A stretch of DNA of 62,365 nt, counting the filler, from Hausera hauseri (taxonomy: Eukaryota): NCBI GenBank assembly GCA_046269625.1. It is 12 parts of 12 records of this genome, joined end to end, with 100 filler letters (N's around TTAATTAATTAA, not from the genome) between each part and the next. Parts side by side here need not be neighbours in the genome. Positions count along the whole stretch, not along the records: positions 9,018 to 14,106 come from JBJURY010339380.1; positions 14,207 to 19,514 come from JBJURY010283949.1; positions 19,615 to 27,133 come from JBJURY010009567.1; positions 27,234 to 32,277 come from JBJURY010352931.1; positions 32,378 to 37,791 come from JBJURY010259844.1; positions 37,892 to 42,100 come from JBJURY010699770.1; 6 more parts are not named here. One strand, 5' to 3'. A model generated the notes under the pieces. That model worked only from the letters and a program-made list of their open reading frames with translations. It was not told where the DNA came from and did no database searches. The position numbers and the translations under genes are program-made. Position 1 is the stretch's first letter. Each line of letters starts with the position of its first letter. Positions 1-62,365 of the stretch are shown in pieces.

Positions 1-202
1 AATTGTTTTCCAAAGACATTGTTTAAAGAAGACAAACGTGAAAAGAAATTGTATTGATATTTATATGAAATTTATTCATACCGGTTTGTTTTCATTGTAA
101 GCAATAGACATTTACTTTTGTGAGTATTGTCTCATATCACAATGATACACATTACCTCCACATCACTGAAGGCCATGACACTGTTTTATTCCATTATTGA
201 AG

Positions 203-608
203 TCATTCGTAATAAATGTGTACAATTTCCATTATAGCACACTTACATCCTGGGCATTGGTTGGATACATTGGTAGAATACATTTGAAAAACAACGAGAT
301 GGCCGCACATTAAAAATACCGTATCCACTTTTCTTTGTTTACAGAGTACACACATAAACTGACAGTTTCGTACTTTGTATATTATTTTCTCTTCCAAGTT
401 CTTTAATCCACTTCGTACCTTTTCAACAGTATTAAAGTAATTTGTATCATACAATCGGTGAATGTACATTTGATTTAACACAATTATTAGATTTCCCATA
501 GAGCTGCAATCTGTTGCTGTCACCAATGTTATTGACGCTAAATCTTCTTTAAATCTAAAATCACGTGCTGCTCTCGAAACCAGCTCACTATCAAGTACTT
601 GCCACCAT
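203..608 (-). pseudogene. C-terminal fragment of an IAP/MDM2-type RING-finger protein
   Basis: CVLC-x11-CGH...CPGC at the extreme C-terminus, with two expected Cys read as F and Y. The upstream part is closely similar to the 3' end of ORF 22950-24329. Confidence 0.7.
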
Positions 609-779
609 TGTACCTAGTCTCAAATTGACAATCCATCAACATGTTGCAGTTGCTTCAGTTGATTCACTATTTTCATGACGATTATTATACTATAATCTTC
701 GCGTATTTATAGTTTTTTAAATTATTCAGCTGACAAATACCGCTAAATATGTCACGAACCTTATTTTCAGAACTAAAGA

Positions 780-1285
780 AAGAGAGAAATACATTTACTT
801 ATTTGCATGAAATAGTCAATGCAAAGCCGCAGACATTTTTTGTAAGCAAAATGCGGTCCATGATTACAATACGGACATCTAATAATGTCATGTACCATCG
901 CCAGCGAACTGTTTGATGTTCAATACGTCGTCATTCGCAACTCGTGCAATTATGAATGGAGTTGTGTAAACTTTTCTCCGTCAATTTGATATTTAATGTA
1001 AAATATTGTATTTACAATTTTAAAACGATCACAAATGTCTCGCATTATACATGATACGCAAAACTTTGAATTGCTTTCGTGCCAATAAAGTTCATGACGA
1101 TGTGGAAAGAGAAATCCATTTGTAAATTTCGCCTTTTCCGTCAGGTATTTCCACACAATACCGGGCTTGAATATGTACACAATCGGTTAGAAAATGTTAC
1201 CGACGTCCATAATGCATAATTCCTTTATTATGTACAGGGCATTATCATCTTGGAAAGCTTCAATATCTATAAATCCTGTCGTCAT
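780..1285 (-). pseudogene. DEDD/DnaQ-fold nuclease-like ORF of the type found in Polintons
   Basis: Manual translation from the ATG at 1285: MTTGFIDIEAFQDDNALYIIKELCI...*...FKPGIVWKYL...HRHELYW, then after a frameshift CPYCNHGPHFAYKKCL. It has an ExoI-like DIE motif. Confidence 0.5.
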
Positions 1286-1349
1286 TAGTTCTCGTGTACA
1301 AAATCATTTTGTTTATAACACAAACAAAACAACTAACTATTATTATTAT

Positions 1350-1813
1350 CACAATCATAAAACTGGTGGTTTTGCCCATATCACCAAAGCCAAATTCTTT
1401 GCGTTCATTTCATTTGCTTCATTGACGCAAAACAATCCCCACTGTTCAGGTGACATTACACTAAATTCCACCTCTTCACATCGAAGAAAAACGATTTGTG
1501 CCATTGCACTGCCTTTCGAAAAAGCATGTTTCCTCGGATATGTTTTCCAGCAACACCTTAATTTCGCCACGGAAGTCTGAATCAATGACACCTCCCACAA
1601 CCGTCAGTCCAAGCTTTATCAGTCCGCTTTTCGATAAAAGTTGGCCGTAGTAACCGTATGGGATCGTCAATCGAATACCGTCCGTTATACATTTGATTGT
1701 GCTGTCCGAAATTGTATTGACATAAGAAACACTTCGTAGCCTGCACTGTTTGCTGTAACACGTCTCGGTACAGTAGCACTTTCATCCGTTAAAATAATCT
1801 TTACATCATCCAT
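1350..1813 (-). pseudogene. dut: dUTPase (trimeric type), frameshifted
   Basis: Motifs I-V spread over several frames: SAGYEV, LSKSG, GVIDSDFRGEI, AMAQIVF, RKEFGFGDMG. Confidence 0.9.
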
Positions 1814-2732
1814 TATCGTCATCTAATACTAACAAATAAATTACACATTTATACTCGTTAATTGGGTTCATGAAACAGAAACAGTAAAACAACGACATCA
1901 ATATTTATTGATAATTAAAATGTGTTTCAGCTATACGCCAAATCGGGCTTTTGACAGTCTTTTTCCTTTTATCCTTGCAATTCATTGTTCAATCGATACT
2001 TTAAACCATCATCATCGGGTACATTAGACATTTTGCGACCGATAAAATCAAACAATTTCGTTTTTGTTGCTGGTAAAACGACAGATTACTGTTGCGCGGT
2101 CGTTTCATTCGACTTTAAATCCACGTTTAATTGATGTAAAGCATCAGAAAGTTTATCCAAATTTTCACCCGAAAGCCATTTTACACGGTAGCTGTACTTG
2201 GGTGCACATAGAGACACGGGATCATTCAATGAAATCAGTACGGGCGTTTTCAGAAAATGCATTTCATACTTGCGAAAAATTCGTTTCGGTTAAAATGTCT
2301 GTGTTTGGTGCAGCTGTTTTGATTTTCGTTTAGGTATTCCAATAATTGCCATTTGCCTTTTTAATGCGGTTTTGCTGCTGATGATGCAGATGATTATTTC
2401 TGAGCAAGTCCCTTTTTCATTTCCAGACAATCGACATTATAATCGCCCTGCAGATAGTAGCCATTAGAATTATCACACGGTTTTTCCAATTGTTGGACAG
2501 GTTCTGTTTTCGTTGTCAGAAATTTGACATTAGAATTGTCCTTTTTGTAGTCAGACAACCACGACCAAACTGTACTTTCATCATTCTCACAACCACCACC
2601 ATAATAGTCACTGAGTAGAATCGTTTTATCGTCGTCTTCCATGGCAGTAATATTTGAATGATCATGGGAATTGTATTTATAGTTTGTTGTCGTTGTGCAG
2701 AGTACATTATTTTGATTCACTAAGACATTTGT

Positions 2733-3173
2733 GTGGTTTTTAATTTTATTAATAATCGGTTCATAGTCCGCTGTCCGAATACCAAATACAAAAATTTTTC
2801 CACTGCTAAAAACATTGACACAAAGTGGGCAAGGCAATGTCAGTCTCAGTGCAAGAAACAGTTCGGGTTCGTATGTACATTTAGTGGCCATTGCTAATTT
2901 GTACAGACTGACTGATGGACAGTCTAACTGAGTCGTTACCGTTATTGATTGGATTTAATCAGTGATAATTCCGAATGGCATTAGTTTATTGTTACTGTCA
3001 GTTGTAATTGGTTTGCGACAACCCATAATACGACACTTTCCCGATTGAAATACGATGCATGTAAAATCCGGTGGACACTTGAGGACATACTGCCTCGACT
3101 TCCATTGACTAAAATGTAGTGTGTTAACGTCACACTCGGTAACATGTCCGCGATAGTTGATATTAGCTAACAT
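2733..3173 (-). pseudogene. Divergent, intronless TATA-box-binding-protein-like gene (core domain only)
   Basis: ORFs 2955-3233 and 2394-2891 share one frame, separated by a single TAA. Two TBP repeats are visible: CIVFQSGKCRIMG, then IQSITVTTQL...YEPELFLAL...VNVFSSGKIFVFG (canonical: ALIFSSGKMVCTG, YEPELFPGL, LLIFVSGKVVLTG). Confidence 0.75.
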
Positions 3174-3264
3174 TATGGAAACATTTTTTATCCTATATCT
3201 ATTTATATATGCGTGTAACATGATTATAAACAAATCATGTGATGAGGAAAGGTACTATTATTAG

Positions 3265-3920
3265 ATGAAGCTGCAGAATGATGCTATTTTCCAGATTGTA
3301 GGCCCCAGTGGAATTGGTAAAACACACTTTGTGTGTAAACTAATGCAGAACTACCGTGACATGTTTCGTCCACCGCTGTAAAATCACATATACTGGCATC
3401 AGGGTGTTAGTAATGATGTGAGTCCGTTTTGACACATCGGAAATTTTGTAAATTAAAATCGATAACGGTAATTGATGGGTTTGATAAGAACCAGTCTGAG
3501 AGATTACACAACCGTGACGTTATTGTCATCGACGATTTATTTCAGGAAGCTGAGAAACAATCTCACTTCAACAACCTGTTCACGAAGATTGCATGACACC
3601 GTGGTGTGACGCTTATTTTCATTACCCAAAACATGTTCCATCAGGGCGGACAGCATCGAACAAGGAATCTAAATGTACACTATTTGGTGTTGTTTCAAAA
3701 TCCCTGTGATCAGACTATTGTTGATTATGTTGCACGACAAGCATTTCTTCACAACCCAGCCTACTTGATAGATACATATAATGATGCTACGAACAAACCG
3801 CATGAATATCTGCATATTGACTTTACACAACAATGTCCCGATGACATGCGTGTACGATCAGATATTCTCAATCAGAAAGGTGTACATGCCTATAAACAAA
3901 TTCGAAATTTGACGATATGA
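3265..3920 (+). pseudogene. Polinton/A32-FtsK-like DNA packaging ATPase
   Basis: Walker A GPSGIGKT, Walker B VIVIDDL, then HRGVTLIFITQN, LNVHYLVLFQNP.D and YLHIDF. Contains internal stops and a frameshift. Confidence 0.85.
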
Positions 3921-4134
3921 TTGTGACAAAATGAAGAATTTCCGAAAAACAATTGTTAAACCTTAACCTACCAAGCGGGTGTCTGGCAAGAAACACGTAT
4001 CAAAACGAGCCCCTACAGTCAAGCGATTAACCAGTTCTGTGCTTCGAACAACACTAGCAGAAACTAGACGCAAATTACCGTAACAGTGGAAACGGTTATA
4101 AACAACTACGTCTCAGCATTAATACGTCCAAAAT

Positions 4135-4215
4135 ATGCGATTCAAATGTAGTCAGCCGTACTTTATTGCTTTGCTCAAGGCACCTACGAGACATAAGCGA
4201 AACATGCTACGATCA
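4135..4215 (+). CDS. 5' fragment of a small conserved Polinton-type ORF downstream of the ATPase, cut by the contig end
   Basis: MRFKCSQPYFIALLKAPTRHKRNMLRS resembles the start of small ORFs that follow Polinton ATPases. The match is short and weak. Confidence 0.25.
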
Positions 4216-4315
4216 NNNNNNNNNNNNNNNNNNNNNNNNNNNNNNNNNNNNNNNNNNNNTTAATTAATTAANNNNNNNNNNNNNNNNNNNNNNNNNNNNN
4301 NNNNNNNNNNNNNNN
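4216..4315. other. Artificial contig-joining spacer (first of 11)
   Basis: 44 N + TTAATTAATTAA (stops in all six frames) + 44 N. The same spacer occurs at 8918-9017, 14107-14206, 19515-19614, 27134-27233, 32278-32377, 37792-37891, 42101-42200, 46542-46641, 50966-51065 and 55353-55452. Confidence 0.98.
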
Positions 4316-4374
4316 ATATTTCTATACAACATTTATTGAACAAAGAATAACAAAGAATAACAATATGTACATAG

Positions 4375-7300
4375 TTACAATAATGCCACATGTCCATGAG
4401 GTAGTATGTGGATTCCGTAATCAAAAATGTACCTCTTGTCACCCAACCAATCGAGACTTTTCTTTCGCAACGCAACTGTGGCAATCTGATGTTCGCGGGA
4501 CTGGATCCTTTTTATCTCGCTGACGATGTGACTTTGCTCCCGCAACACTCTCTTAAAATCTCCAAAGCCAATGTCTTTAGCTAATGTGGCCCTTTGAACT
4601 CCCTTGGCTTGCTTCTTTACCTGACCACTTACATCTATGGCGTACATTTTTGATCTCAACGTCACGAAACGGGTGATGATCTTTCCATTCACCTCGTCTT
4701 TAAACTTTCCGAGGACATTCTTGTGGGCAATTAAATAATTTGGATGATCCTTTGGATAGTCTGAGGTATCCATATACTGCGCCAATTTTGCATATTTTTC
4801 AAAGACATAATCTGTGCGGATCAGATATATGAAACTATCCGTGTCCATATACATTAGCTGGAGCTCCTGGAATGCGGGGACCATGATGTTGTAATGAAAG
4901 TCATACATCAATGTCTTGGATAGATCTAATATGGACATTCCCACATATATAGGCTTGTTGAACTCAAGTAATATCTTGAGCATATGGATGCTCACCAGAT
5001 TCTCCGTGTAGATTGTGCTGCTGTGGAATGTGGGCTTAGCGATGAGTTCTTTGCCTTCTTTCAGTCACATACCAGCTTAATGTTTATCCGTTTCCGGATG
5101 TTCTCCATAGTTTTGCCAAAGACCGAGTTCTTATACAACTTGTATTGGTCCTTTTCAAACTCGTTCTTGGCATTGGCCCTCAACTGAGTATTGAGGTCTA
5201 TGTATGGATTCAGCCATTTGGACTGGCTGAACTGCAGGGCCCGATGAATCCTGATGACTCGGAGTCCATTTTGGATGGACTGTTGGCGATTTATGTAGTG
5301 GGCTACATACCTCTCCCTGTTTTCGAGATCACAGATCAGCTTATTATGCTTATCATTTGGCGGCCTCTTGCTCTCCGGGAGAAAATGCAGCTGCTCATGC
5401 CTTGTATGGATGCTATGTGGGTATTCCATGTCCACCTCCAGTATGTAGCCCGTATCTCCATTGGTATTCATACCTTCAATATCCAGGACTTGCGTCTGCT
5501 CCACGCATTGAAAGTTATCATAGGGCAATGGGTTGCTCATTGCCCATCCATATAGATTGTTGGCATCCAGGTATAATATATATATGAGGATTACTTTGAT
5601 GGATCATAATCTGCCATGTATTTGTTGTTGGCCTCACTGTACCTGTGAACGGCCGAGCAGATTCCGCCTCTAATGCCTCTCTCGATCATAAGGATCATAT
5701 TATAATCCTTAATGATCTGCAGCCCAATACCAGTATATCTCAGCATAGCTGCCCAACTCATTCCGGGAGCTGTAAAGAAATGGGCTGGATCTAACTTGTG
5801 ACTCTTAAGGGTCACATTCCGGAAGCTTTCGAAGACATCAGTAAGCAATAGAACATCTGTGAGGAGATAGATATTACTGTATTCCATATTGCCCTGCACT
5901 AGAAGGTCTGTCATACTATTTGGGCGTGCTTATATTCAGCATCGCTAATATGACTGCATGACAACTGACTATAGAAGTTTTCCTTGGACGGTAATGCATC
6001 TTCATCCAGTGCTTTCCATGACGTTATATAGTCATAGGGGAACACTCCTTTCCGCTTCACAAGGTCAAATGTATCCGGGAAGAACCTCGTCGTCTCCTTG
6101 AGCTCATCAGCTGGAAGGTTCTGCACGGGACTCTCCAGTGACGAGCTCATGAAGTGGAAGCTATCAATGAAGCGAAGGCTGATGCGGCCCATATGTACGT
6201 AAAGGGGATGTACTTCTCCTCACTATTTGGAATCATATCAACGTTCCCCTCAATATTACCCAATTCTCGAACAATGAAGTGGGAATCGTATCCATTAAGA
6301 TTGTAGAATACCACGGGAACATATGTACATGTCTTGCAGCGTAAGTTGCAATTGTTGCACGCTGCGCCTCGGTATATGCCTGTAAAATGGCAGTGATCCC
6401 TGACTTTGTGATTGGCCCATGTAAATGGCTTTCTGCATAAGTAGCATTTTGATGCTTTGCGCCATTTACATTTTTCTTGCTGCGACATCACCATGTAGTC
6501 TTTATGTAGCTGCAAGATGTCTTCAATTTTGTGTGTATACTGTTTCAGACGCTGCATAAAATGTGTTGCTTCATTTACACCCCTGTATAGATAGGGTTTT
6601 TTGTCCAGACCTTTGGCATACATGCTGTATAATCATAACTCATGGTACTGGTATGCTGTAGTACTGCTTTGCTGTGGATTGGGGTTGCAGCTGTGAACTG
6701 GACTGAGGATGGCCTCAAAGTCACAATATATGACAATCGGCACCTTCTTCTCTCGAACTCCTTAAATTCCAGGTAATCCTTTTTGAGAAATTCTGGTCGG
6801 ATGCAATAGTTTGTATTGCAGTAGGTATTGTGCTCCACCAACTTTTCTGCGGCTGTCCCTACTAAAATGGGTAAAGCATCTTTTGCATATTTCCAGCCTT
6901 GATTTATGCTTGGATATTTGGAATTTTAGGAGGCGTTCAAAATTCTTGATCCAGATGAAATGCCTCGTTTCTCCATCATTTAGCAGAAGATCCCTATGAT
7001 CCTCCAATTCCTCCTTACACGTACGTAAGGGATAAAATTTGTTCTCCTCCAATCCAAAGATGTTGATGAAAATGTTGTTCACGCTTTCAAATTTCACGAC
7101 CTCATCTAGGCTCGGTGGGAATGAAATACAGCTGAGGTCACATTTGTGCTGCACTTTGTTATATATGCAAACTCTGGAAGCATTATGTTTATCCTGAACT
7201 AGTTTCAACAAAATAGAGTACATGAAGCACATGCTGTCCTCATTGTGGATATTGATGCATGCCTTTTTCTTAACTATCCACTCAAGAAGCGGTATGTAGG

Positions 7301-8107
7301 AGCTGCCTCTTATGGGAGAATACTTGTACACATGCACATGTAACTCCTTTATTGTTGCTAAAGTCCAACCGCTCTTCTTGTCCTGGCTTTTTTGGCTTCG
7401 CAGATGAGCCTTGCATAGTCCTCTGTAATGAAATTTTTAATGTTAAAGGATTTTAATAGTGGCTTTTTCTTTGACTTGAAGGCTCTATTAGACAGCTCTC
7501 CTTTGACATTGGTGAAGGTGACTTCCAATTTGTAGTTCACCTTAAGAGTCTTCGGCTCCAACAAGTTGTTCTGGAGAATTCCTGCTGCCTCCTCCCTTGA
7601 ATATTTCAGGAAATCATCAAGCGATGTCTGCCGCACTGCTGCTATGAAGTATCGTTGTACTTTGCTCTTCAGTGCAGTTGCATCAACTGGCAGCTGTCTT
7701 TGGCTTTTTGATGGAGCATCTGCTGCTACTTCTGATATGCGTTTTGGTCCTGCATCAGGCCTTGCTGTTAAAGCAGACCTTGCTGCTAAAGCAGGCTGTA
7801 CAACTGTCTGTGCTGCCGAAGCAGGCTGTGCTGCCAAAGCAGGCTCTTTCTCATTAAATATGACCTTCTTTGGCTTTAAATTGAAGTCTGTCAAATGGGC
7901 AATATGATCTTTGTAAAACTGCATGTATTCTCCATCACATACAGCCTCATATCCAGGGCAAATATAATAGAGGACTCTATTGAATTTGTATCCATAATAG
8001 CTCCTCATGGCATTGTGGCAATTCTGAGGGTTATGTATTGCACATATGCAATACACATATAAACTGAATCCTATATTTTCCTTTGGCACGAAAGTCGTTA
8101 TTGGCAT
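4375..8107 (-). pseudogene. Protein-primed DNA polymerase B (family A copy): putative terminal protein region, vOTU-like domain, EndoVII-like insert, exonuclease and polymerase
   Basis: GSSYIPL...NEDSMCFMYSIL and RHFIWIKNFERLL; CYLC...RDHCHFTGIYRGAACNNCNL; YNLNGYDSHF; RKGVFPYDY; RGIRGG; YKLYKNSVFGKT; YMDTDS; KGVQ. Many frameshifts. Confidence 0.93.
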
Positions 8108-9017
8108 ATTGGTACTGAATATTTGTTTTTTTCGACTTGGTGAAGAAAATCAAGTGCTGTTTATGGACATTTTAAAAGTCTTCATAATTGGTTTGGCACA
8201 CAACCTCACATGTAGGGCATATATAATACTATACACTCTGTTGTACATATGGCCAAAGTACTTCTTCATAACACTGGCAATTTTTCTGCTCGTGGATTTA
8301 AGCCAAACATTCGCTTTAAAGTTCTCACATCTAAAATCAACAAATTATTTGAGGAGCACAATTAAAAAAATTACCATTTGTTGAAGTGATTTTGGAAATA
8401 ATGAAAAATATAGTCATATCACCATGTACTGCCTCGCTTATTGATTGGTTTAATGTGCTTTTGTTTTAATGCATCAATTAAATTAAATAAAATGCGGCGC
8501 CAAATTTAAGGTTTTGGACACGGGGAATCGAATGACGTAATTAGATTCTTTGAATAATGCATGCTTGACCGATTATTCGAGTTCAATTAGCTAAGTATTC
8601 GACTTGTAAACTCGAATTCAAATATGTAACATCATATTCCGATTCGGCATACATGACTTCCTATCTAGTCCCGCTTAAGGATTTATTGATTTCTGCTTCA
8701 CTGGGCTTTAAATGCAGATTTTGATTAATTCGAAATATTGATTTTGTGTCTATATAGTACATTTTCATGGAATAATTTTTATGTTTAAGGGGATTTTCGA
8801 ATATGAGAAATCGATTTCCGCTATTGGATTTTCCGAATAGTTCGATATTCGGTATTCGATGCAAAAAATATTCGAATTTCGAATATCTGACTCAATATTC
8901 CAGATCGCCATAGTCGANNNNNNNNNNNNNNNNNNNNNNNNNNNNNNNNNNNNNNNNNNNNTTAATTAATTAANNNNNNNNNNNNNNNNNNNNNNNNNNN
9001 NNNNNNNNNNNNNNNNN

Positions 9018-10690
9018 GGCAACAGATGCAAGCGATTATGGAATAGGAGCAGTATTATTACAGAAGGGTGAAGATGGAAAAGAACACCCTGTGGCCTGTG
9101 CTTCAAGAAAACTTAATAAACATCAAAAGAAATACTCTGTAATAGAAAAAGAGTTATTAGCAGTGATATTTGCCTTAGAAGTATTTTCACCGTACATTAA
9201 TGAAAATAAACCACTTATGATTTATACAGACCATAGACCACTTTAATAGCTAAAACAGCATGAAAATCCAAATAGTAGACTCCTACGATGGGCTCTAAAG
9301 TTACAACCATATACATTGAATTTTCAGTATAAATCTGGCACGCGAAATGCTAATGCCGATTACCTATCGAGACTACCAGATAAAATAGAAACGAAAGCAG
9401 TAGTCGCAGGCACATAGAGTATAAACGGATCAACTGAGAAAATTAAGATGAATCAAGATGAAGATATGGAAATAAGAGCCATTAGGAAATATACAAAAGA
9501 TAAAACTATACCAGTTGACAGAGAATTAACCCGTCACCTGGCGCGATTCAGCGAAGTGTATGAAGGGAAGAAAGGATTTCTATATTTTATTAGTCAAAAC
9601 GGACCTGAATTAGTAATTCCTAAGAAAAATAGAGCAGTTTTATTAACCCAATAACACGATGGATTGCTTGGAGGACACCAATCAGCCAATAAGACATTAA
9701 GCAACTTAAAACGGAAATACTTCTGGCCAACGATAATGAAAGACGTACAAGAATGGTGTGAGAGCTGCAAGTTGTGTGCTACCCCAAAAAACACAGGATC
9801 AAAATTTAAAGCACCGTTAAAGGTATGGGATAACTCTCAAGCACCATTTGAGTTTACCGCGATTGATGTAACGGGACCATTACCGTTAACACGAAATGGA
9901 AACAAATTTATCTTAGTATTTATCGATTATTTCACCAGATGGGTGGTTGCTTTACCAATGCCCGATATGAAGGCAAATACAATTGCTGAAAGATTTGTGG
10001 AAAACAGTGTTTAACTATGGAGCTCCAAGAATTCTCCTGACTGATCAGGCATCAAATTTAACTGGATCAGTAATGCAGTCCATATATGATATCTTGAAAA
10101 TATTAAAGTTGCGATCAACGCCCGGACATCAGGAGAATAATGGAATGGTTGAAAGGTATATTGGAGATCTGAAAAAAAAGTTACAAACGGTAGTAAATAC
10201 TAGGCAAGATGATTGGGACGAATACATCAATGCATGTGTCTTCGTCAATCGCATATCAGTCCATGAGGCTACTAAAGAAACACCCTTCTATTTAATGTAT
10301 TTGCAGAATGCAAGATTACCAATCGACCTAGATTTTAATGTGAAACCCATTTCACATTTAATGGAAATAGAAGACTGTAAACAGTTAATGCAAGAACGAC
10401 TTCAGTTAGCCTGCAAAATGATTGGCGATAATCAAAAAGATTACAAATTAAAGTATAATAAGTACTATGACCAAAAGACTAAACAGCCTAAAATCAAGAT
10501 AGGCGACCAAGTAATGTTGTATTCTCCAGTAATTAAAAAGGGTAAAACGTCTAAGTTAGACAGACCATATAAAGGACCATATGAAGTAGAAAAAGTAAAT
10601 CTACCGAATATTTGTTTGAAGGAAAATAATACTTCCGTAAAAGTACACGTTAATAGATGTAAGCCCGCGGCCAAGGAGAGCGAATTAAGA
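9018..10690 (+). pseudogene. Ty3/Gypsy pol 3' part: RNase H and integrase
   Basis: TDASDYGIGAVL...EKELLAV...TDHRPL; HHCC finger (H..GGH...CESCKLC); DDE residues (AIDVTG, LTDQAS, NGMVER); GPY/F motif YKGPYEV. The RH-IN order is Gypsy-type. Confidence 0.95.
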
Positions 10691-10759
10691 AAGGGTGAAA
10701 AAGAGTTGGTATGTAGCATTTGTGAGAAGGTAATCGAAACGGACGCAACAAACAAACTA

Positions 10760-12725
10760 CGATTAAAAAGGGTATTGGTACTAATCATCATCTTATTATC
10801 TCCCTTAGTGATAGGATAGATGACGGACCAAGAAGTCGAAAAAGCAAAGCTACGACATGCCACGGCCATAAACGAGGATCTATGGTTGAAAAGCTTAAAG
10901 TATCATATAACGTACTCCACGAAAGGCCAGAAATGCATTACCTGGTATATTACAAGAAGAATGCCTGGCGAGTATATTATAGGGATACGAATAACCCCAG
11001 TCTACGGTTATAAAAGAAACTCTAATGAAGGACATAATGATTGTATTCTTCGTTCATCGATAAATGAAACGCAATGTCCAATAGATACTTCAGGGCCACA
11101 TGGAGTACACCTAACACTCATAAAGAAAAAAGAGGATTATTATTAGTTTATATACCAAATTTCACAGGTATATACGTGTTCCCCACAGACATGAAATGAA
11201 CGAAACACTACTCGATGAAATAATACTCGCACAGCTAAGGATAAGATCAATGGGATTTAAAAGTGGACGAAGCTGTCTCGAAGTAAGGAGTATGATAGAG
11301 TTAGAATATATCCGATGGATAACGATATCCATAAAAGAAATAGGAGGTGAACAAAGATTATTGAAATGCGAATTAACAGATGAACAACAACAAGTTTGCT
11401 GTAACGTAACAAGAGGCAGGATATATGAGGTAAAATACACTCTGTCACGGAAGGAACACGGAAAGCTTAAAAATAAAAGGCATAGAACAGGACCGACAAT
11501 GTTTATACGATATAAGAATCAAAAAGAGTATGATGATATACGAGAAGGGATCACGGCAACACCTGTGCAACTCTCAGCTAGTAATAAAGAGATGACTGTC
11601 CTAATTAAGCCTTACGCTTCTTATTACCGCCAAAAACGTTCCATCTGGAATAACGTAACCATCATAGCAGCTCCCACGGCACTAATCATCTCAGTTAAAC
11701 CAGATCTTGACTTCGTAAAAATTAAATTCACTTGTAAAAAACAAGATACTATAATAGCAAAAGGAATCATAACTCCGGATGATCTGATAGTGCCGTGTGC
11801 AGCTCTAGAATCCGATACGAAATATACGATTATGCTACAGTTATTAGATGCTAACGATAAAATAACCTCTACCAAAGTAATGTCCGCAATCACCAAAGGC
11901 AGCAAAGTGGAATCACAATACAGATTAAAGACAATTAAAAATAAGACAACTAAAAAGCCACAACGAGCAGGATATAAACATTCTCGTTTAGAAATAATTA
12001 TAATAAGTTCAATAACCCCTATAGTAATACTAATAGTAGCAGTAATATTAGTTAAGCTGATACAACGACAACGACACAAGAAAAGACAGAGCTGGGTACG
12101 AATCAACTTACGTGAGCTAACGAATTCGTTAGCCACCACTAGTCCCAGCTGACGGTGGAGTTTAGGGATTGCTATTAATGCAACCCTTTTAACGAAGATA
12201 ACCACAGGTCAACAGGTTACCTATAGAGATAAATCAAGTTATAAAACTACAACGATTACCATGGCATGTCTGATAACCGTTGTGTTGCGTGTAGATATTC
12301 ATATTAGCTCGCAATTGACATTTCTATTTACAGTGTCGTCCTCAACCTTTCATCAAGTCCAATCAATTACCAGGTCTAAACACTGGTATAGTAATGCAAA
12401 AAACCTCATAATCAACACCAATCCAGCTAATCAATATTATACGATACAAAACGATCATACAACCAGTTTGAATTACCCACTGACACAAATCCCAAACAGT
12501 CTAAAAGGATATAGTATGGCTGACAGGTCTCTAGCTCTAATGCAGATAACAAAAGCCACATCACTATATCTAATAGACATAATGATTCTTCACGATCGAT
12601 ATCACTCTATAAACATTTATTGTATAGTCGGTCAATTCCATATCAAAACAACAGCTAGAAAAACATCGATAAAAGGTGATCTTATTAATATGAACACTAT
12701 TCTTTTATCCAACAAAATCTATTAA
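10760..12725 (+). pseudogene. Retroelement-borne type I membrane protein (signal peptide, FN3-like ectodomain, TM, cytoplasmic extension) in frame with integrase
   Basis: Hydrophobic VLVLIIILLSPLVIG ends the integrase ORF; TAG at 10817-10819 is followed by an in-frame continuation. Several NxT sequons, an RQKR site and an FN3-like LESDTKYTIML motif. TM LEIIIISSITPIVILIVAVILVKLI is followed by a basic stretch. ORF 12261-12725 is in frame after one TGA. Confidence 0.6.
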
Positions 12726-12814
12726 AAATACGATCCCTTACCAATCGTCTTATATTAGCAATCGAAGTGATAAAGAAAGAAAAATTTTAGCCAAGTGTAC
12801 CTAACGGAAAATGT

Positions 12815-13555
12815 TTGGATCTCCCAGAGCCTGATTACGTAAAATATAGAACAATTCCTTATAGACGTATTCAGAATGTCACAGATAACGATCTGGTCAT
12901 AGCTGCCGTTAATTTGGCCTATGACCAGTGGAATCAACTGCAGCCTATCGAAATATCGATTATAGACTTATATGGAAATACATTATTCTACAGCATCGTA
13001 TCTCCTCGCCAACGTATAAATAACTTCGACAGTCACATAACCGGTTTGGTCGAAACAAATATTGTCAATCAAATGGATCCCCCGGACGTCTACCGCAAAG
13101 TGACAGAAATATTAACCGATAAGATTGTTATCGGGGCCGATGTGGTCGAGATGATCGTGAATTATTTCAAGTGTCCCATACGCCGAATAGCCGGAGTTCG
13201 TGATGTCTTACATCACGAAGAGGTTATTCGGAAATAATAATTGTCAAATAACACTTTCAAAGAATTAGCCCGCAAATTTTATGATTGAAAGGGCTTTCCA
13301 TTACATAGCACCGCTCTGGTGCAATGTTACAAAACAATTTATCGCCAACTTAAATGGAACGACGAACTAATCTTAACTAACACGGCCTCCGATAAGGTGC
13401 GAACAGCACCCATAACATCCACATGTGGCAGAAACAGAAAGGTACAGGTCGATGTAACCGTGGTCATCGACGAAGTATATGAACCGGAATCTATTCGATA
13501 CAAATCTCGATCAACCGGTAAATTCGTCCACGTCCCATTGAGTTTAGATCAGTAA
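12815..13555 (+). pseudogene. REX4/ISG20-like DEDDh exonuclease fold, catalytic residues apparently substituted
   Basis: EISIIDLYGNTLFYSIVSP...NFDSHITGL...KIVIG...FKELARKF...HS follow the REX4/ISG20 pattern, but the ExoI DxE position reads NLA. ORFs 12815-13237 and 13319-13555 share one frame. Confidence 0.6.
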
Positions 13556-13588
13556 ATTCGGGGCAATTTCTTCAGTCCCCCATGAAGC

Positions 13589-14106
13589 TGTTTGACTGAC
13601 AGCTGTGACTCCAATTGAAAAAAATTAATAATCTCCTTAACAATCCAACAGATATTTATCGACTCATAAAACAACCCAACGAACATTTATCGATTATAAA
13701 ACAGCTGATAACCGACAGTATTAATTAGCAGAAGTGTGATTAAAATATGGTGTATATTAATTTTTATTACGATAACAGTTGTTTCATGTGTAATTATTGG
13801 TGATCAGAAAAACTATATATAGATTGATGATTAGAGAAATTTTTGTGAATTTTTGAATTTTTGAATTCATTTTATGATTTTCGACGTTTGAATGACATCA
13901 CGTAAGCCTATGTTATATTTCTTTGTTGTGTGTGATAAATATTTCAATATATAATTATTTTGTTTAGATTATTGTATACTTGTCAATAAATAAGTAAATC
14001 TAAGTAATTGGTCTTTTCTTCCCGTCCAGGTTAACCCTACCTGACGGGAGCCTGTCTAATAAATAGGATAATAAACAATAGTAATTAATTGCTAAGTAAA
14101 AGACTT
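13589..14106 (+). repeat. Putative 3' LTR of the Gypsy element, truncated by the contig end
   Basis: Non-coding AT-rich tract starting TGT shortly after the last ORF, with AATAAA and a hairpin. No canonical PPT and no partner LTR in the window. Confidence 0.3.
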
Positions 14107-14206
14107 NNNNNNNNNNNNNNNNNNNNNNNNNNNNNNNNNNNNNNNNNNNNTTAATTAATTAANNNNNNNNNNNNNNNNNNNNNNNNNNNNNNNNNNNNNN
14201 NNNNNN

Positions 14207-14445
14207 GATGGTAACAATTCTGTATCCAATGGTAAAAGCGGTAGTCTGCCAAACATTAACTCGAATGGCGAATGATTTGTACCCTTTGTAGGTGTTGTAT
14301 TAATTGCAAAAGCAGTGGTTTTGAGATGTAATTGCCAATCTTTCTGGTCATGTGCAACTTTCGTTGATAAAATACCTTGAATGGTCCGATTCATTCTTTC
14401 TACCATACTATTACATTGTGGGTGGTAGGATGTTGTCAATGTTGC
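14207..14445 (-). pseudogene. Gypsy integrase fragment from a different family
   Basis: TTSYHPQCNSMVERMNRTI...DWQLHL...AINTT...SPFELMFGR. Confidence 0.88.
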
Positions 14446-16749
14446 TGGTACAGGGGTTAGCTTAAACCTTAATTGATACCTAACATATAAATAAAATACG
14501 AGTACGAATTGTTTGGCTGGATTAAACCTTATCATGCTGTTTACTTCACTAGTTTAGAATGACTTGCCTCCGCTTGTCTCGCGTTGTCCGAAGGCTTGCG
14601 AGTTTCTCGTGTTCGTTCCGCACCGATTACATATAACACTTTTCTGGCATCCATGTTTTTTTTTAATTTAAATTTTTAAAGAATATGAGTTCTAATGCTT
14701 TAATCAGAATATTATGCGAAGTTATGAATAAGTTTGGTATAAAAAATTGAACACACGCGTGTAAATCCTACGATCGAATATTGAATATCCTGTACATTTC
14801 CGAAATCACCATACCATGAACAATCAACTCCAAGCAATCAGTAGACAAGCCGCACTAATGACAAGTACGCATTGCAACGGAGCATCATTTCCTTTTTCAA
14901 CTTGCGGTTACCACTCATTCTGATAAACGTCTTCATCATTGCCCTCTTAATCCTATCGAATCTATACTAGATACTATGGTCGAGACTATTATAGTAAATT
15001 ATTTTACAATTATCTAGTTGGGGGTTCATTGTTCAATGGAGTATTATACAAATCATACATATACTTAAGAGATGAAATTTAATAGTGTGGAGGATATTAT
15101 ATAAGAAAAGAATATACCAAAACTATGGATTAACGTAGGATGAATTTAATAAAATAACGAAAGTTGCCGCCTCGTTACATGCTTAATTTTGTGCGTAATC
15201 AATACTATAGACCTGTCTGATTCAATACCTGTCCAATCCAAATTCCATCGTATATAATGAGTATAGAGTGAAAACCTATTTCATACCAATATACACAATT
15301 TAACAAATTGATTGAGTACATTTATACATATATACACATATGTGAGCCTAATTGTGTATCTGCAACATGCGCACTATATCTGAGGTGTACTCAATACACA
15401 ACTAAACGATTAATGAATCAAGATAATAATAACCGCCCAATCATTTCTATGATAAAAGGAGGATTGCGCATTACAAGTTACCTTCAAAATTCAAATGATA
15501 ATAATTCCCGAATTATCTATCTCTCAACAGTCCAATATAGAAAACAATATACATTAATCTACAGAGTATCATAAAAATATATAAACATGTCAGAGGCATA
15601 ACTACAGCAAGTTCTCTGCTCTAATAAACGCACATTGACCAATCTTTCCGGTTTTATTCGTAACTTCTTCTATGAGATTTGTATAGTACAACATTGTCGT
15701 CCACGGACCGTAATTTTAACTTCTTGTGATTAATTTAAACGTTCAAATTTGATCATTTACCGATTCATTTATTCTCTCAATATCATTTAGGTTTCTAATT
15801 AATTAATAAACAATCATAAACAGACAATTCTAAAATACACGTCGAATTAATTTTATATCACCGATCTGAGGAGAGATATTACTACCCGAATTATAAAATA
15901 CACTATTCCATTGCACCCTTACCAGCACAGGGCTACATAACACCTCCCGAATCGAACAACTATCTCAGATATGTTCTCACAAACCGGTGTAATCCGGATG
16001 CTCCCGTGAAATCATTTGAGTTATCCATTTCCGTCTCTCTCTTTTTCTATTGGTCGAAGAATCACTAGAGCATAAATCCAGATCCTGCTATCCAACAGAT
16101 TTCTGAATTTATAGTCGATCATTGATGTCATATCAAACCGCAGAATTCCCGTTCAATCTTTCCGCTTGCTCTGAATCATCCGTGATCGTTTGCCAATGTT
16201 CCCACTCATACAAGTGTTCCAACCAGTATTCTTTCATAGGACGAACGCACAGGACACTTCCTGATGTCTATGTCACTCAACTCATATCGATCCATTCATT
16301 TGATGATTCTGTGACAGTAGCATCGATTCATCCGCTGACATGAACCAGAAATGAACCAATACTCAGCGATTTTTATTGTATATTAAAATTTTATTTTTAT
16401 AACAAAACATTACAAAAAATCAACCATTATAATTATTACCAGCATCAACGTTGTGATTCTCCAACTGTCCTGGGTATTGTGCTGCCATGATCTTTTCAAT
16501 CGAATAATATAGACTACTTTATCGACAATATTGAGTTCGAGGTTTTCCGGTTTTGAGCTAATTATATTTGATTATGGTTACGCAATGAATTCAACTACCG
16601 ATAATTGACCTGTCCAAATCGGTGAATTCTTCGAATTATGAATCGACTGCGCAATGAGTTAGATTGATTCTAACGTAAATTTTATTGCGTATTGAATGCA
16701 AGAGTGTGAGAGAGTTTTCGGTTTGATTTTGTGCTGTAATTTATACTTG

Positions 16750-17110
16750 CTGACTTCTATTTTGGGAATGACGTCATTTTAATTTTAAATCGAGTATCAT
16801 TTATGTAATATGACGTCATTCTATTTTTGGGTATTGCGATATCATATCGCTACTTTCTATTTTCGATATTGAAATTTCAAATATAACTGTACCGTGACGT
16901 CATGAATATTGAAATTTAAATATAATAATTCGTTTTATTCTCGATATTGAAATTTAATATAATAATTCGTTTCAACTTTACAATTCTGTGCATTTTTCAA
17001 ATTACAATTCTGTGCATTTTGAAATTTAACCTCCAACGCAATATCGCCATCCTCCACTTCCAGCACAATATCGCCATCCTCCATTTTTAAGGTTCACAAA
17101 TGACTCATAT
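16750..17110. promoter_or_regulatory. Cluster of short direct repeats and CRE/AP-1 motifs upstream of a pPolB
   Basis: TGACGTCA at 16769, 16811 and 16895; TGACTCA at 17101; repeated ATATTGAAATTT (x3), ACAATTCTGTGCATTTT (x2) and CAATATCGCCATCCTCCA (x2). Function is inferred. Confidence 0.45.
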
Positions 17111-17302
17111 TCAATCAGGAAAATAAAAATGCCTATCATGGAGGCTTTACATTGATTTTGAGCAAATCATAAAAAGTAAAATATCAAAAGTAGATTATCT
17201 CAATCAAAGTTGTTCACAATCAAAGTTTGTTGCTAATCAAAAGTTGTCAAAGTTAAGTTATCGAGTCAAGTTATCGACAAGTCTTTATTGATAAGTCTCA
17301 AC

Positions 17303-19514
17303 ATTTACCTGACTGGACGTTCTTTCATACCGACATCTGCATCCTTGAAGCAGTCTCTGGCGACTGTGAATGTACAAAATACTAATGACGAATACTGCTT
17401 CAGTTACAGCATTCTGGCTATATTGAAATATGATCAAGTGTCCAAACATCCTGCAAATTGTCCAAAGCAGTACAATAAGTATTTCTCAGAATTGCACTAC
17501 TACGAATGATGGATGCCGATGAAACTCAAAACCATTCCGGCTTTTGAACAGCGTAATCCGACAATAGCAATCAACGTGTTCCAATACAACACAATCGTAA
17601 AAATACCAGTAAACGAAGAGATATACAAAACCCACACGTAGATATAATTTAGCGCAGTCGGAACCCGAATGGACGCTCGGTAAAGTTGTTGCTGTTGGAC
17701 TAAGCAGATAAATTTCACTACGTGGCAGCAACCAATTTGGACAGACTGCTGAACATGGATCACCAACAATTCATCAAAAAGCGTATAAATTGTAAATGGT
17801 GCTTTACATGTCTGCATGGTTTCAGGTCAAAACGACATGGGAAAAACATGTGACACTGTGCAGACAAAATTCATCAGGGAAAACAATGTACGTCATGCCA
17901 GACAAAAAGGAACTGAGATTCATTGACTGGTCGCAAACAGACAGTCCGGCATATGTGGTATATGCCGATATCGAGGCACGCTTACCGCGGCACAACGTAT
18001 GCGACCAAAAGCACATTCCAATCATCGTCGGTATATTGGTTGTTTTAATAAAAGCCGCCGGACAACTGTAATATTACGTTTTTCATGGCTGGAACTGTAT
18101 ACACGATTTCGTGCAACAGTTGGAAACGATAGTGGAAACGGAAATCACACTGTGGTACAGTAACAATAACACTAAGCCCTTGATATGGACAGACAAATAT
18201 GAATCGCTGCTTTTCGCTGCCACCGATGAATATTACCTCTGCCAAAAAATATTGGCTTTTGATACACAGGAACGGCTCGTACCGGACCATGATAATTTCA
18301 CCGGTCGATATCTGGGAGCCGCATGCAACGCATGCGATTTAACAAGGCGATCTTGGTATGCGTGGCGGCATGACATTTGTCAACAAGCATCACGTAACCA
18401 GTGATGATACCACATCACTGTTGTATATTAACATTAATAACCTTTACGGCTGGGCGCTTTCACAACCCTCGCCGTACGGTTCATTCGAATGTATAGTCGA
18501 TAAAGAGGACCTGGACACAATACTGGAAAATCTGTTGAGAGCAGATACGACAACAGCAGAAAACAGCTCAATGGGATACCTGATGGAGGTCGATCTCGTG
18601 GCACCCGATGAGCTGCATGAAGTTTTAGACGATTTACAGGTCGCACCATTTAACTAATGTCTGCCGGGCTCAAAGGTAAAGAAGTTGCTTATGACGCATG
18701 AACTCAAGCAAAATTACATAGTTTATTAGCGTCTGTTGCAATTTTATATTCAGTTGGGTGTATGCGTCACACGAATACATCGCGCAATCCGATTTGCTCA
18801 GGTTCCCATATGCAAGGCGTACATATATGGAAATTTGGAAAACCAGCCGCAGCTTGTAGAAAGTTCGAAAAGGACTATTACAAGCTGAAAAACAATTCTC
18901 TCTATGAAAAGCAATGGAGAATCTGAAAAAGCGGCTCAATGTATGCCTACGCAACAGCGAAAAGCGGCTGGTTACGTATATTAGCAAGGCACAGTTTCGG
19001 CGGTCAATGCACATTGCCGATGGATTGGTTGCGTTGCTGTTAAACAGAGAAGAAGTCGTTCTGGAGCGATTAAGTTACTTCGGACAAGTGGTATTGGACC
19101 TAAGCAAGTTGCGGATGTATGAGCTACGGTATCATGACTTGGTACGTTACCGGCAAATGTTTGACGACAATGACATTTGTATATTTGCCGGTGACATAGA
19201 CAGTTTTTTCCTGCGGCTGAAAAAAGTCAATCGCGAACAGCTACTTCAGCAAATGTAGTCAAATAGATTACTGGACACGTCCAACTACCCACCGGATCGT
19301 CTATTGTACAGTAGCACAATCACCAATAAAATCTTCTGCTTAAAGGTGAAAGTGAATGCAGGGTTCAGTATTGGGAATGGATATTATTACGCCCAAAGTG
19401 CTACAGTCTTCGGACGGACAGTGGACCGAAAATTCTGGCAAAAGGAGTCCAGCTGAGACAGACGGAAATCGGCCACGGTAATTATCGCCGTATATATGAA
19501 GCAGCAGCAGAAGG
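17303..19514 (+). pseudogene. Protein-primed DNA polymerase B (family B copy), 5'-truncated with an internal deletion
   Basis: GRSFIP, DEYCFSYSIL, HYVAATNLDRLL, VYADIE, PDHDNFTGRYLGAACNAC, then directly MRGG, YININNLYG, GDIDS. Confidence 0.92.
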
Positions 19515-19955
19515 NNNNNNNNNNNNNNNNNNNNNNNNNNNNNNNNNNNNNNNNNNNNTTAATTAATTAANNNNNNNNNNNNNNNNNNNNNNNNNNNNNN
19601 NNNNNNNNNNNNNNCTCTTGTGGAGTTTGACGGATCAAAGGCTTTGGCTCTTTTGTCAGAACTCACCTCAAAGGGGATGTTATAGTCGAGCAAATTCTAC
19701 TCGAACTGCAACCGTTTCCTCCCGTCTTAGAAGTGGAACTCTGTTACTCGGCAGCGCAGTAAACAAGCTTGACTGGACCATCCGTTTATGTTCGTATTCA
19801 TATATTATAAAAGACACTCTAAATATATACTACCACATAAAATGAAAATTAAGCACGAATAACCGTGAAGTCAGTAGGTGTAAAAATGGGACCCGTTTAA
19901 ATCAAGCATCAAATTCTAAATTGATGTCAAATTTTCTGGTGCGGGAAATTTCATA

Positions 19956-20762
19956 TACACAGTGTATTCAAAAAGTTCCAGGACTGCCGCTCGTAAAACG
20001 GTACAAGTGGTGATAGCTCTATCCGACAAACAGTATCACGTGGAAACAACATTCAGCCATGTCTATACAAAGTTTCAGTCATTTCTGATAAGTTCAGACT
20101 TGTCTGCGTTCATTTGTATATAACGTTTCTTTGTTCTTGTCATCGGAGAAAATGGAGCAAATAACGAACATTAAAATTTGTTTTAAAATAGATAAATCGG
20201 CTACAGAGACGTACGAAATGATTAAATCTGCATATGGTGATGATGCTATGAGTCCTTCGCGAGTGTTTGAGTGATTTTCGAGGTTTAAAGCTTTAAGAGA
20301 ATCGACAGAAGATTACGAAAGATCGTGTCGTCCGTGTTCGAGTAGAAATTAGGAGAATGTTGACCGTGTGCGAGCGTCGGTGAGGTCAGATCGCCGAATG
20401 ACGATAGAAATAATTGCCGAGTCGTTAAAATTGAGTGTGGTATCAGGTTTTACGATCATGTCGGAAGATTTGAAAAAAGGGAAGCTCTGTACGCTCTTTG
20501 TGCCACACTCTATCACTTCCGAGCAAAAATAACACAGAATTTCCTCCTCCAAGGATTAGATTGCTATGTCCGATGAGGATCCCAATTTTTTGCAAAACAT
20601 TATCACCGGAGACGAGTCGTGGTGTCTCGAATATGATCCGCAGACAAAACGACAAAGTGCTGAATGGACAAGTCCTGAAAATAGCCGGCCGCTGAGAGTT
20701 TGCGCTTCCAAATCGGAAACCAAAACAATGTTGGTCACCTTTTTCGACAGTAGGGGCATCAT
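19956..20762 (+). mobile_element. Truncated mariner transposon (left TIR plus 5' part of transposase pseudogene)
   Basis: TA followed by TIR-like CACAGTGTATTCAAAAAGTTCC. MEQ..IKICFK...SATETYEMIK..YGDDAMS HTH region from 20152, then IITGDESWCLEYDPQTKRQS and FFDSRGI, where it breaks off. Confidence 0.9.
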
Positions 20763-22949
20763 GAAAAACAGTGGTCAGCAAAAAAGCCGAAAATGAAGGA
20801 CCTATAGCACCTTCAATTATTATATTTTCATCGGACCTTGTTATTTGTATTATTTATGATGATGAAAGATCCCCATTCAATAACAATAAAGTTCTGGCTA
20901 ATTGTCTAAAAAAGATCGAGGAGCTCATAAAACAGTTAATATTACGTTAACATCTGGTGAGCAAGAAGACGAATTAACTGAAATACGACAAACTTTGTCG
21001 AAGAATGAAGATGAAATTAAGAAGTTTACCCAGTGTAACCGACAAGTTAGTGAAGATTTGTTGTCCTTGGAAGGAGGTTCTAAAAATACTTAGAATAACC
21101 ATTCAAAATCCCATATTGTAGCTGCCGTTCAAGAATTTATTGCAAGACTGAAAACTGATATTGGAACAGCTCAGGAGAGAATCAATGCTTTAGCAAACGA
21201 ATATAACTGTTGTGCCCAACAAGGGCCTGGTTTTGACTTGTAAATATCCTGTTATTGTTGTTTTTATTTTTTTGTTATTTGATTTTGTATTTGCCGACGA
21301 GTTGATACACTTTTGTCTTTTTCTTTTATTCGGCCGTTTCTAACAAGATATTTGAACACTTCTCCAATTGGGGCGTATTCCATCACCAAACAGAGAGACG
21401 ATCTGTTTGAATTACTTCATACAATTTCACGATATTCGGATGACAGTTCCTTCATCATTGTTGGGACCCAATTGTCCAGTTGGGCAACCCGATCAATATC
21501 AAAGGGTTAAGTAGGGGTGAGAAATGGAAATAAAATTGTATATAATAAAAATTATATATATAGTGTATATATAGATGTGTATGTATGTGTATAAATGTAT
21601 GTGTGTTCATGTTGGTTGCACTGTGCATAAAAAGTTGTATAAAAATAAGGGTTGTTAAAGGTTAGATTGTTAAATGAGTGTGCGTGATATAAAAACAGTG
21701 TGCAAAATATGAATACATGACCCCTGGCAGGGTTCGGAAAACTGGGAAGGCGAGAGTGACCATGGTTCAACGAGTGTTGAGGTTCGTAGACGGTCTTTAC
21801 AAAACTATTGTTTTATAACTGAATGCAATGAATGAATCTAAGGAATCTAAAATATCAGAAATCTCAAAGGATCGGCCATGGACACCATCTTCAGACAGGA
21901 ACAAGCACGTCACTATGTAACTGTCGGCTACATTTTACTACATGCAATAAGTACGAATGGCCCCTTGATGAAAGACATTCACCCAATTTCGGGTCACAGT
22001 GTAACGATCGAGATGCAAGGTCAGACTGGTCGTATAACCAGAATAAATCACGAATTGCGTAAAATAATCAGTGAATCATAAATGGAAGTCCAAAGGACAT
22101 GGAATACAAAATTGTTCATTGGAGTTCCATGATTTAGGTGATGCAGTTAGAGATGTCAAAAGTAAAATGACGGTCTGTGACAAAGAAATGAAGGATATAC
22201 AAAATAAAATCAACTCAATAACTGAATCACAACAGAATAACGCCGAACATTATCAATCCGAAATAGAGGAGCGGTTGAATCTAATTCAAGACACAATTGG
22301 AGTAATGGTTAAGAAATATCAAAACAGCAAACCGTGTTTGTATGTGGAATATTGAAACTTAATTGGGCAAGATTATGACACACATTTACAAATGTATAAT
22401 GTAATTGCTTAAATACAGACTGTAAGCGTAAAAATGAATTATTGGAACTGTGATGTCTTGAAAAAATGATTGGAAATTTAAAATTCGTTTATCGTCGTCA
22501 TAAATAAATTCAGGAGTTGGTCGTGTATGTACAACATAATTTGTTAAAGACTGTTCGGAGATTAAGAGATAATGGGAAAATTTGAGTCGATGTATTCAGT
22601 CAGCTATAATGATGCCTACAGGAAATATGATGGTTATCTGTAAAAATTTTGTATTTTGTTTGAGCAACTTCAAAGTCAATTTTGTATTTAAATGTGTAAA
22701 GCAACAAAATAGCCGTCAAAACCAGAATGAACATGTACCATGTTGAATTTGAAGAGTACTCAATGACATTAACCGTTTTACTAACTTATATCGACCTGTT
22801 AATTTCCATGTCATAGAAGTGCAAGATGACTTTGTAAAGTTTTGTGTATATATGTGTTGATATATATAAATATAAATGTATATATCAATAACATATAATG
22901 TAGGCTGCTGTGGAAGCTGAATGAATAAAATCATTATTATATGGAATAA

Positions 22950-24460
22950 TTGAATAGAATTGAAATTATGAAATTGGTAATTAACGTTTACAAAGTCCTG
23001 TTACGGACAAAATCGGAAACGTTAATTTTTATGGAAATGGGTAATAAATTTAACGAAAAAGAGATGCCAATAGATGCGGGCAAATCCGAGGGCCATGCCT
23101 CTGGCTCCTCACCAAAAAATATGAAGTATTCGGGCCAGGAGAAGCTCAAGAAGTATAGACGATTCAAAATGTCCCAATCGTCTTATTTACAGAAACAAAT
23201 ACAAAATTCTGAAATGAATTGTTTGGAATTAAAAACATTAGAAATGGTATCTGTGTCTATATCTCAGCATAATTCTGAAGCTAAAACACATTTTAATGAT
23301 GAGAAAATATGTGGAAAAATTCCAAAACTCATTTGTCGAGATGCGTTTGCTTTATTTGGAGCTAAATTAAAAAATGTTCAAAGTTCAAATTTAATACAAA
23401 AATGGAAATCCGCTGATGTTTTTACGTTTGAAGTTAGGGTCAGAAATGTATCGAATACGAACGACTCTGATTTGTTACACAAGATCGAGTTCCATCAAAG
23501 GTCAAAGATCTGGCTACAAATTCCAGATGAATTGTCGAAGGAAATTGATAACAAAATCGTGCTACTGTATATAGAGAAAGATGAAACGTGCACCAAAAAA
23601 CACTTGATCATTCCAGGAACGTGGAAGGTATTTGTGTGTCGTATAAATAATATTGTTATTGGTTACTATTGTTCTTCTCGTTTGATGTGTCCTGCCAGTG
23701 GTTATGCTGTGTGTTCGCGTGAATGTATGTATGCTAAAATCCGTATGCATGCTCAAAGCCACAAAATTAATGGTGGAGAAAATCCCCCGGAGAGCAGCAC
23801 TCCGAAAACAATAGCTAGGAATGTTGAAAATTTTAAATTAGATGTTTTTTTATATAGATATATATTTGATAGGGGATTTCGGGGATTGGGAGAGAATTAT
23901 GAATTACACCTTATAAGGTTCGAATCGGATTTAAGGATATTCGGATCTGAAATAAACACATGTAATTGTAAGACAAATACATGCGTGTGTAGTATTCTAA
24001 TGAAAAAGAGAGACGATCTCGTAGAGAATTTTAAAATTAAAGTGTATTACTCGATTCGAAATCTTTCAATGAAGAATAAAAATGTGTGTATATCAAAAGT
24101 GAGATTAAATGGGCCCAGGAGGAAGATAATAAAGTTTACGCCGGGAAATGAGTTGGGGGTCAGATTAACAATTTGTTTAAAAAGATGGTGGCATGTACTT
24201 GATAGTGAACTAGTTGCGAGAGCAGCTGGTGATTTTGGATTTAAAGAAGATTTGGCGTCAATAGCATTGATGACAGCAACAGATTGTAGCTCTGTACAAA
24301 ATCTAATTATTGTGTTAAATCAAATGTAGATTCACCGATTGTACAATACAAATTACTTTAATACTGTTGAAAAGGTACGTAGTGAATTAACGAACTTGAA
24401 AGAGAAAATAATGGACAAAGTTAGAGACTGTCAGTTTATGTGTGTACTATGTAATTATGA
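22950..24460 (+). pseudogene. Large intronless ORF of a RING-terminated protein family (paralog of 203-608)
   Basis: 459-aa open frame. The TAG at 24327-24329 falls where the paralog has Tyr; translation continues IHRLYNTNYFNTVEKV...CQFMCVLC and then diverges. Confidence 0.6.
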
Positions 24461-25379
24461 ATAAATGAATACATTGACTTTTGTAATGTGTAACTCAACA
24501 GCTTCGTGGAGTTTATTTGGCCAATTTGTTAAAATGACTTTCTATGTAAATTCTCAATGTTGACACGTTTGTAATATAAATAGAACAACGTGTTAGACAG
24601 GTATATATAGTAGTATAATTTCATTTCACTCCGTCTCTCTACGTCTCTCTCTCTCTTTCTCTACGACAATAAATTTTTGTGAAGCAAACAATTTGAGTTC
24701 AGCGAGTCAGCCCAGATGAAACGATTATTAGGTTAGACCGGCCTGGTTGTACAATAGGTACAAGGTAAACTTTCTACAAACGCCTGTTCAATTGAGGTTT
24801 GCCAAGAAAATCAATGACAGTGATTTGGACGCGATGGAGGAAACAATGAAAAAACTCGAGAATGACTTGGAGTTGTCTAAAGTTATCCGAGATGCCTCCT
24901 TATTTTTCTTGGGGGCAATATTCGGAAAATTGTCCGTTCAAATGGAGAAGCACTAGCAGTATTGCCAGCTGAAGGAGCTAAAGGCTACAGGGAGATGATG
25001 TTCGTGAAATCCCTAATGTGGAAACTGGCAAAATTCAGTTTGATTTGACGTGATTTTGTGATTTGTGATTAATGCTTAATAAACTTATTTCCATTTGTAG
25101 TGTTAAATTGACTTTTTAACACTATATTAAAATTGAATTAAAACTAACGTTTTCTTAGTCATCATTTAATATGAAGAAAATTAAATAACTATATAAAGCA
25201 GAACGAAAAAGTCGGTGAAGAAAAATACATTATTGTGACATAACAAAAATAAGCAATAAAATTACAAAATATTAGTAATTGTCACAATGTACAAATGACT
25301 GTAACTGGATCACTGAACTGTCTGCCTCGAATCGTCGGAGCACATATGGAGTTACGTGTATGTTTGTGTGTTATTTCAA

Positions 25380-27133
25380 ACACCAATACCCATACGCTTA
25401 TCATCTTTCGCTTATCATCAGTACATGACAAAGCGATTTTTGTGTTTGTTATAGTATACAGCTGGTGCTCCATCAATCGCATGGTCGTTTGACACACAGC
25501 CATTGATTGTCCTCTTCCTTCTCCTTGTCGTCCACCGTCTTTTTCTTTTTCTTTTTCTGCTGCTGCTTCATAGATACTGCGATAATCATCGTGGCTTATT
25601 TCCGTCTGGCACAGCTGAACGCCTTTTGCGCGCATTTTCGCACCACAGTCCGTCAGGAGACTGTAGCACTTTGGGCCCAGGCATATCTATTCTCGGTACT
25701 GAACACGGCCTTCGCTTTCATCCTTGAAGCAGCCGAATTTGTTCGTGATGGTGTTGTTATACAGCGGATGATTCTGCAGGTAATTGGACGTGTTCAGTTG
25801 TTTACCTGCTATCATTTGCTGGAGCAGTTGGTCGCGATTGACGTATTTCAGCTCAAGAAAAATGTTGTTTGCGTCACCGAAAACGATACTGATATCACAG
25901 CCGTCAAACATTTACCGGTAACGTGCCAAGTCGCGATACTGGAGCTCGTACATTCGCAACTTGCTCAAGTCAAATACCACTTGTCCGATATAGCTTGGTC
26001 GGTCCAGTACGATTTATTCCCTGTTTAACAGCACGGCGATCAATCCATCGGCAATGTGCATTGAACGCCTGAACTGAGCCTTGCTGCTATACGTCACTAG
26101 CCGCTTTTTGTTGTTACATAGGCGCATATTGAGTCGCTTTTTGAGGTTCTCTACTGTTTTGACGTAGAGAGAATTTTTTTTCAACTTGTAGTAGTCCTTT
26201 TCGAACTTTGTACAAGCCGTGGCTGGTTTTTCTGATTTTCCGTCAATGCATGCATTGAATATCGGCGCCATATTGAATTTGATTGCCCAATGTAGCTGTG
26301 TGACGCATACACCGAGCTGCATGTAGAACTGTAGCATACGCCAGTGCATCACGTAATTTAGCTTCGGTTCATACGTCATGAGGAGTTTCTTCACCTTTGA
26401 GCCGCCGAGCGGACATTGGCTGATTGGTGCGGCAGGTAATTGGTCCAAAGCGTCATGCAACTCATCCGGTACCACGAGATCAACTTCCATCAGGTAACCG
26501 AATGAGCTGTTTTCTTCCGTGTCTACTCTAGGTAAATTTTCGAATATTGCCTTCAGGTCTTGCTTGTACGTTAACCATTCAAATGAACCATAGGTCAAGG
26601 GTTGTGAAAGCGTCCAGCCATACAGGATATTAATGTCAATGCACAGTAGTGATGTTGTGTTATCATCACTGGCAGCATCAGTAGCACTAACGTGGTGCTT
26701 GTTGAGAAATGTCATGCCGCCACGAATACCAACATCAAACAGTCTGTACATTTCTGGGTCTTAAAACAACTCAATGTCCCAGTCCAATGATATCAGAGTC
26801 AACGCCAAACCCATTCACGGTATGGAGTAAAAGTTGAGCGGCTCCAGACTATCTTCCGCCAACGCTTTAGTCCGAAATGTCTGAAACACGTCGGCCAGCA
26901 AGTACACGTCCAGTTTCAGATTCTGGAGCATGTAATTTAATAGGCTTCTGCAGCCGAGCTCTGACCAAGATTCCTGTGCTCTGCGATATTCATATTCTGT
27001 TATACTGGGCCACTGCGGCGGCAATTCCTCTGTTGTCTGAAGCCGCTCGTACGATATAGCAATGTCATACGGGAATATGCCGTTGCTACGTTCAATATGC
27101 ATCGGAAACTGAGTTGGTGTTAACGGTACATCC
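25380..27133 (-). pseudogene. Protein-primed DNA polymerase B (family B copy), 3' half
   Basis: GIFPYD, LKLDVYLLADVF, GIRGG, IDINILYG, YYKLKKNSLYVKT, GCFKDE, RAKGV, KIALSCTDDKR. Confidence 0.93.
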
Positions 27134-27233
27134 NNNNNNNNNNNNNNNNNNNNNNNNNNNNNNNNNNNNNNNNNNNNTTAATTAATTAANNNNNNNNNNN
27201 NNNNNNNNNNNNNNNNNNNNNNNNNNNNNNNNN

Positions 27234-28400
27234 GGGTTCTCTCGGTTTTTCAGTCATTGCAATGGTCGATTATCCGTGTATATCACTAAGGGTTTGTTTT
27301 CGCTAATATATGGTGAGAATACTTCTACAGCAAAAATTACTGCCAATGATTCTTTTTCTATTACTGAGTATTTCGTTTGGTGTTTGTTTAATTTCCTTGA
27401 CGCGTATGCCACCGGATGTTCTTTACCATCATTATCTTTTTGTGATAGTACTGCTCCCATCCCATAATCACTCGCATCAGTTGGGTACATGAGGATAGGA
27501 GCGTTTAACAGTTTTTCTTTTAAATTATCAAAAGCCTTTTGACAGTCATTGGTCCATACTACTTTTTCTAAATCCCCCCGTAACAATTCATACAGTGGCT
27601 TGGCTATTTTGCTAAAGTTCTTTATAAATCTACGATAGTAGTTTACTAATCCAAGGAATCGACGTAACTCTTTTACTGTGGTTGGCTTTGGGAAATCTTT
27701 TATCTTTCCTAATAGTCTATCCTGGGACTTTACACCATTTCTATCAAATCGGTGTCCGAGGAAATCCACTTCAGTTTGAGCGAACATACATTTCTTTGGG
27801 TTTATTATTAAGCCAGTGATTTCACATCGATCGAAGAGATTCTGTAAATCTTTCAAGTGTTGCTGAAAATCCGACGATGCTATTATTACATCATCAATGT
27901 ATACCACAGCGTGTGGTGCGTCTAAAAGTAGTAATTCTGTTCCTCGCTGAAATGTTGGTGGTCCATTTTTTAATCCGAACGGCATTCTATTAAATTCCCA
28001 TAATCCTTCCCCTATTGAGAACGCTGTTTTAGGTTTATCTTCCTCTTTTAGCCCCACTTGCCAATATCCCTTTTGTAGGTCAATAGTGGTAAATATTGTC
28101 GCACCATGTAATTTATCTAATATTTCGTCGATCCTTGGTAATGGATAGGTGTCGGTTTCTGTTACTTCATTCAATGCCCTATAGTCTATACAAAATCTCA
28201 TCGTCCCGTCTTTCTTTTTAACCATTACTACTAGTGTAGTCCACGGCCAGCAGCTTGGTCGTATTATTTTATTCTCTCTCATTTCTTTTATAATTTTTCG
28301 AGCCTCTTCCTTTTTGTCGTATGCCAGCTTGTAAAGCCGTTTTTAATGGGCTTATCTTGTCTCTCTTTTAACTTGATAACATGTTGAATAATGTTCATTG
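27234..28400 (-). pseudogene. Ty3/Gypsy reverse transcriptase and RNase H
   Basis: RFCIDYRALN, IDLQKGYWQ, RMPFGLKN, YIDD, FLGH, FLGLVNYYRRFI, TDASDYG, EKE, TDNRPL. Confidence 0.97.
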
Positions 28401-28562
28401 TTCCTAAATCATAATAATTTTGGGCGAATCGACCACTATTATTTTCTAATAGTTGAAGCAACATTTCTTTTTCCTCTTCTGTCAGTGCCGTGGAATTTTA
28501 TAGTTTCTCTTTCCAATTGATCGTGGTGGTTTTCTTTTCCTTATCTTTGTTGGTATTCTATT

Positions 28563-29270
28563 TTAATTTCCTCGACCCCATCTTTTCGATTTATCTACAT
28601 CTGAGATAATCGACTTAGTCTCCTCCTTGGGTATTTCTTCAATTGCCATTATCGATCCGAGTCTGCTATTCCGTTTTAGTTGTTTTTCCTTTGTTCCAGT
28701 GTTACAGATTCTCAAATGGATTTTTTCATCTCTTATTTTATTCGCATGTGGTGTTACTAAAATGTCATATTTATCCATTACGTATGGAGATAGCTCAAAA
28801 TATTCTGACCTTATTGGTAGATTCCTTTCTATTCTACCGTGCACTACCATTTCTGAACGCGGTGGAATAGTAATATCTTCTATCAATGAAACGGCTTCCT
28901 CGTATCGCTTCTCGTTAAAACTTCTAAGTTGGCCCGTCTTAATATCAATATATACGTTATCTAATTGGTGTAATACGTCACATCCCAGTAGTATTTCGTT
29001 CGTTAGATTCTCAGCTACTCTTATAGTGTGGTTTATAATTTGGCCACAAATTTTAATCTTCGCGTCTAGAACCATTTTTATCTCCTCCTCTATTCCAAAT
29101 GCTCCTACATTAATCAGGGTTTCTTCAAGCTTTCGTAATTTACTTTTCAATTTCTTGGGTAACTGACTCCTTCACATTATTGTGGTTATGGATCCGGTGT
29201 CTATTAAGTCAAATAGTGGATACCCATTTACTTCTATTTCTATTTCTGGTCTCGTATACGATCGGGCTTC
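28563..29270 (-). pseudogene. Retropepsin (aspartic protease) followed by a dUTPase-like spacer domain
   Basis: LIDTGS catalytic motif and ILLGCD, then ITIPPRSEMVV...LRICN...RLG. One in-frame TGA at 29172-29174. Confidence 0.88.
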
Positions 29271-29654
29271 GTTCTTAGAACTTACCTTACATGTCGCTTC
29301 GCGATTATATGGTATAGGATTTTCGTTGTAATCCTGTTTTATTCTTAAAATTTGGTACGTGGGGTACATTCCCCCATGTCTTACGTACTGGGGGGCTGAT
29401 GGGTTCATCGACAATTGGTCACTGTAAACTTGTCCATAGTACTCTTCCGCAGGATTTAGTTGTGGTAAATCGGTAACTAATTTCCTTTGATATTTTTGCT
29501 TGTGGGGTTTCAACGGCAATCTTTTAAGTCCATCAATATACCTATTGCCTTTAAATCTAGTGTCTAAGTTGTCCTCACAACTTCTTCCATTCAGGGTGCT
29601 GTAAGGTGAATTATTGTCAGCCTCGTGGTTTCTTTCTTTTGATATTTTCCTTTT

Positions 29655-31490
29655 CTATTTCGCGTCATGATTTGGTAAAAAGCAACTAGCTACTGCTGGT
29701 ATCACCGCTATGAGGATTTTACAAGAACATACCATAGCTGCATGTATACCATACGCTTTACCCAGCGCAGTGAATATCGTTCATAAGGCACTGATAATAA
29801 AATATATAGCCAAGAATCCTGATGCTGCCTGACCGAAGTATAAAAACTTCCCCCACATCTTTTCCATCACGTTTTTTGTAACCTTCTTCAGATAATCCTT
29901 TCCCATTAAATTCGCCCAATGTGGGAAACATTCTCCATCCCACATTACTTTTCTTGTTAGTTTCGTTAATATCCGTTGTCTCTGTTGAGGGAACAATAAC
30001 ATCCTTCGATAATCTTCTACATTTTTTTGCGTGTACATGCCTCCTTAGGATATGCCAGTTAATGGTTCGAATTTCTGATTTCTTTGTAAGTTAATTAAAC
30101 TTAAAGTTTCCGGTGTTGCTACTTCTTCTCTTTTTGGCATTCTGAACCACTTGTCATTTAGTTTAAACATTGGTGGCATATTAAAAGTACAATTATCCAG
30201 TTGCATGGGTTTCGCCCTAGCATCTAATAATATGCGGGTTACCGGTATCACATACCGAGGTTCCATATTATAATTCACTGGCAACTCTGAGGTGCATTCT
30301 TCAGTTTCTCTGATCGCTACCTCTACCTTTTTACATTCAATCGTTACTAATACCTCACCCATCACTCGCCCAATCACTCCTTCTCCAAATGGCATAACCG
30401 GGGCCACCATATCTGGATTCGTTATCACCAACGCCATCTTGTTACGTATTATTTCGTAAATCAATTTACATTCGTTCAGTATTATTTCCCTATATAAGTT
30501 TCGTATTTCCCTTCAAACGTAATTAATCAAATAGTCTATTTTATTATCGAAGTATTGTGTTAATTTGATATCTTTCTTGTCAATTTTTGTTTTCGCCTCC
30601 ATCACCTCTCTCTATAATTGGTCTTGAACATTTGTTCATTACATCTATTGGTCATTCCCATAATTCTTAATCGCATCATTTCTTTGGGGTTTTGTGAGTA
30701 TACTACCGTTGCTACTTCCGTCATTTTTACTTCTTTAACTCCTTCTCTGTAGGTTGCTGTTTCTTTTTCAGCCGTTTTTCCAATTGTTTTGTTAAATTTT
30801 CCTTCTTTTAATAACGTCAAATGACATCTATTTGAAGATGTTTCCCAGGTCATCTTAAATTTTCCCTTATCACATTCACCATTCTCGTATTCACATTCAC
30901 CCATTATTGTCATGAATTTTGTTTGTGAATCGAATAATCCTTCGTATTCTTTTAATTGGACCTGATAATCTTCAATTGCTACCGTTCTTGAAGCAATGGT
31001 GCCTCCAACATCATAATCTACTTTTTTACAGGTGCCTTCCATCGTTTTATCTATTCTTCCTGCTCGAAAAATCCGAGTATACTTTATCTTACCTCGTACG
31101 GCTGGTATCTGAGCATTCTGTATTGTTATGACCCCGATTTTAAAAGCGTCTTGACATTCTGTCCGTGATATTATTATTGGCTCAAAAGGAGTTGTTGGTT
31201 CGATAATTGCGGAGTTTCCTGAGTAGTATACACAGTTGAATAAAAAAATGACTTCTTTACATAACACTCCCCAATTTTGACCTTTATAAATTCTGATTCC
31301 TGATAGACCCAATACCTGTGACCACTAGTTGTTGTTAATTGTTCCGGGTCCGCTTCAGGGCATTTCTCTAGATCAATTAAGAAATACTTTTGTTCTTCTT
31401 TTGGCTTTGAACAATCATAAGCCATTATTCCCATAGCTTTTGGCATGCAAATAGATGCTATTAGTAATATTAGTAATATTTCCATAAAGG
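29655..31490 (-). pseudogene. Env-like class III fusion glycoprotein (chuvirus G / herpes gB-like) embedded in the Gypsy element
   Basis: Signal peptide ILLILLIASICMPKAMG, then IMAYDC...LEKCP; ISRTECQ; GEVLVTIECKKVEVAIRETEECTSELPV...PVTRIL; GGMYT...LLFP; C-terminal TM GFLAIYFIISAL. These motifs match chuvirus-like glycoproteins. Confidence 0.82.
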
Positions 31491-32277
31491 ACATTCCACC
31501 CAAACCTTGTTTACTCATGCTTGGTTGTGTTGTGATTGGTCTTTCCGGTATTTCCCCTTCTGATCTTAATCTGCCATTCATCAGACTAGGTATTTATCCA
31601 CCTATACACGGTACCCAATTTCCTAGAGTATCACGCAAAATTTTAACAGTCACCTTTATATTCCGTTTGATTTCGTCCAAGTTCTGTGTTTAATAATTAA
31701 TAATGATCACTTTATATATCATGTAGGCAACGGCCGTAATAACCTTTTCCCGTGTGATCCCTGTGGAAAACATCTCCAATATATTTTGCTCATGGAGTTC
31801 GTTAATTCGTTCTTCATTAATATTTTCATAAAATTGTCTGCTAATTCTTAACATATTATTTCGTAGCGTCTGCAACAATTCGTCAGGGATAGCAATTTGC
31901 ATATCAAACGATGCAAACGACGTATGTAGTTTTGCTAGCAGCGTTCGCAACAAGGGATCTATATTTACTGCTTCTGGTATCGTATCCGTTTCTGTTAATA
32001 ATAATCGTCTTACGATTTCTTCGTTCCGATCTTTTTTATTGCAAGTGTCACTTATTTTTGTTCCCTTTGACCTTTCTTTCATTCAAGCTTCGATCTGCAC
32101 CATGACATCTTGAGTGCCACCCAATAGCTGTTCTTCCGCTATTCGGGGTTCTACCTCCCTCACTATATTAGTTATTGTTTCTTCCGCCCTTGTTTCTGGA
32201 TGTATTTCAGTTATAGTGATTGGATTATAGTTCTCGCTTCGACACCCAATTCTTAATAGTTGATTATAGCTGTATAA
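31491..32277 (-). pseudogene. Conserved unknown domain X preceding the glycoprotein
   Basis: EEIVRRLLLTE...RTLLAKL...IKVTVKIL...WVPCIGG*IPSL, in the same frame as the G signal peptide. Homologous to 39267-39993. Confidence 0.6.
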
Positions 32278-33099
32278 NNNNNNNNNNNNNNNNNNNNNNN
32301 NNNNNNNNNNNNNNNNNNNNNTTAATTAATTAANNNNNNNNNNNNNNNNNNNNNNNNNNNNNNNNNNNNNNNNNNNNAAATTCATTCAAAATGTTTGTTT
32401 TGACCTCATAACTTCCGAACAACACGAAAGTAACTATGAGCAACATACTATCGTCTGCTCATTATCCTGGTTTCTGTCAGCTCACATAGCTACTGAACGT
32501 CAAACACATGTCCAGTCATTATTTCATCTGTAAATTTCCGAATTTCACTCTCAATGTACTCTTCCATTTAAGTTGTAATATGTAATATGGTTGATATGTT
32601 TATACCTGAGTAAAAGAAATAATTTAGTGTATATCAATTTATTAAATAATTGTACTTAATGTTTTCAATTTAAAGTTAATAAGTTAGTGTATATAAATTT
32701 ATTATATAATGGTATTTAATGTTAATATTTACTTTAATTTGTTTAAATTTAGAAATGTAATCAATATCCCACGTATTGCGTCTCTCGCATACATGAGGAG
32801 GCAGAAGATGATGCTAGTGCATTGCTCCATGTATCCATGTTACTGTACAAGTAGAGTGCCCAACGTTGATGGTTGCCATAGTGCATTGGAGCAATACTAT
32901 GGCGCCACAACGGTGCACGGTAAACGGGCCTATGTATGTCCCGGTTGTTCTATAGTTGATAATGAAATCAACTATGAATAATTTTATAATGAGCACAAGG
33001 GCCAATTGAACCAGTTTCAGAGGTCCAAAAAGGAAGTATTAATGGAAGCAGAAAAAAGCAGTATTCCCTCAACAAGCAGGAAACTTCAAGCATCAACAA

Positions 33100-36000
33100 G
33101 CCTTGATGAATACATGCAAAGCAGAAATACAGAGCATCAGCAGCAGAAGCAGCAGCAGCAGCAAGAACCGCCCATTACTGTCAAGTACGATCTAAACAAA
33201 TATAAGTATAAAAGTAAACATGTCGGTGAAATCAGCAACTGAACTGAGGCACATACCCGCTCATGTGCGCAACCGCTTAGAAACCGAAGTAAAGAAATTC
33301 AAACACCACAACTGCAAAGCGCAATATTATGTACTTGCAGAATTTGAGAATCTGCAAGCTGACAGGAAACAGTGGTACCTGTCACATCGAGCAGTTCCAT
33401 ATTCCAAAGATTTCATTGCCGACTTAGGCGAAAAGCTGGACGAAAAAATCGCCAACTACACCGAAAAGGACAGTGGTTGGCGAATAATAAAAATTGTCAC
33501 TCTCGGTTTTATTATAACAAAGTCGAGTGACATAATTTACCTGTCCGGACGTTCATTCATACCGACACCTGAAGATCTAAAGCACTCTTATGCTGTAGTG
33601 AATGTAAAAAATACGGACGGTGATTACTGTTTTATTTACAGTATTCTGGCGGTATTAAAATATGACGAAGTGGGCAGACATAGTGAATATCGTCCGAGTC
33701 AGTATCGGCAGTATTTTTCTGAATTGCAATTCAACGAAAACTGGATGCCGATAAAACTAAAAACCAATCCGACACTGTCAGTCAACGTGTTACGGTAAAT
33801 TACAATAGTTGAAATACCGACAGACGAAGGAATTTACAAGAATCCACATGTGGATATAATCTATCGAAGACGGAACCAGAATGAACGCACAGTAAATTTG
33901 TTAATGTTAAACCAGGCAGATACATTTCATTACGTGGCCGTAACAAATTTGGACCGACTGCTGAACATGGATCACCATCAGTTTGACCAAAAACAAATAC
34001 GTTGTAAATAGTGTCCTGCATGTCTGCATGGCTTCAGATCAGAAACCACGTGGGAAAAACATGTGACGCTGTGCAGACAGAATGCATCAGGAACAACAAT
34101 GTACGTCATGCCAGTCAAACAAAAGTTGAGATTTAGTGACTGGTCTAAAACGGACAGTCCAGAATATGTGATATGTGCTGATATTGAAGCAATCCTACTA
34201 CAGCACGACGTATACGATCAAAAACATGTTCCATTTGCCATCGGAATGTTGGTTGTCCCAAAAAATCTGCAGGTCAACCGCAGTATTACATGTTTCACGG
34301 CTGGAACTTAGTGCATGATTTCCTGCATCATTTGGAAACAATAGTTGAATCGGAAATCTCACCGTGTTATCGCAATAACAGAACAAAACCCCTGATTTGG
34401 ACAGATGAAGGTGAAAGTTTGACGTTTGCAGGCACTGAGGAATGTTATCTGTGCCATAAAATATTACCGTTTGACGCACAGGAACGACTCGTACCGGATC
34501 ACGACCATTTTACCGGTAGATACTTGGGAGCAGCACGTAAATCATGCAATTTACCGAGGCTAGTGCGGCCAATCCTACCAATGATCTTTCATAATTTCCG
34601 AGGTTATGATTGTCACCATATACTGAAATGGGCCATCAACGGATTTCCGTACTGGGAACTGTCCATAATCTCAACAATGGATAAGTACCTGTCCTTGTCA
34701 GCACGCATAAACCGGTTCCAGATACACTTCCTTGATTTATTGCAATTTCTCAATGAATCACCGGCGAAGCTGGTAAATGTCTTGTCGGATGAGCCGATAA
34801 CCTCAACGCAGTTCTCTACACATATTGAACGCAGCAAAGGTACATTTCCATATAACTTTGCAATATCATATGAGCGACTCCGGACAGCAGAGGAATTACC
34901 GCCGCAATGGACAGGCATCACAGAACTTAAATATCAGAGAGCACAAGAATCTTGGACAGATCTCGGCTTTAAAAACATGTTGGATTACATGCTATGCATC
35001 TTAAACTGGACGTATACTTATTAGCCGATGTGTTCCAGGCGTTTTGAGCGAAAGCGTTGGCTGAAGATAGGCTGGAGCCACTCAACTTATATTCCATACC
35101 AGGAATGAGTTGAGCGTCAGCTCTAATGTCACTGGATCGAGATATTGTGCTGCTACAAGACCCGCAAATGTACCGGCTGTTCAATGTTAGTATTGGCGGC
35201 GGCATGACATTTGTCTACAAGCACCAGGTCAGTGCTACCGATACCACATCACTGCCATATATTGACATTAATAACCTGTATGGCTGCGCACTTTCGCAAC
35301 ACTTGCCGTACGGTTCATTCGAATGGGTTGTCGACAGACAAGATGTGGACTACATAATAGTCAAACTACCACGAGCAGACATGGCAGGCTCAGTCGGATA
35401 CCTGATGAAGGTCGATTTCGAGATACCAGACAAGCTGCATGACGTTTTGGACGATTTGCCGTTCTTACCATTTAACCAATGTCCATAATGCTCAAAAGTG
35501 ACGAAACTGCTCATGACGTATGAACCGAAACTGAATTACGTGGTCCATTGGCGTCTGCTACACTTCCACATGCAGCTCGGTGTACGCGTCACACAGCTGC
35601 ATCGTGCAATCGATTTGCTCAGGCTCCCATATTCAAGGCGTACATAGATGAAAATTCGGAGAAACAAGCCGCAACTTGTACAAAGTTGGAAAAGGACTAC
35701 TACAAGCTGAAAAACAATTCTCTGTGCGGAAAAACAGTGGAGAATCTGAAAAAGCGGCTCAGTGTACGCCTATGCAATAGCGAAAAACGGTTGGTCACCT
35801 ATACAAGTAAGGCGCAGTTTCGGCGGTCAATGCACATTGCCAATGGATTTGTTGCGGTGCTGTTAAACAGAGAAGACGTCGTTCTGGATCGGCCAAGTTA
35901 CATAGGACAAGTGATATTGGACCTGAGTAAGTTGCGGATGTATGAGCTACAGTATCGCGATTTGGCACGTTACCGGCAAATGTTTAATGGCTGCAATATT

Positions 36001-36332
36001 GACATAATTGCCGGTGACAGACAGTTTCTACCTGCGGCTGAAAAACATCAATCGCGAACAGCTACTGCAGCAAATGCAGTCAGGTGGATTACTGGACACG
36101 TCCAACCACCCACCGGATCATCCGTTGTACAGCAGCGCGATCACCAATAAAATCGTTTGCTTCAAGGATGAAAATAAAGGTCTTGTCCGATATCGGTAAT
36201 GGATATTTCTACGACCAAAATGTCATAGCCCTTTAACCGACTGTGGACCGAAAACGCGCGCCAAAAGAGTCAAGTTGAGACAAACGCAAATCGATCACGG
36301 TGATTATCGCCGTATGTATGAAGCAGCAGCAG
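33100..36332 (+). pseudogene. Protein-primed DNA polymerase B (family B), near full length, C-terminus missing
   Basis: DSGWRI, GRSFIPTP, DYCFIYSIL, HYVAVTNLDRLL, CADIE, CYLC..DHDHFTGRYLGAA, FHNFRGYD, KGTFPY, YIDINNLYG, YYKLKNNSLCGKT, FKDE. Confidence 0.93.
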
Positions 36333-36804
36333 ATGAAGCTGCAGAACAGTTCAGCTTATCTTGCAGAGATCCAATAAGTTTGCATGTTCCACCTCTCCCT
36401 TTCTTCTCCCCGCTACATATGCTCAGTGATAAGGTCCCATCTGGTGTGACTGGTAGGGACAGAGGAAGCTTACTTGGTGGGAACTCGGGGAGGTCTAGAA
36501 CTGATGGAGTTATAGAAGAATAAATTGGGATGACATATGAAAATATAAGACCGGAAATAGTAGCCCAAAACAGATTAAACTGCTTTTACCCGTCCCCACG
36601 GAAGAAAACGTGTTTGAAACAATAATTTACTAATATTTTTAAAATATTATCAACTCGAACTGATAGAGAAATGGATAATAAGACGAATCCTCAATTTAAA
36701 CACCACCCGCTACGCAACCCATGTCTTGGAAACAATTTAATCCGTATTTCAGATGTAGATTTTTCGGACTGGTGATACTCAACCCGCATAAAAAAATAAC
36801 TAAC

Positions 36805-37105
36805 CCCTCCTGGATCTGTAAGACCAAATGTGTGATAGTTAATCGTGTTAGGATAGTAAGCAGTGTGTCCTGTCTGGCTGGCATGAGCTGTGTACATGTA
36901 CATAGGACTGGAACCCGACTGTTGTGGCGATGGTGAATTCTGCTGAGAGGGCGACGAATGTGAAGCCTGAACAGCAGACGTTGGTTGTAGAAGGTGCTGA
37001 ACTGGATGCTGTTGGTGCATCATTTGAGATGATGTTGTTAATTGTGAAGGTGACATCTGCAACCTCTGCTGACTTATCTGCCCAGTTAAACTCTGTGCCA
37101 TATGA
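36805..37105 (-). other. Probable exon of a host gene (Q/S/P-rich low-complexity region)
   Basis: Open frame SQQRLQMSPSQ...HQQHPVQH...PSPQQSGSSPMY ending at a GTTAGT donor-like site. No recognisable domain. Confidence 0.35.
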
Positions 37106-38659
37106 GAATCTATATAGAAAAACAATGTACAGTTATAAACATTCGTATATACAATATATGCACACATATAACTTCCAGCAAGTTACCCAGAAACCCCTGC
37201 AGCTACTCAACCTTCTTTAAAGGCAGTGGACTCAGTTCTTCTTTTACTACCCTGTAATGTCAGCAGCACGACCAGCTACTGTGATAGAGGTTGCTCACAT
37301 GTTCACTCACGCTGTCTACCAGACGACTGTGACAACAGTTTACACACATGTTTTTTCAGTCATTAACCAATAAAATGTGGGGCAGCTTTAGCTAGGGACA
37401 GGTCGCCTAATAAGGAGACTGTCCCTGGAAATGAGATGTTTGATCACCCTAATCTCAGTTCTGGTGTACTGGATTAATCCTCTACATACGGTAAGTAGAA
37501 TAAAAGTAAGAGATTTGTATATCTCATAAAACCTGCAACAGATAACACAAAACTGTTACACAAACCTACTCAGTTCTGATGTTGATCTCAAACTAATATA
37601 CCAGTTTCAATTTACAAATCACATGATAAAGTTACAAAAGTTTTACTCTTCTGTTGGAATTTAAAGCAACAAAGGTAGTTCTTTTAGACTCCACACTCAA
37701 AACATCTGTATTACTCAGTCTTTCCTCACCCATGATTGATCTTTATCAGATAAGAATCCGAATCAGCTTTATTGCCGTTGTCAATGAACATNNNNNNNNN
37801 NNNNNNNNNNNNNNNNNNNNNNNNNNNNNNNNNNNTTAATTAATTAANNNNNNNNNNNNNNNNNNNNNNNNNNNNNNNNNNNNNNNNNNNNAAACTATAG
37901 TCTCCGTTTCCTGTTTTCAGCTGTCTAATAACCAGCAGCCGGTGTGGTCTCCTGCTGCTGTAGCTAATCTGCTTCAAGGATCAGCATGTTGTGCATTCAG
38001 GGATATTATTTTTCATTACTCGAGCGACTTGTCGTTTCATCATCTTCAAGCAGTCTGTCTGTTCTGACATCAACAAGTCATTGTCATACCTTACAACTCG
38101 ATGTTTCCTCATTTTCAGACCATTCCCTGTAAACTCGAGGAACAGTTGTGGTATCTGTGTAGGCAAGCCAGTTTAGACGAGCCTTACGATGAATCAGGCT
38201 TATGGTCTGAAGAAGCGGAGCTGGGGAGAGAAACTCAAAGCTTTCAGGGAGTTTGAAGTCTTTGGAGTTGTGAGATTGATGTTCTGTGGGTTTGTATGTT
38301 GTTTGAATGCCCAAACAGAAACACTCCTTCCCAAGCCGCCCCCCTACACAATTGCAGGGGTTGGTTTGGAGTAAGTGTTTAAACTGTTTTCAAAAATTTG
38401 AGGCAGGGAATTGATCTTTCTTGATCCTTTTTCCGCGTACGTTACTGATATAAACGTCACCTTCATCTCTTCCTTCCACGAAAGCTTTAAGTACGATTTC
38501 TCTTTTGGTTGGTATTAATACATCTTAATAATATAATACATCTTAATACAATACGTAAATTGTAGAATTGAGAGCAAGTGAATTGGACTTGCGAATCAAC
38601 AAAGAGATTCCACGCTTGGAAACGGCAGCCCAAACTAAAATTTTGGGGCAAAATTTCTG

Positions 38660-39266
38660 CAGTTATTGATTCGCCGGTATCACATGCTTTATTATAGTAG
38701 TCACATTCAGGGCATGTCATCATTATTCCAGGTGATAGTTCAAAAAGAGCATCATATTCTCTCAGCTCGACTTGGTAATCTTTAATGGCTACTACATTAT
38801 CCAGAATTTCTCCATTTGCATTGTAGGATTCTCCCTTACAATAGCATGTCTTATCAATTGATCCGGCTACGAAAATCTTCTTGTTGATAGCTTTTCCTTT
38901 TTGAGCCTTTAATCGAATGCTTCTGATTTTAATGTTTTGTCACGAAAGCTTCTATACACATTTGTTTACTTATCGGAAGTGGTTCGAATGGGATGGTTGG
39001 CTCTACCATGGCTGAGTCGCAAATAAAGTGGAAGTAGTTTTTTCACACAAAATATTCTTTCACTTTAGTTTTTACAAATTCTGATTCTTGATAAACGTAG
39101 TCTTTATTGGTTACTGTAGTTAATGATGTCAGATTAGCATATGGACATTTTTCTAAGTCTAACAGAGAATATATCGGACCTTCTTTCGCTTGGCTACAGT
39201 CGTAGGCAGTGATTGAAAATGATCTCAAGATGAAATTAAATAAGAAAAGTATGGGAAGAATTTTAA
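38660..39266 (-). pseudogene. N-terminal part of a second chuvirus/gB-like glycoprotein, truncated
   Basis: ITAYDCSQAKEGPIYSLLDLEKCP...YQESEFVKTKV and ECDYYNKACD align with the 29655-31490 glycoprotein. Confidence 0.8.
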
Positions 39267-40349
39267 TTACCCAAGACAGATCAATATCTGACAGTTGATT
39301 ATGTTGTTTTGTTGGGAGGATGGAAGGTTTTCTATTTGTGTCTGAACTACAGGTGCTGATTCTTGTATCGTTGTTTGTATCAAACTATTGATCCATCCTC
39401 CTCTGTACTTTACCCAACCTTCTACATTAACTTCCAATTCTCTTGCGGTAATTTTTATTTTTGTCTCTATCTTCTTGATTTGAGTTTGAACCATTTATCT
39501 CCATTATTTTATACAGGAGATAAGACAGCCGTCACAATCTTACTTCTAGATATACCTGTTCCCATCATTCTAGAGAGTATCTTTCTCTGGTATCTCACTT
39601 GTTCTTTCGTCTGCGAATATGTGCCAATTGCTCACTTATCTTTGCTATTTCACTTTTGATTGTCCGTACTAGTGAATTTGGTACTTGCAAATTTGTATTA
39701 AACTCAACAAAGGTATTGTACATTCTTGCTAACAAAGTTTGTGGCAATGTCGTCAATGAGAAATTACCTGGATCATCTTCAGTTGTTAATAACCTTCGAA
39801 CAGCTTCATCATATCCTGCTTTTCTGTTCTTTAGTTGACAGTTTCGTTGTACCTTTAGGTCTACCTTGGTTTCTTTTATCAATTTGAATCTCTTCTGATA
39901 TAGGAATACTTGCTTCGATTTCTGTTTGTTGAACTTCATGGTGGGGTTCAACTTCTGGCATATCTTTTTGTCTAGATTCAATGAGAATTTCATCTACAAC
40001 ATAAACAGGATCGTATCTGTTTTCTCACATACAAACGTCGTATACATATTCAGAATCTAGCAATGTTTGTCCATAGAAACGTAATCCTAACAATAATTAA
40101 ATTATCGTTATTCATTTTCTGTGATTTTTCGCAGATCTGCTGCTCTTTTAATTCTAAATATAGCTGTTTTAGTTCGGCCACTTTATCTTTATCATCTACC
40201 ATATTCATTTTACACTCTTTAAATTTAGCTCTAATCTTTTGTTGGAGCTTTTCTACTGTATCTTCAGGTTCTGTATCTGTAACTTCGTGTTCATAATCTG
40301 TGTCGGATATATTGCCAATCATATCAACATGTCTCTTTTTTGAATCCAA
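39267..40349 (-). pseudogene. Linker and domain X between gag and the glycoprotein
   Basis: DEAVRRLLTTE...QTLLARM and IKITAREL...WVKYRGGWINSL are homologous to 31491-32277. ORF 40050-40349 is in frame with the gag zinc-knuckle ORF. Confidence 0.6.
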
Positions 40350-40352
40350 CTG

Positions 40353-41070
40353 TCATTTAGTAAGACAGGAACGGGTCATGTGTCCATATTTCTGACATGA
40401 GAAACATAAGGGTTGTCCATCTAGGTTAACCATTGGTTTTCTTATTGCGGATTTTTGAGGTTGACTTTGAAAGGTAACCTTCTTCTGCTGTTGTTCCGGC
40501 TGATTTGGGAACTTTTGAAATGGCTTTTGTTGAAAAATTTTCACTTTTCATCGCTTTTGGGATGCTTTTTTACATTCTCCAACCTTTCATAACTTACTTC
40601 AATTTTTTGAACTTTACTGACAGCTTCTTTATGTGTCAGAATCAGCAACGAGTGTAATTCTGGATTTCTTTATTAACTCCACAACAGAACTGAGCTAAGA
40701 AAGCGTCTTCTCTAATATCTTCATCTACATGGGTTCTCCGAGCCAACTTATGAAGGACATATGCATACTCTTGCACGGTTTTGCCTTTTCTCTGACGTAT
40801 CCTGTTGAAATCTCTAAATTGACCCTTTCCTGACGGGTTTACTAAGAGCCTTTCTTCCAGGGACTCCTTAAGGCTAGCCAATTAATTTTTATCATCATCT
40901 TTAATTTGTGTATAAACTCTGGGTGCTACTCCTTTTAGATGAGGCGGAAGACCCTTTATCCTCAGCTCGTCTGTCCATTCATAGCTATTTGAGTACATCT
41001 CGTACTGCATCAAGAACTCACTATAGTCCTGATCTGGTTTGCTTTCCAATTTGTCCATCGGCAAAACCAT
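40353..41070 (-). pseudogene. Ty3/Gypsy Gag (capsid plus CCHC nucleocapsid)
   Basis: FLMQYE...W...LPPHLKGVA; RQRKGKTVQEYAYVLHKLA (MHR-like); QFCCGV; CFSCQKYGHMTRSC zinc knuckle. Confidence 0.9.
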
Positions 41071-41250
41071 TGTGCCATTACTGCATAAGCTGGTACCTAA
41101 TCCTGAATTGGGTATCCACGGATTTTTTTTCTACTTGGTTTTCGTCTGTTTCAGAACCGGATGGGCTTATCCCCGAATCCATGTTTTCGATTGTTATTTA
41201 TAGCGCACGCTTTACGTTTATTTCGTTAAGAATACGACGCCGATGTGCCT

Positions 41251-41267
41251 CCTCAATCGGGGCACCA
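41251..41267 (-). promoter_or_regulatory. Primer-binding site complementary to the 3' end of elongator tRNA-Met
   Basis: Minus strand reads TAACA-T-TGGTGCCCCGATTGAGG. It matches the vertebrate elongator tRNA-Met 3' end (CCTCACACGGGGCACCA, recalled) at 15 of 17 positions and lies about 180 bp upstream of gag. Confidence 0.75.
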
Positions 41268-41268
41268 A

Positions 41269-42100
41269 TGTTAAAAGTAATGAGAATTACGACCTCAAAG
41301 ATAACTTTATTCAGTTGCTCAAATAGCAACCTGTGGGGTTGCTAAACAATTTAATTAAAAATTTTGTCCCTAATGTATGAGTTTGATACCAGTAGGCACA
41401 CTGGTATACTCACCCTTAGTTATCGATTTTTAGCAACCACACCTTAGTGGCAGGTATACCTAAGTTCGGATCCTTTTATTTAGAATTATTTATCTATTGC
41501 AATACGTAATATTACTTATTAATAGATTTCTTTCAAAAAGAACTGGCAAACCTGTCGAATTTTTAGTGATAGAAATACGAAGAACACATTTAATAACTAA
41601 ATATTTAATGAAAACACTCAATGATTTTTCAGTCAATTTCACTATAAATATGGAACGAAAAACAACATTGAAAATAAAATTTTAATAATTTATCTACAAC
41701 TCAATATCTTAAATAGTAAACAACCAAAATAAATGAAAACATGAAATGAATAATCTTACATCCGTCATAAAATACAACTTTTATAATGAATCGTCTGAGG
41801 TTTTCAATGAAGGATAAAAAAAATACAATCAAAAACAGTTCTTATATACTTCTTTTTTCTAATCACATTGAAAGATCAATTGGATCGATTTAGATTGTCA
41901 GAGGAAATGGAAACTGAACCAAAATCAATTAGATAAAATTATAATCCTCTTAGATAAAAATCAAGTCAATTAAATCGGCTCGGGTCACATCAAATAAATG
42001 ATCAATTTTTATCTAATAATATTGTTAAACTCTTATTAACCCTCTCGACCAGAAATATTGGATCGTTTCTACTATCTTCTCCGTCTAATTTATTCTATTA
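41269..42100 (-). repeat. 5' LTR of the env-bearing Gypsy element (3' boundary defined, 5' boundary not seen)
   Basis: Ends in ...TAACA immediately before the PBS. AT-rich and non-coding, with AATAAA and hairpins. Confidence 0.55.
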
Positions 42101-42531
42101 NNNNNNNNNNNNNNNNNNNNNNNNNNNNNNNNNNNNNNNNNNNNTTAATTAATTAANNNNNNNNNNNNNNNNNNNNNNNNNNNNNNNNNNNNNNNNNNNN
42201 CATGTGCAGGTATACATAAAACAACTGAAAATCAATAAAAACAGCCAAAAAACAACGCCACGTCGAAGACAACATCGAATTGGAAAAGCTATTTACTAAT
42301 CAAACACACACACACATAAAGCAACACAAGAGCATATCGGACATAACGGAATCACGCACATCCAACAAGGTTATCAAAGCAATCATTATGTATTATGCGA
42401 AATCGGTAAAATGGGATGGCACACCAAATAATCAGAAATGAGAAATACAGTCGAACTGGAACTACGGTACAATATCGGCTGAGACACTGATGTAAACAGT
42501 GATGTTACGTGGGTGTGACATAAGCAACCAA

Positions 42532-45356
42532 TCACTGCAGAATATCCGTGTATGTCTTCTCTAACCACGGGTACACGTCGACCACTCTAGACTTCAACGA
42601 CAATGTGTATTCGTTGCTCTCTGGATTGATCTTCAGCTCGGCGAGCACCCAAATATTGTTGGTAAGTTTTAGAGACTGATATAACATGTCTTGTCCATCA
42701 ACGTTGCGCTTCGCAATCGTGAATATGTTGCTCTTTCTCAATCGGTCACTGCACTGTTCAGCAGACAGATGAATACCATGCAGTTTCGATTGCTTCTCGT
42801 TGGCACTGGGTATGTCCTTCCATGTGGCTAGAAATACGCGTTTCTCCATTTCCCCATCGTCAACCATCAATAAGTAAAGAGGCGCCAAACATTGGAAGTA
42901 AAGTACATCAATGTTGGTCTTCATGGCCACCTGTAGGTTCATCAATTGTTCCATTTTCATGACAGGTCCGTTGGTGTTTAACGGCAAACTATAGTTAATC
43001 GATTGATTCGTCATCAATGGCGCAGTAATCGACAGCGGCTGTGACGGTGCGATACCGAAACTATTCTTGTTGAACTGAATAGCGAAGTCAGAAAGTGGCT
43101 GAAGTGCTCGATTGGTCAGCGTCAGATCCATAAACATCTGGTTGCCGGGCTTCCTTGAAAATGTGCCGGAAATCTCCAGACCTTTGCCCTTTTGTGAATT
43201 TAGCCACATTTCCTTCGGCTGTATGTAACCATGACTGCTGGCCAACGACAATCCGCCAGTCGACATTCCCAGACCACCAAATATGTCCACCAAAGCATCT
43301 GCCGAGCTACCGCCAGTGTTGGATGCCGCTGTCGAGCTGGTTGCTCCATGGCTGGGAGGATTAATATTCAAAAGACTATCCAAACCGTCACCGAGCAGAT
43401 CGAATGAGCCGGACATAGGCTGAGCAGCAGGAGCGTACCCAGAATATGCCTGCACATTCGGCATTGTATTGATGTCCATGTCCATCAGCAAGTCGCCAAC
43501 GATGGCTTCTTGTGAAGGAATGACGGTCTGTGTTGGCATCGTGTCGTTGGTGGTCTCGACACCCCCATCAACTCCCTCTGACCGCGACTGTGTCTGTCGA
43601 CGAACGAAATGTTTGCCATCAAAAAAGGAATTCGGTGGCCGATGATAAACACTCGCAAGAGTGGCAAGATGGCAAATCAATTCATCCAGCAAACTGGGTT
43701 CAAGCAAATCTGTTTCTTCACTAATCAGTGGTTTCTCAGCAAGCACGACGTCCTTCGCTGCAGCAGGATCCGTTGACAGCAGTCGCCAATATATGTAACC
43801 ACGGTCCCGCAAATCTGGATTATCCGATTCCTGTGTAGCGAGACTCAGCACTGTCTGCACAAGCTCCTGTGTGTGGGCCGGTCGTTTTAGGAACAATTTG
43901 ACGATGGCCGTCAGCAGCTGCAACTGGACTTGGGTATTCTCGTCTTGAAATCCCTCAAGGAACGATTCCAGCAATTCGTCAGCATTGTCAATCCGTTCAG
44001 CATATTCGCCAATAATCCAGATCATAGATGCACGAGCTTCCGGCTCGTCTAAAGTATCCAGATTTTCGCATAAAGTTGCGATTATGCTTTCGTATTTATT
44101 GGGATATTTTCGGAAAATGTCCTACAATAATAACGTCCGTAAAATTATCACTTAACACATACCTTGATGACAACGACGGCTTCCTGCACAACATAATTGA
44201 CTTTGGTCTGTATCAGATCAATCAGCGTCGTAACACATCGTTCAGCAGCCGTCTCAACTTTGATGGCACAACGACCGATCGCTCTTACCGACTTACGAAC
44301 AAAATCAACATCAACCTCCTTCGCGTACTCTTTCAGTTCAGCTAACACCTGCGCGATGTTATTTGAATTCGTCAGACGAATCATTATATCGAGTTTTTCC
44401 AATTTCACGTATATCGGATCGTTGTACTTCACAAAGAATACTTTCACTTCATTTTTCAGAATATCTGGTCGCCGTTGGACAACCAGATTAATGTTACGCA
44501 AGGCAACATACTGGATTTCCGGTTCAGCTGACAGCTGAGTAACAAGAGGTGGTGCCAGTTTCCTGATCATGGACTGGACAAAATCGTCACTAGGATTGAG
44601 GATCTCAATGAGTCTCATGACGACCTTCACCGCTGACAGTACAACAGCAGCATTAGCATGAGATAATCGCGGAATGACGCGTTCACAAATAGCCTGTGCT
44701 TCGGCCTCATCCCTTGGCTGATAGTTTGACACCGCATCAAGAATAAACACCTGGCCCCATCTGGATAACATGTGATTGATATACAATCGTTACTATCATT
44801 ACTCTGTGCACTCGTTCAGTGCAGTTAACAATTTGTTGACAACACCTTGGTTAAATGCCAATAACTGATGTACAGTTTCTGATTGAGTAGAATCTAGAAT
44901 TTCAGAAATTGCGGCAACAGCATTAGCCACCACCATTGGATTGCTGTCACTTAGTAAATCTTTCAGCAGCTCCAAGAATCCATTGTCCTCGACAATTGTC
45001 GCATCAATATCATAAAGCTTAGCGACACAAACAGCAGCAGTTTTTCGAACGTATGGATCTTCATCTTTCAGACATTTACGTAACGGGTCACAGAGATAAG
45101 CAGTTATTTTATCTACTCTTATGCAACCCATAGTTCGAACGGCCAATGCACGAATCAGTGGATTTGAATCGTCACAGTCCTGAAATTTAATAAAAGCTTT
45201 CTACTGATTAAATGGCCAACCCTGACAAATGTATTCACAGCCAAAATTGCCGTGTCCGGTTGAGTTTTAGCGTAATTCATGAGATAAAGATAAACTAATT
45301 TCTTTAATTCCAGATTATCAGTTTGCATGCAGTTTACAACGTCGGGAAACAGTGCA
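42532..45356 (-). CDS. AP1B1: AP-1/AP-2 adaptor complex beta subunit (beta-adaptin), 5'-incomplete. Exons 45356-45221, 45179-44803, 44760-44163, 44121-42532
   Basis: [84 protein letters not shown], plus the ear domain. Three GT-AG introns of 41, 42 and 41 bp restore the frame. Invertebrates typically have a single AP1B1/AP2B1 ortholog. Confidence 0.95.
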
Positions 45357-46648
45357 CTGAAAAAGAAATAAAACTATTATAATGAACTGAAATTATTATA
45401 ATGTAGATAAAACTGGTGCAAAATTTAAAACACTACAAAAAGCAATTTTTGAATATCTTTATACGTACTCTACTGAAGTAAAATTTATTTTTAAACAAAG
45501 GTTTTTCTGAAATTCTATAATTGACAGTAATTTGATAATAAGCAGCTGAAAGATGTAACCATATACAGTACCCTAAAACAAAGTAATAATTGCATAACAT
45601 GATATATCAAGCCTGTTGTAACTTGTGTTGAGCCTATGTACATTTAGAGCTGTTTTTATTTTTCATACAGTTCAAACTATCCGAAAGATAGTAAAGTTGT
45701 CTAAAATATTGCATAGATAAAGCCCATTAACTACACCGTTTTAAATTTAACTGTATTAAAGTACATTATTTGTATGCCGCTCAGTGTTTCTCATCGAATA
45801 TGTGGACAAATTGAGTATCATTATAATTGTTCCGTAGTTTGAATCATGGGGCATGTGAATGTCTTCGTTATTATCTCACAAAACGGCGTGAAATAGAAAA
45901 CAGACTGAATAAAATAGACAAGATCTCGAATGACTCCATAGCACTATATAGATCATGGTCAACGCTTGAAGATTAAGTAGTGATACTAGTATTAAATAGT
46001 GAATCGTATAATATACGTTAAGTCCAAAAGAGCGAATACCGACCATTTGCAATGATGAATATAGTGCGTCAAATGTGAATGTACCAGATAGACAAGCCTA
46101 GACAAAATTATTTATAACACACAATAGGCACATGTGGTAAAATAATTGACGGCTAAATTTTGTAACATAGGACAATTTTAAACTGAGAATATGGTAGACA
46201 AATGTAATTCGTCATCATTATCAAACAATCATTTACAAAACAAAAAGTCTCACTGTTAAATTTCGTCAATCTTATTAAAATTTGTAAAAGCTAGCTAAAT
46301 GCAACACATTGATTTGGAATAAGAGTACAATATATATATACAATAATGATATAAAAATTCATTGCTCATAATAGCATTTGTTCAATTTCCCCTTTCTATC
46401 TACTTAAGACTTCAACTGAAAATGTATCATTGATATTATTTTTGAACTATAAAGTACAAATATAATGTTTGACCGCTAGTCCCTTGATGTACGTGTGTAA
46501 AGACAAAAATTCGCTATAGATTATTAAAGAACTTTCGAGATNNNNNNNNNNNNNNNNNNNNNNNNNNNNNNNNNNNNNNNNNNNNTTAATTAATTAANNN
46601 NNNNNNNNNNNNNNNNNNNNNNNNNNNNNNNNNNNNNNNNNCTCTTGG

Positions 46649-46957
46649 ACCTAGTTGGGTTATATATTCTCATACAAAAAGAAATTCCAGTAAAAAATTA
46701 TTTCTGAATATATTAAATTGAAACTTTGCAAAACTAAGATACAGTTTACATTGTTCTTATAACAGTTTTCGAATTTCAAAATGGTCACCTCTGACCTCCA
46801 CACATTTCCTCAATCTCGGACACCACTCGCTTATAGCGGTACTAACCTTTTCCATAGAAAGTCAATCCCAGGCTTTGAGAATGGACCTCTTTAGGGACTT
46901 CAAACTTGTATGTTGTTTGCTACAGGCATCCTTCTCGAGCTCCACCCAGAATTGGTT
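46649..46957 (+). repeat. Left terminal inverted repeat (about 309 bp)
   Basis: Reverse complement of 47929-48237 with scattered mismatches. Confidence 0.93.
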
Positions 46958-47928
46958 CATACATTCTCATACAAATTCACATGATATCACCTTGTTGCTA
47001 ACATTCACAAGTTGCTGCACGTGATATCGCTTTGTTCTCTTAGTTATAAAAACAAGCTGTTAAGACATTCAGTTTATTATAATTAGCTTTATACGTTGTT
47101 CAAATATTTTTAGAGAAAATGTTGACTATCAAAGAGAAAAGGAGTTTAGTTTTACGTCATCACAATGCTGGGTGCAGGCCAGGGGAGATTTTCAAGTTGA
47201 AGAAATACGACGTCAAACGGGATTTCATTTATCGGACCATTCGACGTTACAAGGATACTGGAACCACTGCAGACTAGCCCAGAAATAGCAAAAAACGTTC
47301 GATTAGAACACCGGAAATGATCTCAAGGCTCTTAAATCCAGATTTCACCGAAATCCATGCCAATACTCCAAAACGTTGGCTATCCAAATGAAAACATCAC
47401 ATTCTACTATGAAGAGAGCAATTTCGCATGACTTTGGTTTTGAAGGCTTACAAAAATCCATTTTCTTCCAGAAAAAAATAGGAAAATCAAATGCCGCGAT
47501 TTGCTCAAGCGGTACTCGGAAAAAGACGTGGACAGGATCCTGTTTACCGATGAGAAAAGTTTACAGTGGAGCACAAATTTAATAAACAAAATGACAGAAT
47601 TTATGCGACGTCAATCAGTGAAGTGCCAAAGAGCCTCAAAAGAGTGACCAGGCGACACCATCCTCTTCAACTCATGGTGTGGGCAGGAAGCAGTGCCACG
47701 AGCAAGGCACTACTTAACTTTGTGGATGAAGGAGTTGAAGTCAAAGCGAAGAATTACATCGAACACAATTTGGAGCCAACTGTGAAGCCGCTGAACGATA
47801 CTCTTTTCAAAAGAAAACAATGGTCCTTCAAGCAAAGGGTCACCCAAGAGTGGTTGAAATCAAATGTCAGAGATTTCATTTCTTCCACTGAATGGTCCTT
47901 GACTTTACCTGATTTGAATCCATTGGGT

Positions 47929-48237
47929 AACCAATTCTGGGTGGAGCTCGAGAAGGATGCCTGTAGGAAACAACATACAAGTTTGAAGTCCCTAAAGAGG
48001 TCCATTCTCAAAGTCTGGGATTGACTTTGCATGGAAAAGGTTCGTACCGCTATAAGCGAGTGGCGTCTCAGATTGAAGAAATGTGTGGAGGTCAGAGGTG
48101 ACCATTATAAAATTTGAAAACTGTTATAAGAACAATGTAAACTGTATCTTAGTTTTGTAAAGTTTCAATTTAATATATTTAGAAATCAATTTTTACTGGA
48201 ATTTCTTTTTGTATGAGGATATATGAATCAACTAGGT
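47929..48237 (-). repeat. Right terminal inverted repeat, overlapping the transposase C-terminal coding region
   Basis: Reverse complement of 46649-46957. Encodes NQFWVELEKDACRKQHTSLKSLKRSILKVWD... Confidence 0.93.
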
Positions 48238-48240
48238 ATA

Positions 48241-50760
48241 TTAGAGTGGGTTGATTTTGTAATTGTGATGTTGGACTGACTGCGAATCATAGATTTATGG
48301 TTAATAACAACGAAAAACCGAATACATGTTGAAAAATAGGAGAAGCTTTTTCAGGGAAACCCGTCAGTTTTGGGTATGATTTTTCGCATATTTCTGTTTG
48401 TTCAAGAATAAACCCAAAATGTAGACAACAGGACTTTACTGTATTGAAAATGACAAGCATATAAATCTTAATTTTCACCCTTTTGTAAAATGTTCTTAGC
48501 GTTAGTAGAAAACATTCATATTCCTTGGTATTTTTAATTTTTGTTCTGTTAAACTTTAGGATGTTACATTGTTGGTGAAATAACTTATTATGGGTAAAAG
48601 TCGTAAATCTATAGTTTTGACTAGATCAGAGAGTAGAAAGAAGTTCTATGGCCAACCATCCTCTTTGGATACAATAGAGCCTCCGACGTTGTGTCAAGTT
48701 ATTCAATATAGCTATTTTCTTAAAAACAGTTATACAAGTTTGGAAGATTATGACATTTCTAAAGTAATTTCGAAGGATGCTATTGAGGTCTGGTGATCGG
48801 TGAATCCACGCCTGCCACTCTATGATGGATATTACACTGTAAATAAGATATATAAAGCTTGTTTCCAGAAGAGCTGGAAAATAATCTAATGCGAAGACTG
48901 CACAATACTGGTTGTTCTCTTCATCAAAATGGAAGATGCTTTCAACAGTCCAGCAACAAAATTTAGAGGAAAGCCTTCATAAACGTTTTGACCTTTCTGC
49001 GTGCATCCGCTATCTGCTTATTCGATCATGCAATGACAAATCTGTGAAATGCTCAAATAAAAACTGTCCAACTCAACATATATAGTCTGCCTGTGCCCTC
49101 CAAGTAAGAAGGTTCCACTTGAGGAGAGATAGTACTTGAGAGATAAGAGAGCAAAACATGGACCAAAAGGTACATTATATTTGGGATCGGTAGATCATGA
49201 GGCGATAAAGACAACGAGAAGGGCCGAAGCAGAAGCCAAGATATTGAAGGGGCAGAAGCAAGCCAAGGACCTCCCATCCACGACAACGTCTTATGCTGTG
49301 TCGTCAAATTGAAGTCAATCCTCAAGCAACGATGGTGACGAGGATGAAGAGTTCAATTCTGATAGTATGCCCAGTGATTCTTACATTTTCACAAAAACTT
49401 CAAAATATGCAATTGAATTGATTAGGGGTGACGTGTCTTCGCGTCTTGGAGCCAGCCTCGCAAACGCATTTCTTCTAAACTTATAGGTTATGGATCTTTT
49501 CAAACCTGGTCTGGATATAGGACAAATGATCCTGGATATGTGATAAATTGATCCAGAAAAGAACAGAACGAAAGGCAAGAGTGATAAGAAGCAAGGTGAA
49601 AATATTGGCCCGTTAGGGTGTATTGGGGTTGATTCAAAGATTGATAGAGATACATGAATGTACAGGGAGGTTACAAGTGAAGATGGACAGATTAAACTGA
49701 TAAAAGGAAATGGATTTGAGCATCATTTGACTTTTATAAAAGAATCAGGAAAAGATAGTGGAACATATCTAACTCACAGGATCATCCTAACAAAAGGTGC
49801 AACAGGAGTTGTTCTTGGTACAGAGGTGGAAAATGTCTTGGAGGAGTTCCAATGTGTAAACTATCTCAAATCAGTACTCTTTGATAATACAGCAACAAAC
49901 ACTGGTTGGAAAGTGACCTTGTTACAGAGCTGGAAAATAATCTAATGCGAACACTGCACAATACTGGTTGTTCTCTTCATCAAAATGAACTCTTTTCGAG
50001 CAGTTTTTAAGTTCCTTTATGGCAACAATAAGAGTCCCACGACCTTCAGCAGCCCATTGGGTAAATTGTGCGAGACTGATCACCAGAATCTGCCACAGGC
50101 CAAGTTCAGATCAAGTCCACATGATGATGTCAAGTTTCCTGGTGAAACTCTGGTTAATCTCAGCACCGATCAGAGACTTCTTTTGGAGTATATTTGAGGA
50201 ATTTCCAGTGGCAGAGTTGACCGCAGATTTGCTGCATGGAAAATTTGACTCCTCAGTCATTCAGGATGGCTGACTCTGGCAATCAGGTTGATGTGTATTT
50301 GGACGAGAGGTGTTTGTTTGCCAGAACAGCAAGACAAGTTGTACCACGCCGAGATGTGAGGTCGAGGTATATGCAGTCAGATGGTTTGAGATCAAGAAGG
50401 ATAGCAAGTTCCGCAATACATTTACAACATGATCCAGAGGATCAAGAACCAATCAGAAGTTCAAAGGGTGGCTTTTAAGGATCTGGAGCACAACACCTTT
50501 GCTTTGCTGCCGGAGAACATGTTTTACTCCATACTGATGTCAAACGATCTGACAGTGAGACAGGCTGCTGAGAAGAAAATCCTCGTAATCACAGCTGGTG
50601 TCCCGCCAAAGAACCGACTGAAGAAGATCACAGCCATCAACAAGGAAGCAAGCTACTGGTCTGAACGGATCAATCTTTTACGTGATGGCATCTGTGTATC
50701 TGCTCTGATTGAACATTTCTCCGACACTGATCTTCACGATGCACTGGACAACGGTGTGGT
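48241..50760 (+). mobile_element. hAT-superfamily (hATm-like) DNA transposon, transposase pseudogene
   Basis: Begins TTAGAGTGG. Fragments: PTLCQVI, IGVDSK, FDNTATNTG, GCSLHQNE (CxxH), LSTDQ, HSGWLTLAIR, PENMFYSIL. The subfamily call rests on recalled motifs. Confidence 0.65.
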
Positions 50761-52639
50761 GACCACATCTACCCAATCAATTTGCAAACTATATAGTTTT
50801 TGTATTTGTTTTAATATGCGAAAAACACAATAAAAAGATTTTCGGAGTTTCTGATCGTTAGATATCATTACAGTTTATCTTATTACAACTCTTTTTCAAT
50901 TCAATTAATATTTCAAATTGAAGGAATATTTCACGAGGATTTATTAAATGATTTATTCAATCGCANNNNNNNNNNNNNNNNNNNNNNNNNNNNNNNNNNN
51001 NNNNNNNNNTTAATTAATTAANNNNNNNNNNNNNNNNNNNNNNNNNNNNNNNNNNNNNNNNNNNNAACACCACAGCAGTCATTAAACACAACGACGGCTT
51101 TAACCCTCTGGAAACTGAAGAAGGCGGGTCATTATCAGAAGATAAACTGTGACTGATGTTTTCCACTAAAGTGATGATCTGTAGCTCAGACTCTGCAGCC
51201 TGCAGAAGCCCCTGTGTGCAGCACCTTAAAATGCTTCAATACATCACATTTTACAGGACATTTAAAGAACAGCCTCTGCAGAGTGTGGGGAGTTTTAGAG
51301 GCTCACTGCAGAGAATGTAAAGACGTGTGGAGCAGCAACAGTTAACTCTCACCTGTATGAGCCTGACGGTCAGAAAACTACAATAACCTGATAAATGACT
51401 GAATTGATGGAGCTGCATGATGAGCCTTTCTCAGAGCTGGAAGGTTCCAGCGACTGCTCTTTACAGCCTCACTACCTGCTTCCAGCATGGAAACATTTCC
51501 CAGCCAGAGCTCCATCAGAGTCTCACATCAAACATCTCCTTAAAGCAGGCGTCTCATCCTCTGCAGGTTTCACCAGGGATAAACAATAAACAACAAGTCC
51601 TGCTCTCAGCTGCTCTTCATTTAGTTACTTATAATAAAAACCTGCATTTGACTTTGTCTCCTTTGTTTCTCAACATGATTTGATTTAAACAATGTTTTGA
51701 TATTTGATGTTTATCCTGATTGATCCTGTTGAGTCTTAATGTTTTCAGTCTGTTAAAGACTTGAGTTACTGAGAGCAGCTGAATTTAACTGTTTCTCCCT
51801 CTGAACTGTTAGAAAAAAGCTGTTTTAAGTTTGATTTAAACTGTCGTTCCTTCATAAATGTTTTAATGTTTTTTTTCTTTGGTCTGATTGATTTGTCCCT
51901 CCTGCCAACATGGCCGACCTGTTGCTCTAAAGCAGCTTGGATGTAATCAGTTCTTCCTGGGATCAAAGCAGGAAAATGGAACAACTGGACTCACAAAGAC
52001 TTTTAACTGAGTCTTTATTGATTCCAGTTTCTAAAGCCTCTGTTTTCCTGTGAGCAGCAGCTGTTCAAGTTTAAACAGTGAGTCTTTCTTCTTGTGGACA
52101 AAGAGCAGATGTAGAGAGTGAGGCAGAAGCAGCAGCTTGTCCTGAAGCTGAATCTTCTTCTCTCCACAGAGAGAAAAGCCCCTCAGAGACCCTGACAGCA
52201 GCAGAAGAAGAATGTGGAGTTAACACTCACCCTGATTCAGCTTTCAGTCCTCCGTCTTCTTCTCTGTCCCTCAGAATGGACTCTGAACTCCAGCTGAACA
52301 CTTCCTGTTCTACATGAAGAGGCAGCAAATCAGCTGAGTGGATCTGAGGCTGTTTCTGCTGCTCAAAGTTCACTTTTTATCACCTTGAAAAGAACAATCT
52401 GTCATTCTGACCAAAGCAGCTTTGTGTTCAGATGTTTTTGTCTCTGAAGTCAGACCAGATTCTGTTTCTCTGACAAAAGTCTGTTTTACTGGATAAAAGT
52501 CCGACAAAGACTCAATGAAGAGAGAAATAAAAACCTGTGTAAATCTACAGCAGTGTTTTAAAGTCAGCAGAAATAAAGTGTAGTTTCTTGTTGGCCCCTC
52601 ATCATTGGGGGGACCTGTGGTCAGAGGGGACCAGTGTTC

Positions 52640-52900
52640 TGGTTTCTGAGCATGGAGCTGGAGGATGAGCTGACCTGGAGCACCAGCACCAAAGTGCTAC
52701 TTCAAAAGCTCCATCAGAGGCTGTTTTCCTGAGAAAGCTCAGTAAAAAGCATCTTTAGTCAAATCTGCTCCTCACCTTCTCCCACTGCTCCTTGAGAGCG
52801 TACTTACGTACAGACTGGTGGTCCGGCAGCTGCAGCCCCTCAGAAAGGAACGTCTCCACAGGCTCATCAGCTCAGAGAACAATCAGCTGGATCCTCTGGA
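52640..52900 (+). mobile_element. Decayed non-LTR retrotransposon (Rex1/Babar- or L2-like) RT C-terminal fragment
   Basis: FLSMELEDELTWSTSTKVLLQKLHQRL followed, after a frameshift, by FLRKL; compare FLG.I.DDL.W..N...KKAQQRLYFLRKL. Confidence 0.6.
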
Positions 52901-55124
52901 ACTCATTTCTTCTTCTTCTTTCTTTATTTTCTGTCCATGTGTTTAGTGTGTGTCCTACACTGAGTGGACTGCAGCTACAGTTCACTTGTTTCTTGTAAAA
53001 GTGACATAAAGATCTGATCTAAATGAAAGGAGTGAAGAGGAGTTTGAGGCTTTCTGACTGCTTCAGTAATCATGATGAGGTAGTTTTCTCTGTTGAAGCT
53101 CCAAGTTAAGAGGCTTCACATGTAATGTCTATAATATGAATGCTGCTCATAGGCAGGGCTGGGATTTGAACCCAGGACCTCCTGTTTAGGAGCCAGGAGC
53201 TGTGAGCAGCTGAGCCACAGCTCCTCTCACTTCATTGTGTCAAAGCTTCCTGTAGAAAGTCAGAGACACATGTTAGATGTCAGCTGCTGGGAGGAGCTTC
53301 ATCAAATATTTCTGCTCCTTTTCTCAGCAGGAAAAACAGACTGAAACTCATCAAATGAAGAGAAAGTTTGAAACCTTGATTTGTGAACAGAAATCAAAGT
53401 GAAAAGAGAAACAGCAGATTCCAGATGAGCACAAAGTGTCTGCAGAAAAGCAGCTGTGCTTCTTCCTGAAGCTCAAGTAGACTGTAGAGAAAAGCAGGTC
53501 AAGTGTCTGAGTCAGCTAGAAGTGGACTTTGTGTGTTCCACAGTGTAGAGGTCATCATGTCTGCTTCACACACACAAGGTCCTGCTGAGACCCCCAGTGG
53601 AGACCAACACTAGCACAGTTTTCACATCAACTCTTGACTCTTGTGTTGCTACAAGAACATGTTTCATTCAGACCACAGAGACCTGAACCTGCTCTTCAGG
53701 GCCAACTTGTAGGACTTCCACGCTGGAAGGAGCAAGGATTTAGTCCCAGATTGACCACCCAGCTTAGAAAGAGGCCTTCAGGAGCTGCCAGTTCTTGGAG
53801 CTGTCTGCTTCCAGAAGAGCTTGAAGGAGACAAGCAGCCTTCAGACAGCAGCTACTGATGCTTTGATGACTGTGTTCAGATCATCATCATCACTCATCAA
53901 TCAGGAGTTCCTCATCAGTCCAGCCAGGATTGAAGCAGGGACCTTCACATCTTCTGAGTCCTTTCAGCACAAACTTTGTCCTGTGGACCAATGAAGACAG
54001 CTGGACAGCAGATTGTTGGAGCTTTCAGGTGCTGCCAGATGTGACGTGTTTAATCCCAGTTTGCTGACAGGAAGTGTCCTGACACATGACTCTCTCTGCT
54101 CTCCAACAAGGAGTCCTGCTTCACAATGAGTCCCACAAAGGAAACAGGCCTGAAGCAGCTGCTGGATGTTCTTTAATCCAACAACAGCATCTAGTCTCTG
54201 CAGCAGAGAGGATTTCATGCAACAAATGCAGGAATTAAAGGTGAAGAAGACGAGCAGCTTTGTGTCTGAAATGATTCATGTGTTCACTTTTCAGCTGCTG
54301 CTAAAAACATGTTGTGGACAAAGCATGGAGCTGCTGAAGCTTTAAAGGCTTTTTCTTCCCTCTCTCCTGTGTTTGTGGCTCCACTTGTCTTTGGGAAACA
54401 TGAAGAATGTGGAAGAAGGTGAAGTTTTGGAGCAGAAAGCTGCAGCTGCTTCTCTGTCTGAGAGGTGGAACAGCTCTGACTGAAGCTCACGTGTTTCTCT
54501 GAGACTCACTTTGATGCTGCTGCTTCCATGTTTCTGTCTGACTCTGAATCCTGCAGGCTGAAGTCAAACACCTGCAGCTGCTTCTGTCACCATCACTCAT
54601 CTGCTGCTGCTGACAGGGAAAACTCTGTGTCTGTTAGCAAAATATCTCACACACCACTGGAGGAGTTGGAACGAAACTTACAGAAAGTCATTATCAGATG
54701 TAGAAAAACAACTGATTTACTTTTAGAGTCAAAGCAAGTCAAGATGGCTGCCAGACTCAACTCAACTTAAAAACACTCCATGGTTAAAATTCAGAAGTTT
54801 TTAAAGATATTGGTCTAAAATAATGATTGAAGTAATGAAAATGATCTGAAGAGTATTTTTGGTTTTTCATCACTAAAATGTGTTACTTTTTGGAGCAGGC
54901 CTTAAAACCTGCCCTGCAGACAGGTACTAGAGAACATGGAGGTGGTAGTGGGGGAAAAGTGGACCTGAGTACTCAGGGCCCCAGAAGGGAGAGGGGGCCT
55001 TGAAAAACCTGATTTTTGTTTTACACATGAATTAGGACCCTCAAATTAATTGGTGTGATAATTTATTTCAAATGGTGCGAAAGTGTAGAGCTGCCACATG
55101 ATGTGAAATTATTTTTAAACTGGA

Positions 55125-55352
55125 TCTCATTATAATGAGAAAACAATCTTATAAAAATGAGAAAATATGTCATTATAATGACAAAAATATCTTGTTAAAA
55201 TGAGAAAACTATCTTGTTAAAATGAGAAAAACATCTTGTTAAAATGAGAAAAGTATCTTGTTAAAATGAGAAAAGTATCTTGTTAAAATGAGAAAACTAT
55301 CTTGTTAAAATGAGAAAAACATCTTGTTAAAATGAGAAAAGTATCTTGTTAA
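55125..55352 (+). repeat. 22-bp tandem repeat (ATCTTGTTAAAATGAGAAAA + 2 nt)
   Basis: About 7.5 near-perfect units from 55189 to the contig end, preceded by about 3 degenerate units. Confidence 0.95.
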
Positions 55353-55834
55353 NNNNNNNNNNNNNNNNNNNNNNNNNNNNNNNNNNNNNNNNNNNNTTAA
55401 TTAATTAANNNNNNNNNNNNNNNNNNNNNNNNNNNNNNNNNNNNNNNNNNNNAATGTAATAAAACATATAGATATTACACATTTACATGACCACATTCGT
55501 AAAATAACTCATATCTTCGATTTTGTTTCTGACTCACAATGGCTTCGTCCTTGATAGTTTTCAAGACATCACCTTTACGTCTTGCTACCTCTGTATTCAC
55601 ATCATTCCTCGAGTCCATGGTGAGATGCAATCGTCTTTCACAATTGACACCACGGATGATCCTGCTAACCCTAAATCGATTATTTTCCTCAACAAACAAT
55701 CTAGCCTTAAACCGTCCATAACTCCTCAAAACTCCTATAATACTCCTCTGAATAAGCAAACGGGTATTAATCCGTCCAATCCCTCTTAATGTACTGAATA
55801 TTTTACTGACAACCAAAATTTTAGTAAAACTTGG

Positions 55835-57130
55835 TTGCAATTCCACCAACTATGGCTTCAATCCTGTGACATTAAAAATTCTTTGGTTAAGGCTAACAAT
55901 CTTCTATTCCTTCTGCCAAACAACATCAAAATTTGTATCCACAATCTCATAGATATTTTTCAGCAGGCTGATCCTCATACTCAGCTTTACAATGCAATTC
56001 TAAAACTTACAGAGCCGTCCATGGACTCTATAATTCATCGCATCTTTAACGATAGCGCAATGGGCACAAAAAACCTTCTGAGTTCCTGTAAGTGTCGTTG
56101 ACTCACTTGCAAATACTAGGCGTAAGCAAGCGGCATAATTCAGACCTTCTGCGACGATATTTATTAAACGCATTGCCTAAACAAATTAGGGCACTTCTTA
56201 CCGATGTTGAGGAATCCACAGAGTTGGATAAACTAGCCGAATTGCCTGATAAAGCACATGAAGTGCTACAACTGAATTCCCAACCAATCGTATCAGCTGC
56301 AGTCACAACAAGCTACAATCAACTCAATACAACAATAGAGCAACAGTTGAACCAATTACGGGCTGAAAATTTGGCACTACAACAGACAAGAAATAACATT
56401 AATAATAGGTTGAACGATCTTTCACTACCGCGACGAAGTGTTCCTAATTTTAATCACGCTCGTTCTGTTTCCAGAAATCGGTCACCATCGCCTGCACGGT
56501 CTTTTGTGCGCTATTGTCATAGCAAATTTAATAATAAAGCTAATAAATGCTGTTTAGGGTGTAGATATTACAGTTCAAATTTACATTCAGACAAAATCGT
56601 TTGCATCTACCATACAAAATTTGGATTCCACGCTCAGAAATGTCTTTCAGGCTGCACCTATAAGAACAACACTAACCATACAACCAACAGACGTTCTATT
56701 TCCTCTAGTAATAGTCAGCCGATCTCATCAATCCAAAAAAACTAATTTCGCCGCCAGTACTCACGGCGGCGTCTGGCAAAGGCAACTTCTCCAATACTAC
56801 CTGCCGACACACTTCTTTTGAAATTTTTACACTAAAGGCTTCGATAACCGCAACAAAAATGCAATCCATAGACTTTCTTATTGACACAGGCACTGCGTTT
56901 TTTTTTGCTACAGCTCACTTTTCCTGTACAAAATTCACCATTCAAAGCTAAATCGTTATTTACGGCTTCAGGACAACCAATTGCCATTTCAGGTTCATTT
57001 AAATTGTCGTTCACCTTACCAAAATTTCATTCCATGTTTCATTGGACGTTTACCGTCGCCAATGTCCGCACAGCAATCCTAGGTTCCGATTTCTTATCCC
57101 ACTGTAATATTTTAGTTGATTGCAAATAAC
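55835..57130 (+). pseudogene. Ty3/Gypsy gag-protease (CHCC-type Gag), no RT downstream
   Basis: MGT.KPSEFL, LLRRYLLNALPKQIRALL, LDKLAELPDKAHE, CIYHTKFGFHAQKCLSGC; protease FLIDTG and ILGSDFLSH. Confidence 0.8.
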
Positions 57131-57850
57131 AATGTCTGAAACATAACACTACTGGATATCTTACCGAGTGAATAAATAGTTTATCCACTAAAGCGCAAAC
57201 TATCTTCCTGCGGAAGCCTATATTCAAAAATCCTGTAAGTAATCCAAACTTCTTCAACAATGATTTTTCATTTCGTAAATTTTTAATGATAATATCGATT
57301 ACCGTCAGATATCGCGACACGTTCAGTATTTGATTCATCTGCCGATTCCACAGAACGAGGATTACGCTGACGAACACAATCTACGTGCACAGAAACTGTA
57401 CCAATCTAGTAGAACACGAGATGCCAACAAACAATATCTCCGTCGATTGGTGAAGGACATTTGCAAGTTCTCCCGTCGAGCGTACATGTTTGATGTAATC
57501 CAGGGAGAGAAATCCCGCAAGAAGGCGAAAAAACAGGCACAGGAGGAGACTGTCTCGGTGGACAAATTGAAGGGGTCTATCGTTAGCCGGTTCAAGCGGT
57601 TGTTTTACTACGATATGGACTGTGTATTATCTCAGTGTTTATTGGCAGTTGTTAATTTCTTCAACGCTAATGCCATACTCGTCAATAAAAGAAAACCGCT
57701 GAGTAATTTATTCCTACCTCATACGAAAGTTATCAACATGGTCTTCTACTTGGTGGAACTGCCATGCAATTACAATCTCCTTATCCAGCTTATCGACGAA
57801 TGTTCCTTTAACGTTGCCCGTCTCATTGACCAGATGATGCGCATCGGCAA

Positions 57851-57898
57851 TGGTGTCAGAAGTGGGATTCGAACCCACGCCCACGAAGTGGACTGCGA
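57851..57898 (-). pseudogene. 3' half of tRNA-Leu including the CCA end (retrocopy)
   Basis: Minus strand reads TCGCAG-TCCACTTCGTGGG-CGTGGGTTCGAATCCCAC-TTCTGACA-CCA: 3' anticodon stem, long variable arm, T arm, acceptor strand and CCA. The 5' half is absent. Confidence 0.85.
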
Positions 57899-58231
57899 GA
57901 TTCACTTCTAATATTAGTTTTCGCGTTCATGTAATACGATGCGTTTTATTTTTTCATATTTTGTGAGAATAAAACAAATTATGGGTTTTTCGCCCATGAT
58001 ATATGTACATATATTTATGTAGATTACCTGACAGTTCAAAAGATATTGATTTTGTTTGTAATCCAGTTACTTGGAGTGGAAACAGAATTTTAGCTTATTT
58101 TGTTTGGGCCTGTGGTAACTGCGTGTTTATAAAAGTGTAGATGTTTTATTTCATTATTGCGTTATCGATAAAAAATATTGAATAAATAGGTTTATACTTA
58201 TTATCCTTTTTTACAATTTCGTATTTTAATA

Positions 58232-59820
58232 ATGGAGTTATGTAAAATCCTGGACCTTATGCAAGAACAACAGTGGTGTCAGAAGTATAACGAAGTCGAT
58301 CAGTTAAAAGAGAAAGACAATTATCTGACAATTGAATTTGAAGAATTAAAGAATACATTGGACAAAGTAAATTATGATGAGATTAAGCTGCCGGATTATT
58401 TTCTAATTGATGGGACGAATATATCCTTATTCTCAATATTTAATCATCTGTTGGATAAGCGTCAAAAATTAATGAAACAGAATTATTCTGTCGATGTTTC
58501 TGCAGATTTTCAATCGATCGTCAAATTAATTTGTTTTGATATTTCAACTAATGTGATTATTTTGAATGTCATGCTTAGGCTTATTTTAGATTTTCCAAAA
58601 AATGTACATACTCATGAATTATATCAACTATGTTCCCAATGGGTTTCAGTTGAAATTAGAAATGAATCATTAAAAAACCATTCGTTGTCAGTTGATGTTA
58701 ACTATTTGAATTCTTATCCGGAGCCGTTTTCACAAAATTTGGATTTAATTAAGATAGGGTCATATGAACACTATGTTTCCCAAATTGACAAGCCAGTTGA
58801 CTTCAGAAATCAAAATGAAGCTAAACTTCGAACGGAGAAAATTCTCGAAGCATTTGATAAATTGGATACCGAAGTCTTTCTACATGGAAAATTGAAAAGT
58901 TATCAAAACAAGTAGTACAAAACTAATGCAATTATTTCAAACTTGAACACCGTCATCAAATTCTAAATCAACAACGAAATTCGCAATTAATTCTATCAAA
59001 GATTGCATAATTAATACAAATCACAGTGCATCGTTTATGGATGTTAATATTCAAAATGCCGATTTCAGACACTTGATTTCGCATGCCGCAAAAAATACGA
59101 TGACAAAGTCGGATTTATTCATTTGAAATTATCCGACTTAGAATCAAATGCATCGTGTTACGAATTTATATTACGAATTTATACAAGTAAAATTCAACAA
59201 ATTTCAGATTTTATTGGTAAATTAGAAATTGTAATTAAACGTCGAGATTCGTTTGAACAAGACATTGCTGAAAACGACGAAATTATTGATGGAATTAACA
59301 AAAAACTGTTGGATAAAGATGTAATGATCGATCACTTTAGATAACGACGAATTTTTCGACGATATTAACAGGAAATTGTTAGATAAAGACAAATTTATTC
59401 AAGAAATTAGCAAGAAATTGACGGAGAAAGACTAACCCTTTCGTACAGTTAAACAAGAAATCAATAATCTGCACCTGTTGACTTCAGAAATTGGTGCATT
59501 ATTCGGCGTCGAATATGTTCCAAAAGCTGTTAATCCGTAAGAATTATTAAACGGTTTGCAACGTATACACGATAAAAAACAAACTTAGTAGATGAGTCCC
59601 AATCCATTCCGCAGTTTTCCACAGTTGGTCATCAAATCACAGATTTACGATCTTTAATTTATGATATCATCAACATTTTCGGTATTAATCATGATTCTTC
59701 TGCAATTAGGCGATCAGACATATTACTAGAACTCGAACAATGTAAACAAGGATTTGAAGACTGTCAGAAAATACGTGATAAAGAGGTTGAGAAATTAATT
59801 CAAATTGAAACGTTACAAAC
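58232..59820 (+). pseudogene. Unknown intronless ORF with coiled-coil-like C-terminal fragments
   Basis: 227-aa ORF followed by broken fragments with repeated INKKLLDKD / INRKLLDKD / ISKKLTEKD units. Confidence 0.35.
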
Positions 59821-61261
59821 TGCATTGTTAGGTTATGAAAGCAATACCTATGTGAGACTCAGTGGACAAGATGTTGAACGAGGAACGTTTTTTCATAGAC
59901 AATGTGTACTGCTTGATCAGGATCGTGATTTCGCTGTACATGTTCCCCTTCACAAGCTCTATTCGGGACAAGCTGACTTTTCCGTTAGTTTTTCGTCTCT
60001 TAGCGAATATGCTGCATTGTGTTTTGAACTCGGGTTTAGTCAAATCGACTCGAATACCTTTGTTGGGAAGCTCAATTTGAAGTTTTTTCAAAACAATACT
60101 CCATGTGTAATCAAATACTTCATTGCATCATGACAGTCGAAATGGCCAATCAGGGTCACTCTGCATCGTTTTCACGGTTTTGCATGCCAGAAATAACAAG
60201 GACCATCTACGGTTTTTACAGACCCTCATCTGCTATGTCCGTTGTAGAAACTTGTGCACGCCGGGGTAACATTAATTGCTGTGTATGAATTCGTCGGCAA
60301 TTGTTTTTCTCATGTATATTTTACGGATAACTTTTCTTTCCTCCCGTTGCTATATTTTTTGTATCTGATTTTCAGCCTCCGTACTTACAACATTTCTTGT
60401 CATACATCCATTTTCCACACCTCAAACTTCTATGGCCCCGTTGTACCCTCGTCTACAGCTTCAAATCTTCTTCTATGATGTCATTTCCACCCTTTTCCTG
60501 CCTTTGGATTAAAATTTGCTATAAATTTGATAATAACTTTGAGCAAAACATGGAGCCAGTTTGTTCTCTTCATTATTACCTCTCTTGATGATATCATTTG
60601 GGGATTTATCGCGATTCATTTACCCGATGATTCTGTACAGTACTTTCCATCCCTGTCTCAACTTGAAATTCAATCTATTTTTCAGACAACCCCGTCACAT
60701 TCCATACTTTCGGAATATCTTCCTGGATCCATCAATTACTCACAGAGTATTTTGATTTTCTTACATAACCGAATACACGTGGAACTGATAACGAAAGTTA
60801 TTGATACTTCCGTTGTTACATTGTTTTTGATTTTGCCCAATATGTGGCAACTTGACGGGAATATACTTATTACCACCTCCGATGTTTCTTTTTCCATATG
60901 TTCGTAACGGAGTAAGGCTGCGTGGATGGTTTCGCAGTACGCGCAGCAGTGCTGTTGAGTTTCTGGTCACCTTTGGTTATTTTGATTGGTATTCACCATC
61001 ATTCTCTAGTATCTGGCGTTCTTTTGTTCGTGCTCTCATACAATCAGGTTCATATCGGAATTCTACTACGAAGGGAATGTCCCTCACTTTACCGAAAATT
61101 TTGTCAACGACTTCTGCATACGTAAATTCTTTTATTCTTTCAACAATGCCACTGATTGACAAAGTTTCTACTGATACTATCTAGTTCATAGCTTTTCCTC
61201 GTGGCTCTACTTTCGTACAATGGAAGCAAAATACATCTCTGGCTAGGTCCACCGGAGGGGA

Positions 61262-61632
61262 TGCGGTCATCCCGGATCTTTAGGTACATCACAGCGTGAC
61301 CAACTATCTGGCCGTATGAACTATGTCAGTGGATCCTACGCGATGACCCTTTTCCTTTCAATACCACCTACTAGGGCCTGTGACACCCCTCTCATTTTCC
61401 TTTTTAATGAATAACTCTCAAATACTAACACGCAATATTAAATAAAATATAGACTCACTGTACTTACACAAATATGTACAACATTTTACTGCTCTTTCAG
61501 ACTTTTACTTAACTATTAATACTCTACCACTCATTAATGCCAATGTCCGCAAGTTTTTCTCTCCTTCGACCCCATATCTCGTTAACCGGATATACTGGCG
61601 CATACGTGGTGGAATGGACTCTTCACCCACTA
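61262..61632 (+). repeat. Candidate LTR
   Basis: Preceded by the purine tract GGAGGGGA (61254-61261), starts TG and contains AATAAA. Followed by a TGG-starting PBS-like motif at 61634 and then a gag copy. Confidence 0.4.
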
Positions 61633-61699
61633 TTGGCACCAGCCAAACACACATCTTAATGCACGGAATATTTTATCGATCACGAAAAAACCTGCAAAA

Positions 61700-62365
61700 C
61701 CTGGTTCAGCTTTCACAAACTTCGGCTGCAGTCTAACAACATTACTGATCGCTCAGAAAACGCTCATAGTTTACTTTGCCTATTACCAAACACAGTAAAG
61801 ACTTCTCTTCACGATATTTTAGATATTTTTCTACAATCTGACCTGTACACACATCTGTACAACGCAGTCTTAAAACTTGCCGAACCGTCTATGGATTCCA
61901 TAATCCATAGATTCTTTAATGATAACGCCATTGGAACACAAAAGCCTTCTGAGTTCCTTCGTACATCGTTGACTCACCTACAAACGCTAGGTGTAACTAG
62001 GCAGCATAATTCAGACTTTCTGCGAAGATATTTCTTAAACGCGTTACCTATGCAAATTAGAGCACTCCTTACCGTTGTCGAGGAATCTACGGTGTTGGAT
62101 AAATTAGCGGAATTGCCTAATAAAACACATGAAGTGCTACAATTGAATTCCCAACCAATTGTATCAGCAGCGGTCACAACAAGCGACAATCACATCCATA
62201 AAACAATAGAGCAACAGTCGAGCCAATTACGCACTGAAAATTTAGCACTACAACAGGCAATAAATAACATTAATAATAGGTTGAACGATCTTTCATTACC
62301 ACGACGAAGTGTTTTCATTTATAATCGTACTCGTTCTGTTTCCAGAAACAGGTCACCATTGCCTA
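61700..62365 (+). pseudogene. Second copy of the Gypsy gag at 55835-56490
   Basis: Colinear nucleotide similarity, e.g. CATAATTCAGAC..TCTGCG and AATAATAGGTTGAACGATCTTTCA. Runs off the window end. Confidence 0.85.

Follow-up and report, generated by a model that had tools for sequence, protein, structure and literature searches.

A decayed TATA-binding protein gene from a capsid-encoding Polinton lineage and a proposed early-to-late promoter switch

In Hausera hauseri, a gene for a TATA-binding protein (TBP) lies beside the packaging ATPase of a Polinton. This locus raises the question of how capsid genes are controlled in Polintons, which have no RNA polymerase, and bears on the long-open question of whether these elements qualify as true viruses that follow a life cycle of programmed steps. 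The window, by which we mean the whole stretch of 62,365 nucleotides analysed, consists of 12 separate pieces with N spacers, and the TBP/ATPase finding lies on the piece at positions 1-4215. This 4.2-kb piece is an internal fragment of a Polinton with the following features (window positions):

203..613, minus strand: RING-finger ORF, with an 89% identical copy at 24185-24454 on another piece of the window
785..1291, minus strand: conserved Polinton gene C4, with three stops (C4 is in 19/80 loci, the best 80 of 81)
1311..1317, minus strand: TATAAAC box, 32 nt 5′ of gene C4
1476..1820, minus strand: dUTPase, broken (Pfam E 8.9e-11)
1948..2331, minus strand: remnant of conserved gene C2 (in 22/80 TBP loci, the best 80 of 81, mostly adjoining TBP)
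2394..2645, minus strand: acidic ORF, in frame 3′ of the TBP gene, recognized as an ORF only
2724..3173, minus strand: compact Polinton-type TBP gene, decayed (Pfam, PDB and family-profile matches, tree, codon analysis)
3202..3209, minus strand: canonical TATA box TATATAAA, predicted host-type early promoter, 36 nt 5′ of the TBP ATG
3225..3231, plus strand: TATAAAC box, 40 nt 5′ of the ATPase ATG
3265..3920, plus strand: A32/IVa2-like packaging ATPase, broken (homology to Polinton ATPases)
3891..3897, plus strand: TATAAAC box within the ATPase 3′ end, 40 nt 5′ of a basic, broken ORF at 3931
4097..4103, plus strand: TATAAAC box, 38 nt 5′ of the small conserved gene C3
4135..4215, plus strand: start of gene C3, ended by the piece edge (weak match, E 2e-4; C3 comes after the ATPase in related loci)

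In regard to the identity of the gene, the Pfam family PF00352 matches 2724-3173 on the minus strand with E 9.5e-12 (45 bits vs. a curated cut-off of 22.9), and the TBP family profile matches over 3176-2724 with E 1.7e-52. The gene holds a single in-frame stop at 2955-2957, and its translation, searched with X at that place, matched the solved TBPs of the PDB at E 2.5e-7; together with the model of an intact relative, which forms a TBP saddle, this bears out the expectation that the stop-repaired translation would resemble TBP. The compact intronless core of the original prediction stands as far as TBP homology and the lack of an intron and of an N-terminal extension are concerned, but it is not an ordinary two-repeat core, as its N-lobe is about 20 residues short. 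The gap between the TBP ATG at 3173 (minus strand) and the ATPase ATG at 3265 (plus strand) is 91 bp, matching the divergent start about 90 bp away that was reported originally. Non-family residues occupy three positions conserved elsewhere in the family, and the terminal branch of this copy measures 0.25, vs. 0.035 and 0.066 in the two intact relatives closest to it. Downstream, the TBP reading frame continues stop-free to 2394; the acidic ORF found there had no match in Pfam or PHROG. The ATPase shares 61-68% identity with Polinton ATPases, spread over two frames; stops interrupt it at 3379-3381 and at 3594-3596, and its frame changes near 3417-3420. Being damaged in TBP, ATPase, dUTPase and C4, this copy of the element is likely dead. 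The lineage from which the decayed TBP gene comes is one of capsid-encoding Polintons.

The structure-atlas and PHROG searches gave no explanation for C2 and the other small genes, while a relative of C4 may, as a lead only, have a predicted 3′-5′ exonuclease-like fold. Other pieces of the window carry four more decayed Polinton-type pPolB genes (4375-7433, 17303-19503, 25408-27129 and 33316-36319), the third of them on the same piece as the second RING-finger ORF. By eye, LTR-retrotransposon fragments with RT, protease, integrase-like and envelope-like ORFs were recognized at 9018-14106, 27234-32277 and 37892-42100, and, at 42532-45200, what looks like a host AP-1/AP-2 beta-adaptin gene whose introns are very short, which suggests that the assembly is eukaryotic and probably from an animal.

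Of 96 candidates, 89 are homologues of the window's TBP, the nearest being 73-74% identical, and their lengths within the family range from 144 to 210 aa. The rarity implied for a Polinton TBP did not hold, the gene being far more widespread in the lineage, with 61 clusters (50% identity) reaching E<=1e-30. In the metagenome scan, at least one core Polinton gene accompanies TBP at 37 of the best 80 of 81 loci, one of which (L083) is a cellular TBP, and at 18/21 loci of at least 4 kb. Linked genes recognized by Pfam are ATPase (Pox_A32/IVa2), rve integrase, pPolB, adenain and PLA2X, and the gene cluster C11 is a double jelly-roll capsid protein by fold (E 1e-14). The pPolB, rve integrase, adenain and capsid genes are present across L011, L027, L033, L062 and L067 combined, and are absent from the window's own 4.2-kb piece. 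TBP and ATPase occur together at 27 loci, in tandem with TBP before ATPase at 24, divergently at 2 and in another order at 1. The linkage first noticed here is therefore conserved, while its head-to-head order is not, and a conserved head-to-head arrangement was ruled out.

Several further observations concern the distribution of the family. A contig within a Bacteroidota MAG (L088, JAZKHM010000092.1) has the order PLA2X-TBP-ATPase-C3-ZnF-integrase and is likely a mis-binned eukaryotic Polinton. Accessory cargo at related loci (L033:222-719, L035:1918-3330, L049:1710-2171, L067:7052-7912) includes a ubiquitin-conjugating enzyme, LRR proteins, RING fingers and KilA-N proteins. In one public run (X1), 26,082 contigs match the piece 1-4215, mostly at 85-99% identity and in all 30 bins, from which it follows that the organism has very many and diverse copies of the family, although depth is not equal to copy number. 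Viral contigs gave no match to the window's TBP or to the capsid alignment; the TBP profile found only three distant NCLDV-type TBPs there, and the ATPase alignment one distant locus.

The tree of 67 rows, a selection of those available (LG+G4, 172 columns, a reference set without verified TRF2), places the window's TBP inside a 39-row clade with support of 100/100, separate from cellular and NCLDV TBPs and not grouped as a host retrocopy, in agreement with the viral origin suggested at the outset. The clade sits on a long stem and groups at 88/90 with two unlabelled two-lobe proteins. The dN/dS ratio, with a median of 0.165 and a maximum of 0.59 over 38 non-independent locus pairs passing identity and saturation filters, indicates that the family TBPs are under purifying selection. 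Linkage, clade and constraint together uphold the proposal of a Polinton that carried its own TBP.

The model of an intact relative (P0003, pLDDT 96.2) shows the full sheet and no helix before residue 84, and compares with TBP at Z 13.9 and rmsd 2.5, with 146/149 residues aligned and TMq about 0.7; as modelled, the two-lobed saddle fold is retained in this relative. Yeast TBP has phenylalanines 99, 116, 190 and 207, which we take to be its four intercalating residues. In the 93 rows of clade A, the subfamily of the window, which are not dereplicated and were in part assigned from their origin and not from the tree, F116, F190 and F207 are each retained in 93/93, and F99 has no counterpart in any of them nor in the window copy. 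Both stirrup glutamates are acidic in 93/93 (E186 is E in 91 and D in 2, E188 is E in 92 and D in 1). The N-lobe helix segment has a median of 19 aa vs. 32, and positions K138 and R141 are gaps in 87 and 90 of the 93 rows; this subfamily is, according to the alignment and the model of P0003, without both N-lobe helices, including the basic H2. The examination of intercalating phenylalanines and partner surfaces proposed with the original prediction thus gave a divided answer, as three phenylalanines and the TFIIB-contacting glutamates are kept while F99 and the TFIIA-binding helix of the N-lobe are gone. Residues were mapped to a plant TBP, and yeast-equivalent numbers were checked against PMC1636458 and PMC13566119.

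The base-contacting face shows fixed changes in the same 93 rows, namely V71N (91), V122R (93), T124M (93), N159S (93), I194R (93), V203C (93) and L205N (93), and L114 is replaced by I or V in 74. Of these, 194, 203 and 205 are the positions through which TBPm3 has its changed specificity according to the available part of PMC1636458, which also suggests that Pro191 of cellular TBP demands T at position 1. As set out in the accessible portion of PMC13566119, here a secondary source, C/G at TATA position 7 has to form a Hoogsteen pair if it is not to run into Leu72 of cellular TBP, which equals yeast L114, and cellular TBP is still able to bind the position-7 C variant. This residue adjoins the places altered in the Polinton family. 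The available sections of PMC7221094 describe the N-lobe basic patch as a common site for TFIIA, Mot1, TAF1 and Brf1/2, and the C-lobe stirrup glutamates as contacts of TFIIB. The kept glutamates, along with no viral TFIIB seen, would point to host TFIIB, an argument from two residues. In the sister subfamily, clade B (L062, L063, L066, L067, L070, L073 and L076), the N-lobe helices are kept, and the altered DNA face and a YATAAAC promoter motif, often CATAAAC, are in common with clade A. As clade B has the helices yet uses YATAAAC, helix loss is unnecessary for the specificity, and retargeting likely preceded miniaturisation.

The motif was counted at dereplicated starts, within 70 nt 5′ of the ATG, against a background of 2.8%. 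It precedes ATPase at 20/21 starts, C3 at 15/17, PLA2X at 8/9, C8 at 9/13, capsid at 6/9, LRR at 5/5 and C4 at 5/8, and TBP genes at 0/54, although the relatedness of the loci makes these counts, and the Fisher p (2e-10), look more independent than they are. It is scarce 5′ of C2 (1/16), C9 (0/7) and C14 (1/8), and a poor fit for integrase (5/15), adenain (1/6), ZnF (0/11) and pPolB (1/3). Canonical TATA, in turn, is enriched 5′ of TBP (22/54 vs. a shuffled mean of 8.3 and a maximum of 17 in 1000). Judged from sequence, there are two promoter classes, canonical TATA before TBP and YATAAAC[A/G] before ATPase and the virion genes. Position 1 is C in 28 and T in 56 of 84 sites, and 82 of them have A or G at position 8. 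The sites peak 31-45 nt 5′ of the ATG, with 74 sites vs. 6-17 in neighbouring bins, and for ATPase and the virion genes the usual distance is about 35-40 nt.

On the window's piece, 4/4 TATAAAC sites lie 32-40 nt 5′ of a same-strand gene start. Over the whole stretch TATAAAC is not enriched (18 vs. 13.5 +/- 4.1), so only the position of the sites matters. Where the motif falls within the ATPase coding sequence, its DNA is kept in 22/22 cases, about half of which would be predicted by codon usage, and two change Y to H; the near-invariant C-terminal Y/H-K-Q/R of the ATPase reflects a DNA-level constraint, due to the box of the next gene lying inside the coding sequence. Three TBP-less Polinton loci (L085-L087) have no YATAAAC 5′ of the ATPase, and L087 has ordinary TATATA boxes there, but these controls are few, distantly related and partial (4.2, 9.0 and 15.7 of 30.7 kb, within which the absence of TBP was judged), so the absence of the motif is confounded with lineage. 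Contigs of run X1 over the intergenic stretch list three variable places, none in TATAAAC, too few to discriminate. GTAA...TTTAG sequences 5′ of C2 and C18 ORFs (e.g. L011:1788, L012:477) resemble short introns of the spliceosomal type; if they are such, transcription by Pol II in the nucleus would be implied.

As YATAAAC stands before packaging and capsid genes and not before TBP, the TBP is a likely switch for the virion genes. We consider it probable that the intact TBP is the element's late-gene transcription factor, acting with host TFIIB and Pol II, where "late" is assigned from gene identity alone. According to this model, host TBP together with Pol II would transcribe the TBP gene early, by way of the ordinary TATA box in front of it. 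The viral TBP would then bind YATAAAC, whose C at position 7 would be awkward for cellular TBP, and its kept EPE stirrup would bring in host TFIIB and Pol II. Host recruitment is proposed because the elements showed no TFIIB or RNA polymerase of their own; there was no TFIIB Pfam match in the 43 + 15 proteins scanned, from loci that are partial and hold several unannotated ORFs. Without the basic N-lobe helix, the protein could escape control by Mot1/BTAF1, TAF1 and TFIIA/Brf1, and packaging and capsid genes would be expressed only once TBP builds up. With somewhat less assurance, we favour the wider proposal that, in a widespread lineage of Polintons, an autonomous cascade from early to late genes depends on one orthogonal TBP of about 150 aa, which recognizes YATAAAC, makes use of TFIIB and Pol II from the host and no longer has the surface by which the host regulates TBP. 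The suggestion that the TBP served to redirect or block host initiation survives mainly in its first half, redirection being favoured by the matching promoter box on the element's virion genes and blocking less so.

Blocking would nevertheless be the function if the TBP were a decoy or dominant-negative protein, sequestering host TFIIB or occupying host TATA, with YATAAAC a weak TATA for host TBP. The retention of the TFIIB stirrup while the regulatory helix is gone would suit such a protein, and variants with C at position 7 can still be bound by host TBP according to the part of PMC13566119 at hand. We regard it as unlikely, since the invariant new base-face residues argue for a selected, altered DNA recognition, the strict C7 with free C/T at position 1 is hard to explain by host TBP, and host shut-off would presumably be costly for a germline-integrated element. 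A similarly doubtful possibility is that YATAAAC is read by another factor, either the late machinery of a helper large DNA virus, as for mavirus, or an element protein, and that the TBP binds elsewhere or serves replication or integration. Promoter motifs of virophages and PLVs appear in the portions of the literature available, several element genes are unannotated and the TBP-less controls are weak, all of which leaves room for such a reader. Against it, the motif is TATA-like, stands at Pol II TATA spacing, co-occurs with a TBP altered at TATA-contact positions and is missing from the three TBP-less loci.

Two further readings dispense with a functional pairing of TBP and motif. YATAAAC could be a poly(A)-signal variant (TATAAA/CATAAA) of the upstream gene, unrelated to TBP, and it does show a secondary peak near stop codons (40 sites at -15..0), which is explained by genes tightly packed in tandem. 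The ATG-relative peak of 74 sites is sharper, the motif is found at 10/13 late starts without an upstream same-strand gene vs. only 11/81 isolated 3′ ends, where AATAAA occurs 22 times, and AATAAAC is present in 0 of 78 late upstream regions. The TATAAAC at 3225..3231 in particular is not the poly(A) signal of a neighbour, as it lies between divergent starts and no plus-strand gene ends upstream. This very improbable reading was dropped, given that the motif tracks starts and not isolated 3′ ends. The chance that the gene is a host TBP/TRF retrocopy lying accidentally beside a Polinton fragment is practically nil: an intronless and broken gene would fit it, but the 73-74% identity is to intact family members, the gene is nested in the Polinton clade and its neighbours C2, C4, ATPase and C3 recur at other loci, so that tree position and recurrent Polinton linkage rule it out.

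If the proposed cascade is true, no smaller viral system for switching promoters would be known, and the TBP and its promoter would form a natural pair of altered specificity. There would then also be evidence that these elements have a regulated cycle of virion production that needs no helper virus. Consisting of one small protein and a 7-bp site, the pair predicts early and late genes from sequence alone. It also shows how far a TBP can be pared, down to the loss of F99 and the N-lobe helices, and retargeted.

Compared with cellular TBP (PF00352; yeast 1ytb, human 1cdw, Arabidopsis 1qn3), the Polinton TBP has the saddle fold over its whole length (Z 13.5-13.9) and F116/F190/F207, N69 and the YEPELF stirrup in common, but identity is only 20-24%. 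F99 and the N-terminal extension are missing, the window's subfamily is without the N-lobe helices, and seven base-facing residues are replaced and fixed. The Polinton TBP is thus a PF00352 member, but not a canonical TBP.

Nucleocytoviricota and mirusviruses mostly have their own RNA polymerase. Their TBP-like proteins have a degenerate N-lobe regulatory surface, for which evasion of Mot1 was proposed (Ravarani 2020, PMC7221094, in the sections available), and to that extent they resemble the Polinton TBP. The same sections state that these large viruses mostly encode a matching TFIIB and that the stirrup glutamate is about 40% conserved, while in the Polinton TBP the glutamates are near-invariant and neither TFIIB nor RNA polymerase was seen. 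NCLDV TBPs also fall outside the Polinton clade, at 8-20% identity.

With Polintons, Mavericks and adintoviruses the lineage has pPolB, rve integrase, ATPase, adenain, the double jelly-roll capsid and PLA2X in common. For a MELD/polinton-like virus, the legend of Fig. 5 in Starrett 2021 (PMC8502044) mentions a gene labelled TBP; in the available text it is a legend abbreviation only, with no family description, structure or promoter, and it may not be the same family. The text supplement of that paper has no TBP or TATA, term searches of Bellas 2026, Stephens 2024, Jeong 2023 and two PLV papers gave no mention of TBP, and we found no account of the TBP family, its anatomy or the motif in literature on Polinton TBPs and promoters, although figures and Repbase may annotate them.

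A functional comparison can be drawn with the vTBP of beta- and gamma-herpesviruses (KSHV ORF24, EBV BcRF1, HCMV UL87), which serves late promoters with TATT(W)AA according to the available parts of PMC6541308 and PMC7498053. From these, the likeness lies in a viral TBP mimic, a modified TATA on structural genes and the use of host Pol II, the Polinton side being a matter of prediction. The herpesvirus protein, as described there, is large, has several domains and belongs to a vPIC of six proteins, while the Polinton TBP stands alone as a core of about 150 aa in which the TFIIB-contact glutamates are kept, and YATAAAC differs from the herpesvirus motif. BcRF1 and UL87 gave only weak structural matches (E 5e-3 to 1.5e-2), and no vPIC-type genes were present among the gene clusters scanned in related loci. 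By analogy, the Polinton TBP likely works like herpesvirus vTBP but outside that complex and, if the proposed switch is true, would form an independent counterpart of late transcription in herpesviruses.

Follow-up and report, generated by a model that had tools for sequence, protein, structure and literature searches.

Decayed Burro-like Ty3/gypsy elements in Hausera hauseri and a predicted second membrane protein behind their integrase

Retroelement remains on three contigs

The window analysed here is a 62,365-nucleotide stretch of Hausera hauseri DNA (assembly GCA_046269625.1) in which 13 contigs are separated by N-linkers. Three of these hold parts of LTR retroelements: contig A (9018-14106, plus strand), contig B (27234-32277, minus strand) and contig C (37892-42100, minus strand).

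Contig C opens with an AT-rich region (41269..42100), probably the 3' part of a 5' LTR, whose terminal CA lies two bases before a primer-binding-site (PBS) motif. This motif (41251..41267) starts with TGG and is Met-like; supplement 1 of PMC13524379 gives tRNA ends with the same last nine bases as Met_CAU or 'others'. Behind it lies Gag (40365..41182), a capsid-like part and a CCHC knuckle (zf-CCHC, E 0.016) broken by stops and frameshifts. It is 67-71% identical to the Gag of an intact relative, P0010, and matches that of another, P0007, at E 8e-14. The linker that follows (39838..40364) is without about 197 residues present in P0010 (307-503, which have no counterpart in the contig), a ubiquitin-like domain among them. 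Next come a Bcl-2-like helical domain, X (39348..39837), spread over three frames, and, by a path that runs across frameshifts, an internal signal-like stretch with the N-terminal part of a glycoprotein, G (38658..39270; PF24664, E 5e-4). This truncated G is 80% identical to that of P0010; it ends near 38658 and unrelated DNA follows.

Contig B holds a second X (31570..32028; two in-frame stops; Pfam Bcl-2, E 0.0075) and a longer G (29650..31503), with an internal signal, an ectodomain and a membrane anchor at about 29784-29849, disrupted by frameshifts and stops. PF24664 matches it in three successive frames at E 5.7e-6, 5e-8 and 1.6e-64, the last covering the C-terminal half. In frame with the C-terminus of G are an aspartic protease (RVP, E 4.9e-7) and a following beta domain (together 28566..29252). 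Burro, a planarian element discussed below, has a dUTPase-like domain between protease and reverse transcriptase. We sought one in this beta domain, which occupies that place (28566-28958); no Pfam family matched it at E 0.5. Reverse transcriptase and RNase H of Ty3/gypsy type complete the contig (27234..28342; RVT_1, E 7e-35; RT_RNaseH_2, E 9e-30).

Contig A starts within RNase H and continues through an integrase with zinc finger, core and GPY (9019..10690; RT_RNaseH, E 1e-34; Integrase_H2C2, E 4e-18; one frameshift near 10005). The order PR-RT-RH-IN, the gypsy-type RNase H, the H2C2 integrase and the GPY place these elements in Ty3/gypsy (Metaviridae). In frame with the integrase is a signal-like hydrophobic stretch closed by an in-frame TAG (10757..10819), and then a second predicted membrane protein (10820..12152): an ectodomain with a frameshift at about 11124-11143, an anchor at about 11988-12062, a short basic tail and a TGA. 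The same frame stays open for another 190 codons (12153..12722). This stretch is unexplained: no Pfam family scores better than E 0.01, and it does not match the exonuclease ORF of the relative L001. Beyond it lie an exonuclease-like frame of DEDDh type, with stops (12791..13400), and an AT-rich non-coding end (13556..14106) that may be a 3' LTR.

How well are the ends of the element defined? A sequence-only reading of the window had placed LTRs at both. The CA and the PBS motif in contig C make one probable at the 5' end. The 3' LTR, and with it a matching pair, is at most a candidate: the end of A has a borderline similarity to the upstream region of C, aligning at a lenient setting only, with a score of 139 that is reached by 2 of 200 local shuffles and compares with 130 for the best of 292 other stretches of the window. 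Purine tracts of at least 10 are absent from 13201-14106 of contig A.

The same reading had the three contigs tile one lineage. It described the domain content of each contig correctly, and its count of 63 identical residues of 74 in the RNase H overlap of A and B is exact on recounting (the full overlap gives 68 of 82). Over 222 nt of this overlap the DNA is 78.8% identical, 38 codons differing by silent changes only and 14 by changes of amino acid, and blastn finds no match between B and C. The contigs therefore represent three subfamilies, not fragments of a single element. A and B are sisters in the RNase H tree with support of 100/100 (they are 83% identical to each other and about 50% to the rest); in the G tree, B, C and P0010 group as a single clade (SH-aLRT 99). 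Frameshifts are present in all three contigs. A shared lineage thus stands, but the single tiled element gives way to three decayed sister subfamilies. Similarly, the four junctions that had been read as in frame (gag to linker, X to G, G to protease, integrase to membrane protein) are so, but they are not uninterrupted: stops occur at each, for example the TAG at 10817-10819.

One frame in the intact relatives

P0016, P0017 and P0024 each encode CCHC-X-G-PR-RT-RH-IN-signal-ectodomain-anchor in one stop-free frame. In L001 a single frame of at least 3426 codons runs from X through the second anchor, with a separate exonuclease ORF behind it. P0010, which belongs to the family of C itself, is open through Gag, the ubiquitin-like domain, X and G. 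The envelope gene is open within one Gag-Pol frame in P0006, P0007, P0016, P0017, P0024 and L003; in the window it keeps the frame but is interrupted. These relatives, with polyproteins of 2,693-4,057 aa, span lineages about 50% alike in RT; scans of viral contigs and prokaryote genomes found no further relative. The earlier proposal, one ORF of some 10 kb encoding two surface proteins and a nuclease, holds in intact relatives for the ORF and the surface proteins. The nuclease, however, is not part of the polyprotein, having an ORF of its own in L001.

G lies between gag and pol: PF24664 falls between X and the protease in B, and after Gag in C and P0010. Judged by its family matches, G is a Monjiviricetes-type fusion glycoprotein, which we take from the Pfam family to be a class III fusogen. 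X is visible in only 4 of the 13 intact frames, and its Bcl-2 matches all fall below the Pfam cut-off; the X of L001 has none. A profile of the X family finds BOK (best E 0.003) and Bcl-xL in the PDB, and 59 of the 60 matches listed are Bcl-2-family chains. A search of 1.84 billion sequences returned eight matches, one of them a cellular Bcl-2 protein. The structure modelled from a single sequence is poor (pLDDT 43). By homology, X is Bcl-2-like and sits just ahead of Env, as in the planarian element Burro. The ubiquitin family PF00240 matches P0017 (E 4e-5) and residues 473-522 of P0010 (E 0.031) and is missing from copy C; P0017 also matches SUMO-like PF11976 (E 0.0015), and ankyrin repeats occur in P0005 and P0017.

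Might the composite nevertheless mix sister subfamilies, so that B and C never had the cargo behind the integrase, or A never had G? The DNA of A and B diverges by 21%, mostly through silent changes; P0023 is an intact frame with G and Pol that lacks the membrane protein; no contig of this genome runs from G to the cargo, and none listed spans even B. We found no intact member of the A/B subfamily with G and cargo together. We nonetheless regard such mixing as improbable. The hydrophobic pair behind the integrase (signal and anchor) is present in 12 of the 13 intact frames that have G, RT and integrase, all but P0023; the ectodomain and exonuclease of A are homologous to those of L001 and other relatives that bear G; and A and B are mutually closest. 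The earlier reading had named its own refuting case, that elements with G never carry the cargo. L001, with G, membrane protein and exonuclease, removes it. It also largely refutes the idea that the last two genes of contig A are host genes flanking the insertion by chance. Fibronectin type III (FN3) and DEDDh folds are frequent in animals, but this cargo has no introns, is in frame with the integrase and has homologues at the corresponding position of unrelated intact elements, which makes a chance origin scarcely credible. We consider it probable that A, B and C are decayed copies from three sister subfamilies of Burro-like Ty3/gypsy elements, whose relatives encode in one frame Gag, a Bcl-2-like domain, a fusogen, Pol and a second predicted membrane protein, likely a surface partner of the fusogen.

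Topology was assigned by Kyte-Doolittle hydropathy scans, which show a second, weak hydrophobic stretch behind the G anchor; the L001 signal was missed by the scan and read by eye. On this evidence the alternating topology proposed earlier would give the polyprotein four crossings of the ER membrane, at a signal, the G anchor, a second signal and the second anchor. On the luminal side, G and the FN3 ectodomain would be released by signal peptidase, and on the cytosolic side the element's protease would separate Gag, X and Pol. Tethering of Gag and Pol at the membrane beside G could couple assembly to envelopment. X may delay the death of the producing cell, and the exonuclease, made from its own message, might trim or shield RNA.

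A different arrangement would have each part produced on its own, through splicing or programmed read-through, leaving the full four-pass polyprotein rare or absent. L002 has an in-frame TGA between X and the G signal, and contig A its TAG between signal and ectodomain. Moreover, a single frame would make Gag and Pol at 1:1, an unusual ratio for LTR elements. Yet internal stops are absent from all 13 intact frames, and the X-G junction is open in P0004 and P0010. In the window copies stops are scattered throughout, which makes those at the junctions look like decay. Separate production is, in our view, unlikely.

The membrane protein behind the integrase

What does the second membrane protein do? 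Its ectodomain includes a unit at 11640..11906, which AlphaFold2 models with a pLDDT of 88.4 as a beta sandwich of seven strands that has the F-strand tyrosine. The best Foldseek matches to this model, at TM 0.71 and E 7e-4, are to FN3 monobodies and Tencon, and the unit is predicted to fold as FN3. The units at 10820-11143 and 11247-11507 score nothing on their own, so a single FN3 domain is demonstrated in the ectodomain of A. A sequence search of the PDB gave no useful match, and among 1,938 candidates of near length there was no homologue. With a profile built from 14 units outside the window, the ectodomain of A ranks first of 678 (E 0.007); an earlier profile of five units had given E 0.07. 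An FN3-like unit is present in 7 of the 13 intact frames, and the ectodomain varies among relatives, being Cys-rich in P0006 and P0007.

The protein is a likely partner of the fusogen, on the virion or on the cell surface. Attachment to target cells is the role we favour first, though at less than even chances. A fuller form of this idea, which we offer only tentatively, is a true invertebrate retrovirus with two-part entry: a class III fusogen and an exchangeable FN3 attachment protein, both from one four-pass polyprotein. If correct, it would resemble paramyxovirus F with its attachment proteins, or herpesvirus gB with its partners; two-part entry for an LTR retroelement is unreported in the literature searched.

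Host modulation is a substantial possibility, if short of a probable one. The FN3 protein would then act at the surface of the producing cell, as a decoy receptor, in adhesion or in blocking re-infection, and not in particle entry. The nearest Atlas clusters are cellular type I proteins with FN3 domains and cytokine receptors, at a score of 0.85 that we treat as no more than a lead. The variation of the ectodomain fits such a role, as does the host-directed nature of the other cargo (Bcl-2-like, ankyrin, ubiquitin-like). The RQKR motif at 11628, which we take to fit the furin consensus, could permit shedding. Against it, the slot of signal, ectodomain and anchor is conserved across lineages about 50% alike in RT. 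Because it shares one frame with G, the protein would also be made at the same dose, as for a structural partner. Some other role altogether has a smaller, though real, chance.

Relation to known elements

Much of this layout is already in print. Burro/GYPSM1, a giant gypsy-like element of planarians, has Gag-Bcl2-Env-Pol in one frame (PMC6431247). Compared by domain layout, it shares with our elements the single polyprotein, Gag CCHC knuckles, ubiquitin/SUMO-like and BCL2-like domains, PR-RT-RH-IN, and an Env with matches to mononegavirus glycoproteins in frame between gag and pol. The SUMO-like and ankyrin domains named for Burro also occur in P0017, the latter in P0005 too. The relatives here have about 9-12 kb of coding sequence, whereas Burro has 4,873-5,140 aa and exceeds 30 kb, and the MATH, BIR and midasin domains of Burro gave no Pfam match in seven full-length relatives scanned whole. 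Size and these domains lead us to call the elements Burro-like and not Burro. The FN3 membrane protein and DEDDh ORF behind the integrase are unmentioned for Burro in the accessible text of PMC6431247, where 'fibronectin' is absent. The element is less unusual than first rated, its core layout having appeared in print as Burro in 2019.

The GAG-ENV-POL order is also known, from errantiviruses of Nematoda, Bryozoa and Platyhelminthes with an ENV of HSV/gB type (PMC13524379). These share the Ty3/gypsy Pol and, ahead of it, a gB/chuvirus-like envelope with its ectodomain between two hydrophobic segments, a likeness of layout. Accessory domains lie outside the subject of that paper, and its main text mentions neither Burro nor Bcl, fibronectin or exonuclease. 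An envelope ahead of pol is also reported for non-canonical nematode ERVs (Sacco et al. 2022, as cited in PMC13524379). Replacement of env by a captured nectin3 has been described (PMC4299795). We found no description of a type I membrane protein, FN3 domain or second envelope behind the integrase in the literature searched, mostly titles and the openings of abstracts; Repbase entries, subscription papers, figures or supplements may already contain one.

The Burro layout, described from giant planarian elements, occurs here in a compact version across many lineages with an RT likeness of only about 50%, nearly all of which keep a second membrane-protein slot behind the integrase. Should this protein be a receptor-binding partner, it would give a handle on the possible infectivity and the target-cell choice of enveloped gypsy elements outside insects. 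Should it be a decoy, it would add to the modules for host control (Bcl-2-like, ubiquitin-like, ankyrin) carried by these elements in the manner of large DNA viruses.

Exonuclease cargo, too, has precedent. The frame in contig A shares 30% identity with the exonuclease of L001 (E 6e-14), which matches RNase_T (PF00929) at E 1.4e-5. With the E cut-off at 10, all three PDB matches to the frame belong to DEDDh nucleases. By fold homology it is of DEDDh type; the acidic catalytic residues are present in L001 and lost in the window copy. Among the relatives the gene was seen in one, L001, DNA behind the ORF being available for two only, about 500 bp in one case. In bdelloid rotifers, the LTR elements Juno and Vesta have, behind pol, an additional ORF for a DEDD-family exonuclease (PMC5408684). 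Theirs is of DEDDy type in elements without env, whereas ours is DEDDh-like (RNase_T, ISG20-like) and belongs to an enveloped element.

Decayed copies in the window and their kinship

The window comprises 13 contigs separated by N-linkers, and three of them hold decayed Ty3/gypsy-like copies: C (37892-42100, minus strand), B (27234-32277, minus strand) and A (9018-14106, plus strand). A sequence-only reading had tiled them into one lineage with the order LTR-PBS-Gag-X-G-PR-RT-RH-IN-membrane protein-Exo-LTR, where X is the domain before the fusion glycoprotein G and Exo is an exonuclease-like frame. Its domain placement is borne out. Domain searches find Gag with a CCHC knuckle in C, PR, RT and RH in B, and RH and IN in A; the Pfam family Monjiviricetes_fusion detects G, with E 1.6e-64 in B and E 5e-4 in C. 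The RNase H overlap of A and B, recounted, is identical at 63 of 74 amino acids. In C a PBS motif lies after CA at 41267, and the similarity between the end of A and the start of C, the candidate LTR pair, is borderline. Stops and frameshifts occur in every copy, and stops break each of the four junctions that had been read as in frame.

Do these contigs belong to one lineage? In a 15-row RNase H tree A and B are sisters (support 100/100), and a 22-row G tree unites B, C and P0010, an intact protein close to C, in one clade (SH-aLRT 99). The trees thus link A to B and B to C within one sub-lineage. A and B are, however, 78.8% identical in DNA, with 38 codons changed only silently and 14 changing the amino acid, which marks them as subfamilies that replicated separately while diverging. 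Identity between B and P0010 in X and G is only 38-45%. In one public sequencing run, perhaps from the source sample, 11,040 contigs align to B, 5,692 of them at less than 90% identity: the B-related family is large and diverged.

Intact relatives and the composite layout

Relatives came from two protein searches (7 matches among 2,830 candidates and 12 among 2,711) and a metagenome scan (3 loci); together these gave 13 frames that contain G, RT and IN and are uninterrupted by stops. A pair of hydrophobic segments follows integrase in 12 of the 13, the L001 signal having been read by eye; P0023 alone lacks them. Three proteins (P0016, P0017 and P0024) carry CCHC-X-G-PR-RT-RH-IN-signal-ectodomain-anchor in one frame. 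In locus L001 a single frame of at least 3,426 codons spans X through the second anchor, and a separate 496-aa ORF downstream resembles RNase_T (E 1.4e-5) and A's Exo (30% identity, E 6e-14). P0010, from C's own family (55-80% identity), runs uninterrupted through Gag, a ubiquitin-like domain, X and G. Since L001, P0016, P0017 and P0024 combine G with post-integrase cargo, the idea that G-bearing elements never carry such cargo fails at the lineage level. We consider the original observation partly confirmed and its interpretation partly supported.

Exo is DEDDh-type by homology. Its acidic catalytic positions are present in L001 and not kept in A, a single copy in which the loss may reflect decay or a natural non-catalytic form.

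L001 also has a third signal-FN3-like-anchor module (4754-5320), in frame between protease copies and upstream of RT, and so would encode three membrane proteins. After its exonuclease ORF comes a 145-codon coiled-coil-like ORF (12229-12663; best Pfam match no better than E 0.07). In L002 a lone in-frame TGA (3058-3060), between X and the G signal, interrupts an otherwise open Gag-X-G frame; it may represent decay or read-through.

How does this layout compare with published elements? PMC6431247 describes Burro, a planarian element whose one polyprotein joins Gag, SUMO-like and BCL2-like domains, a mononegavirus-like Env that is in frame, and Pol. GAG-ENV-POL elements of nematodes, bryozoans and flatworms appear in PMC13524379, and a DEDDy exonuclease cargo in PMC5408684. 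The present lineage would work in the manner of Burro and shares its in-frame Env, BCL2-like and ubiquitin-like features but not its size or MATH/BIR features; we therefore call it Burro-like, on the basis of its domain content. The literature searched, including PMC6431247 and PMC13524379 by word search, describes no post-integrase FN3 membrane protein, although other papers and supplements may hold one.

X and the second membrane protein

Weak Pfam Bcl-2 matches lie just ahead of the G signal in B (E 0.0075), P0005 (E 0.0015), P0004 (E 0.2), L002 (E 0.026), P0010 (E 0.055) and P0011 (E 0.00096). None reaches the Pfam cut-off, and X of L001 has no Pfam Bcl-2 match. With a five-row X profile, Bcl-2-family chains make up 59 of the 60 PDB matches listed, out of 99 in all, led by BOK (E 0.003). 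Among 1.84 billion proteins the profile finds 8 matches, one a cellular-type Bcl-2 protein and another a repetitive sequence that is probably there by chance. Of the 13 intact frames, 4 have a detectable X. Although the BH2-like W..GGW end is kept, the BH1 signature NWGR is not, so canonical BH3 binding by X is uncertain.

In 7 of the 13 frames the second membrane protein carries repeats of a unit that has two cysteines and ends in an L-x-P-x-T-x-Y-like motif; for four of these frames the detection did not depend on the training set (E 1e-7 to 3e-3). A profile of 14 units from outside the window ranks A's ectodomain first among 678 sequences (E 0.007). The AlphaFold2 model of window 11640-11906 in A, from a five-row alignment, has seven strands (pLDDT 88.4); within the PDB, Foldseek matches it best to FN3 monobodies, Tencon and fibronectin (TM 0.71, E 7e-4), and its viral matches are weaker FN3 domains. 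An Atlas lead agrees (score 0.85). One domain of this protein is thus predicted to fold as FN3. Other ectodomains fill the post-integrase slot in P0006, P0007 and L003, so conservation is stronger for the slot than for what fills it. We tentatively favor, from sequence, a role in particle attachment; modulation of the host is a slightly less probable reading of the same protein. The most far-reaching reading, in which attachment protein and fusogen together form a two-part entry machine, is less likely than not.

Domain order and open frame are observed in the relatives, and the one FN3 fold is modeled. Such a polyprotein would cross the membrane four times, so that G and the FN3 ectodomain would face the ER lumen and the cytosol would hold Gag, X and Pol. 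The parts would be released by signal peptidase and by a protease of the element itself, for which relatives have one to four protease-like motifs each; assembly would occur at the membrane, X might delay cell death, and Exo would be translated from its own message. Polyproteins P0002, P0003, P0004, P0005 and P0020 contain two to four aspartic-protease-like copies, some post-integrase, separated by C2H2 zinc fingers or ankyrin repeats.

Other content of the window

Four related decayed copies of another element (4316-8917, 17300-19514, 25550-27133 and 32378-37791) match protein-primed DNA polymerase B and endonuclease VII; we take it to be Polinton/Maverick-like. The contig that follows A in the window carries at its edge (14218-14466, minus strand) an integrase fragment with about 40% identity to the Burro-like lineage. 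A 458-codon open frame (22953-24326, plus strand) matches no Pfam family. The broken, intronless TATA-binding-protein-like stretch at 2397-2951 (minus strand; Pfam E 3e-7) is possibly a retrocopy, and 42532-45400 (minus strand) holds an animal beta-adaptin gene with three introns of 41-42 nt, the window's best pointer to its host and compatible with, though no proof of, a flatworm. The stretch 55453-62365 carries a direct repeat of 713 bp (78% identity) at either end; between the two lie long unexplained frames along with gag-like ones (DUF7041, E 3e-4).

Follow-up and report, generated by a model that had tools for sequence, protein, structure and literature searches.

A predicted FN3-type membrane protein in frame with the integrase of a Ty3/gypsy family from Hausera hauseri

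What does the reading frame of a Ty3/gypsy integrase encode once it has passed the GPY/F module? The question is raised by contig JBJURY010339380.1 of Hausera hauseri, which occupies positions 9018–14106 of the window, the whole analyzed stretch of 62,365 nucleotides in which 12 short contigs are joined with N-spacers between them. An earlier interpretation (below, the sequence-only reading) had proposed that the integrase continues in frame into a second membrane protein, and this is indeed the case in the contigs of the family as well as in intact relatives. The architecture is, with little doubt, that of a pol frame leading through the integrase into a predicted signal peptide, a predicted FN3-type ectodomain, a transmembrane (TM) helix, and a short tail. 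All features described below are on the plus strand unless stated otherwise.

The contig begins within the RNase H of Ty3/gypsy pol (9022–9312, with stops in this copy; Pfam RT_RNaseH E 1e-34, X at stops), so that neither gag nor env of this copy can be seen. The integrase (9616–10663; Pfam Integrase_H2C2 E 4e-18, rve E 5e-4) consists of a zinc-binding domain, a core, and a GPY/F module with GPY at 10574, and is 40–46% identical to that of the relative P0001 (tblastn). Its core is frameshifted near 10010 in this copy. The order RNase H, integrase, and GPY/F found here, together with PR-RT-RH-IN in relatives of the clade, is that of Ty3/gypsy pol. An in-frame linker follows (10664–10759, with CSIC at 10712), which is not conserved in the relatives and is perhaps cut by a protease. 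The next segment, a predicted internal signal peptide (10760–10816), has a basic n-region, a hydrophobic h-region with a 19-residue hydropathy of 2.21, and small residues at −3/−1; all five clade relatives carry a hydrophobic segment in the same place. GPY, CSIC, the basic and hydrophobic segment, and the TAG that follows it were all correctly read from the sequence at the outset.

The copy in the window is a decayed member of a high-copy Ty3/gypsy family, and the region is not host flank. Run X1 gave 11,140 matching contig pieces and run X2 gave 1,613, with 30 of 30 bins covered, in agreement with the proposal that the region belongs to a repeated element. The contig covers only the 3′ half of that element; as to a polypurine tract, 13501–14106 contains no stretch of 10 or more purines. 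The TAG at 10817–10819 is private to this copy; other copies do have a sense codon there, both in run X1 (33 contigs, depth 2790.7 of 2850.8) and in run X2 (10 contigs, 61.1 of 61.1). A frameshift is also present, as had been suspected, although the range of 11130–11190 given for it was too wide, since the frames overlap only at 11124–11146 and indels of the family fall at 11143–11144. Like the TAG at 10817, the frameshift near 11124–11146 is a lesion of this copy. Judged by base composition, a frame would stay open by chance over 108 codons with a probability of 4e-4, over 342 codons with 8e-12, and over 190 codons with 2e-6.

The ectodomain comprises three parts of unequal clarity. Part 1 (10820–11143; 108 residues, three Cys, one sequon) is an open frame whose fold is not established; it has no Pfam match, and its score against the profile built from the repeats of the relatives was matched by 708 of 2000 shuffles. 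Part 2 (11199–11530) is a probable FN3-like β-sandwich, with a low-confidence β model (pLDDT 31–48 by blocks) and a profile score matched by 35 of 2000 shuffles. The third, membrane-proximal domain (11640–11897) contains a Cys pair and is predicted to adopt the FN3 fold, with AlphaFold2 blocks at pLDDT 62–89 and a profile score reached by one of 2000 shuffles. The sequence-only reading had marked three FN3-like strands; the third is borne out by both fold and profile, the second weakly by the profile, and the first is not. The claim of an FN3 fold appears to hold, according to the model, for at least one domain. In that domain seven strands are present over residues 178–258, with FN3 superpositions at Z 9.2–9.8 and rmsd 2.7–2.9, including 4doh_B (VIA; Z 9.8, rmsd 2.7, 84 aligned) and fibronectin 3t1w_A (VIA; Z 9.2, rmsd 2.8, 87 aligned), where Z below 10 denotes a common fold and neither function nor donor. 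Other Ig-like folds lie within 1–2 Z of FN3, and cytokine receptors are level, within the same margin, with fibronectin, NCAM, CD45, and bacterial Ig-like domains. The model of the whole protein, made from a single sequence, is of low confidence (mean pLDDT 50.6). The ten best named matches in the Atlas belong to one family or clan, with FN3 membrane proteins leading at 0.85 or less, and are taken as a lead only.

Profile comparisons point in the same direction. With a profile made only from the repeats of the relatives, the open reading frame in the window ranks first of 692 pieces (E 5.5e-4, the next being 1.4). In leave-one-out tests, 9 of 11 repeats pass at 0 of 500 shuffles, repeat 1 of L005 fails (72 of 500), and domain 2 of the window scores 7 of 500. 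No Pfam fn3 match was found in the window at E ≤1 or 10, or in the tails of L004, L005, and L007, and a PDB profile search gave a single fibronectin match with E 1. Pairwise alignment of the window and P0001 ectodomains was not significant (z 1.2–1.6), nor was any pairwise test for internal repeats.

The expected NxT sequons and RQKR site are present: five sequons lie at 11063, 11199, 11403, 11652, and 11940, and the furin-type RQKR (11628–11639) directly precedes the membrane-proximal domain. P0001 has RTRR in the equivalent place and the ectodomains of L004–L007 have no such site, which is therefore found in two of six members. A basic, Thr-containing stalk (11898–11993, from sequence and model) leads to the transmembrane helix (about 11994–12059; hydropathy 3.08, helix pLDDT 83–92), and then to a basic stop-transfer, RQRHKKR at 12066, with a 30-residue cytoplasmic tail (12060–12149); the helix and the stop-transfer had both been anticipated. 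The tail ends in S-P-S, with no class I PDZ ligand (S/T-x-V/I/L) in this family. T-x-V/L ends, which we take to be class I PDZ ligands, occur in all five clade relatives versus none of 30 other integrase reading frames. The job of the protein may differ among members, since the furin site is found in two of six and the PDZ-type end is missing here.

The five intact relatives (P0001 and L004–L007) carry integrase, signal peptide, FN3-like repeats, stalk, TM, and tail in one frame. Together with the window they form one integrase clade with support of 100/99 in a tree of 36 rows, which holds 28 of 81 loci, seven proteins, and the window, with published elements absent and L009, L027, L029, L030, L035, L036, and L038–L084 left out. 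Integrase identity within the clade is 37–46%, and the repeats keep the Cys pair and an L-x-x-x-T-x-Y-like strand throughout. Purifying selection, the absence of which would have counted against the sequence-only reading, is found in the version of the relatives for the single pair L004/L006, where dN/dS is 0.30 for the repeats (p 2.7e-4), 0.13 for the TM and tail, 0.08 for the linker and signal, and 0 for the integrase. No other locus among the 81 (3277 pieces) gave a repeat or exonuclease profile match at E 0.5, though many have little DNA past the integrase (282–6000 nt among 23 listed); the tails of 27 of 80 loci were inspected by eye.

The protein does not resemble a fusogen, just as the sequence-only reading had stated: the open reading frame has no match to PF24664 or to another fusogen profile and its predicted folds are FN3/Ig-like, whereas contig 6 of the window and the env of L007 do match. 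In L007, fusogen and FN3 protein are encoded in a single open reading frame of at least 2662 residues (PF24664 E 1e-83). Contig 6 carries a sister element with a decayed class III fusogen (29631–31437, minus strand; PF24664 E 1.5e-30; tblastn E 4e-90 with the L007 env) upstream of PR-RT-RNase H, and is 79% identical to the contig studied here over 222 nt of RNase H. Coexistence of fusogen and FN3 protein within one element is seen in L007 only, the contig studied here starting too far downstream. Since this relative has a class III fusogen upstream of pol, the FN3 protein is a second glycoprotein and not a substitute for env; to place it at the usual env position, as had been done, understated an additional protein.

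Some 190 in-frame residues past the TGA at 12150–12152 had been assigned to the same protein. The frame is indeed open to 12725, but it is not a tail. It matches instead the N-terminal domain of an exonuclease-like accessory gene (12153–12725; N-domain profile of the relatives E 0.0055, the top score among 692 pieces, reached by none of 2000 shuffles). An in-frame ATG at 12261 has a strong context, and the frame is lost near 12690–12725 in this copy. In view of this match, a second signal peptide opening these 190 codons was dropped as a candidate. Structure prediction of the piece gave no confident fold (pLDDT 31.9). The gene continues with a DEDDh (ISG20/REX-like) exonuclease-fold domain (12791–13555, with stops in this copy; profile of the relatives E 4e-16), and the spacing between motifs is 455 nt in the window versus 143–159 codons in the relatives. 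Weak matches of this domain are all exonucleases (three of three in the PDB, six of six in phages), sequence searches with the exonuclease-like part gave no match, and L007 and L005 match Pfam RNase_T at E 0.001–0.003, below the cut-off. The ExoI D-x-E reads A-V-N in the family of the window, its acidic residues lost, and D-A-E in L007; the DEDDh set of D-x-E, D, and H-x4-D is incomplete in the domain of the window. Judged by these residues, the domain would be catalytically dead in this family and intact in L007.

The TGA at 12150–12152 is not a lesion of this copy, as no variant of 10% or more occurs at the 18 bases 12144–12161 in either run. It may be read through, being invariant, lying in a UGA-CGG context (12150–12155, a candidate type II readthrough site), and being followed by a predicted 3′ hairpin that appears to be conserved; we consider this slightly short of an even chance. 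The predicted 8-bp RNA hairpin (12164–12187) lies 11 nt past the stop (z −2.72 for 31 nt). None of its 16 stem positions vary versus 31 of 121 overall (P 0.006), and among third positions none of 7 versus 12 of 34 (p 0.07), with no covariation seen. A possible splice acceptor, TTTAG, also has its AG in the 5′ arm of this hairpin. Another predicted hairpin lies 5′ of the stop (12116–12133), with listed variants sitting in its loop and its 5′ arm, close to the edge of the compared stretch, less well tested. In a fold scan, 12100–12199 was second of 60 segments (z −3.5, a fold that partly depends on a letter private to this copy) after 13150–13249 (z −4.5), and a long-range stem past the stop was unsupported (z 0.0 over 231 nt).

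A plain stop, with the exonuclease-like gene made from spliced RNA and the conserved bases serving as splice signals, would be no less and no more probable than readthrough. Splicing could use an acceptor at 12161–12165 or 12224–12226, or translation could start at ATG 12261. The CTGAC spanning the TGA resembles a branch-point consensus, in favor of splicing, but the pyrimidine tract before TTTAG is weak. In L004–L007 the accessory reading frames are separate, the five starts inspected have TTTAG- or YAG-type acceptors just 5′ of the ATG, and the FN3 proteins stop at TAA or TAG followed by 0–14 in-frame codons; against this, the frame is shared here, with 36 stop-free codons ahead of ATG 12261. 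Starting at that ATG would leave 76 residues before the shared motif, versus 34–70 in the relatives. Over 12153–12275, 9 of 28 variants are synonymous, matching chance expectation, although in the first 13 codons 7 of 8 are (p 0.0014, for an interval picked post hoc) and no indels or stop gains are listed in 12085–12275. The exact UGA-CGG motif, the 18 invariant bases, and the hairpin at 11 nt also speak for readthrough. Type II signals are defined by UGA-CGG or UGA-CUA with a 3′ stem (Firth et al., PMC3159437). In the text of that paper available, the spacer is 7–9 nt (11 nt here) and stems typically have at least 12 bp and span 100–200 nt, whereas here a local 8-bp hairpin is predicted, with no compensatory changes seen.

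As to function, the FN3 protein has, in our estimate, an even chance of mediating attachment or cell contact when the element moves from one cell to the next. The Pol frame would yield a second surface glycoprotein alongside the upstream fusion protein, signal peptidase would free it from Pol, and furin would clip off its outer domains in this family and in P0001. In the relatives, the PDZ-type end of the tail might direct the protein to cell junctions or to a polar membrane. In this family, occasional UGA readthrough, itself not quite an even bet, would leave a catalytically dead, RNA-binding nuclease tethered to the membrane; otherwise, with the same likelihood, the exonuclease-like gene would be expressed from spliced RNA. 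We can speculate further on two-glycoprotein entry, in which one polyprotein has Pol flanked by a class III fusogen on one side and by an FN3 adhesion protein on the other, the FN3 protein docks on PDZ scaffolds and builds contacts for germ- or stem-cell transfer, and this family has replaced the PDZ end by programmed UGA readthrough to a dead nuclease on the cytosolic side; taken jointly, this combination is doubtful.

Pol might instead be tethered to membranes between two spans, budding at PDZ scaffolds, with the ectodomain a mere spacer. This is unlikely, although all six clade members keep the integrase fusion whereas other accessory genes form separate reading frames with an acceptor-like AG before the ATG, and the linker and signal, as well as the TM and tail, are more constrained than the repeats (0.08 and 0.13 versus 0.30): purifying selection still acts on the repeats, and their Cys pair and L-x-x-x-T-x-Y-like strand persist across 37–46% integrase identity. 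An equally improbable role is that of a shed decoy or modulator of host signaling, with furin-released outer domains binding a host ligand in the manner of poxvirus cytokine-receptor mimics. A furin site that, in this family and in P0001, immediately precedes the anchored domain, repeats that evolve faster than pol, and cytokine receptors among the top matches of the predicted fold would fit such a role, but L004–L007 have no furin site in the ectodomain, cytokine receptors only tie with other Ig-like folds, and PDZ-type ends suggest an anchored protein. Superinfection exclusion, with the protein occupying or down-regulating a putative receptor used by related elements, is less probable still: a surface protein of type I that has a trafficking-type tail and is encoded together with a fusogen could act in this way, but retroviral interference is normally the work of Env itself. 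Finally, a chance fusion or host flank, to which the several breaks in this copy and an ectodomain without sequence relatives in large libraries might point, is scarcely credible, being refuted by the multi-copy cover and intact relatives and opposed by the repeat profile, dN/dS, and clade tree.

The FN3 protein could originate in the capture of a host cell-surface gene, which would have to predate the clade. As no donor gene was found, the predicted fold is what suggests it. Sequence searches with the ectodomain gave none of 1938 candidates and none of 1.84 billion representatives at E 0.001, and searches of viral contigs gave no loci and then one distant locus. Envelope-bearing retrotransposons are usually assumed to need a single envelope protein; that a clade retains an additional glycoprotein, of adhesion type, suggests a division of labor between attachment and fusion, and offers a single-protein handle on the route by which such elements enter the germ or stem cells of animals besides flies. 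Pol reading frames annotated as ending at the integrase may conceal a surface protein, and the candidate readthrough site, if functional, would be a further recoding signal, set between two accessory genes.

Sacco et al. in 2022 reportedly described nematode elements with flipped env and pol, which may bear on novelty. In a search of sources other than Repbase and subscription journals, no published description of an integrase-fused FN3 surface protein was found; the parts of PMC12471100 and PMC13238120 available contain nothing relevant. Chary and Hayashi (PMC13524379) describe GAG-ENV-POL Ty3/gypsy errantiviruses with HSV/gB-type ENV in Nematoda, Bryozoa, and Platyhelminthes, which share with the present elements the Ty3/gypsy pol and the class III fusogen upstream of it (L007, contig 6); a chromodomain is, however, the sole post-integrase domain described in the available portion, with fibronectin, exonuclease, and readthrough not mentioned in the main text, nor fibronectin, FN3, exonuclease, RNase_T, or PDZ in the supplements. 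Planarian Burro/GYPSM1 (Arkhipova and Yushenova, PMC6431247) likewise has one giant polyprotein in which gag and pol enclose an in-frame, mononegavirus-like env, with a dUTPase-like region between PR and RT and accessory domains that may be separate reading frames or fused; the text available describes no membrane or FN3 protein past the integrase. In Atlas virus and nematode belpaoviruses (PMC9094657), as far as the accessible text goes, a glycoprotein also stands at the C terminus of one Gag-Pol-Env polyprotein, but it is a class II fusogen in a BEL/Pao element, whereas here a non-fusogenic FN3 protein follows a Ty3/gypsy pol with the fusogen upstream. The bdelloid Juno and Vesta (Rodriguez et al., PMC5408684) similarly place a DEDD-family exonuclease, and small TM reading frames with RXXR sites, downstream of pol; there, in the text at hand, the exonucleases are separate ORF3s of DEDDy type with intact catalytic residues and no FN3, whereas the domain here is DEDDh-like, by its residues dead in the family of the window and intact in L007.

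The window consists of 12 short contigs with N-spacers between them. Contig 3 (window positions 9018–14106) opens within RNase H and continues through an integrase with a GPY/F motif into the FN3 protein; the motif positions in the sequence-only reading were confirmed by sequence, and the open frames are much longer than chance would give. Two public runs from two studies (X1 and X2, one possibly the source sample) matched this stretch, and at a threshold of 80% likeness contributed 11,140 and 1,613 contig pieces, respectively, which diverge widely and cover 30 of 30 bins. The integrase–FN3 region is thus part of a large repeated element, as had been assumed, and not of a host flank. The TAG at 10817–10819, suspected of being a sense codon in other copies, is indeed one in 33 contigs of X1 (98% of depth) and 10 of X2 (100%). 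The frameshift placed at 11130–11190 is present, although limited to 11124–11146; indels at 11143–11144 set the family contigs apart from the contig 3 copy, among 1,346 differences of which 40 are listed. Both breaks are therefore lesions of the contig 3 copy.

The host is an animal, probably an invertebrate, judging from a beta-adaptin-like gene (42535–44789, minus strand; two long exons, one very short intron) and from polB-type and LTR elements in the window, all named by reading of translations. The related, decayed polB-type fragments (4316–8917, 17294–19514, 25551–27133, and 33196–36333), Polinton-like by reading, share 74–79% identity among three contigs. An ORF at 2397–2954 (minus strand) resembles a TATA-binding-protein repeat by eye, and a 22-nt tandem repeat occupies a contig end (55118–55352).

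The AlphaFold model of the translation of 11124–12149 alone has a mean pLDDT of 50.6, with a confident TM helix and a confident seven-strand domain (residues 173–258) that begins directly behind RQKR. This domain matches FN3 domains of the IL-20 receptor, fibronectin, CD45, and DCC (Z 8.5–9.8, rmsd 2.7–3.0, 82–87 residues), with bacterial Ig-like domains scoring just below and Foldseek in accord, and an FN3 fold is predicted. Sequence relatives of the ectodomain were found neither among 1938 candidates nor, at E 0.001, among 1.84 billion representatives.

The closest integrase relative among seven long proteins, P0001 (40%), continues past GPY/F with a signal peptide, a furin site, one FN3-like repeat, a stalk, a TM, and a tail. 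The best four of 80 metagenomic loci (L004–L007, integrase 37–46%) have a similar layout with two repeats and intact frames, and no furin site; none of 23 further loci read has the order integrase, signal, FN3-like repeats, TM. The integrases of contig 3, P0001, and L004–L007 form a single clade (100/99) among 36 rows. Against a profile built solely from the relatives' repeats, the window ORF comes out best among 692 pieces (E 5.5e-4). Of the three FN3-like domains proposed, domain 3 (11640–11897) is upheld by fold and by a strong profile match, domain 2 (11199–11530) is matched weakly, and domain 1 (10820–11143) is not matched by the profile.

Between the near-twins L004 and L006, dN/dS is 0 in the integrase, 0.08 in linker and signal, 0.30 in the repeats (p 2.7e-4), 0.46 in the stalk (p 0.095), and 0.13 in TM and tail. 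Their integrase proteins are identical and dS stays at about 0.2 as far as the FN3 stop; in the accessory ORFs dS is 1.8 or saturated, a jump that marks a recombination boundary directly behind the FN3 gene. The C terminus reads T-x-V/L in 5 of 5 relatives versus 0 of 30 other integrase ORFs, which we take to be a class I PDZ ligand; the window protein ends S-P-S.

The 190 codons past the TGA at 12150–12152, formerly regarded as a continuation of the FN3 protein, match instead the N-domain of an exonuclease-like gene. In each of L004–L007 a downstream ORF combines this N-domain with a DEDDh exonuclease fold, its catalytic residues intact in L007 and altered in L004–L006. Among 692 pieces, the 190-codon frame scores best against the relatives' N-domain profile (E 0.0055; 0 of 2000 shuffles), and 12791–13234 is matched by the core profile from the same relatives (E 4e-16); the distance between the two parts fits one gene, split by a frameshift in the contig 3 copy. 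The ExoI acidic residues are absent from the window domain. In L004 (2684–4138) and L006 (2055–3392), the FN3 protein is separated from the exonuclease-like gene by a RING-finger accessory ORF (Pfam E 5e-7); in L007 a 222-aa helical ORF takes its place. The top local RNA fold of 60 windows (13150–13300, z −4.5) lies within the exonuclease-like gene.

The TGA lies inside 18 invariant bases, with no variant at ≥10% in X1 or X2, in the context UGA-CGG, the type II readthrough motif (PMC3159437). A predicted 8-bp hairpin begins 11 nt past it; 0 of 16 stem positions vary versus 31 of 121 overall (P 0.006, window picked post hoc), and the loop variants, in windows likewise picked after the data were seen, are synonymous. 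Against readthrough stand this late choice of the stop and hairpin windows, a p of 0.07 for third positions only, the absence of bias in the 123 nt past the stop (9 of 28 variants), the relatives' ordinary stops with acceptor-like AG before separate ATGs, and, in the contig 3 copy, TTTAG at 12161–12165 and a strong ATG at 12261. Readthrough falls just short of an even chance; expression of the exonuclease-like gene from spliced RNA is rated equally, and the two can coexist.

In L007, a single ORF of at least 2662 aa encodes a signal, a class III fusogen (PF24664, E 1e-83), a TM, and two protease domains, followed by RT, RNase H, integrase, signal, repeats, TM, and tail. Contig 6 holds a decayed sister element (29631–31437, minus strand; 79% identity to contig 3 over 222 nt) with the fusogen upstream of PR-RT-RNase H. 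Since the fusogen precedes pol in both, the FN3 protein is an extra protein added behind the integrase and no stand-in for env, contrary to its placement at the usual env position; the element of contig 3 would also have a fusogen. Another decayed fragment with a fusogen lies on contig 8 (38667–39399, minus strand). Tandem aspartic-protease domains (n=2, Pfam) precede RT in P0001 (residues 157–250 and 336–431) and L007 (about 920–1190), and 28566–29273 (minus strand) matches this region. Other gypsy integrases, in P0007 (a long protein) and loci L013/L014, are in frame with an env-like protein preceded by a signal peptide, and P0007 carries PF12259; these fall outside the FN3 clade.

The FN3 protein is thus laid out in frame behind the integrase in one clade, is under selection in the relatives, and coexists with a fusogen in L007. 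Signal peptidase would cut the glycoprotein loose from Pol, the element's protease would release the integrase, in P0001 and the contig 3 family, two of the six clade members, furin may clip the outer domains, and the relatives' tail could direct the protein to cell contacts. The best reading, with about an even chance, is an attachment or contact factor acting beside the fusogen. A role as an assembly anchor is doubtful, one as a shed decoy marginally more so, and use for interference improbable.

No fusion of integrase to a second glycoprotein of FN3 type turned up in the literature searched or in the available portions of the text and supplements of PMC13524379. A glycoprotein behind pol in one polyprotein was already known from Atlas (PMC9094657), as were exonuclease ORFs from PMC5408684; Burro (PMC6431247) has its env placed between gag and pol. 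The layout of L007 and contig 6 equals that of Burro and the GAG-ENV-POL layout of PMC13524379. The additions made here are the clade of six members, the selection within it, the variant with a furin site, and the candidate readthrough.

Follow-up and report, generated by a model that had tools for sequence, protein, structure and literature searches.

How does a viral fusion glycoprotein come to stand upstream of, and apparently in frame with, the protease and reverse transcriptase (RT) of a Ty3/gypsy element? The question is raised by a 5-kb contig in a 62,365-nucleotide stretch of the Hausera hauseri genome (GCA_046269625.1; the window), which strings together short contigs of a repeat-rich assembly. 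The contig (27234-32277; JBJURY010352931.1) is a whole record bounded on both sides by N-linker spacers. It is a decayed Ty3/gypsy copy that ends within the coding region on both sides and has no LTRs in it; Gag, integrase, and LTRs fall beyond it. Pfam and frame analysis upheld the minus-strand order read initially: domain X, signal, fusion glycoprotein (G; PF24664), transmembrane segment (TM), tail, protease (PR), RT, and RNase H (RH). Its features are as follows.

31966..32277, minus strand: linker preceding the Bcl-2-like domain, truncated at the contig end; in the domain X frame, with one stop (32083-32085)
31594..31965, minus strand: domain X, probably Bcl-2-like (BH1/BH2 region); interrupted by two stops, 31690-92 and 31594-96
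31423..31479, minus strand: internal signal sequence or signal anchor before G; h-region 31444-31479, cleavage predicted
29850..31422, minus strand: class III (gB/chuvirus-type) fusion glycoprotein ectodomain; spread over three frames, with breaks near 31250 and 30610 and stops at 30513-15 and 30045-47
29763..29846, minus strand: G transmembrane segment TM1; stop 29781-83 at its end
29256..29762, minus strand: cytosolic tail and linker to the protease; open except for a single stop, 29655-57
29676-29732, minus strand: second hydrophobic stretch within the tail/linker, from hydropathy
28959..29255, minus strand: aspartic protease, DTGS at 29190-29201, in the G frame; stop 29172-74; Pfam RVP, E = 2.1e-7
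28630..28885, minus strand: beta domain lying between PR and RT; its alignment with relatives runs in the protease frame
27746..28342, minus strand: Ty3/gypsy-type reverse transcriptase, YIDD at 27890-27901, in a frame different from that of PR; RVT_1, E = 7.4e-35
27257..27556, minus strand: RNase H, cut by the contig end; RT_RNaseH_2, E = 9.4e-30

The copy is dead, with at least nine stops and four frame breaks. A single frame across G, TM, tail, and PR far exceeds chance. Four ORFs (30045-30464, 29781-30038, 29172-29519, and 28563-29150) have a common minus-strand frame, as the initial annotation had it, and from 30512 to 28566 that frame holds just the isolated stops 30045-47, 29781-83, 29655-57, and 29172-74. 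From the C-terminal half of G to the protease, this amounts to four stops in 649 codons, versus 72 and 53 in the two remaining frames. When the bases were shuffled, 29175-29654 never came out stop-free (0 of 20,000), and 29301-29780 kept to at most one stop in 2 of 20,000 cases. Domain X had also been placed in frame with the G signal peptide, and the placement holds: domain X, the signal h-region, and the G N terminus occupy one frame with three stops in 316 codons, versus 32 and 24. The broader claim that G is in frame with protease-pol stood in part. RT lies out of the protease frame in this copy (breaks near 28570-28590 and 28342; stop 28498-28500), so the common frame is seen directly only up to the protease and the domain that follows it, and the remainder comes from relatives.

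Comparison with related contigs bears on whether the stops belong to the family. At codon 29655-57, one of the stops singled out initially for a test of reversion to sense, 29 related contigs differ from the window stop, carrying 1253.8 of 1293.6 summed depth (97%) among the matches listed (40 of 99). On these matches, the stop is private to this copy and a minority state among related contigs. Likewise, among the matches listed, the protease stop is not shared by 23 contigs (89% of depth), and at 32083-32085 all seven related contigs covering the codon differ from the window (40 of 1,795 matches listed). Only two indels at 30% or more are listed in 29140-29800, and they cancel each other. Other copies in the run supply ungapped pieces that tile 29298-29793 (TM-linker-PR); no listed piece spans the entire contig (40 of 1,795 matches).

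A search for intact env-pol copies elsewhere, by a HMMER scan of 1.84 billion representatives, was successful. G and protease lie in one protein in 8 of the 11 best matches, and six proteins (P0123, P0124, P0131, P0176, P0272, and P0275) combine G, PR, RT, and RH. Intact relatives carry G, PR, RT, RH, and integrase (IN) in one ORF of 2,600 to 4,800 aa, with no stop between TM and protease. Checked as DNA, L001 and L002 have stop-free ORFs of 3,426 and 3,703 codons, with no LTR pair inside either sequence. In L003 the frame is interrupted once, by a stop between Bcl-2 and G. P0124 aligns to window positions 30605-28638 as a single segment. Together with the minority stop, these one-ORF relatives support the initial proposal that env lies within one gag-pol polyprotein, with Env fused to PR-Pol.

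The identity of G was approached by profile and by fold. PF24664 (Monjiviricetes fusion glycoprotein) matches four colinear pieces of the contig (E = 9e-7, 5e-8, 1.5e-30, and 1e-16), and tblastn with intact relatives covered the G pieces colinearly. The fold was computed on relative P0128, which is 41% identical over the C-terminal half to the window's own, broken G. The model (pLDDT 81.8) matched HSV-1 gB in Foldseek (E = 9.4e-14; 115 rows at E ≤ 0.001), and the relative's G is thus predicted to adopt the herpes gB-like class III fold that had been suggested. A G profile search also ranked gB first, weakly (E = 0.1 to 0.73 among the 29 best of 33 rows). From PF24664 and the relative's model, a gB-like ectodomain is present between a signal/TM and a TM. 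The signal h-region has a hydropathy of 3.2 across 12 residues, and a signal stands in the same place before G in 13 of 13 relatives printed. The TM1 region keeps its WG.F..FG motif in all 12 relatives listed, and the TM-to-protease spacing, 218 residues here, is 129 to 223 in 11 of 12 relatives.

Domain X appears to be Bcl-2-like on several lines of evidence, each weak and all concordant. Pfam Bcl-2 matched the window domain (E = 0.0012) and five of seven aligned members (best E = 2.2e-5), and a domain X profile searched against the PDB found Bcl-xL (E = 7e-4), doing better than the single sequence, which gave chance matches only against PDB sequences (E = 0.22 to 0.24). The low-confidence model (pLDDT 56.6) retrieved Bcl-2-family structures in 45 of 45 listed Foldseek rows, at E = 0.09 to 0.3, with no row reaching E = 0.001. 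A ubiquitin-like domain suspected by eye at the contig start (31966..32277) was unsupported (best iE 2.1). Pfam ubiquitin matched L002 (E = 0.018) and L003 (E = 0.0047) weakly, and the window contig starts downstream of the expected site.

Parts of the element that lie beyond the contig were found in two other contigs of the window:

38640..41076, minus strand: second, more decayed copy, with Gag capsid (40660-41076), CCHC knuckle (~40360-40470), domain X, signal, and the N-terminal half of G, from tblastn
9018..13234, plus strand: likely the 3' part of the same family, with RNase H, integrase, and a signal-like stretch to 10816; RH-IN match to relatives
11124-12149, plus strand: ORF with an FN3-like region and a TM; the FN3 assignment is no more than a lead (Atlas score 0.85)
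12893-13207, plus strand: DEDDh-type exonuclease; matches L002 ORF2 (E = 1.9e-13), which hits RNase_T

In the second copy, tblastn found domain X (E = 1.6e-11) and the G N-terminal piece (E = 6.5e-18) in one frame, and gag of L003 and L002 matched it at E = 1.5e-17 and 4.8e-15, respectively. This copy shows gag upstream of X-env in the H. hauseri genome. RNase H of the 9018..13234 contig is 85% identical to that of 27234-32277 over 74 aa. The PR-RT-RH order is gypsy type, and IN follows RH both in relatives and in contig 9018-14106. A host gene within the window groups with flatworms, and the host is a likely flatworm.

The 120 best RT matches bear the same RVT_1 and RT_RNaseH Pfams. Phylogenetic analysis of 31 rows chosen from 129 (LG+G4) made the env-in-frame clade the sister group of the window RT (94/98, slightly short of the starred level); an earlier tree of 55 rows under a quick mixture model had left it unplaced. 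The env-in-frame relatives in the tree are unnamed, with no named Burro sequence among them. BEL/Pao elements with chuvirus G (Anakin), as described by Dezordi et al. (2020), have the glycoprotein superfamily PF24664 in common with the window. Membership in that group was rejected: they carry a BEL/Pao pol, with G downstream of it, whereas the window has gypsy-type RT matches and its env stands ahead of the protease in frame.

Presenting the layout as a novelty overstated the case. A gag-Ubl-BCL2-env-PR-RT arrangement in one ORF is already described for planarian Burro/GYPSM1 (2019), and GAG-ENV-POL gB-type elements were described in 2026. According to the Burro section of Arkhipova & Yushenova 2019 (PMC6431247), this giant planarian gypsy element encodes Gag, CCHC, Ubl, BCL2-like, env, PR, dUTPase-like, and RT-RH-IN domains in one ORF; env, between BCL2 and PR, hits mononegavirus fusion glycoproteins, and that account also records decayed fragments in another planarian, interrupted by stops and frameshifts. 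Compared by description, the window shares the in-frame position of env between gag and pol (from frame and stop analysis, intact relatives, and gag in the second copy) and the BCL2-like domain directly before env. By its position relative to that account (PMC6431247), the 28630..28885 domain is likely the dUTPase-like domain; Pfam gave no match in this interval, though the domain is conserved in alignment with relatives. The same section describes neither a second post-integrase membrane protein nor an exonuclease ORF. Burro as described also has a giant size (over 30 kb), long LTRs, MATH, BIR, and ankyrin domains, and a dugesiid host, features beyond the reach of a 5-kb contig from a likely flatworm. 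Ankyrin is present in relative P0272, and a single protease precedes RT here, versus several in some relatives.

Nematode non-canonical ERVs, set against the window by description, differ in their hosts, reportedly have a continuous gag-env-pro-pol ORF, and to our knowledge contain no Bcl-2 domain. As cited in PMC13524379, Sacco et al. (2022, J Gen Virol) describe a metavirus among them whose Env precedes pol. The gB-type GAG-ENV-POL errantiviruses of Platyhelminthes, Nematoda, and Bryozoa (Chary & Hayashi 2026, PMC13524379) have in common with the window a gypsy pol, a gB-type Env homologous to chuvirus G, and the GAG-ENV-POL order. By eye only, the N-terminal half of the window G is like domain I-II of Smed_errantivirus_3 (the cysteine-bridge type of Schmidtea elements is C1a) and unlike the bryozoan sequence shown. 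That set comprises intact copies only, whereas the window copy, with its stops and frame breaks, lacks intact GAG, ENV, and POL ORFs; the main text of that paper does not mention a single-frame or polyprotein fusion of Env with Pol.

Hydrophobic segments of the relatives follow a pattern. P0124, P0275, and L002 have exactly four uncharged segments, in the order signal, TM, then PR and RT, then signal, TM; L001 and P0272 have one extra pair, between proteases. Because the extra segments arrive as a pair, RT is always preceded by an even number. The scan is crude, with extra calls in beta-rich G/PR parts of P0123 and P0272 and one L001 signal missed, and P0176 does not fit the pattern cleanly. 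The second hydrophobic stretch after TM1, found in the window and in 1 of 12 relatives (P0132), would place Pol in the lumen if it crossed the membrane. BLAST among the C-terminal membrane proteins of relatives and contig 9018 gave two weak pairs among seven sequences, none with the window, so the argument for their common origin comes from position and hydropathy. We did not find the signal/TM pairing, the post-integrase membrane protein, or the exonuclease ORF in print; our coverage did not extend to Grohme 2018 and its supplement or to Sacco 2022, which may include part of this.

We consider it likely that the contig is a decayed Burro-like copy whose intact relatives use one frame for Gag, a Bcl-2-like domain, a gB-type envelope, and PR-RT-RNase H-integrase. 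The polyprotein is probably threaded through the endoplasmic reticulum (ER) and probably processed by signal peptidase together with the element's protease. The internal signal behind the Bcl-2-like domain would direct G to the lumen, and a cut there would leave Gag-(Ubl)-Bcl-2 on the cytosolic face, anchored by the signal stub in the manner of a tail-anchored Bcl-2 protein. TM1 would halt transfer, so that PR-RT-RH-IN would be synthesized on the cytosolic side while still attached to the G tail, and the second signal and TM past integrase would insert a further membrane protein of type I. In this way Gag would part from Pol at birth; Pol may reach the particle via the membrane common to Gag and Env, with the protease releasing it at budding, and particles may spread from cell to cell. 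The Bcl-2-like domain would likely damp host apoptosis. The signal/TM pairs, including the second membrane protein after integrase, predict a more specific scheme, which we put forward tentatively and with some doubt. Signal peptidase would part Gag from Pol during synthesis, in which case Pol could be packaged only as cargo on the cytosolic Env tail; the signal would double as the Bcl-2 anchor, and the post-integrase FN3-like type I protein might serve in receptor binding or as an immune decoy for the gB-type fusogen.

A single ORF yields Gag, Env, and Pol at 1:1:1, far from the usual Gag excess of retroelements, and splicing governs env or gag in other LTR elements. It is conceivable that the single frame is real but that Pol and most Gag come from spliced or subgenomic RNAs without env, with Pol packaged as ordinary Gag-Pol. 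We regard this as unlikely, considering that both junctions are kept open in the 2,600- to 4,800-aa ORFs of divergent relatives and that the segments stay paired, which splicing alone would not demand. Separate Env and Pol ORFs, or leaky read-through at 29655-57 like that of gammaretroviral gag-pol, would accord with the location of this stop outside conserved domains, just past the membrane region. However, the related contigs that differ at the codon, among the matches listed, and the relatives open from TM to protease largely refute read-through, leaving it very improbable. The short contigs and the lack of a listed spanning piece might speak for an artefact or accident, either chimeric assembly or the landing of an endogenous chuvirus-like gene within an otherwise ordinary gypsy element. 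This has next to no likelihood: other copies tile the junction, a second window contig carries gag-X-signal-G, the order recurs across unrelated databases and at other loci, the RT falls with the env-in-frame clade, and the independent intact relatives refute it.

As a sequence, the contig adds one decayed member to a kind of element that is published but has been little studied; its host is a likely flatworm in which the family of related copies is very large. This kind of element matters because its fusogen sits within Gag-Pol, the only retroelement layout with a viral fusogen threaded in this way, akin to flavivirus polyprotein processing at the ER. Across divergent relatives, the signal/TM pairing, the post-integrase membrane protein, and the exonuclease ORF yield testable predictions on Pol packaging and Bcl-2 anchoring. 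If Pol does travel on the Env tail, this would be an LTR element in which replication, and not spread alone, depends on an envelope and membrane budding.

The Ty3/gypsy copy at 27234 to 32277 occupies one entire contig between N-linker spacers; the window comprises 12 contigs of 4 to 7.5 kb joined by N44-TTAATTAATTAA-N44 spacers, with no linkage between neighbors across the spacers. The initial annotation placed a fusion glycoprotein (G) upstream of, and in frame with, protease-pol on the minus strand, with only isolated stops in the shared frame. From 30512 to 28566, that frame indeed holds 4 stops, versus 72 and 53 in the other two frames, and 0 of 20,000 base shuffles of the tail (29175 to 29654) were stop free. 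Domain X, the stretch before the G signal, likewise shares one further frame with the signal-like h-region and the G N terminus, as proposed (3 stops in 316 codons, versus 32 and 24).

30045-30047, 29781-29783, 29655-29657, and 29172-29174, minus strand: stops in the G-tail-protease frame
31444-31479, minus strand: signal-like h-region, a hydrophobic stretch

Pfam PF24664 (Monjiviricetes fusion glycoprotein) matches four consecutive, colinear pieces of the contig, the protease is matched at an E value of 2e-7 with its stop read as X, and the RVT_1 and RNase H families match the last ORF. The proposed continuity holds in this copy from the C-terminal half of G through the protease and fails at RT, which lies in another frame than the protease; it is found in full in the single ORFs of relatives. 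G itself is spread across three frames, and Gag, integrase, and long terminal repeats fall outside the contig. This copy is a dead element.

One public run shares one third of the contig's words. A total of 11,040 of its contigs were alignable to 27234 to 32277, 339 at identities of at least 99% and 5,692 at <90%, indicating a large family whose members are for the most part diverged. At codon 29655 to 29657, between TM and protease, 29 contigs (1253.8 of 1293.6 summed depth; 40 of 99 rows listed) differ from the window, and the alternative codon, placed in window context, leaves no stop. The stop within the protease domain (29172 to 29174) differs in 23 contigs (288.7 of 323.8 summed depth; 40 of 99 rows listed). 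The initial annotation had read two of the four stops, those inside conserved domains, as decay. The stop codon at 32083 to 32085 was unlike the window in 7 of 7 contigs (40 of 1,795 rows listed). These three stops are the ones that the listed rows cover. The only two indels listed at a frequency of at least 30% in 29140 to 29800 lie in the same contig and cancel each other; ungapped pieces of other copies span 29625 to 29793, 29490 to 29688, and 29298 to 29557, and length differences among related contigs concentrate at the protease-to-RT frame break (~28570 to 28590). Since the run may derive from the window's own species or sample, it represents sister copies, not independent taxa.

Intact relatives carry the case for the fusion beyond the protease. 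A full HMMER scan with the G-tail-protease frame, stops read as X, gave 882 matches at E ≤ 0.001. G and protease lie within one protein in 8 of the 11 best matches; the exceptions are a fragment, one protein that stops after TM, and a gag-G protein that stops at the protease. The remaining matches listed are mostly stand-alone glycoproteins of ~650 amino acids (aa). G, protease, RT, and RNase H occur in single proteins in P0123 (2,855 aa), P0124 (2,627 aa), P0131, P0176 (3,243 aa), P0272 (4,844 aa), and P0275 (3,003 aa). Three metagenome loci were also analyzed. In L002, a single frame stays open for 3,703 codons, which encode two CCHC knuckles, G, proteases, RT, RNase H, and integrase and include a weak match to ubiquitin; the corresponding stop-free frame of L001 has 3,426 codons and is truncated at the 5′ end. 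In L003, gag-ubiquitin-like-Bcl-2 and G share one frame with a single stop in between; this stop (3058 to 3060), in a frame otherwise open, may be decay or a read-through variant. P0124 aligns to window positions 30605 to 28638 as a single segment, and the TM-to-protease distance of 218 residues in the window compares with 129 to 223 in 11 of 12 relatives. In a 31-row RT tree, the sister group of the window (94/98) comprises seven relatives with env in frame plus two pol pieces, with P0176 outside this group; an earlier 55-row quick tree left the window unplaced. The single-frame architecture, taken alone, is nearly certain.

Several relatives have further features. L001 (2 to 10279) and P0272 contain tandem protease domains (in P0272, as many as six Pfam stretches), with an additional signal/TM pair between them, and P0272 also has ankyrin repeats. 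The database entry for P0124, an intact env-pol polyprotein, is a hypothetical protein assigned to a Flavobacteriaceae MAG, likely because animal DNA was binned as bacterial. The same glycoprotein is also fused behind Ig domains in P0225 and, in frame, downstream of integrase in P0193.

A class III fold for G is supported by a model of P0128, a relative with 41% identity to the window across the C-terminal half (96 sequences; pLDDT 81.8). Its best match to herpesvirus gB had an E value of 9.4e-14, with 115 rows at E ≤ 0.001, and the listed rows were all gB. The sequence profile of G also ranked gB first, weakly, and its Atlas neighbors were gp64, rhabdovirus G, and PF24664 clusters. Domain X appears Bcl-2-like: the window matches Pfam Bcl-2 at an E value of 0.0012, 5 of 7 aligned stretches match the same family, and profiles from 4 and 7 stretches put Bcl-xL first in PDB (E values of 7e-4 and 1e-3). 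A low-confidence model (pLDDT 56.6) matched chains of the Bcl-2 family in all 45 rows listed, none at E < 0.001. This evidence is concordant, not strong, because the stretches were hand-chosen, for their position ahead of the G signal and in part for a BH2-like motif, and because the domain is not seen in some relatives (P0123 and P0126).

Other contigs of the window hold further parts of such elements and a host gene.

37892-42100, minus strand: a further copy in decay, in which domain X, signal, and the N-terminal half of G follow a Gag capsid and a CCHC knuckle
9018-14106, plus strand: RNase H, integrase, signal-like stretch, a 342-aa FN3-like ORF with TM, and DEDDh-type exonuclease
42535-44789, minus strand: AP-1/AP-2 beta-adaptin host gene

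The contig at 9018 to 14106 probably represents the family's 3′ end: its opening RNase H is 85% identical to that of 27234 to 32277, and its exonuclease matches ORF2 of L002 (E value of 1.9e-13). The FN3 label is a lead only. The second membrane protein and accessory nuclease recur in L001, L002, and database relatives, the former as a second signal, ectodomain, and TM downstream of integrase. Beta-adaptin, on a contig unlinked to the element, best matches trematodes (61 to 63% identity) and groups with them (100/99) in a tree of 27 rows that omits free-living flatworms and may be affected by long-branch attraction; the host is likely a flatworm outside the sampled trematodes. Decayed, mutually similar regions at 4316 to 8917, 14207 to 19514, 25282 to 27133, and 32378 to 36523 look by eye like protein-primed type-B DNA polymerase regions (Polinton/Maverick-like). 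A 309-nt inverted repeat (94%; 46649 to 48237) encloses a remnant labeled by eye as Tc1/mariner-like transposase (47554 to 48021), and 56092 to 56742 and 61660 to 62364 are related gag-like ORFs (86% over 300 nt), by eye of another gypsy lineage.

The initial annotation was correct in observation and reading, and this kind of layout is already published; what is new is a decayed member. Chary and Hayashi (2026; PMC13524379) describe gypsy elements of Platyhelminthes, Nematoda, and Bryozoa that have the order GAG-ENV-POL and an Env of gB type, including two Schmidtea elements with 45 and 215 copies. The element also works like Burro, the giant planarian gypsy element (Arkhipova and Yushenova, 2019; PMC6431247), sharing with its published description those features that a contig of this length lets one check. 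Searches of the literature for a model of processing and packaging, or for the second membrane protein, turned up only these two papers, and this reading is therefore retained as a novel one; Sacco et al. (2022) and Grohme et al. (2018) may cover more of it.

In P0124, P0275, and L002, the hydrophobic segments are exactly one signal and TM before protease and RT and another signal and TM after them; L001 and P0272 show the same pattern plus one more pair, and calls are extra or missing in P0123, P0272, L001, and P0176. In standard ER biology, a signal directs translocation and a TM segment stops transfer. Applied to the observed element order, the one frame of the relatives, the similarity of folds, and the segment pairing, this would have the internal signal translocate G into the ER and TM1 halt transfer, leaving protease, RT, RNase H, and integrase in the cytosol, attached to the G tail, while the second signal/TM pair would insert another membrane protein. 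A second hydrophobic stretch after TM1, present in the window and 1 of 12 relatives, would have to be amphipathic or re-entrant, since Pol is cytosolic in this model. The main rival, splicing or a subgenomic RNA that skips env, seems unlikely to us. Under the translocation model, which we consider probable as a whole chain, signal peptidase would separate Gag from Pol by its cut, and Gag-Bcl-2 would stay behind as a tail-anchored protein. Pol would then need Env and budding to be packaged, and release of the enzymes would fall to the protease. More tentatively, and somewhat short of an even chance, Pol may be packaged only as Env-tail cargo, with the signal serving as the Bcl-2 anchor and the FN3-like protein in receptor binding or as an immune decoy.
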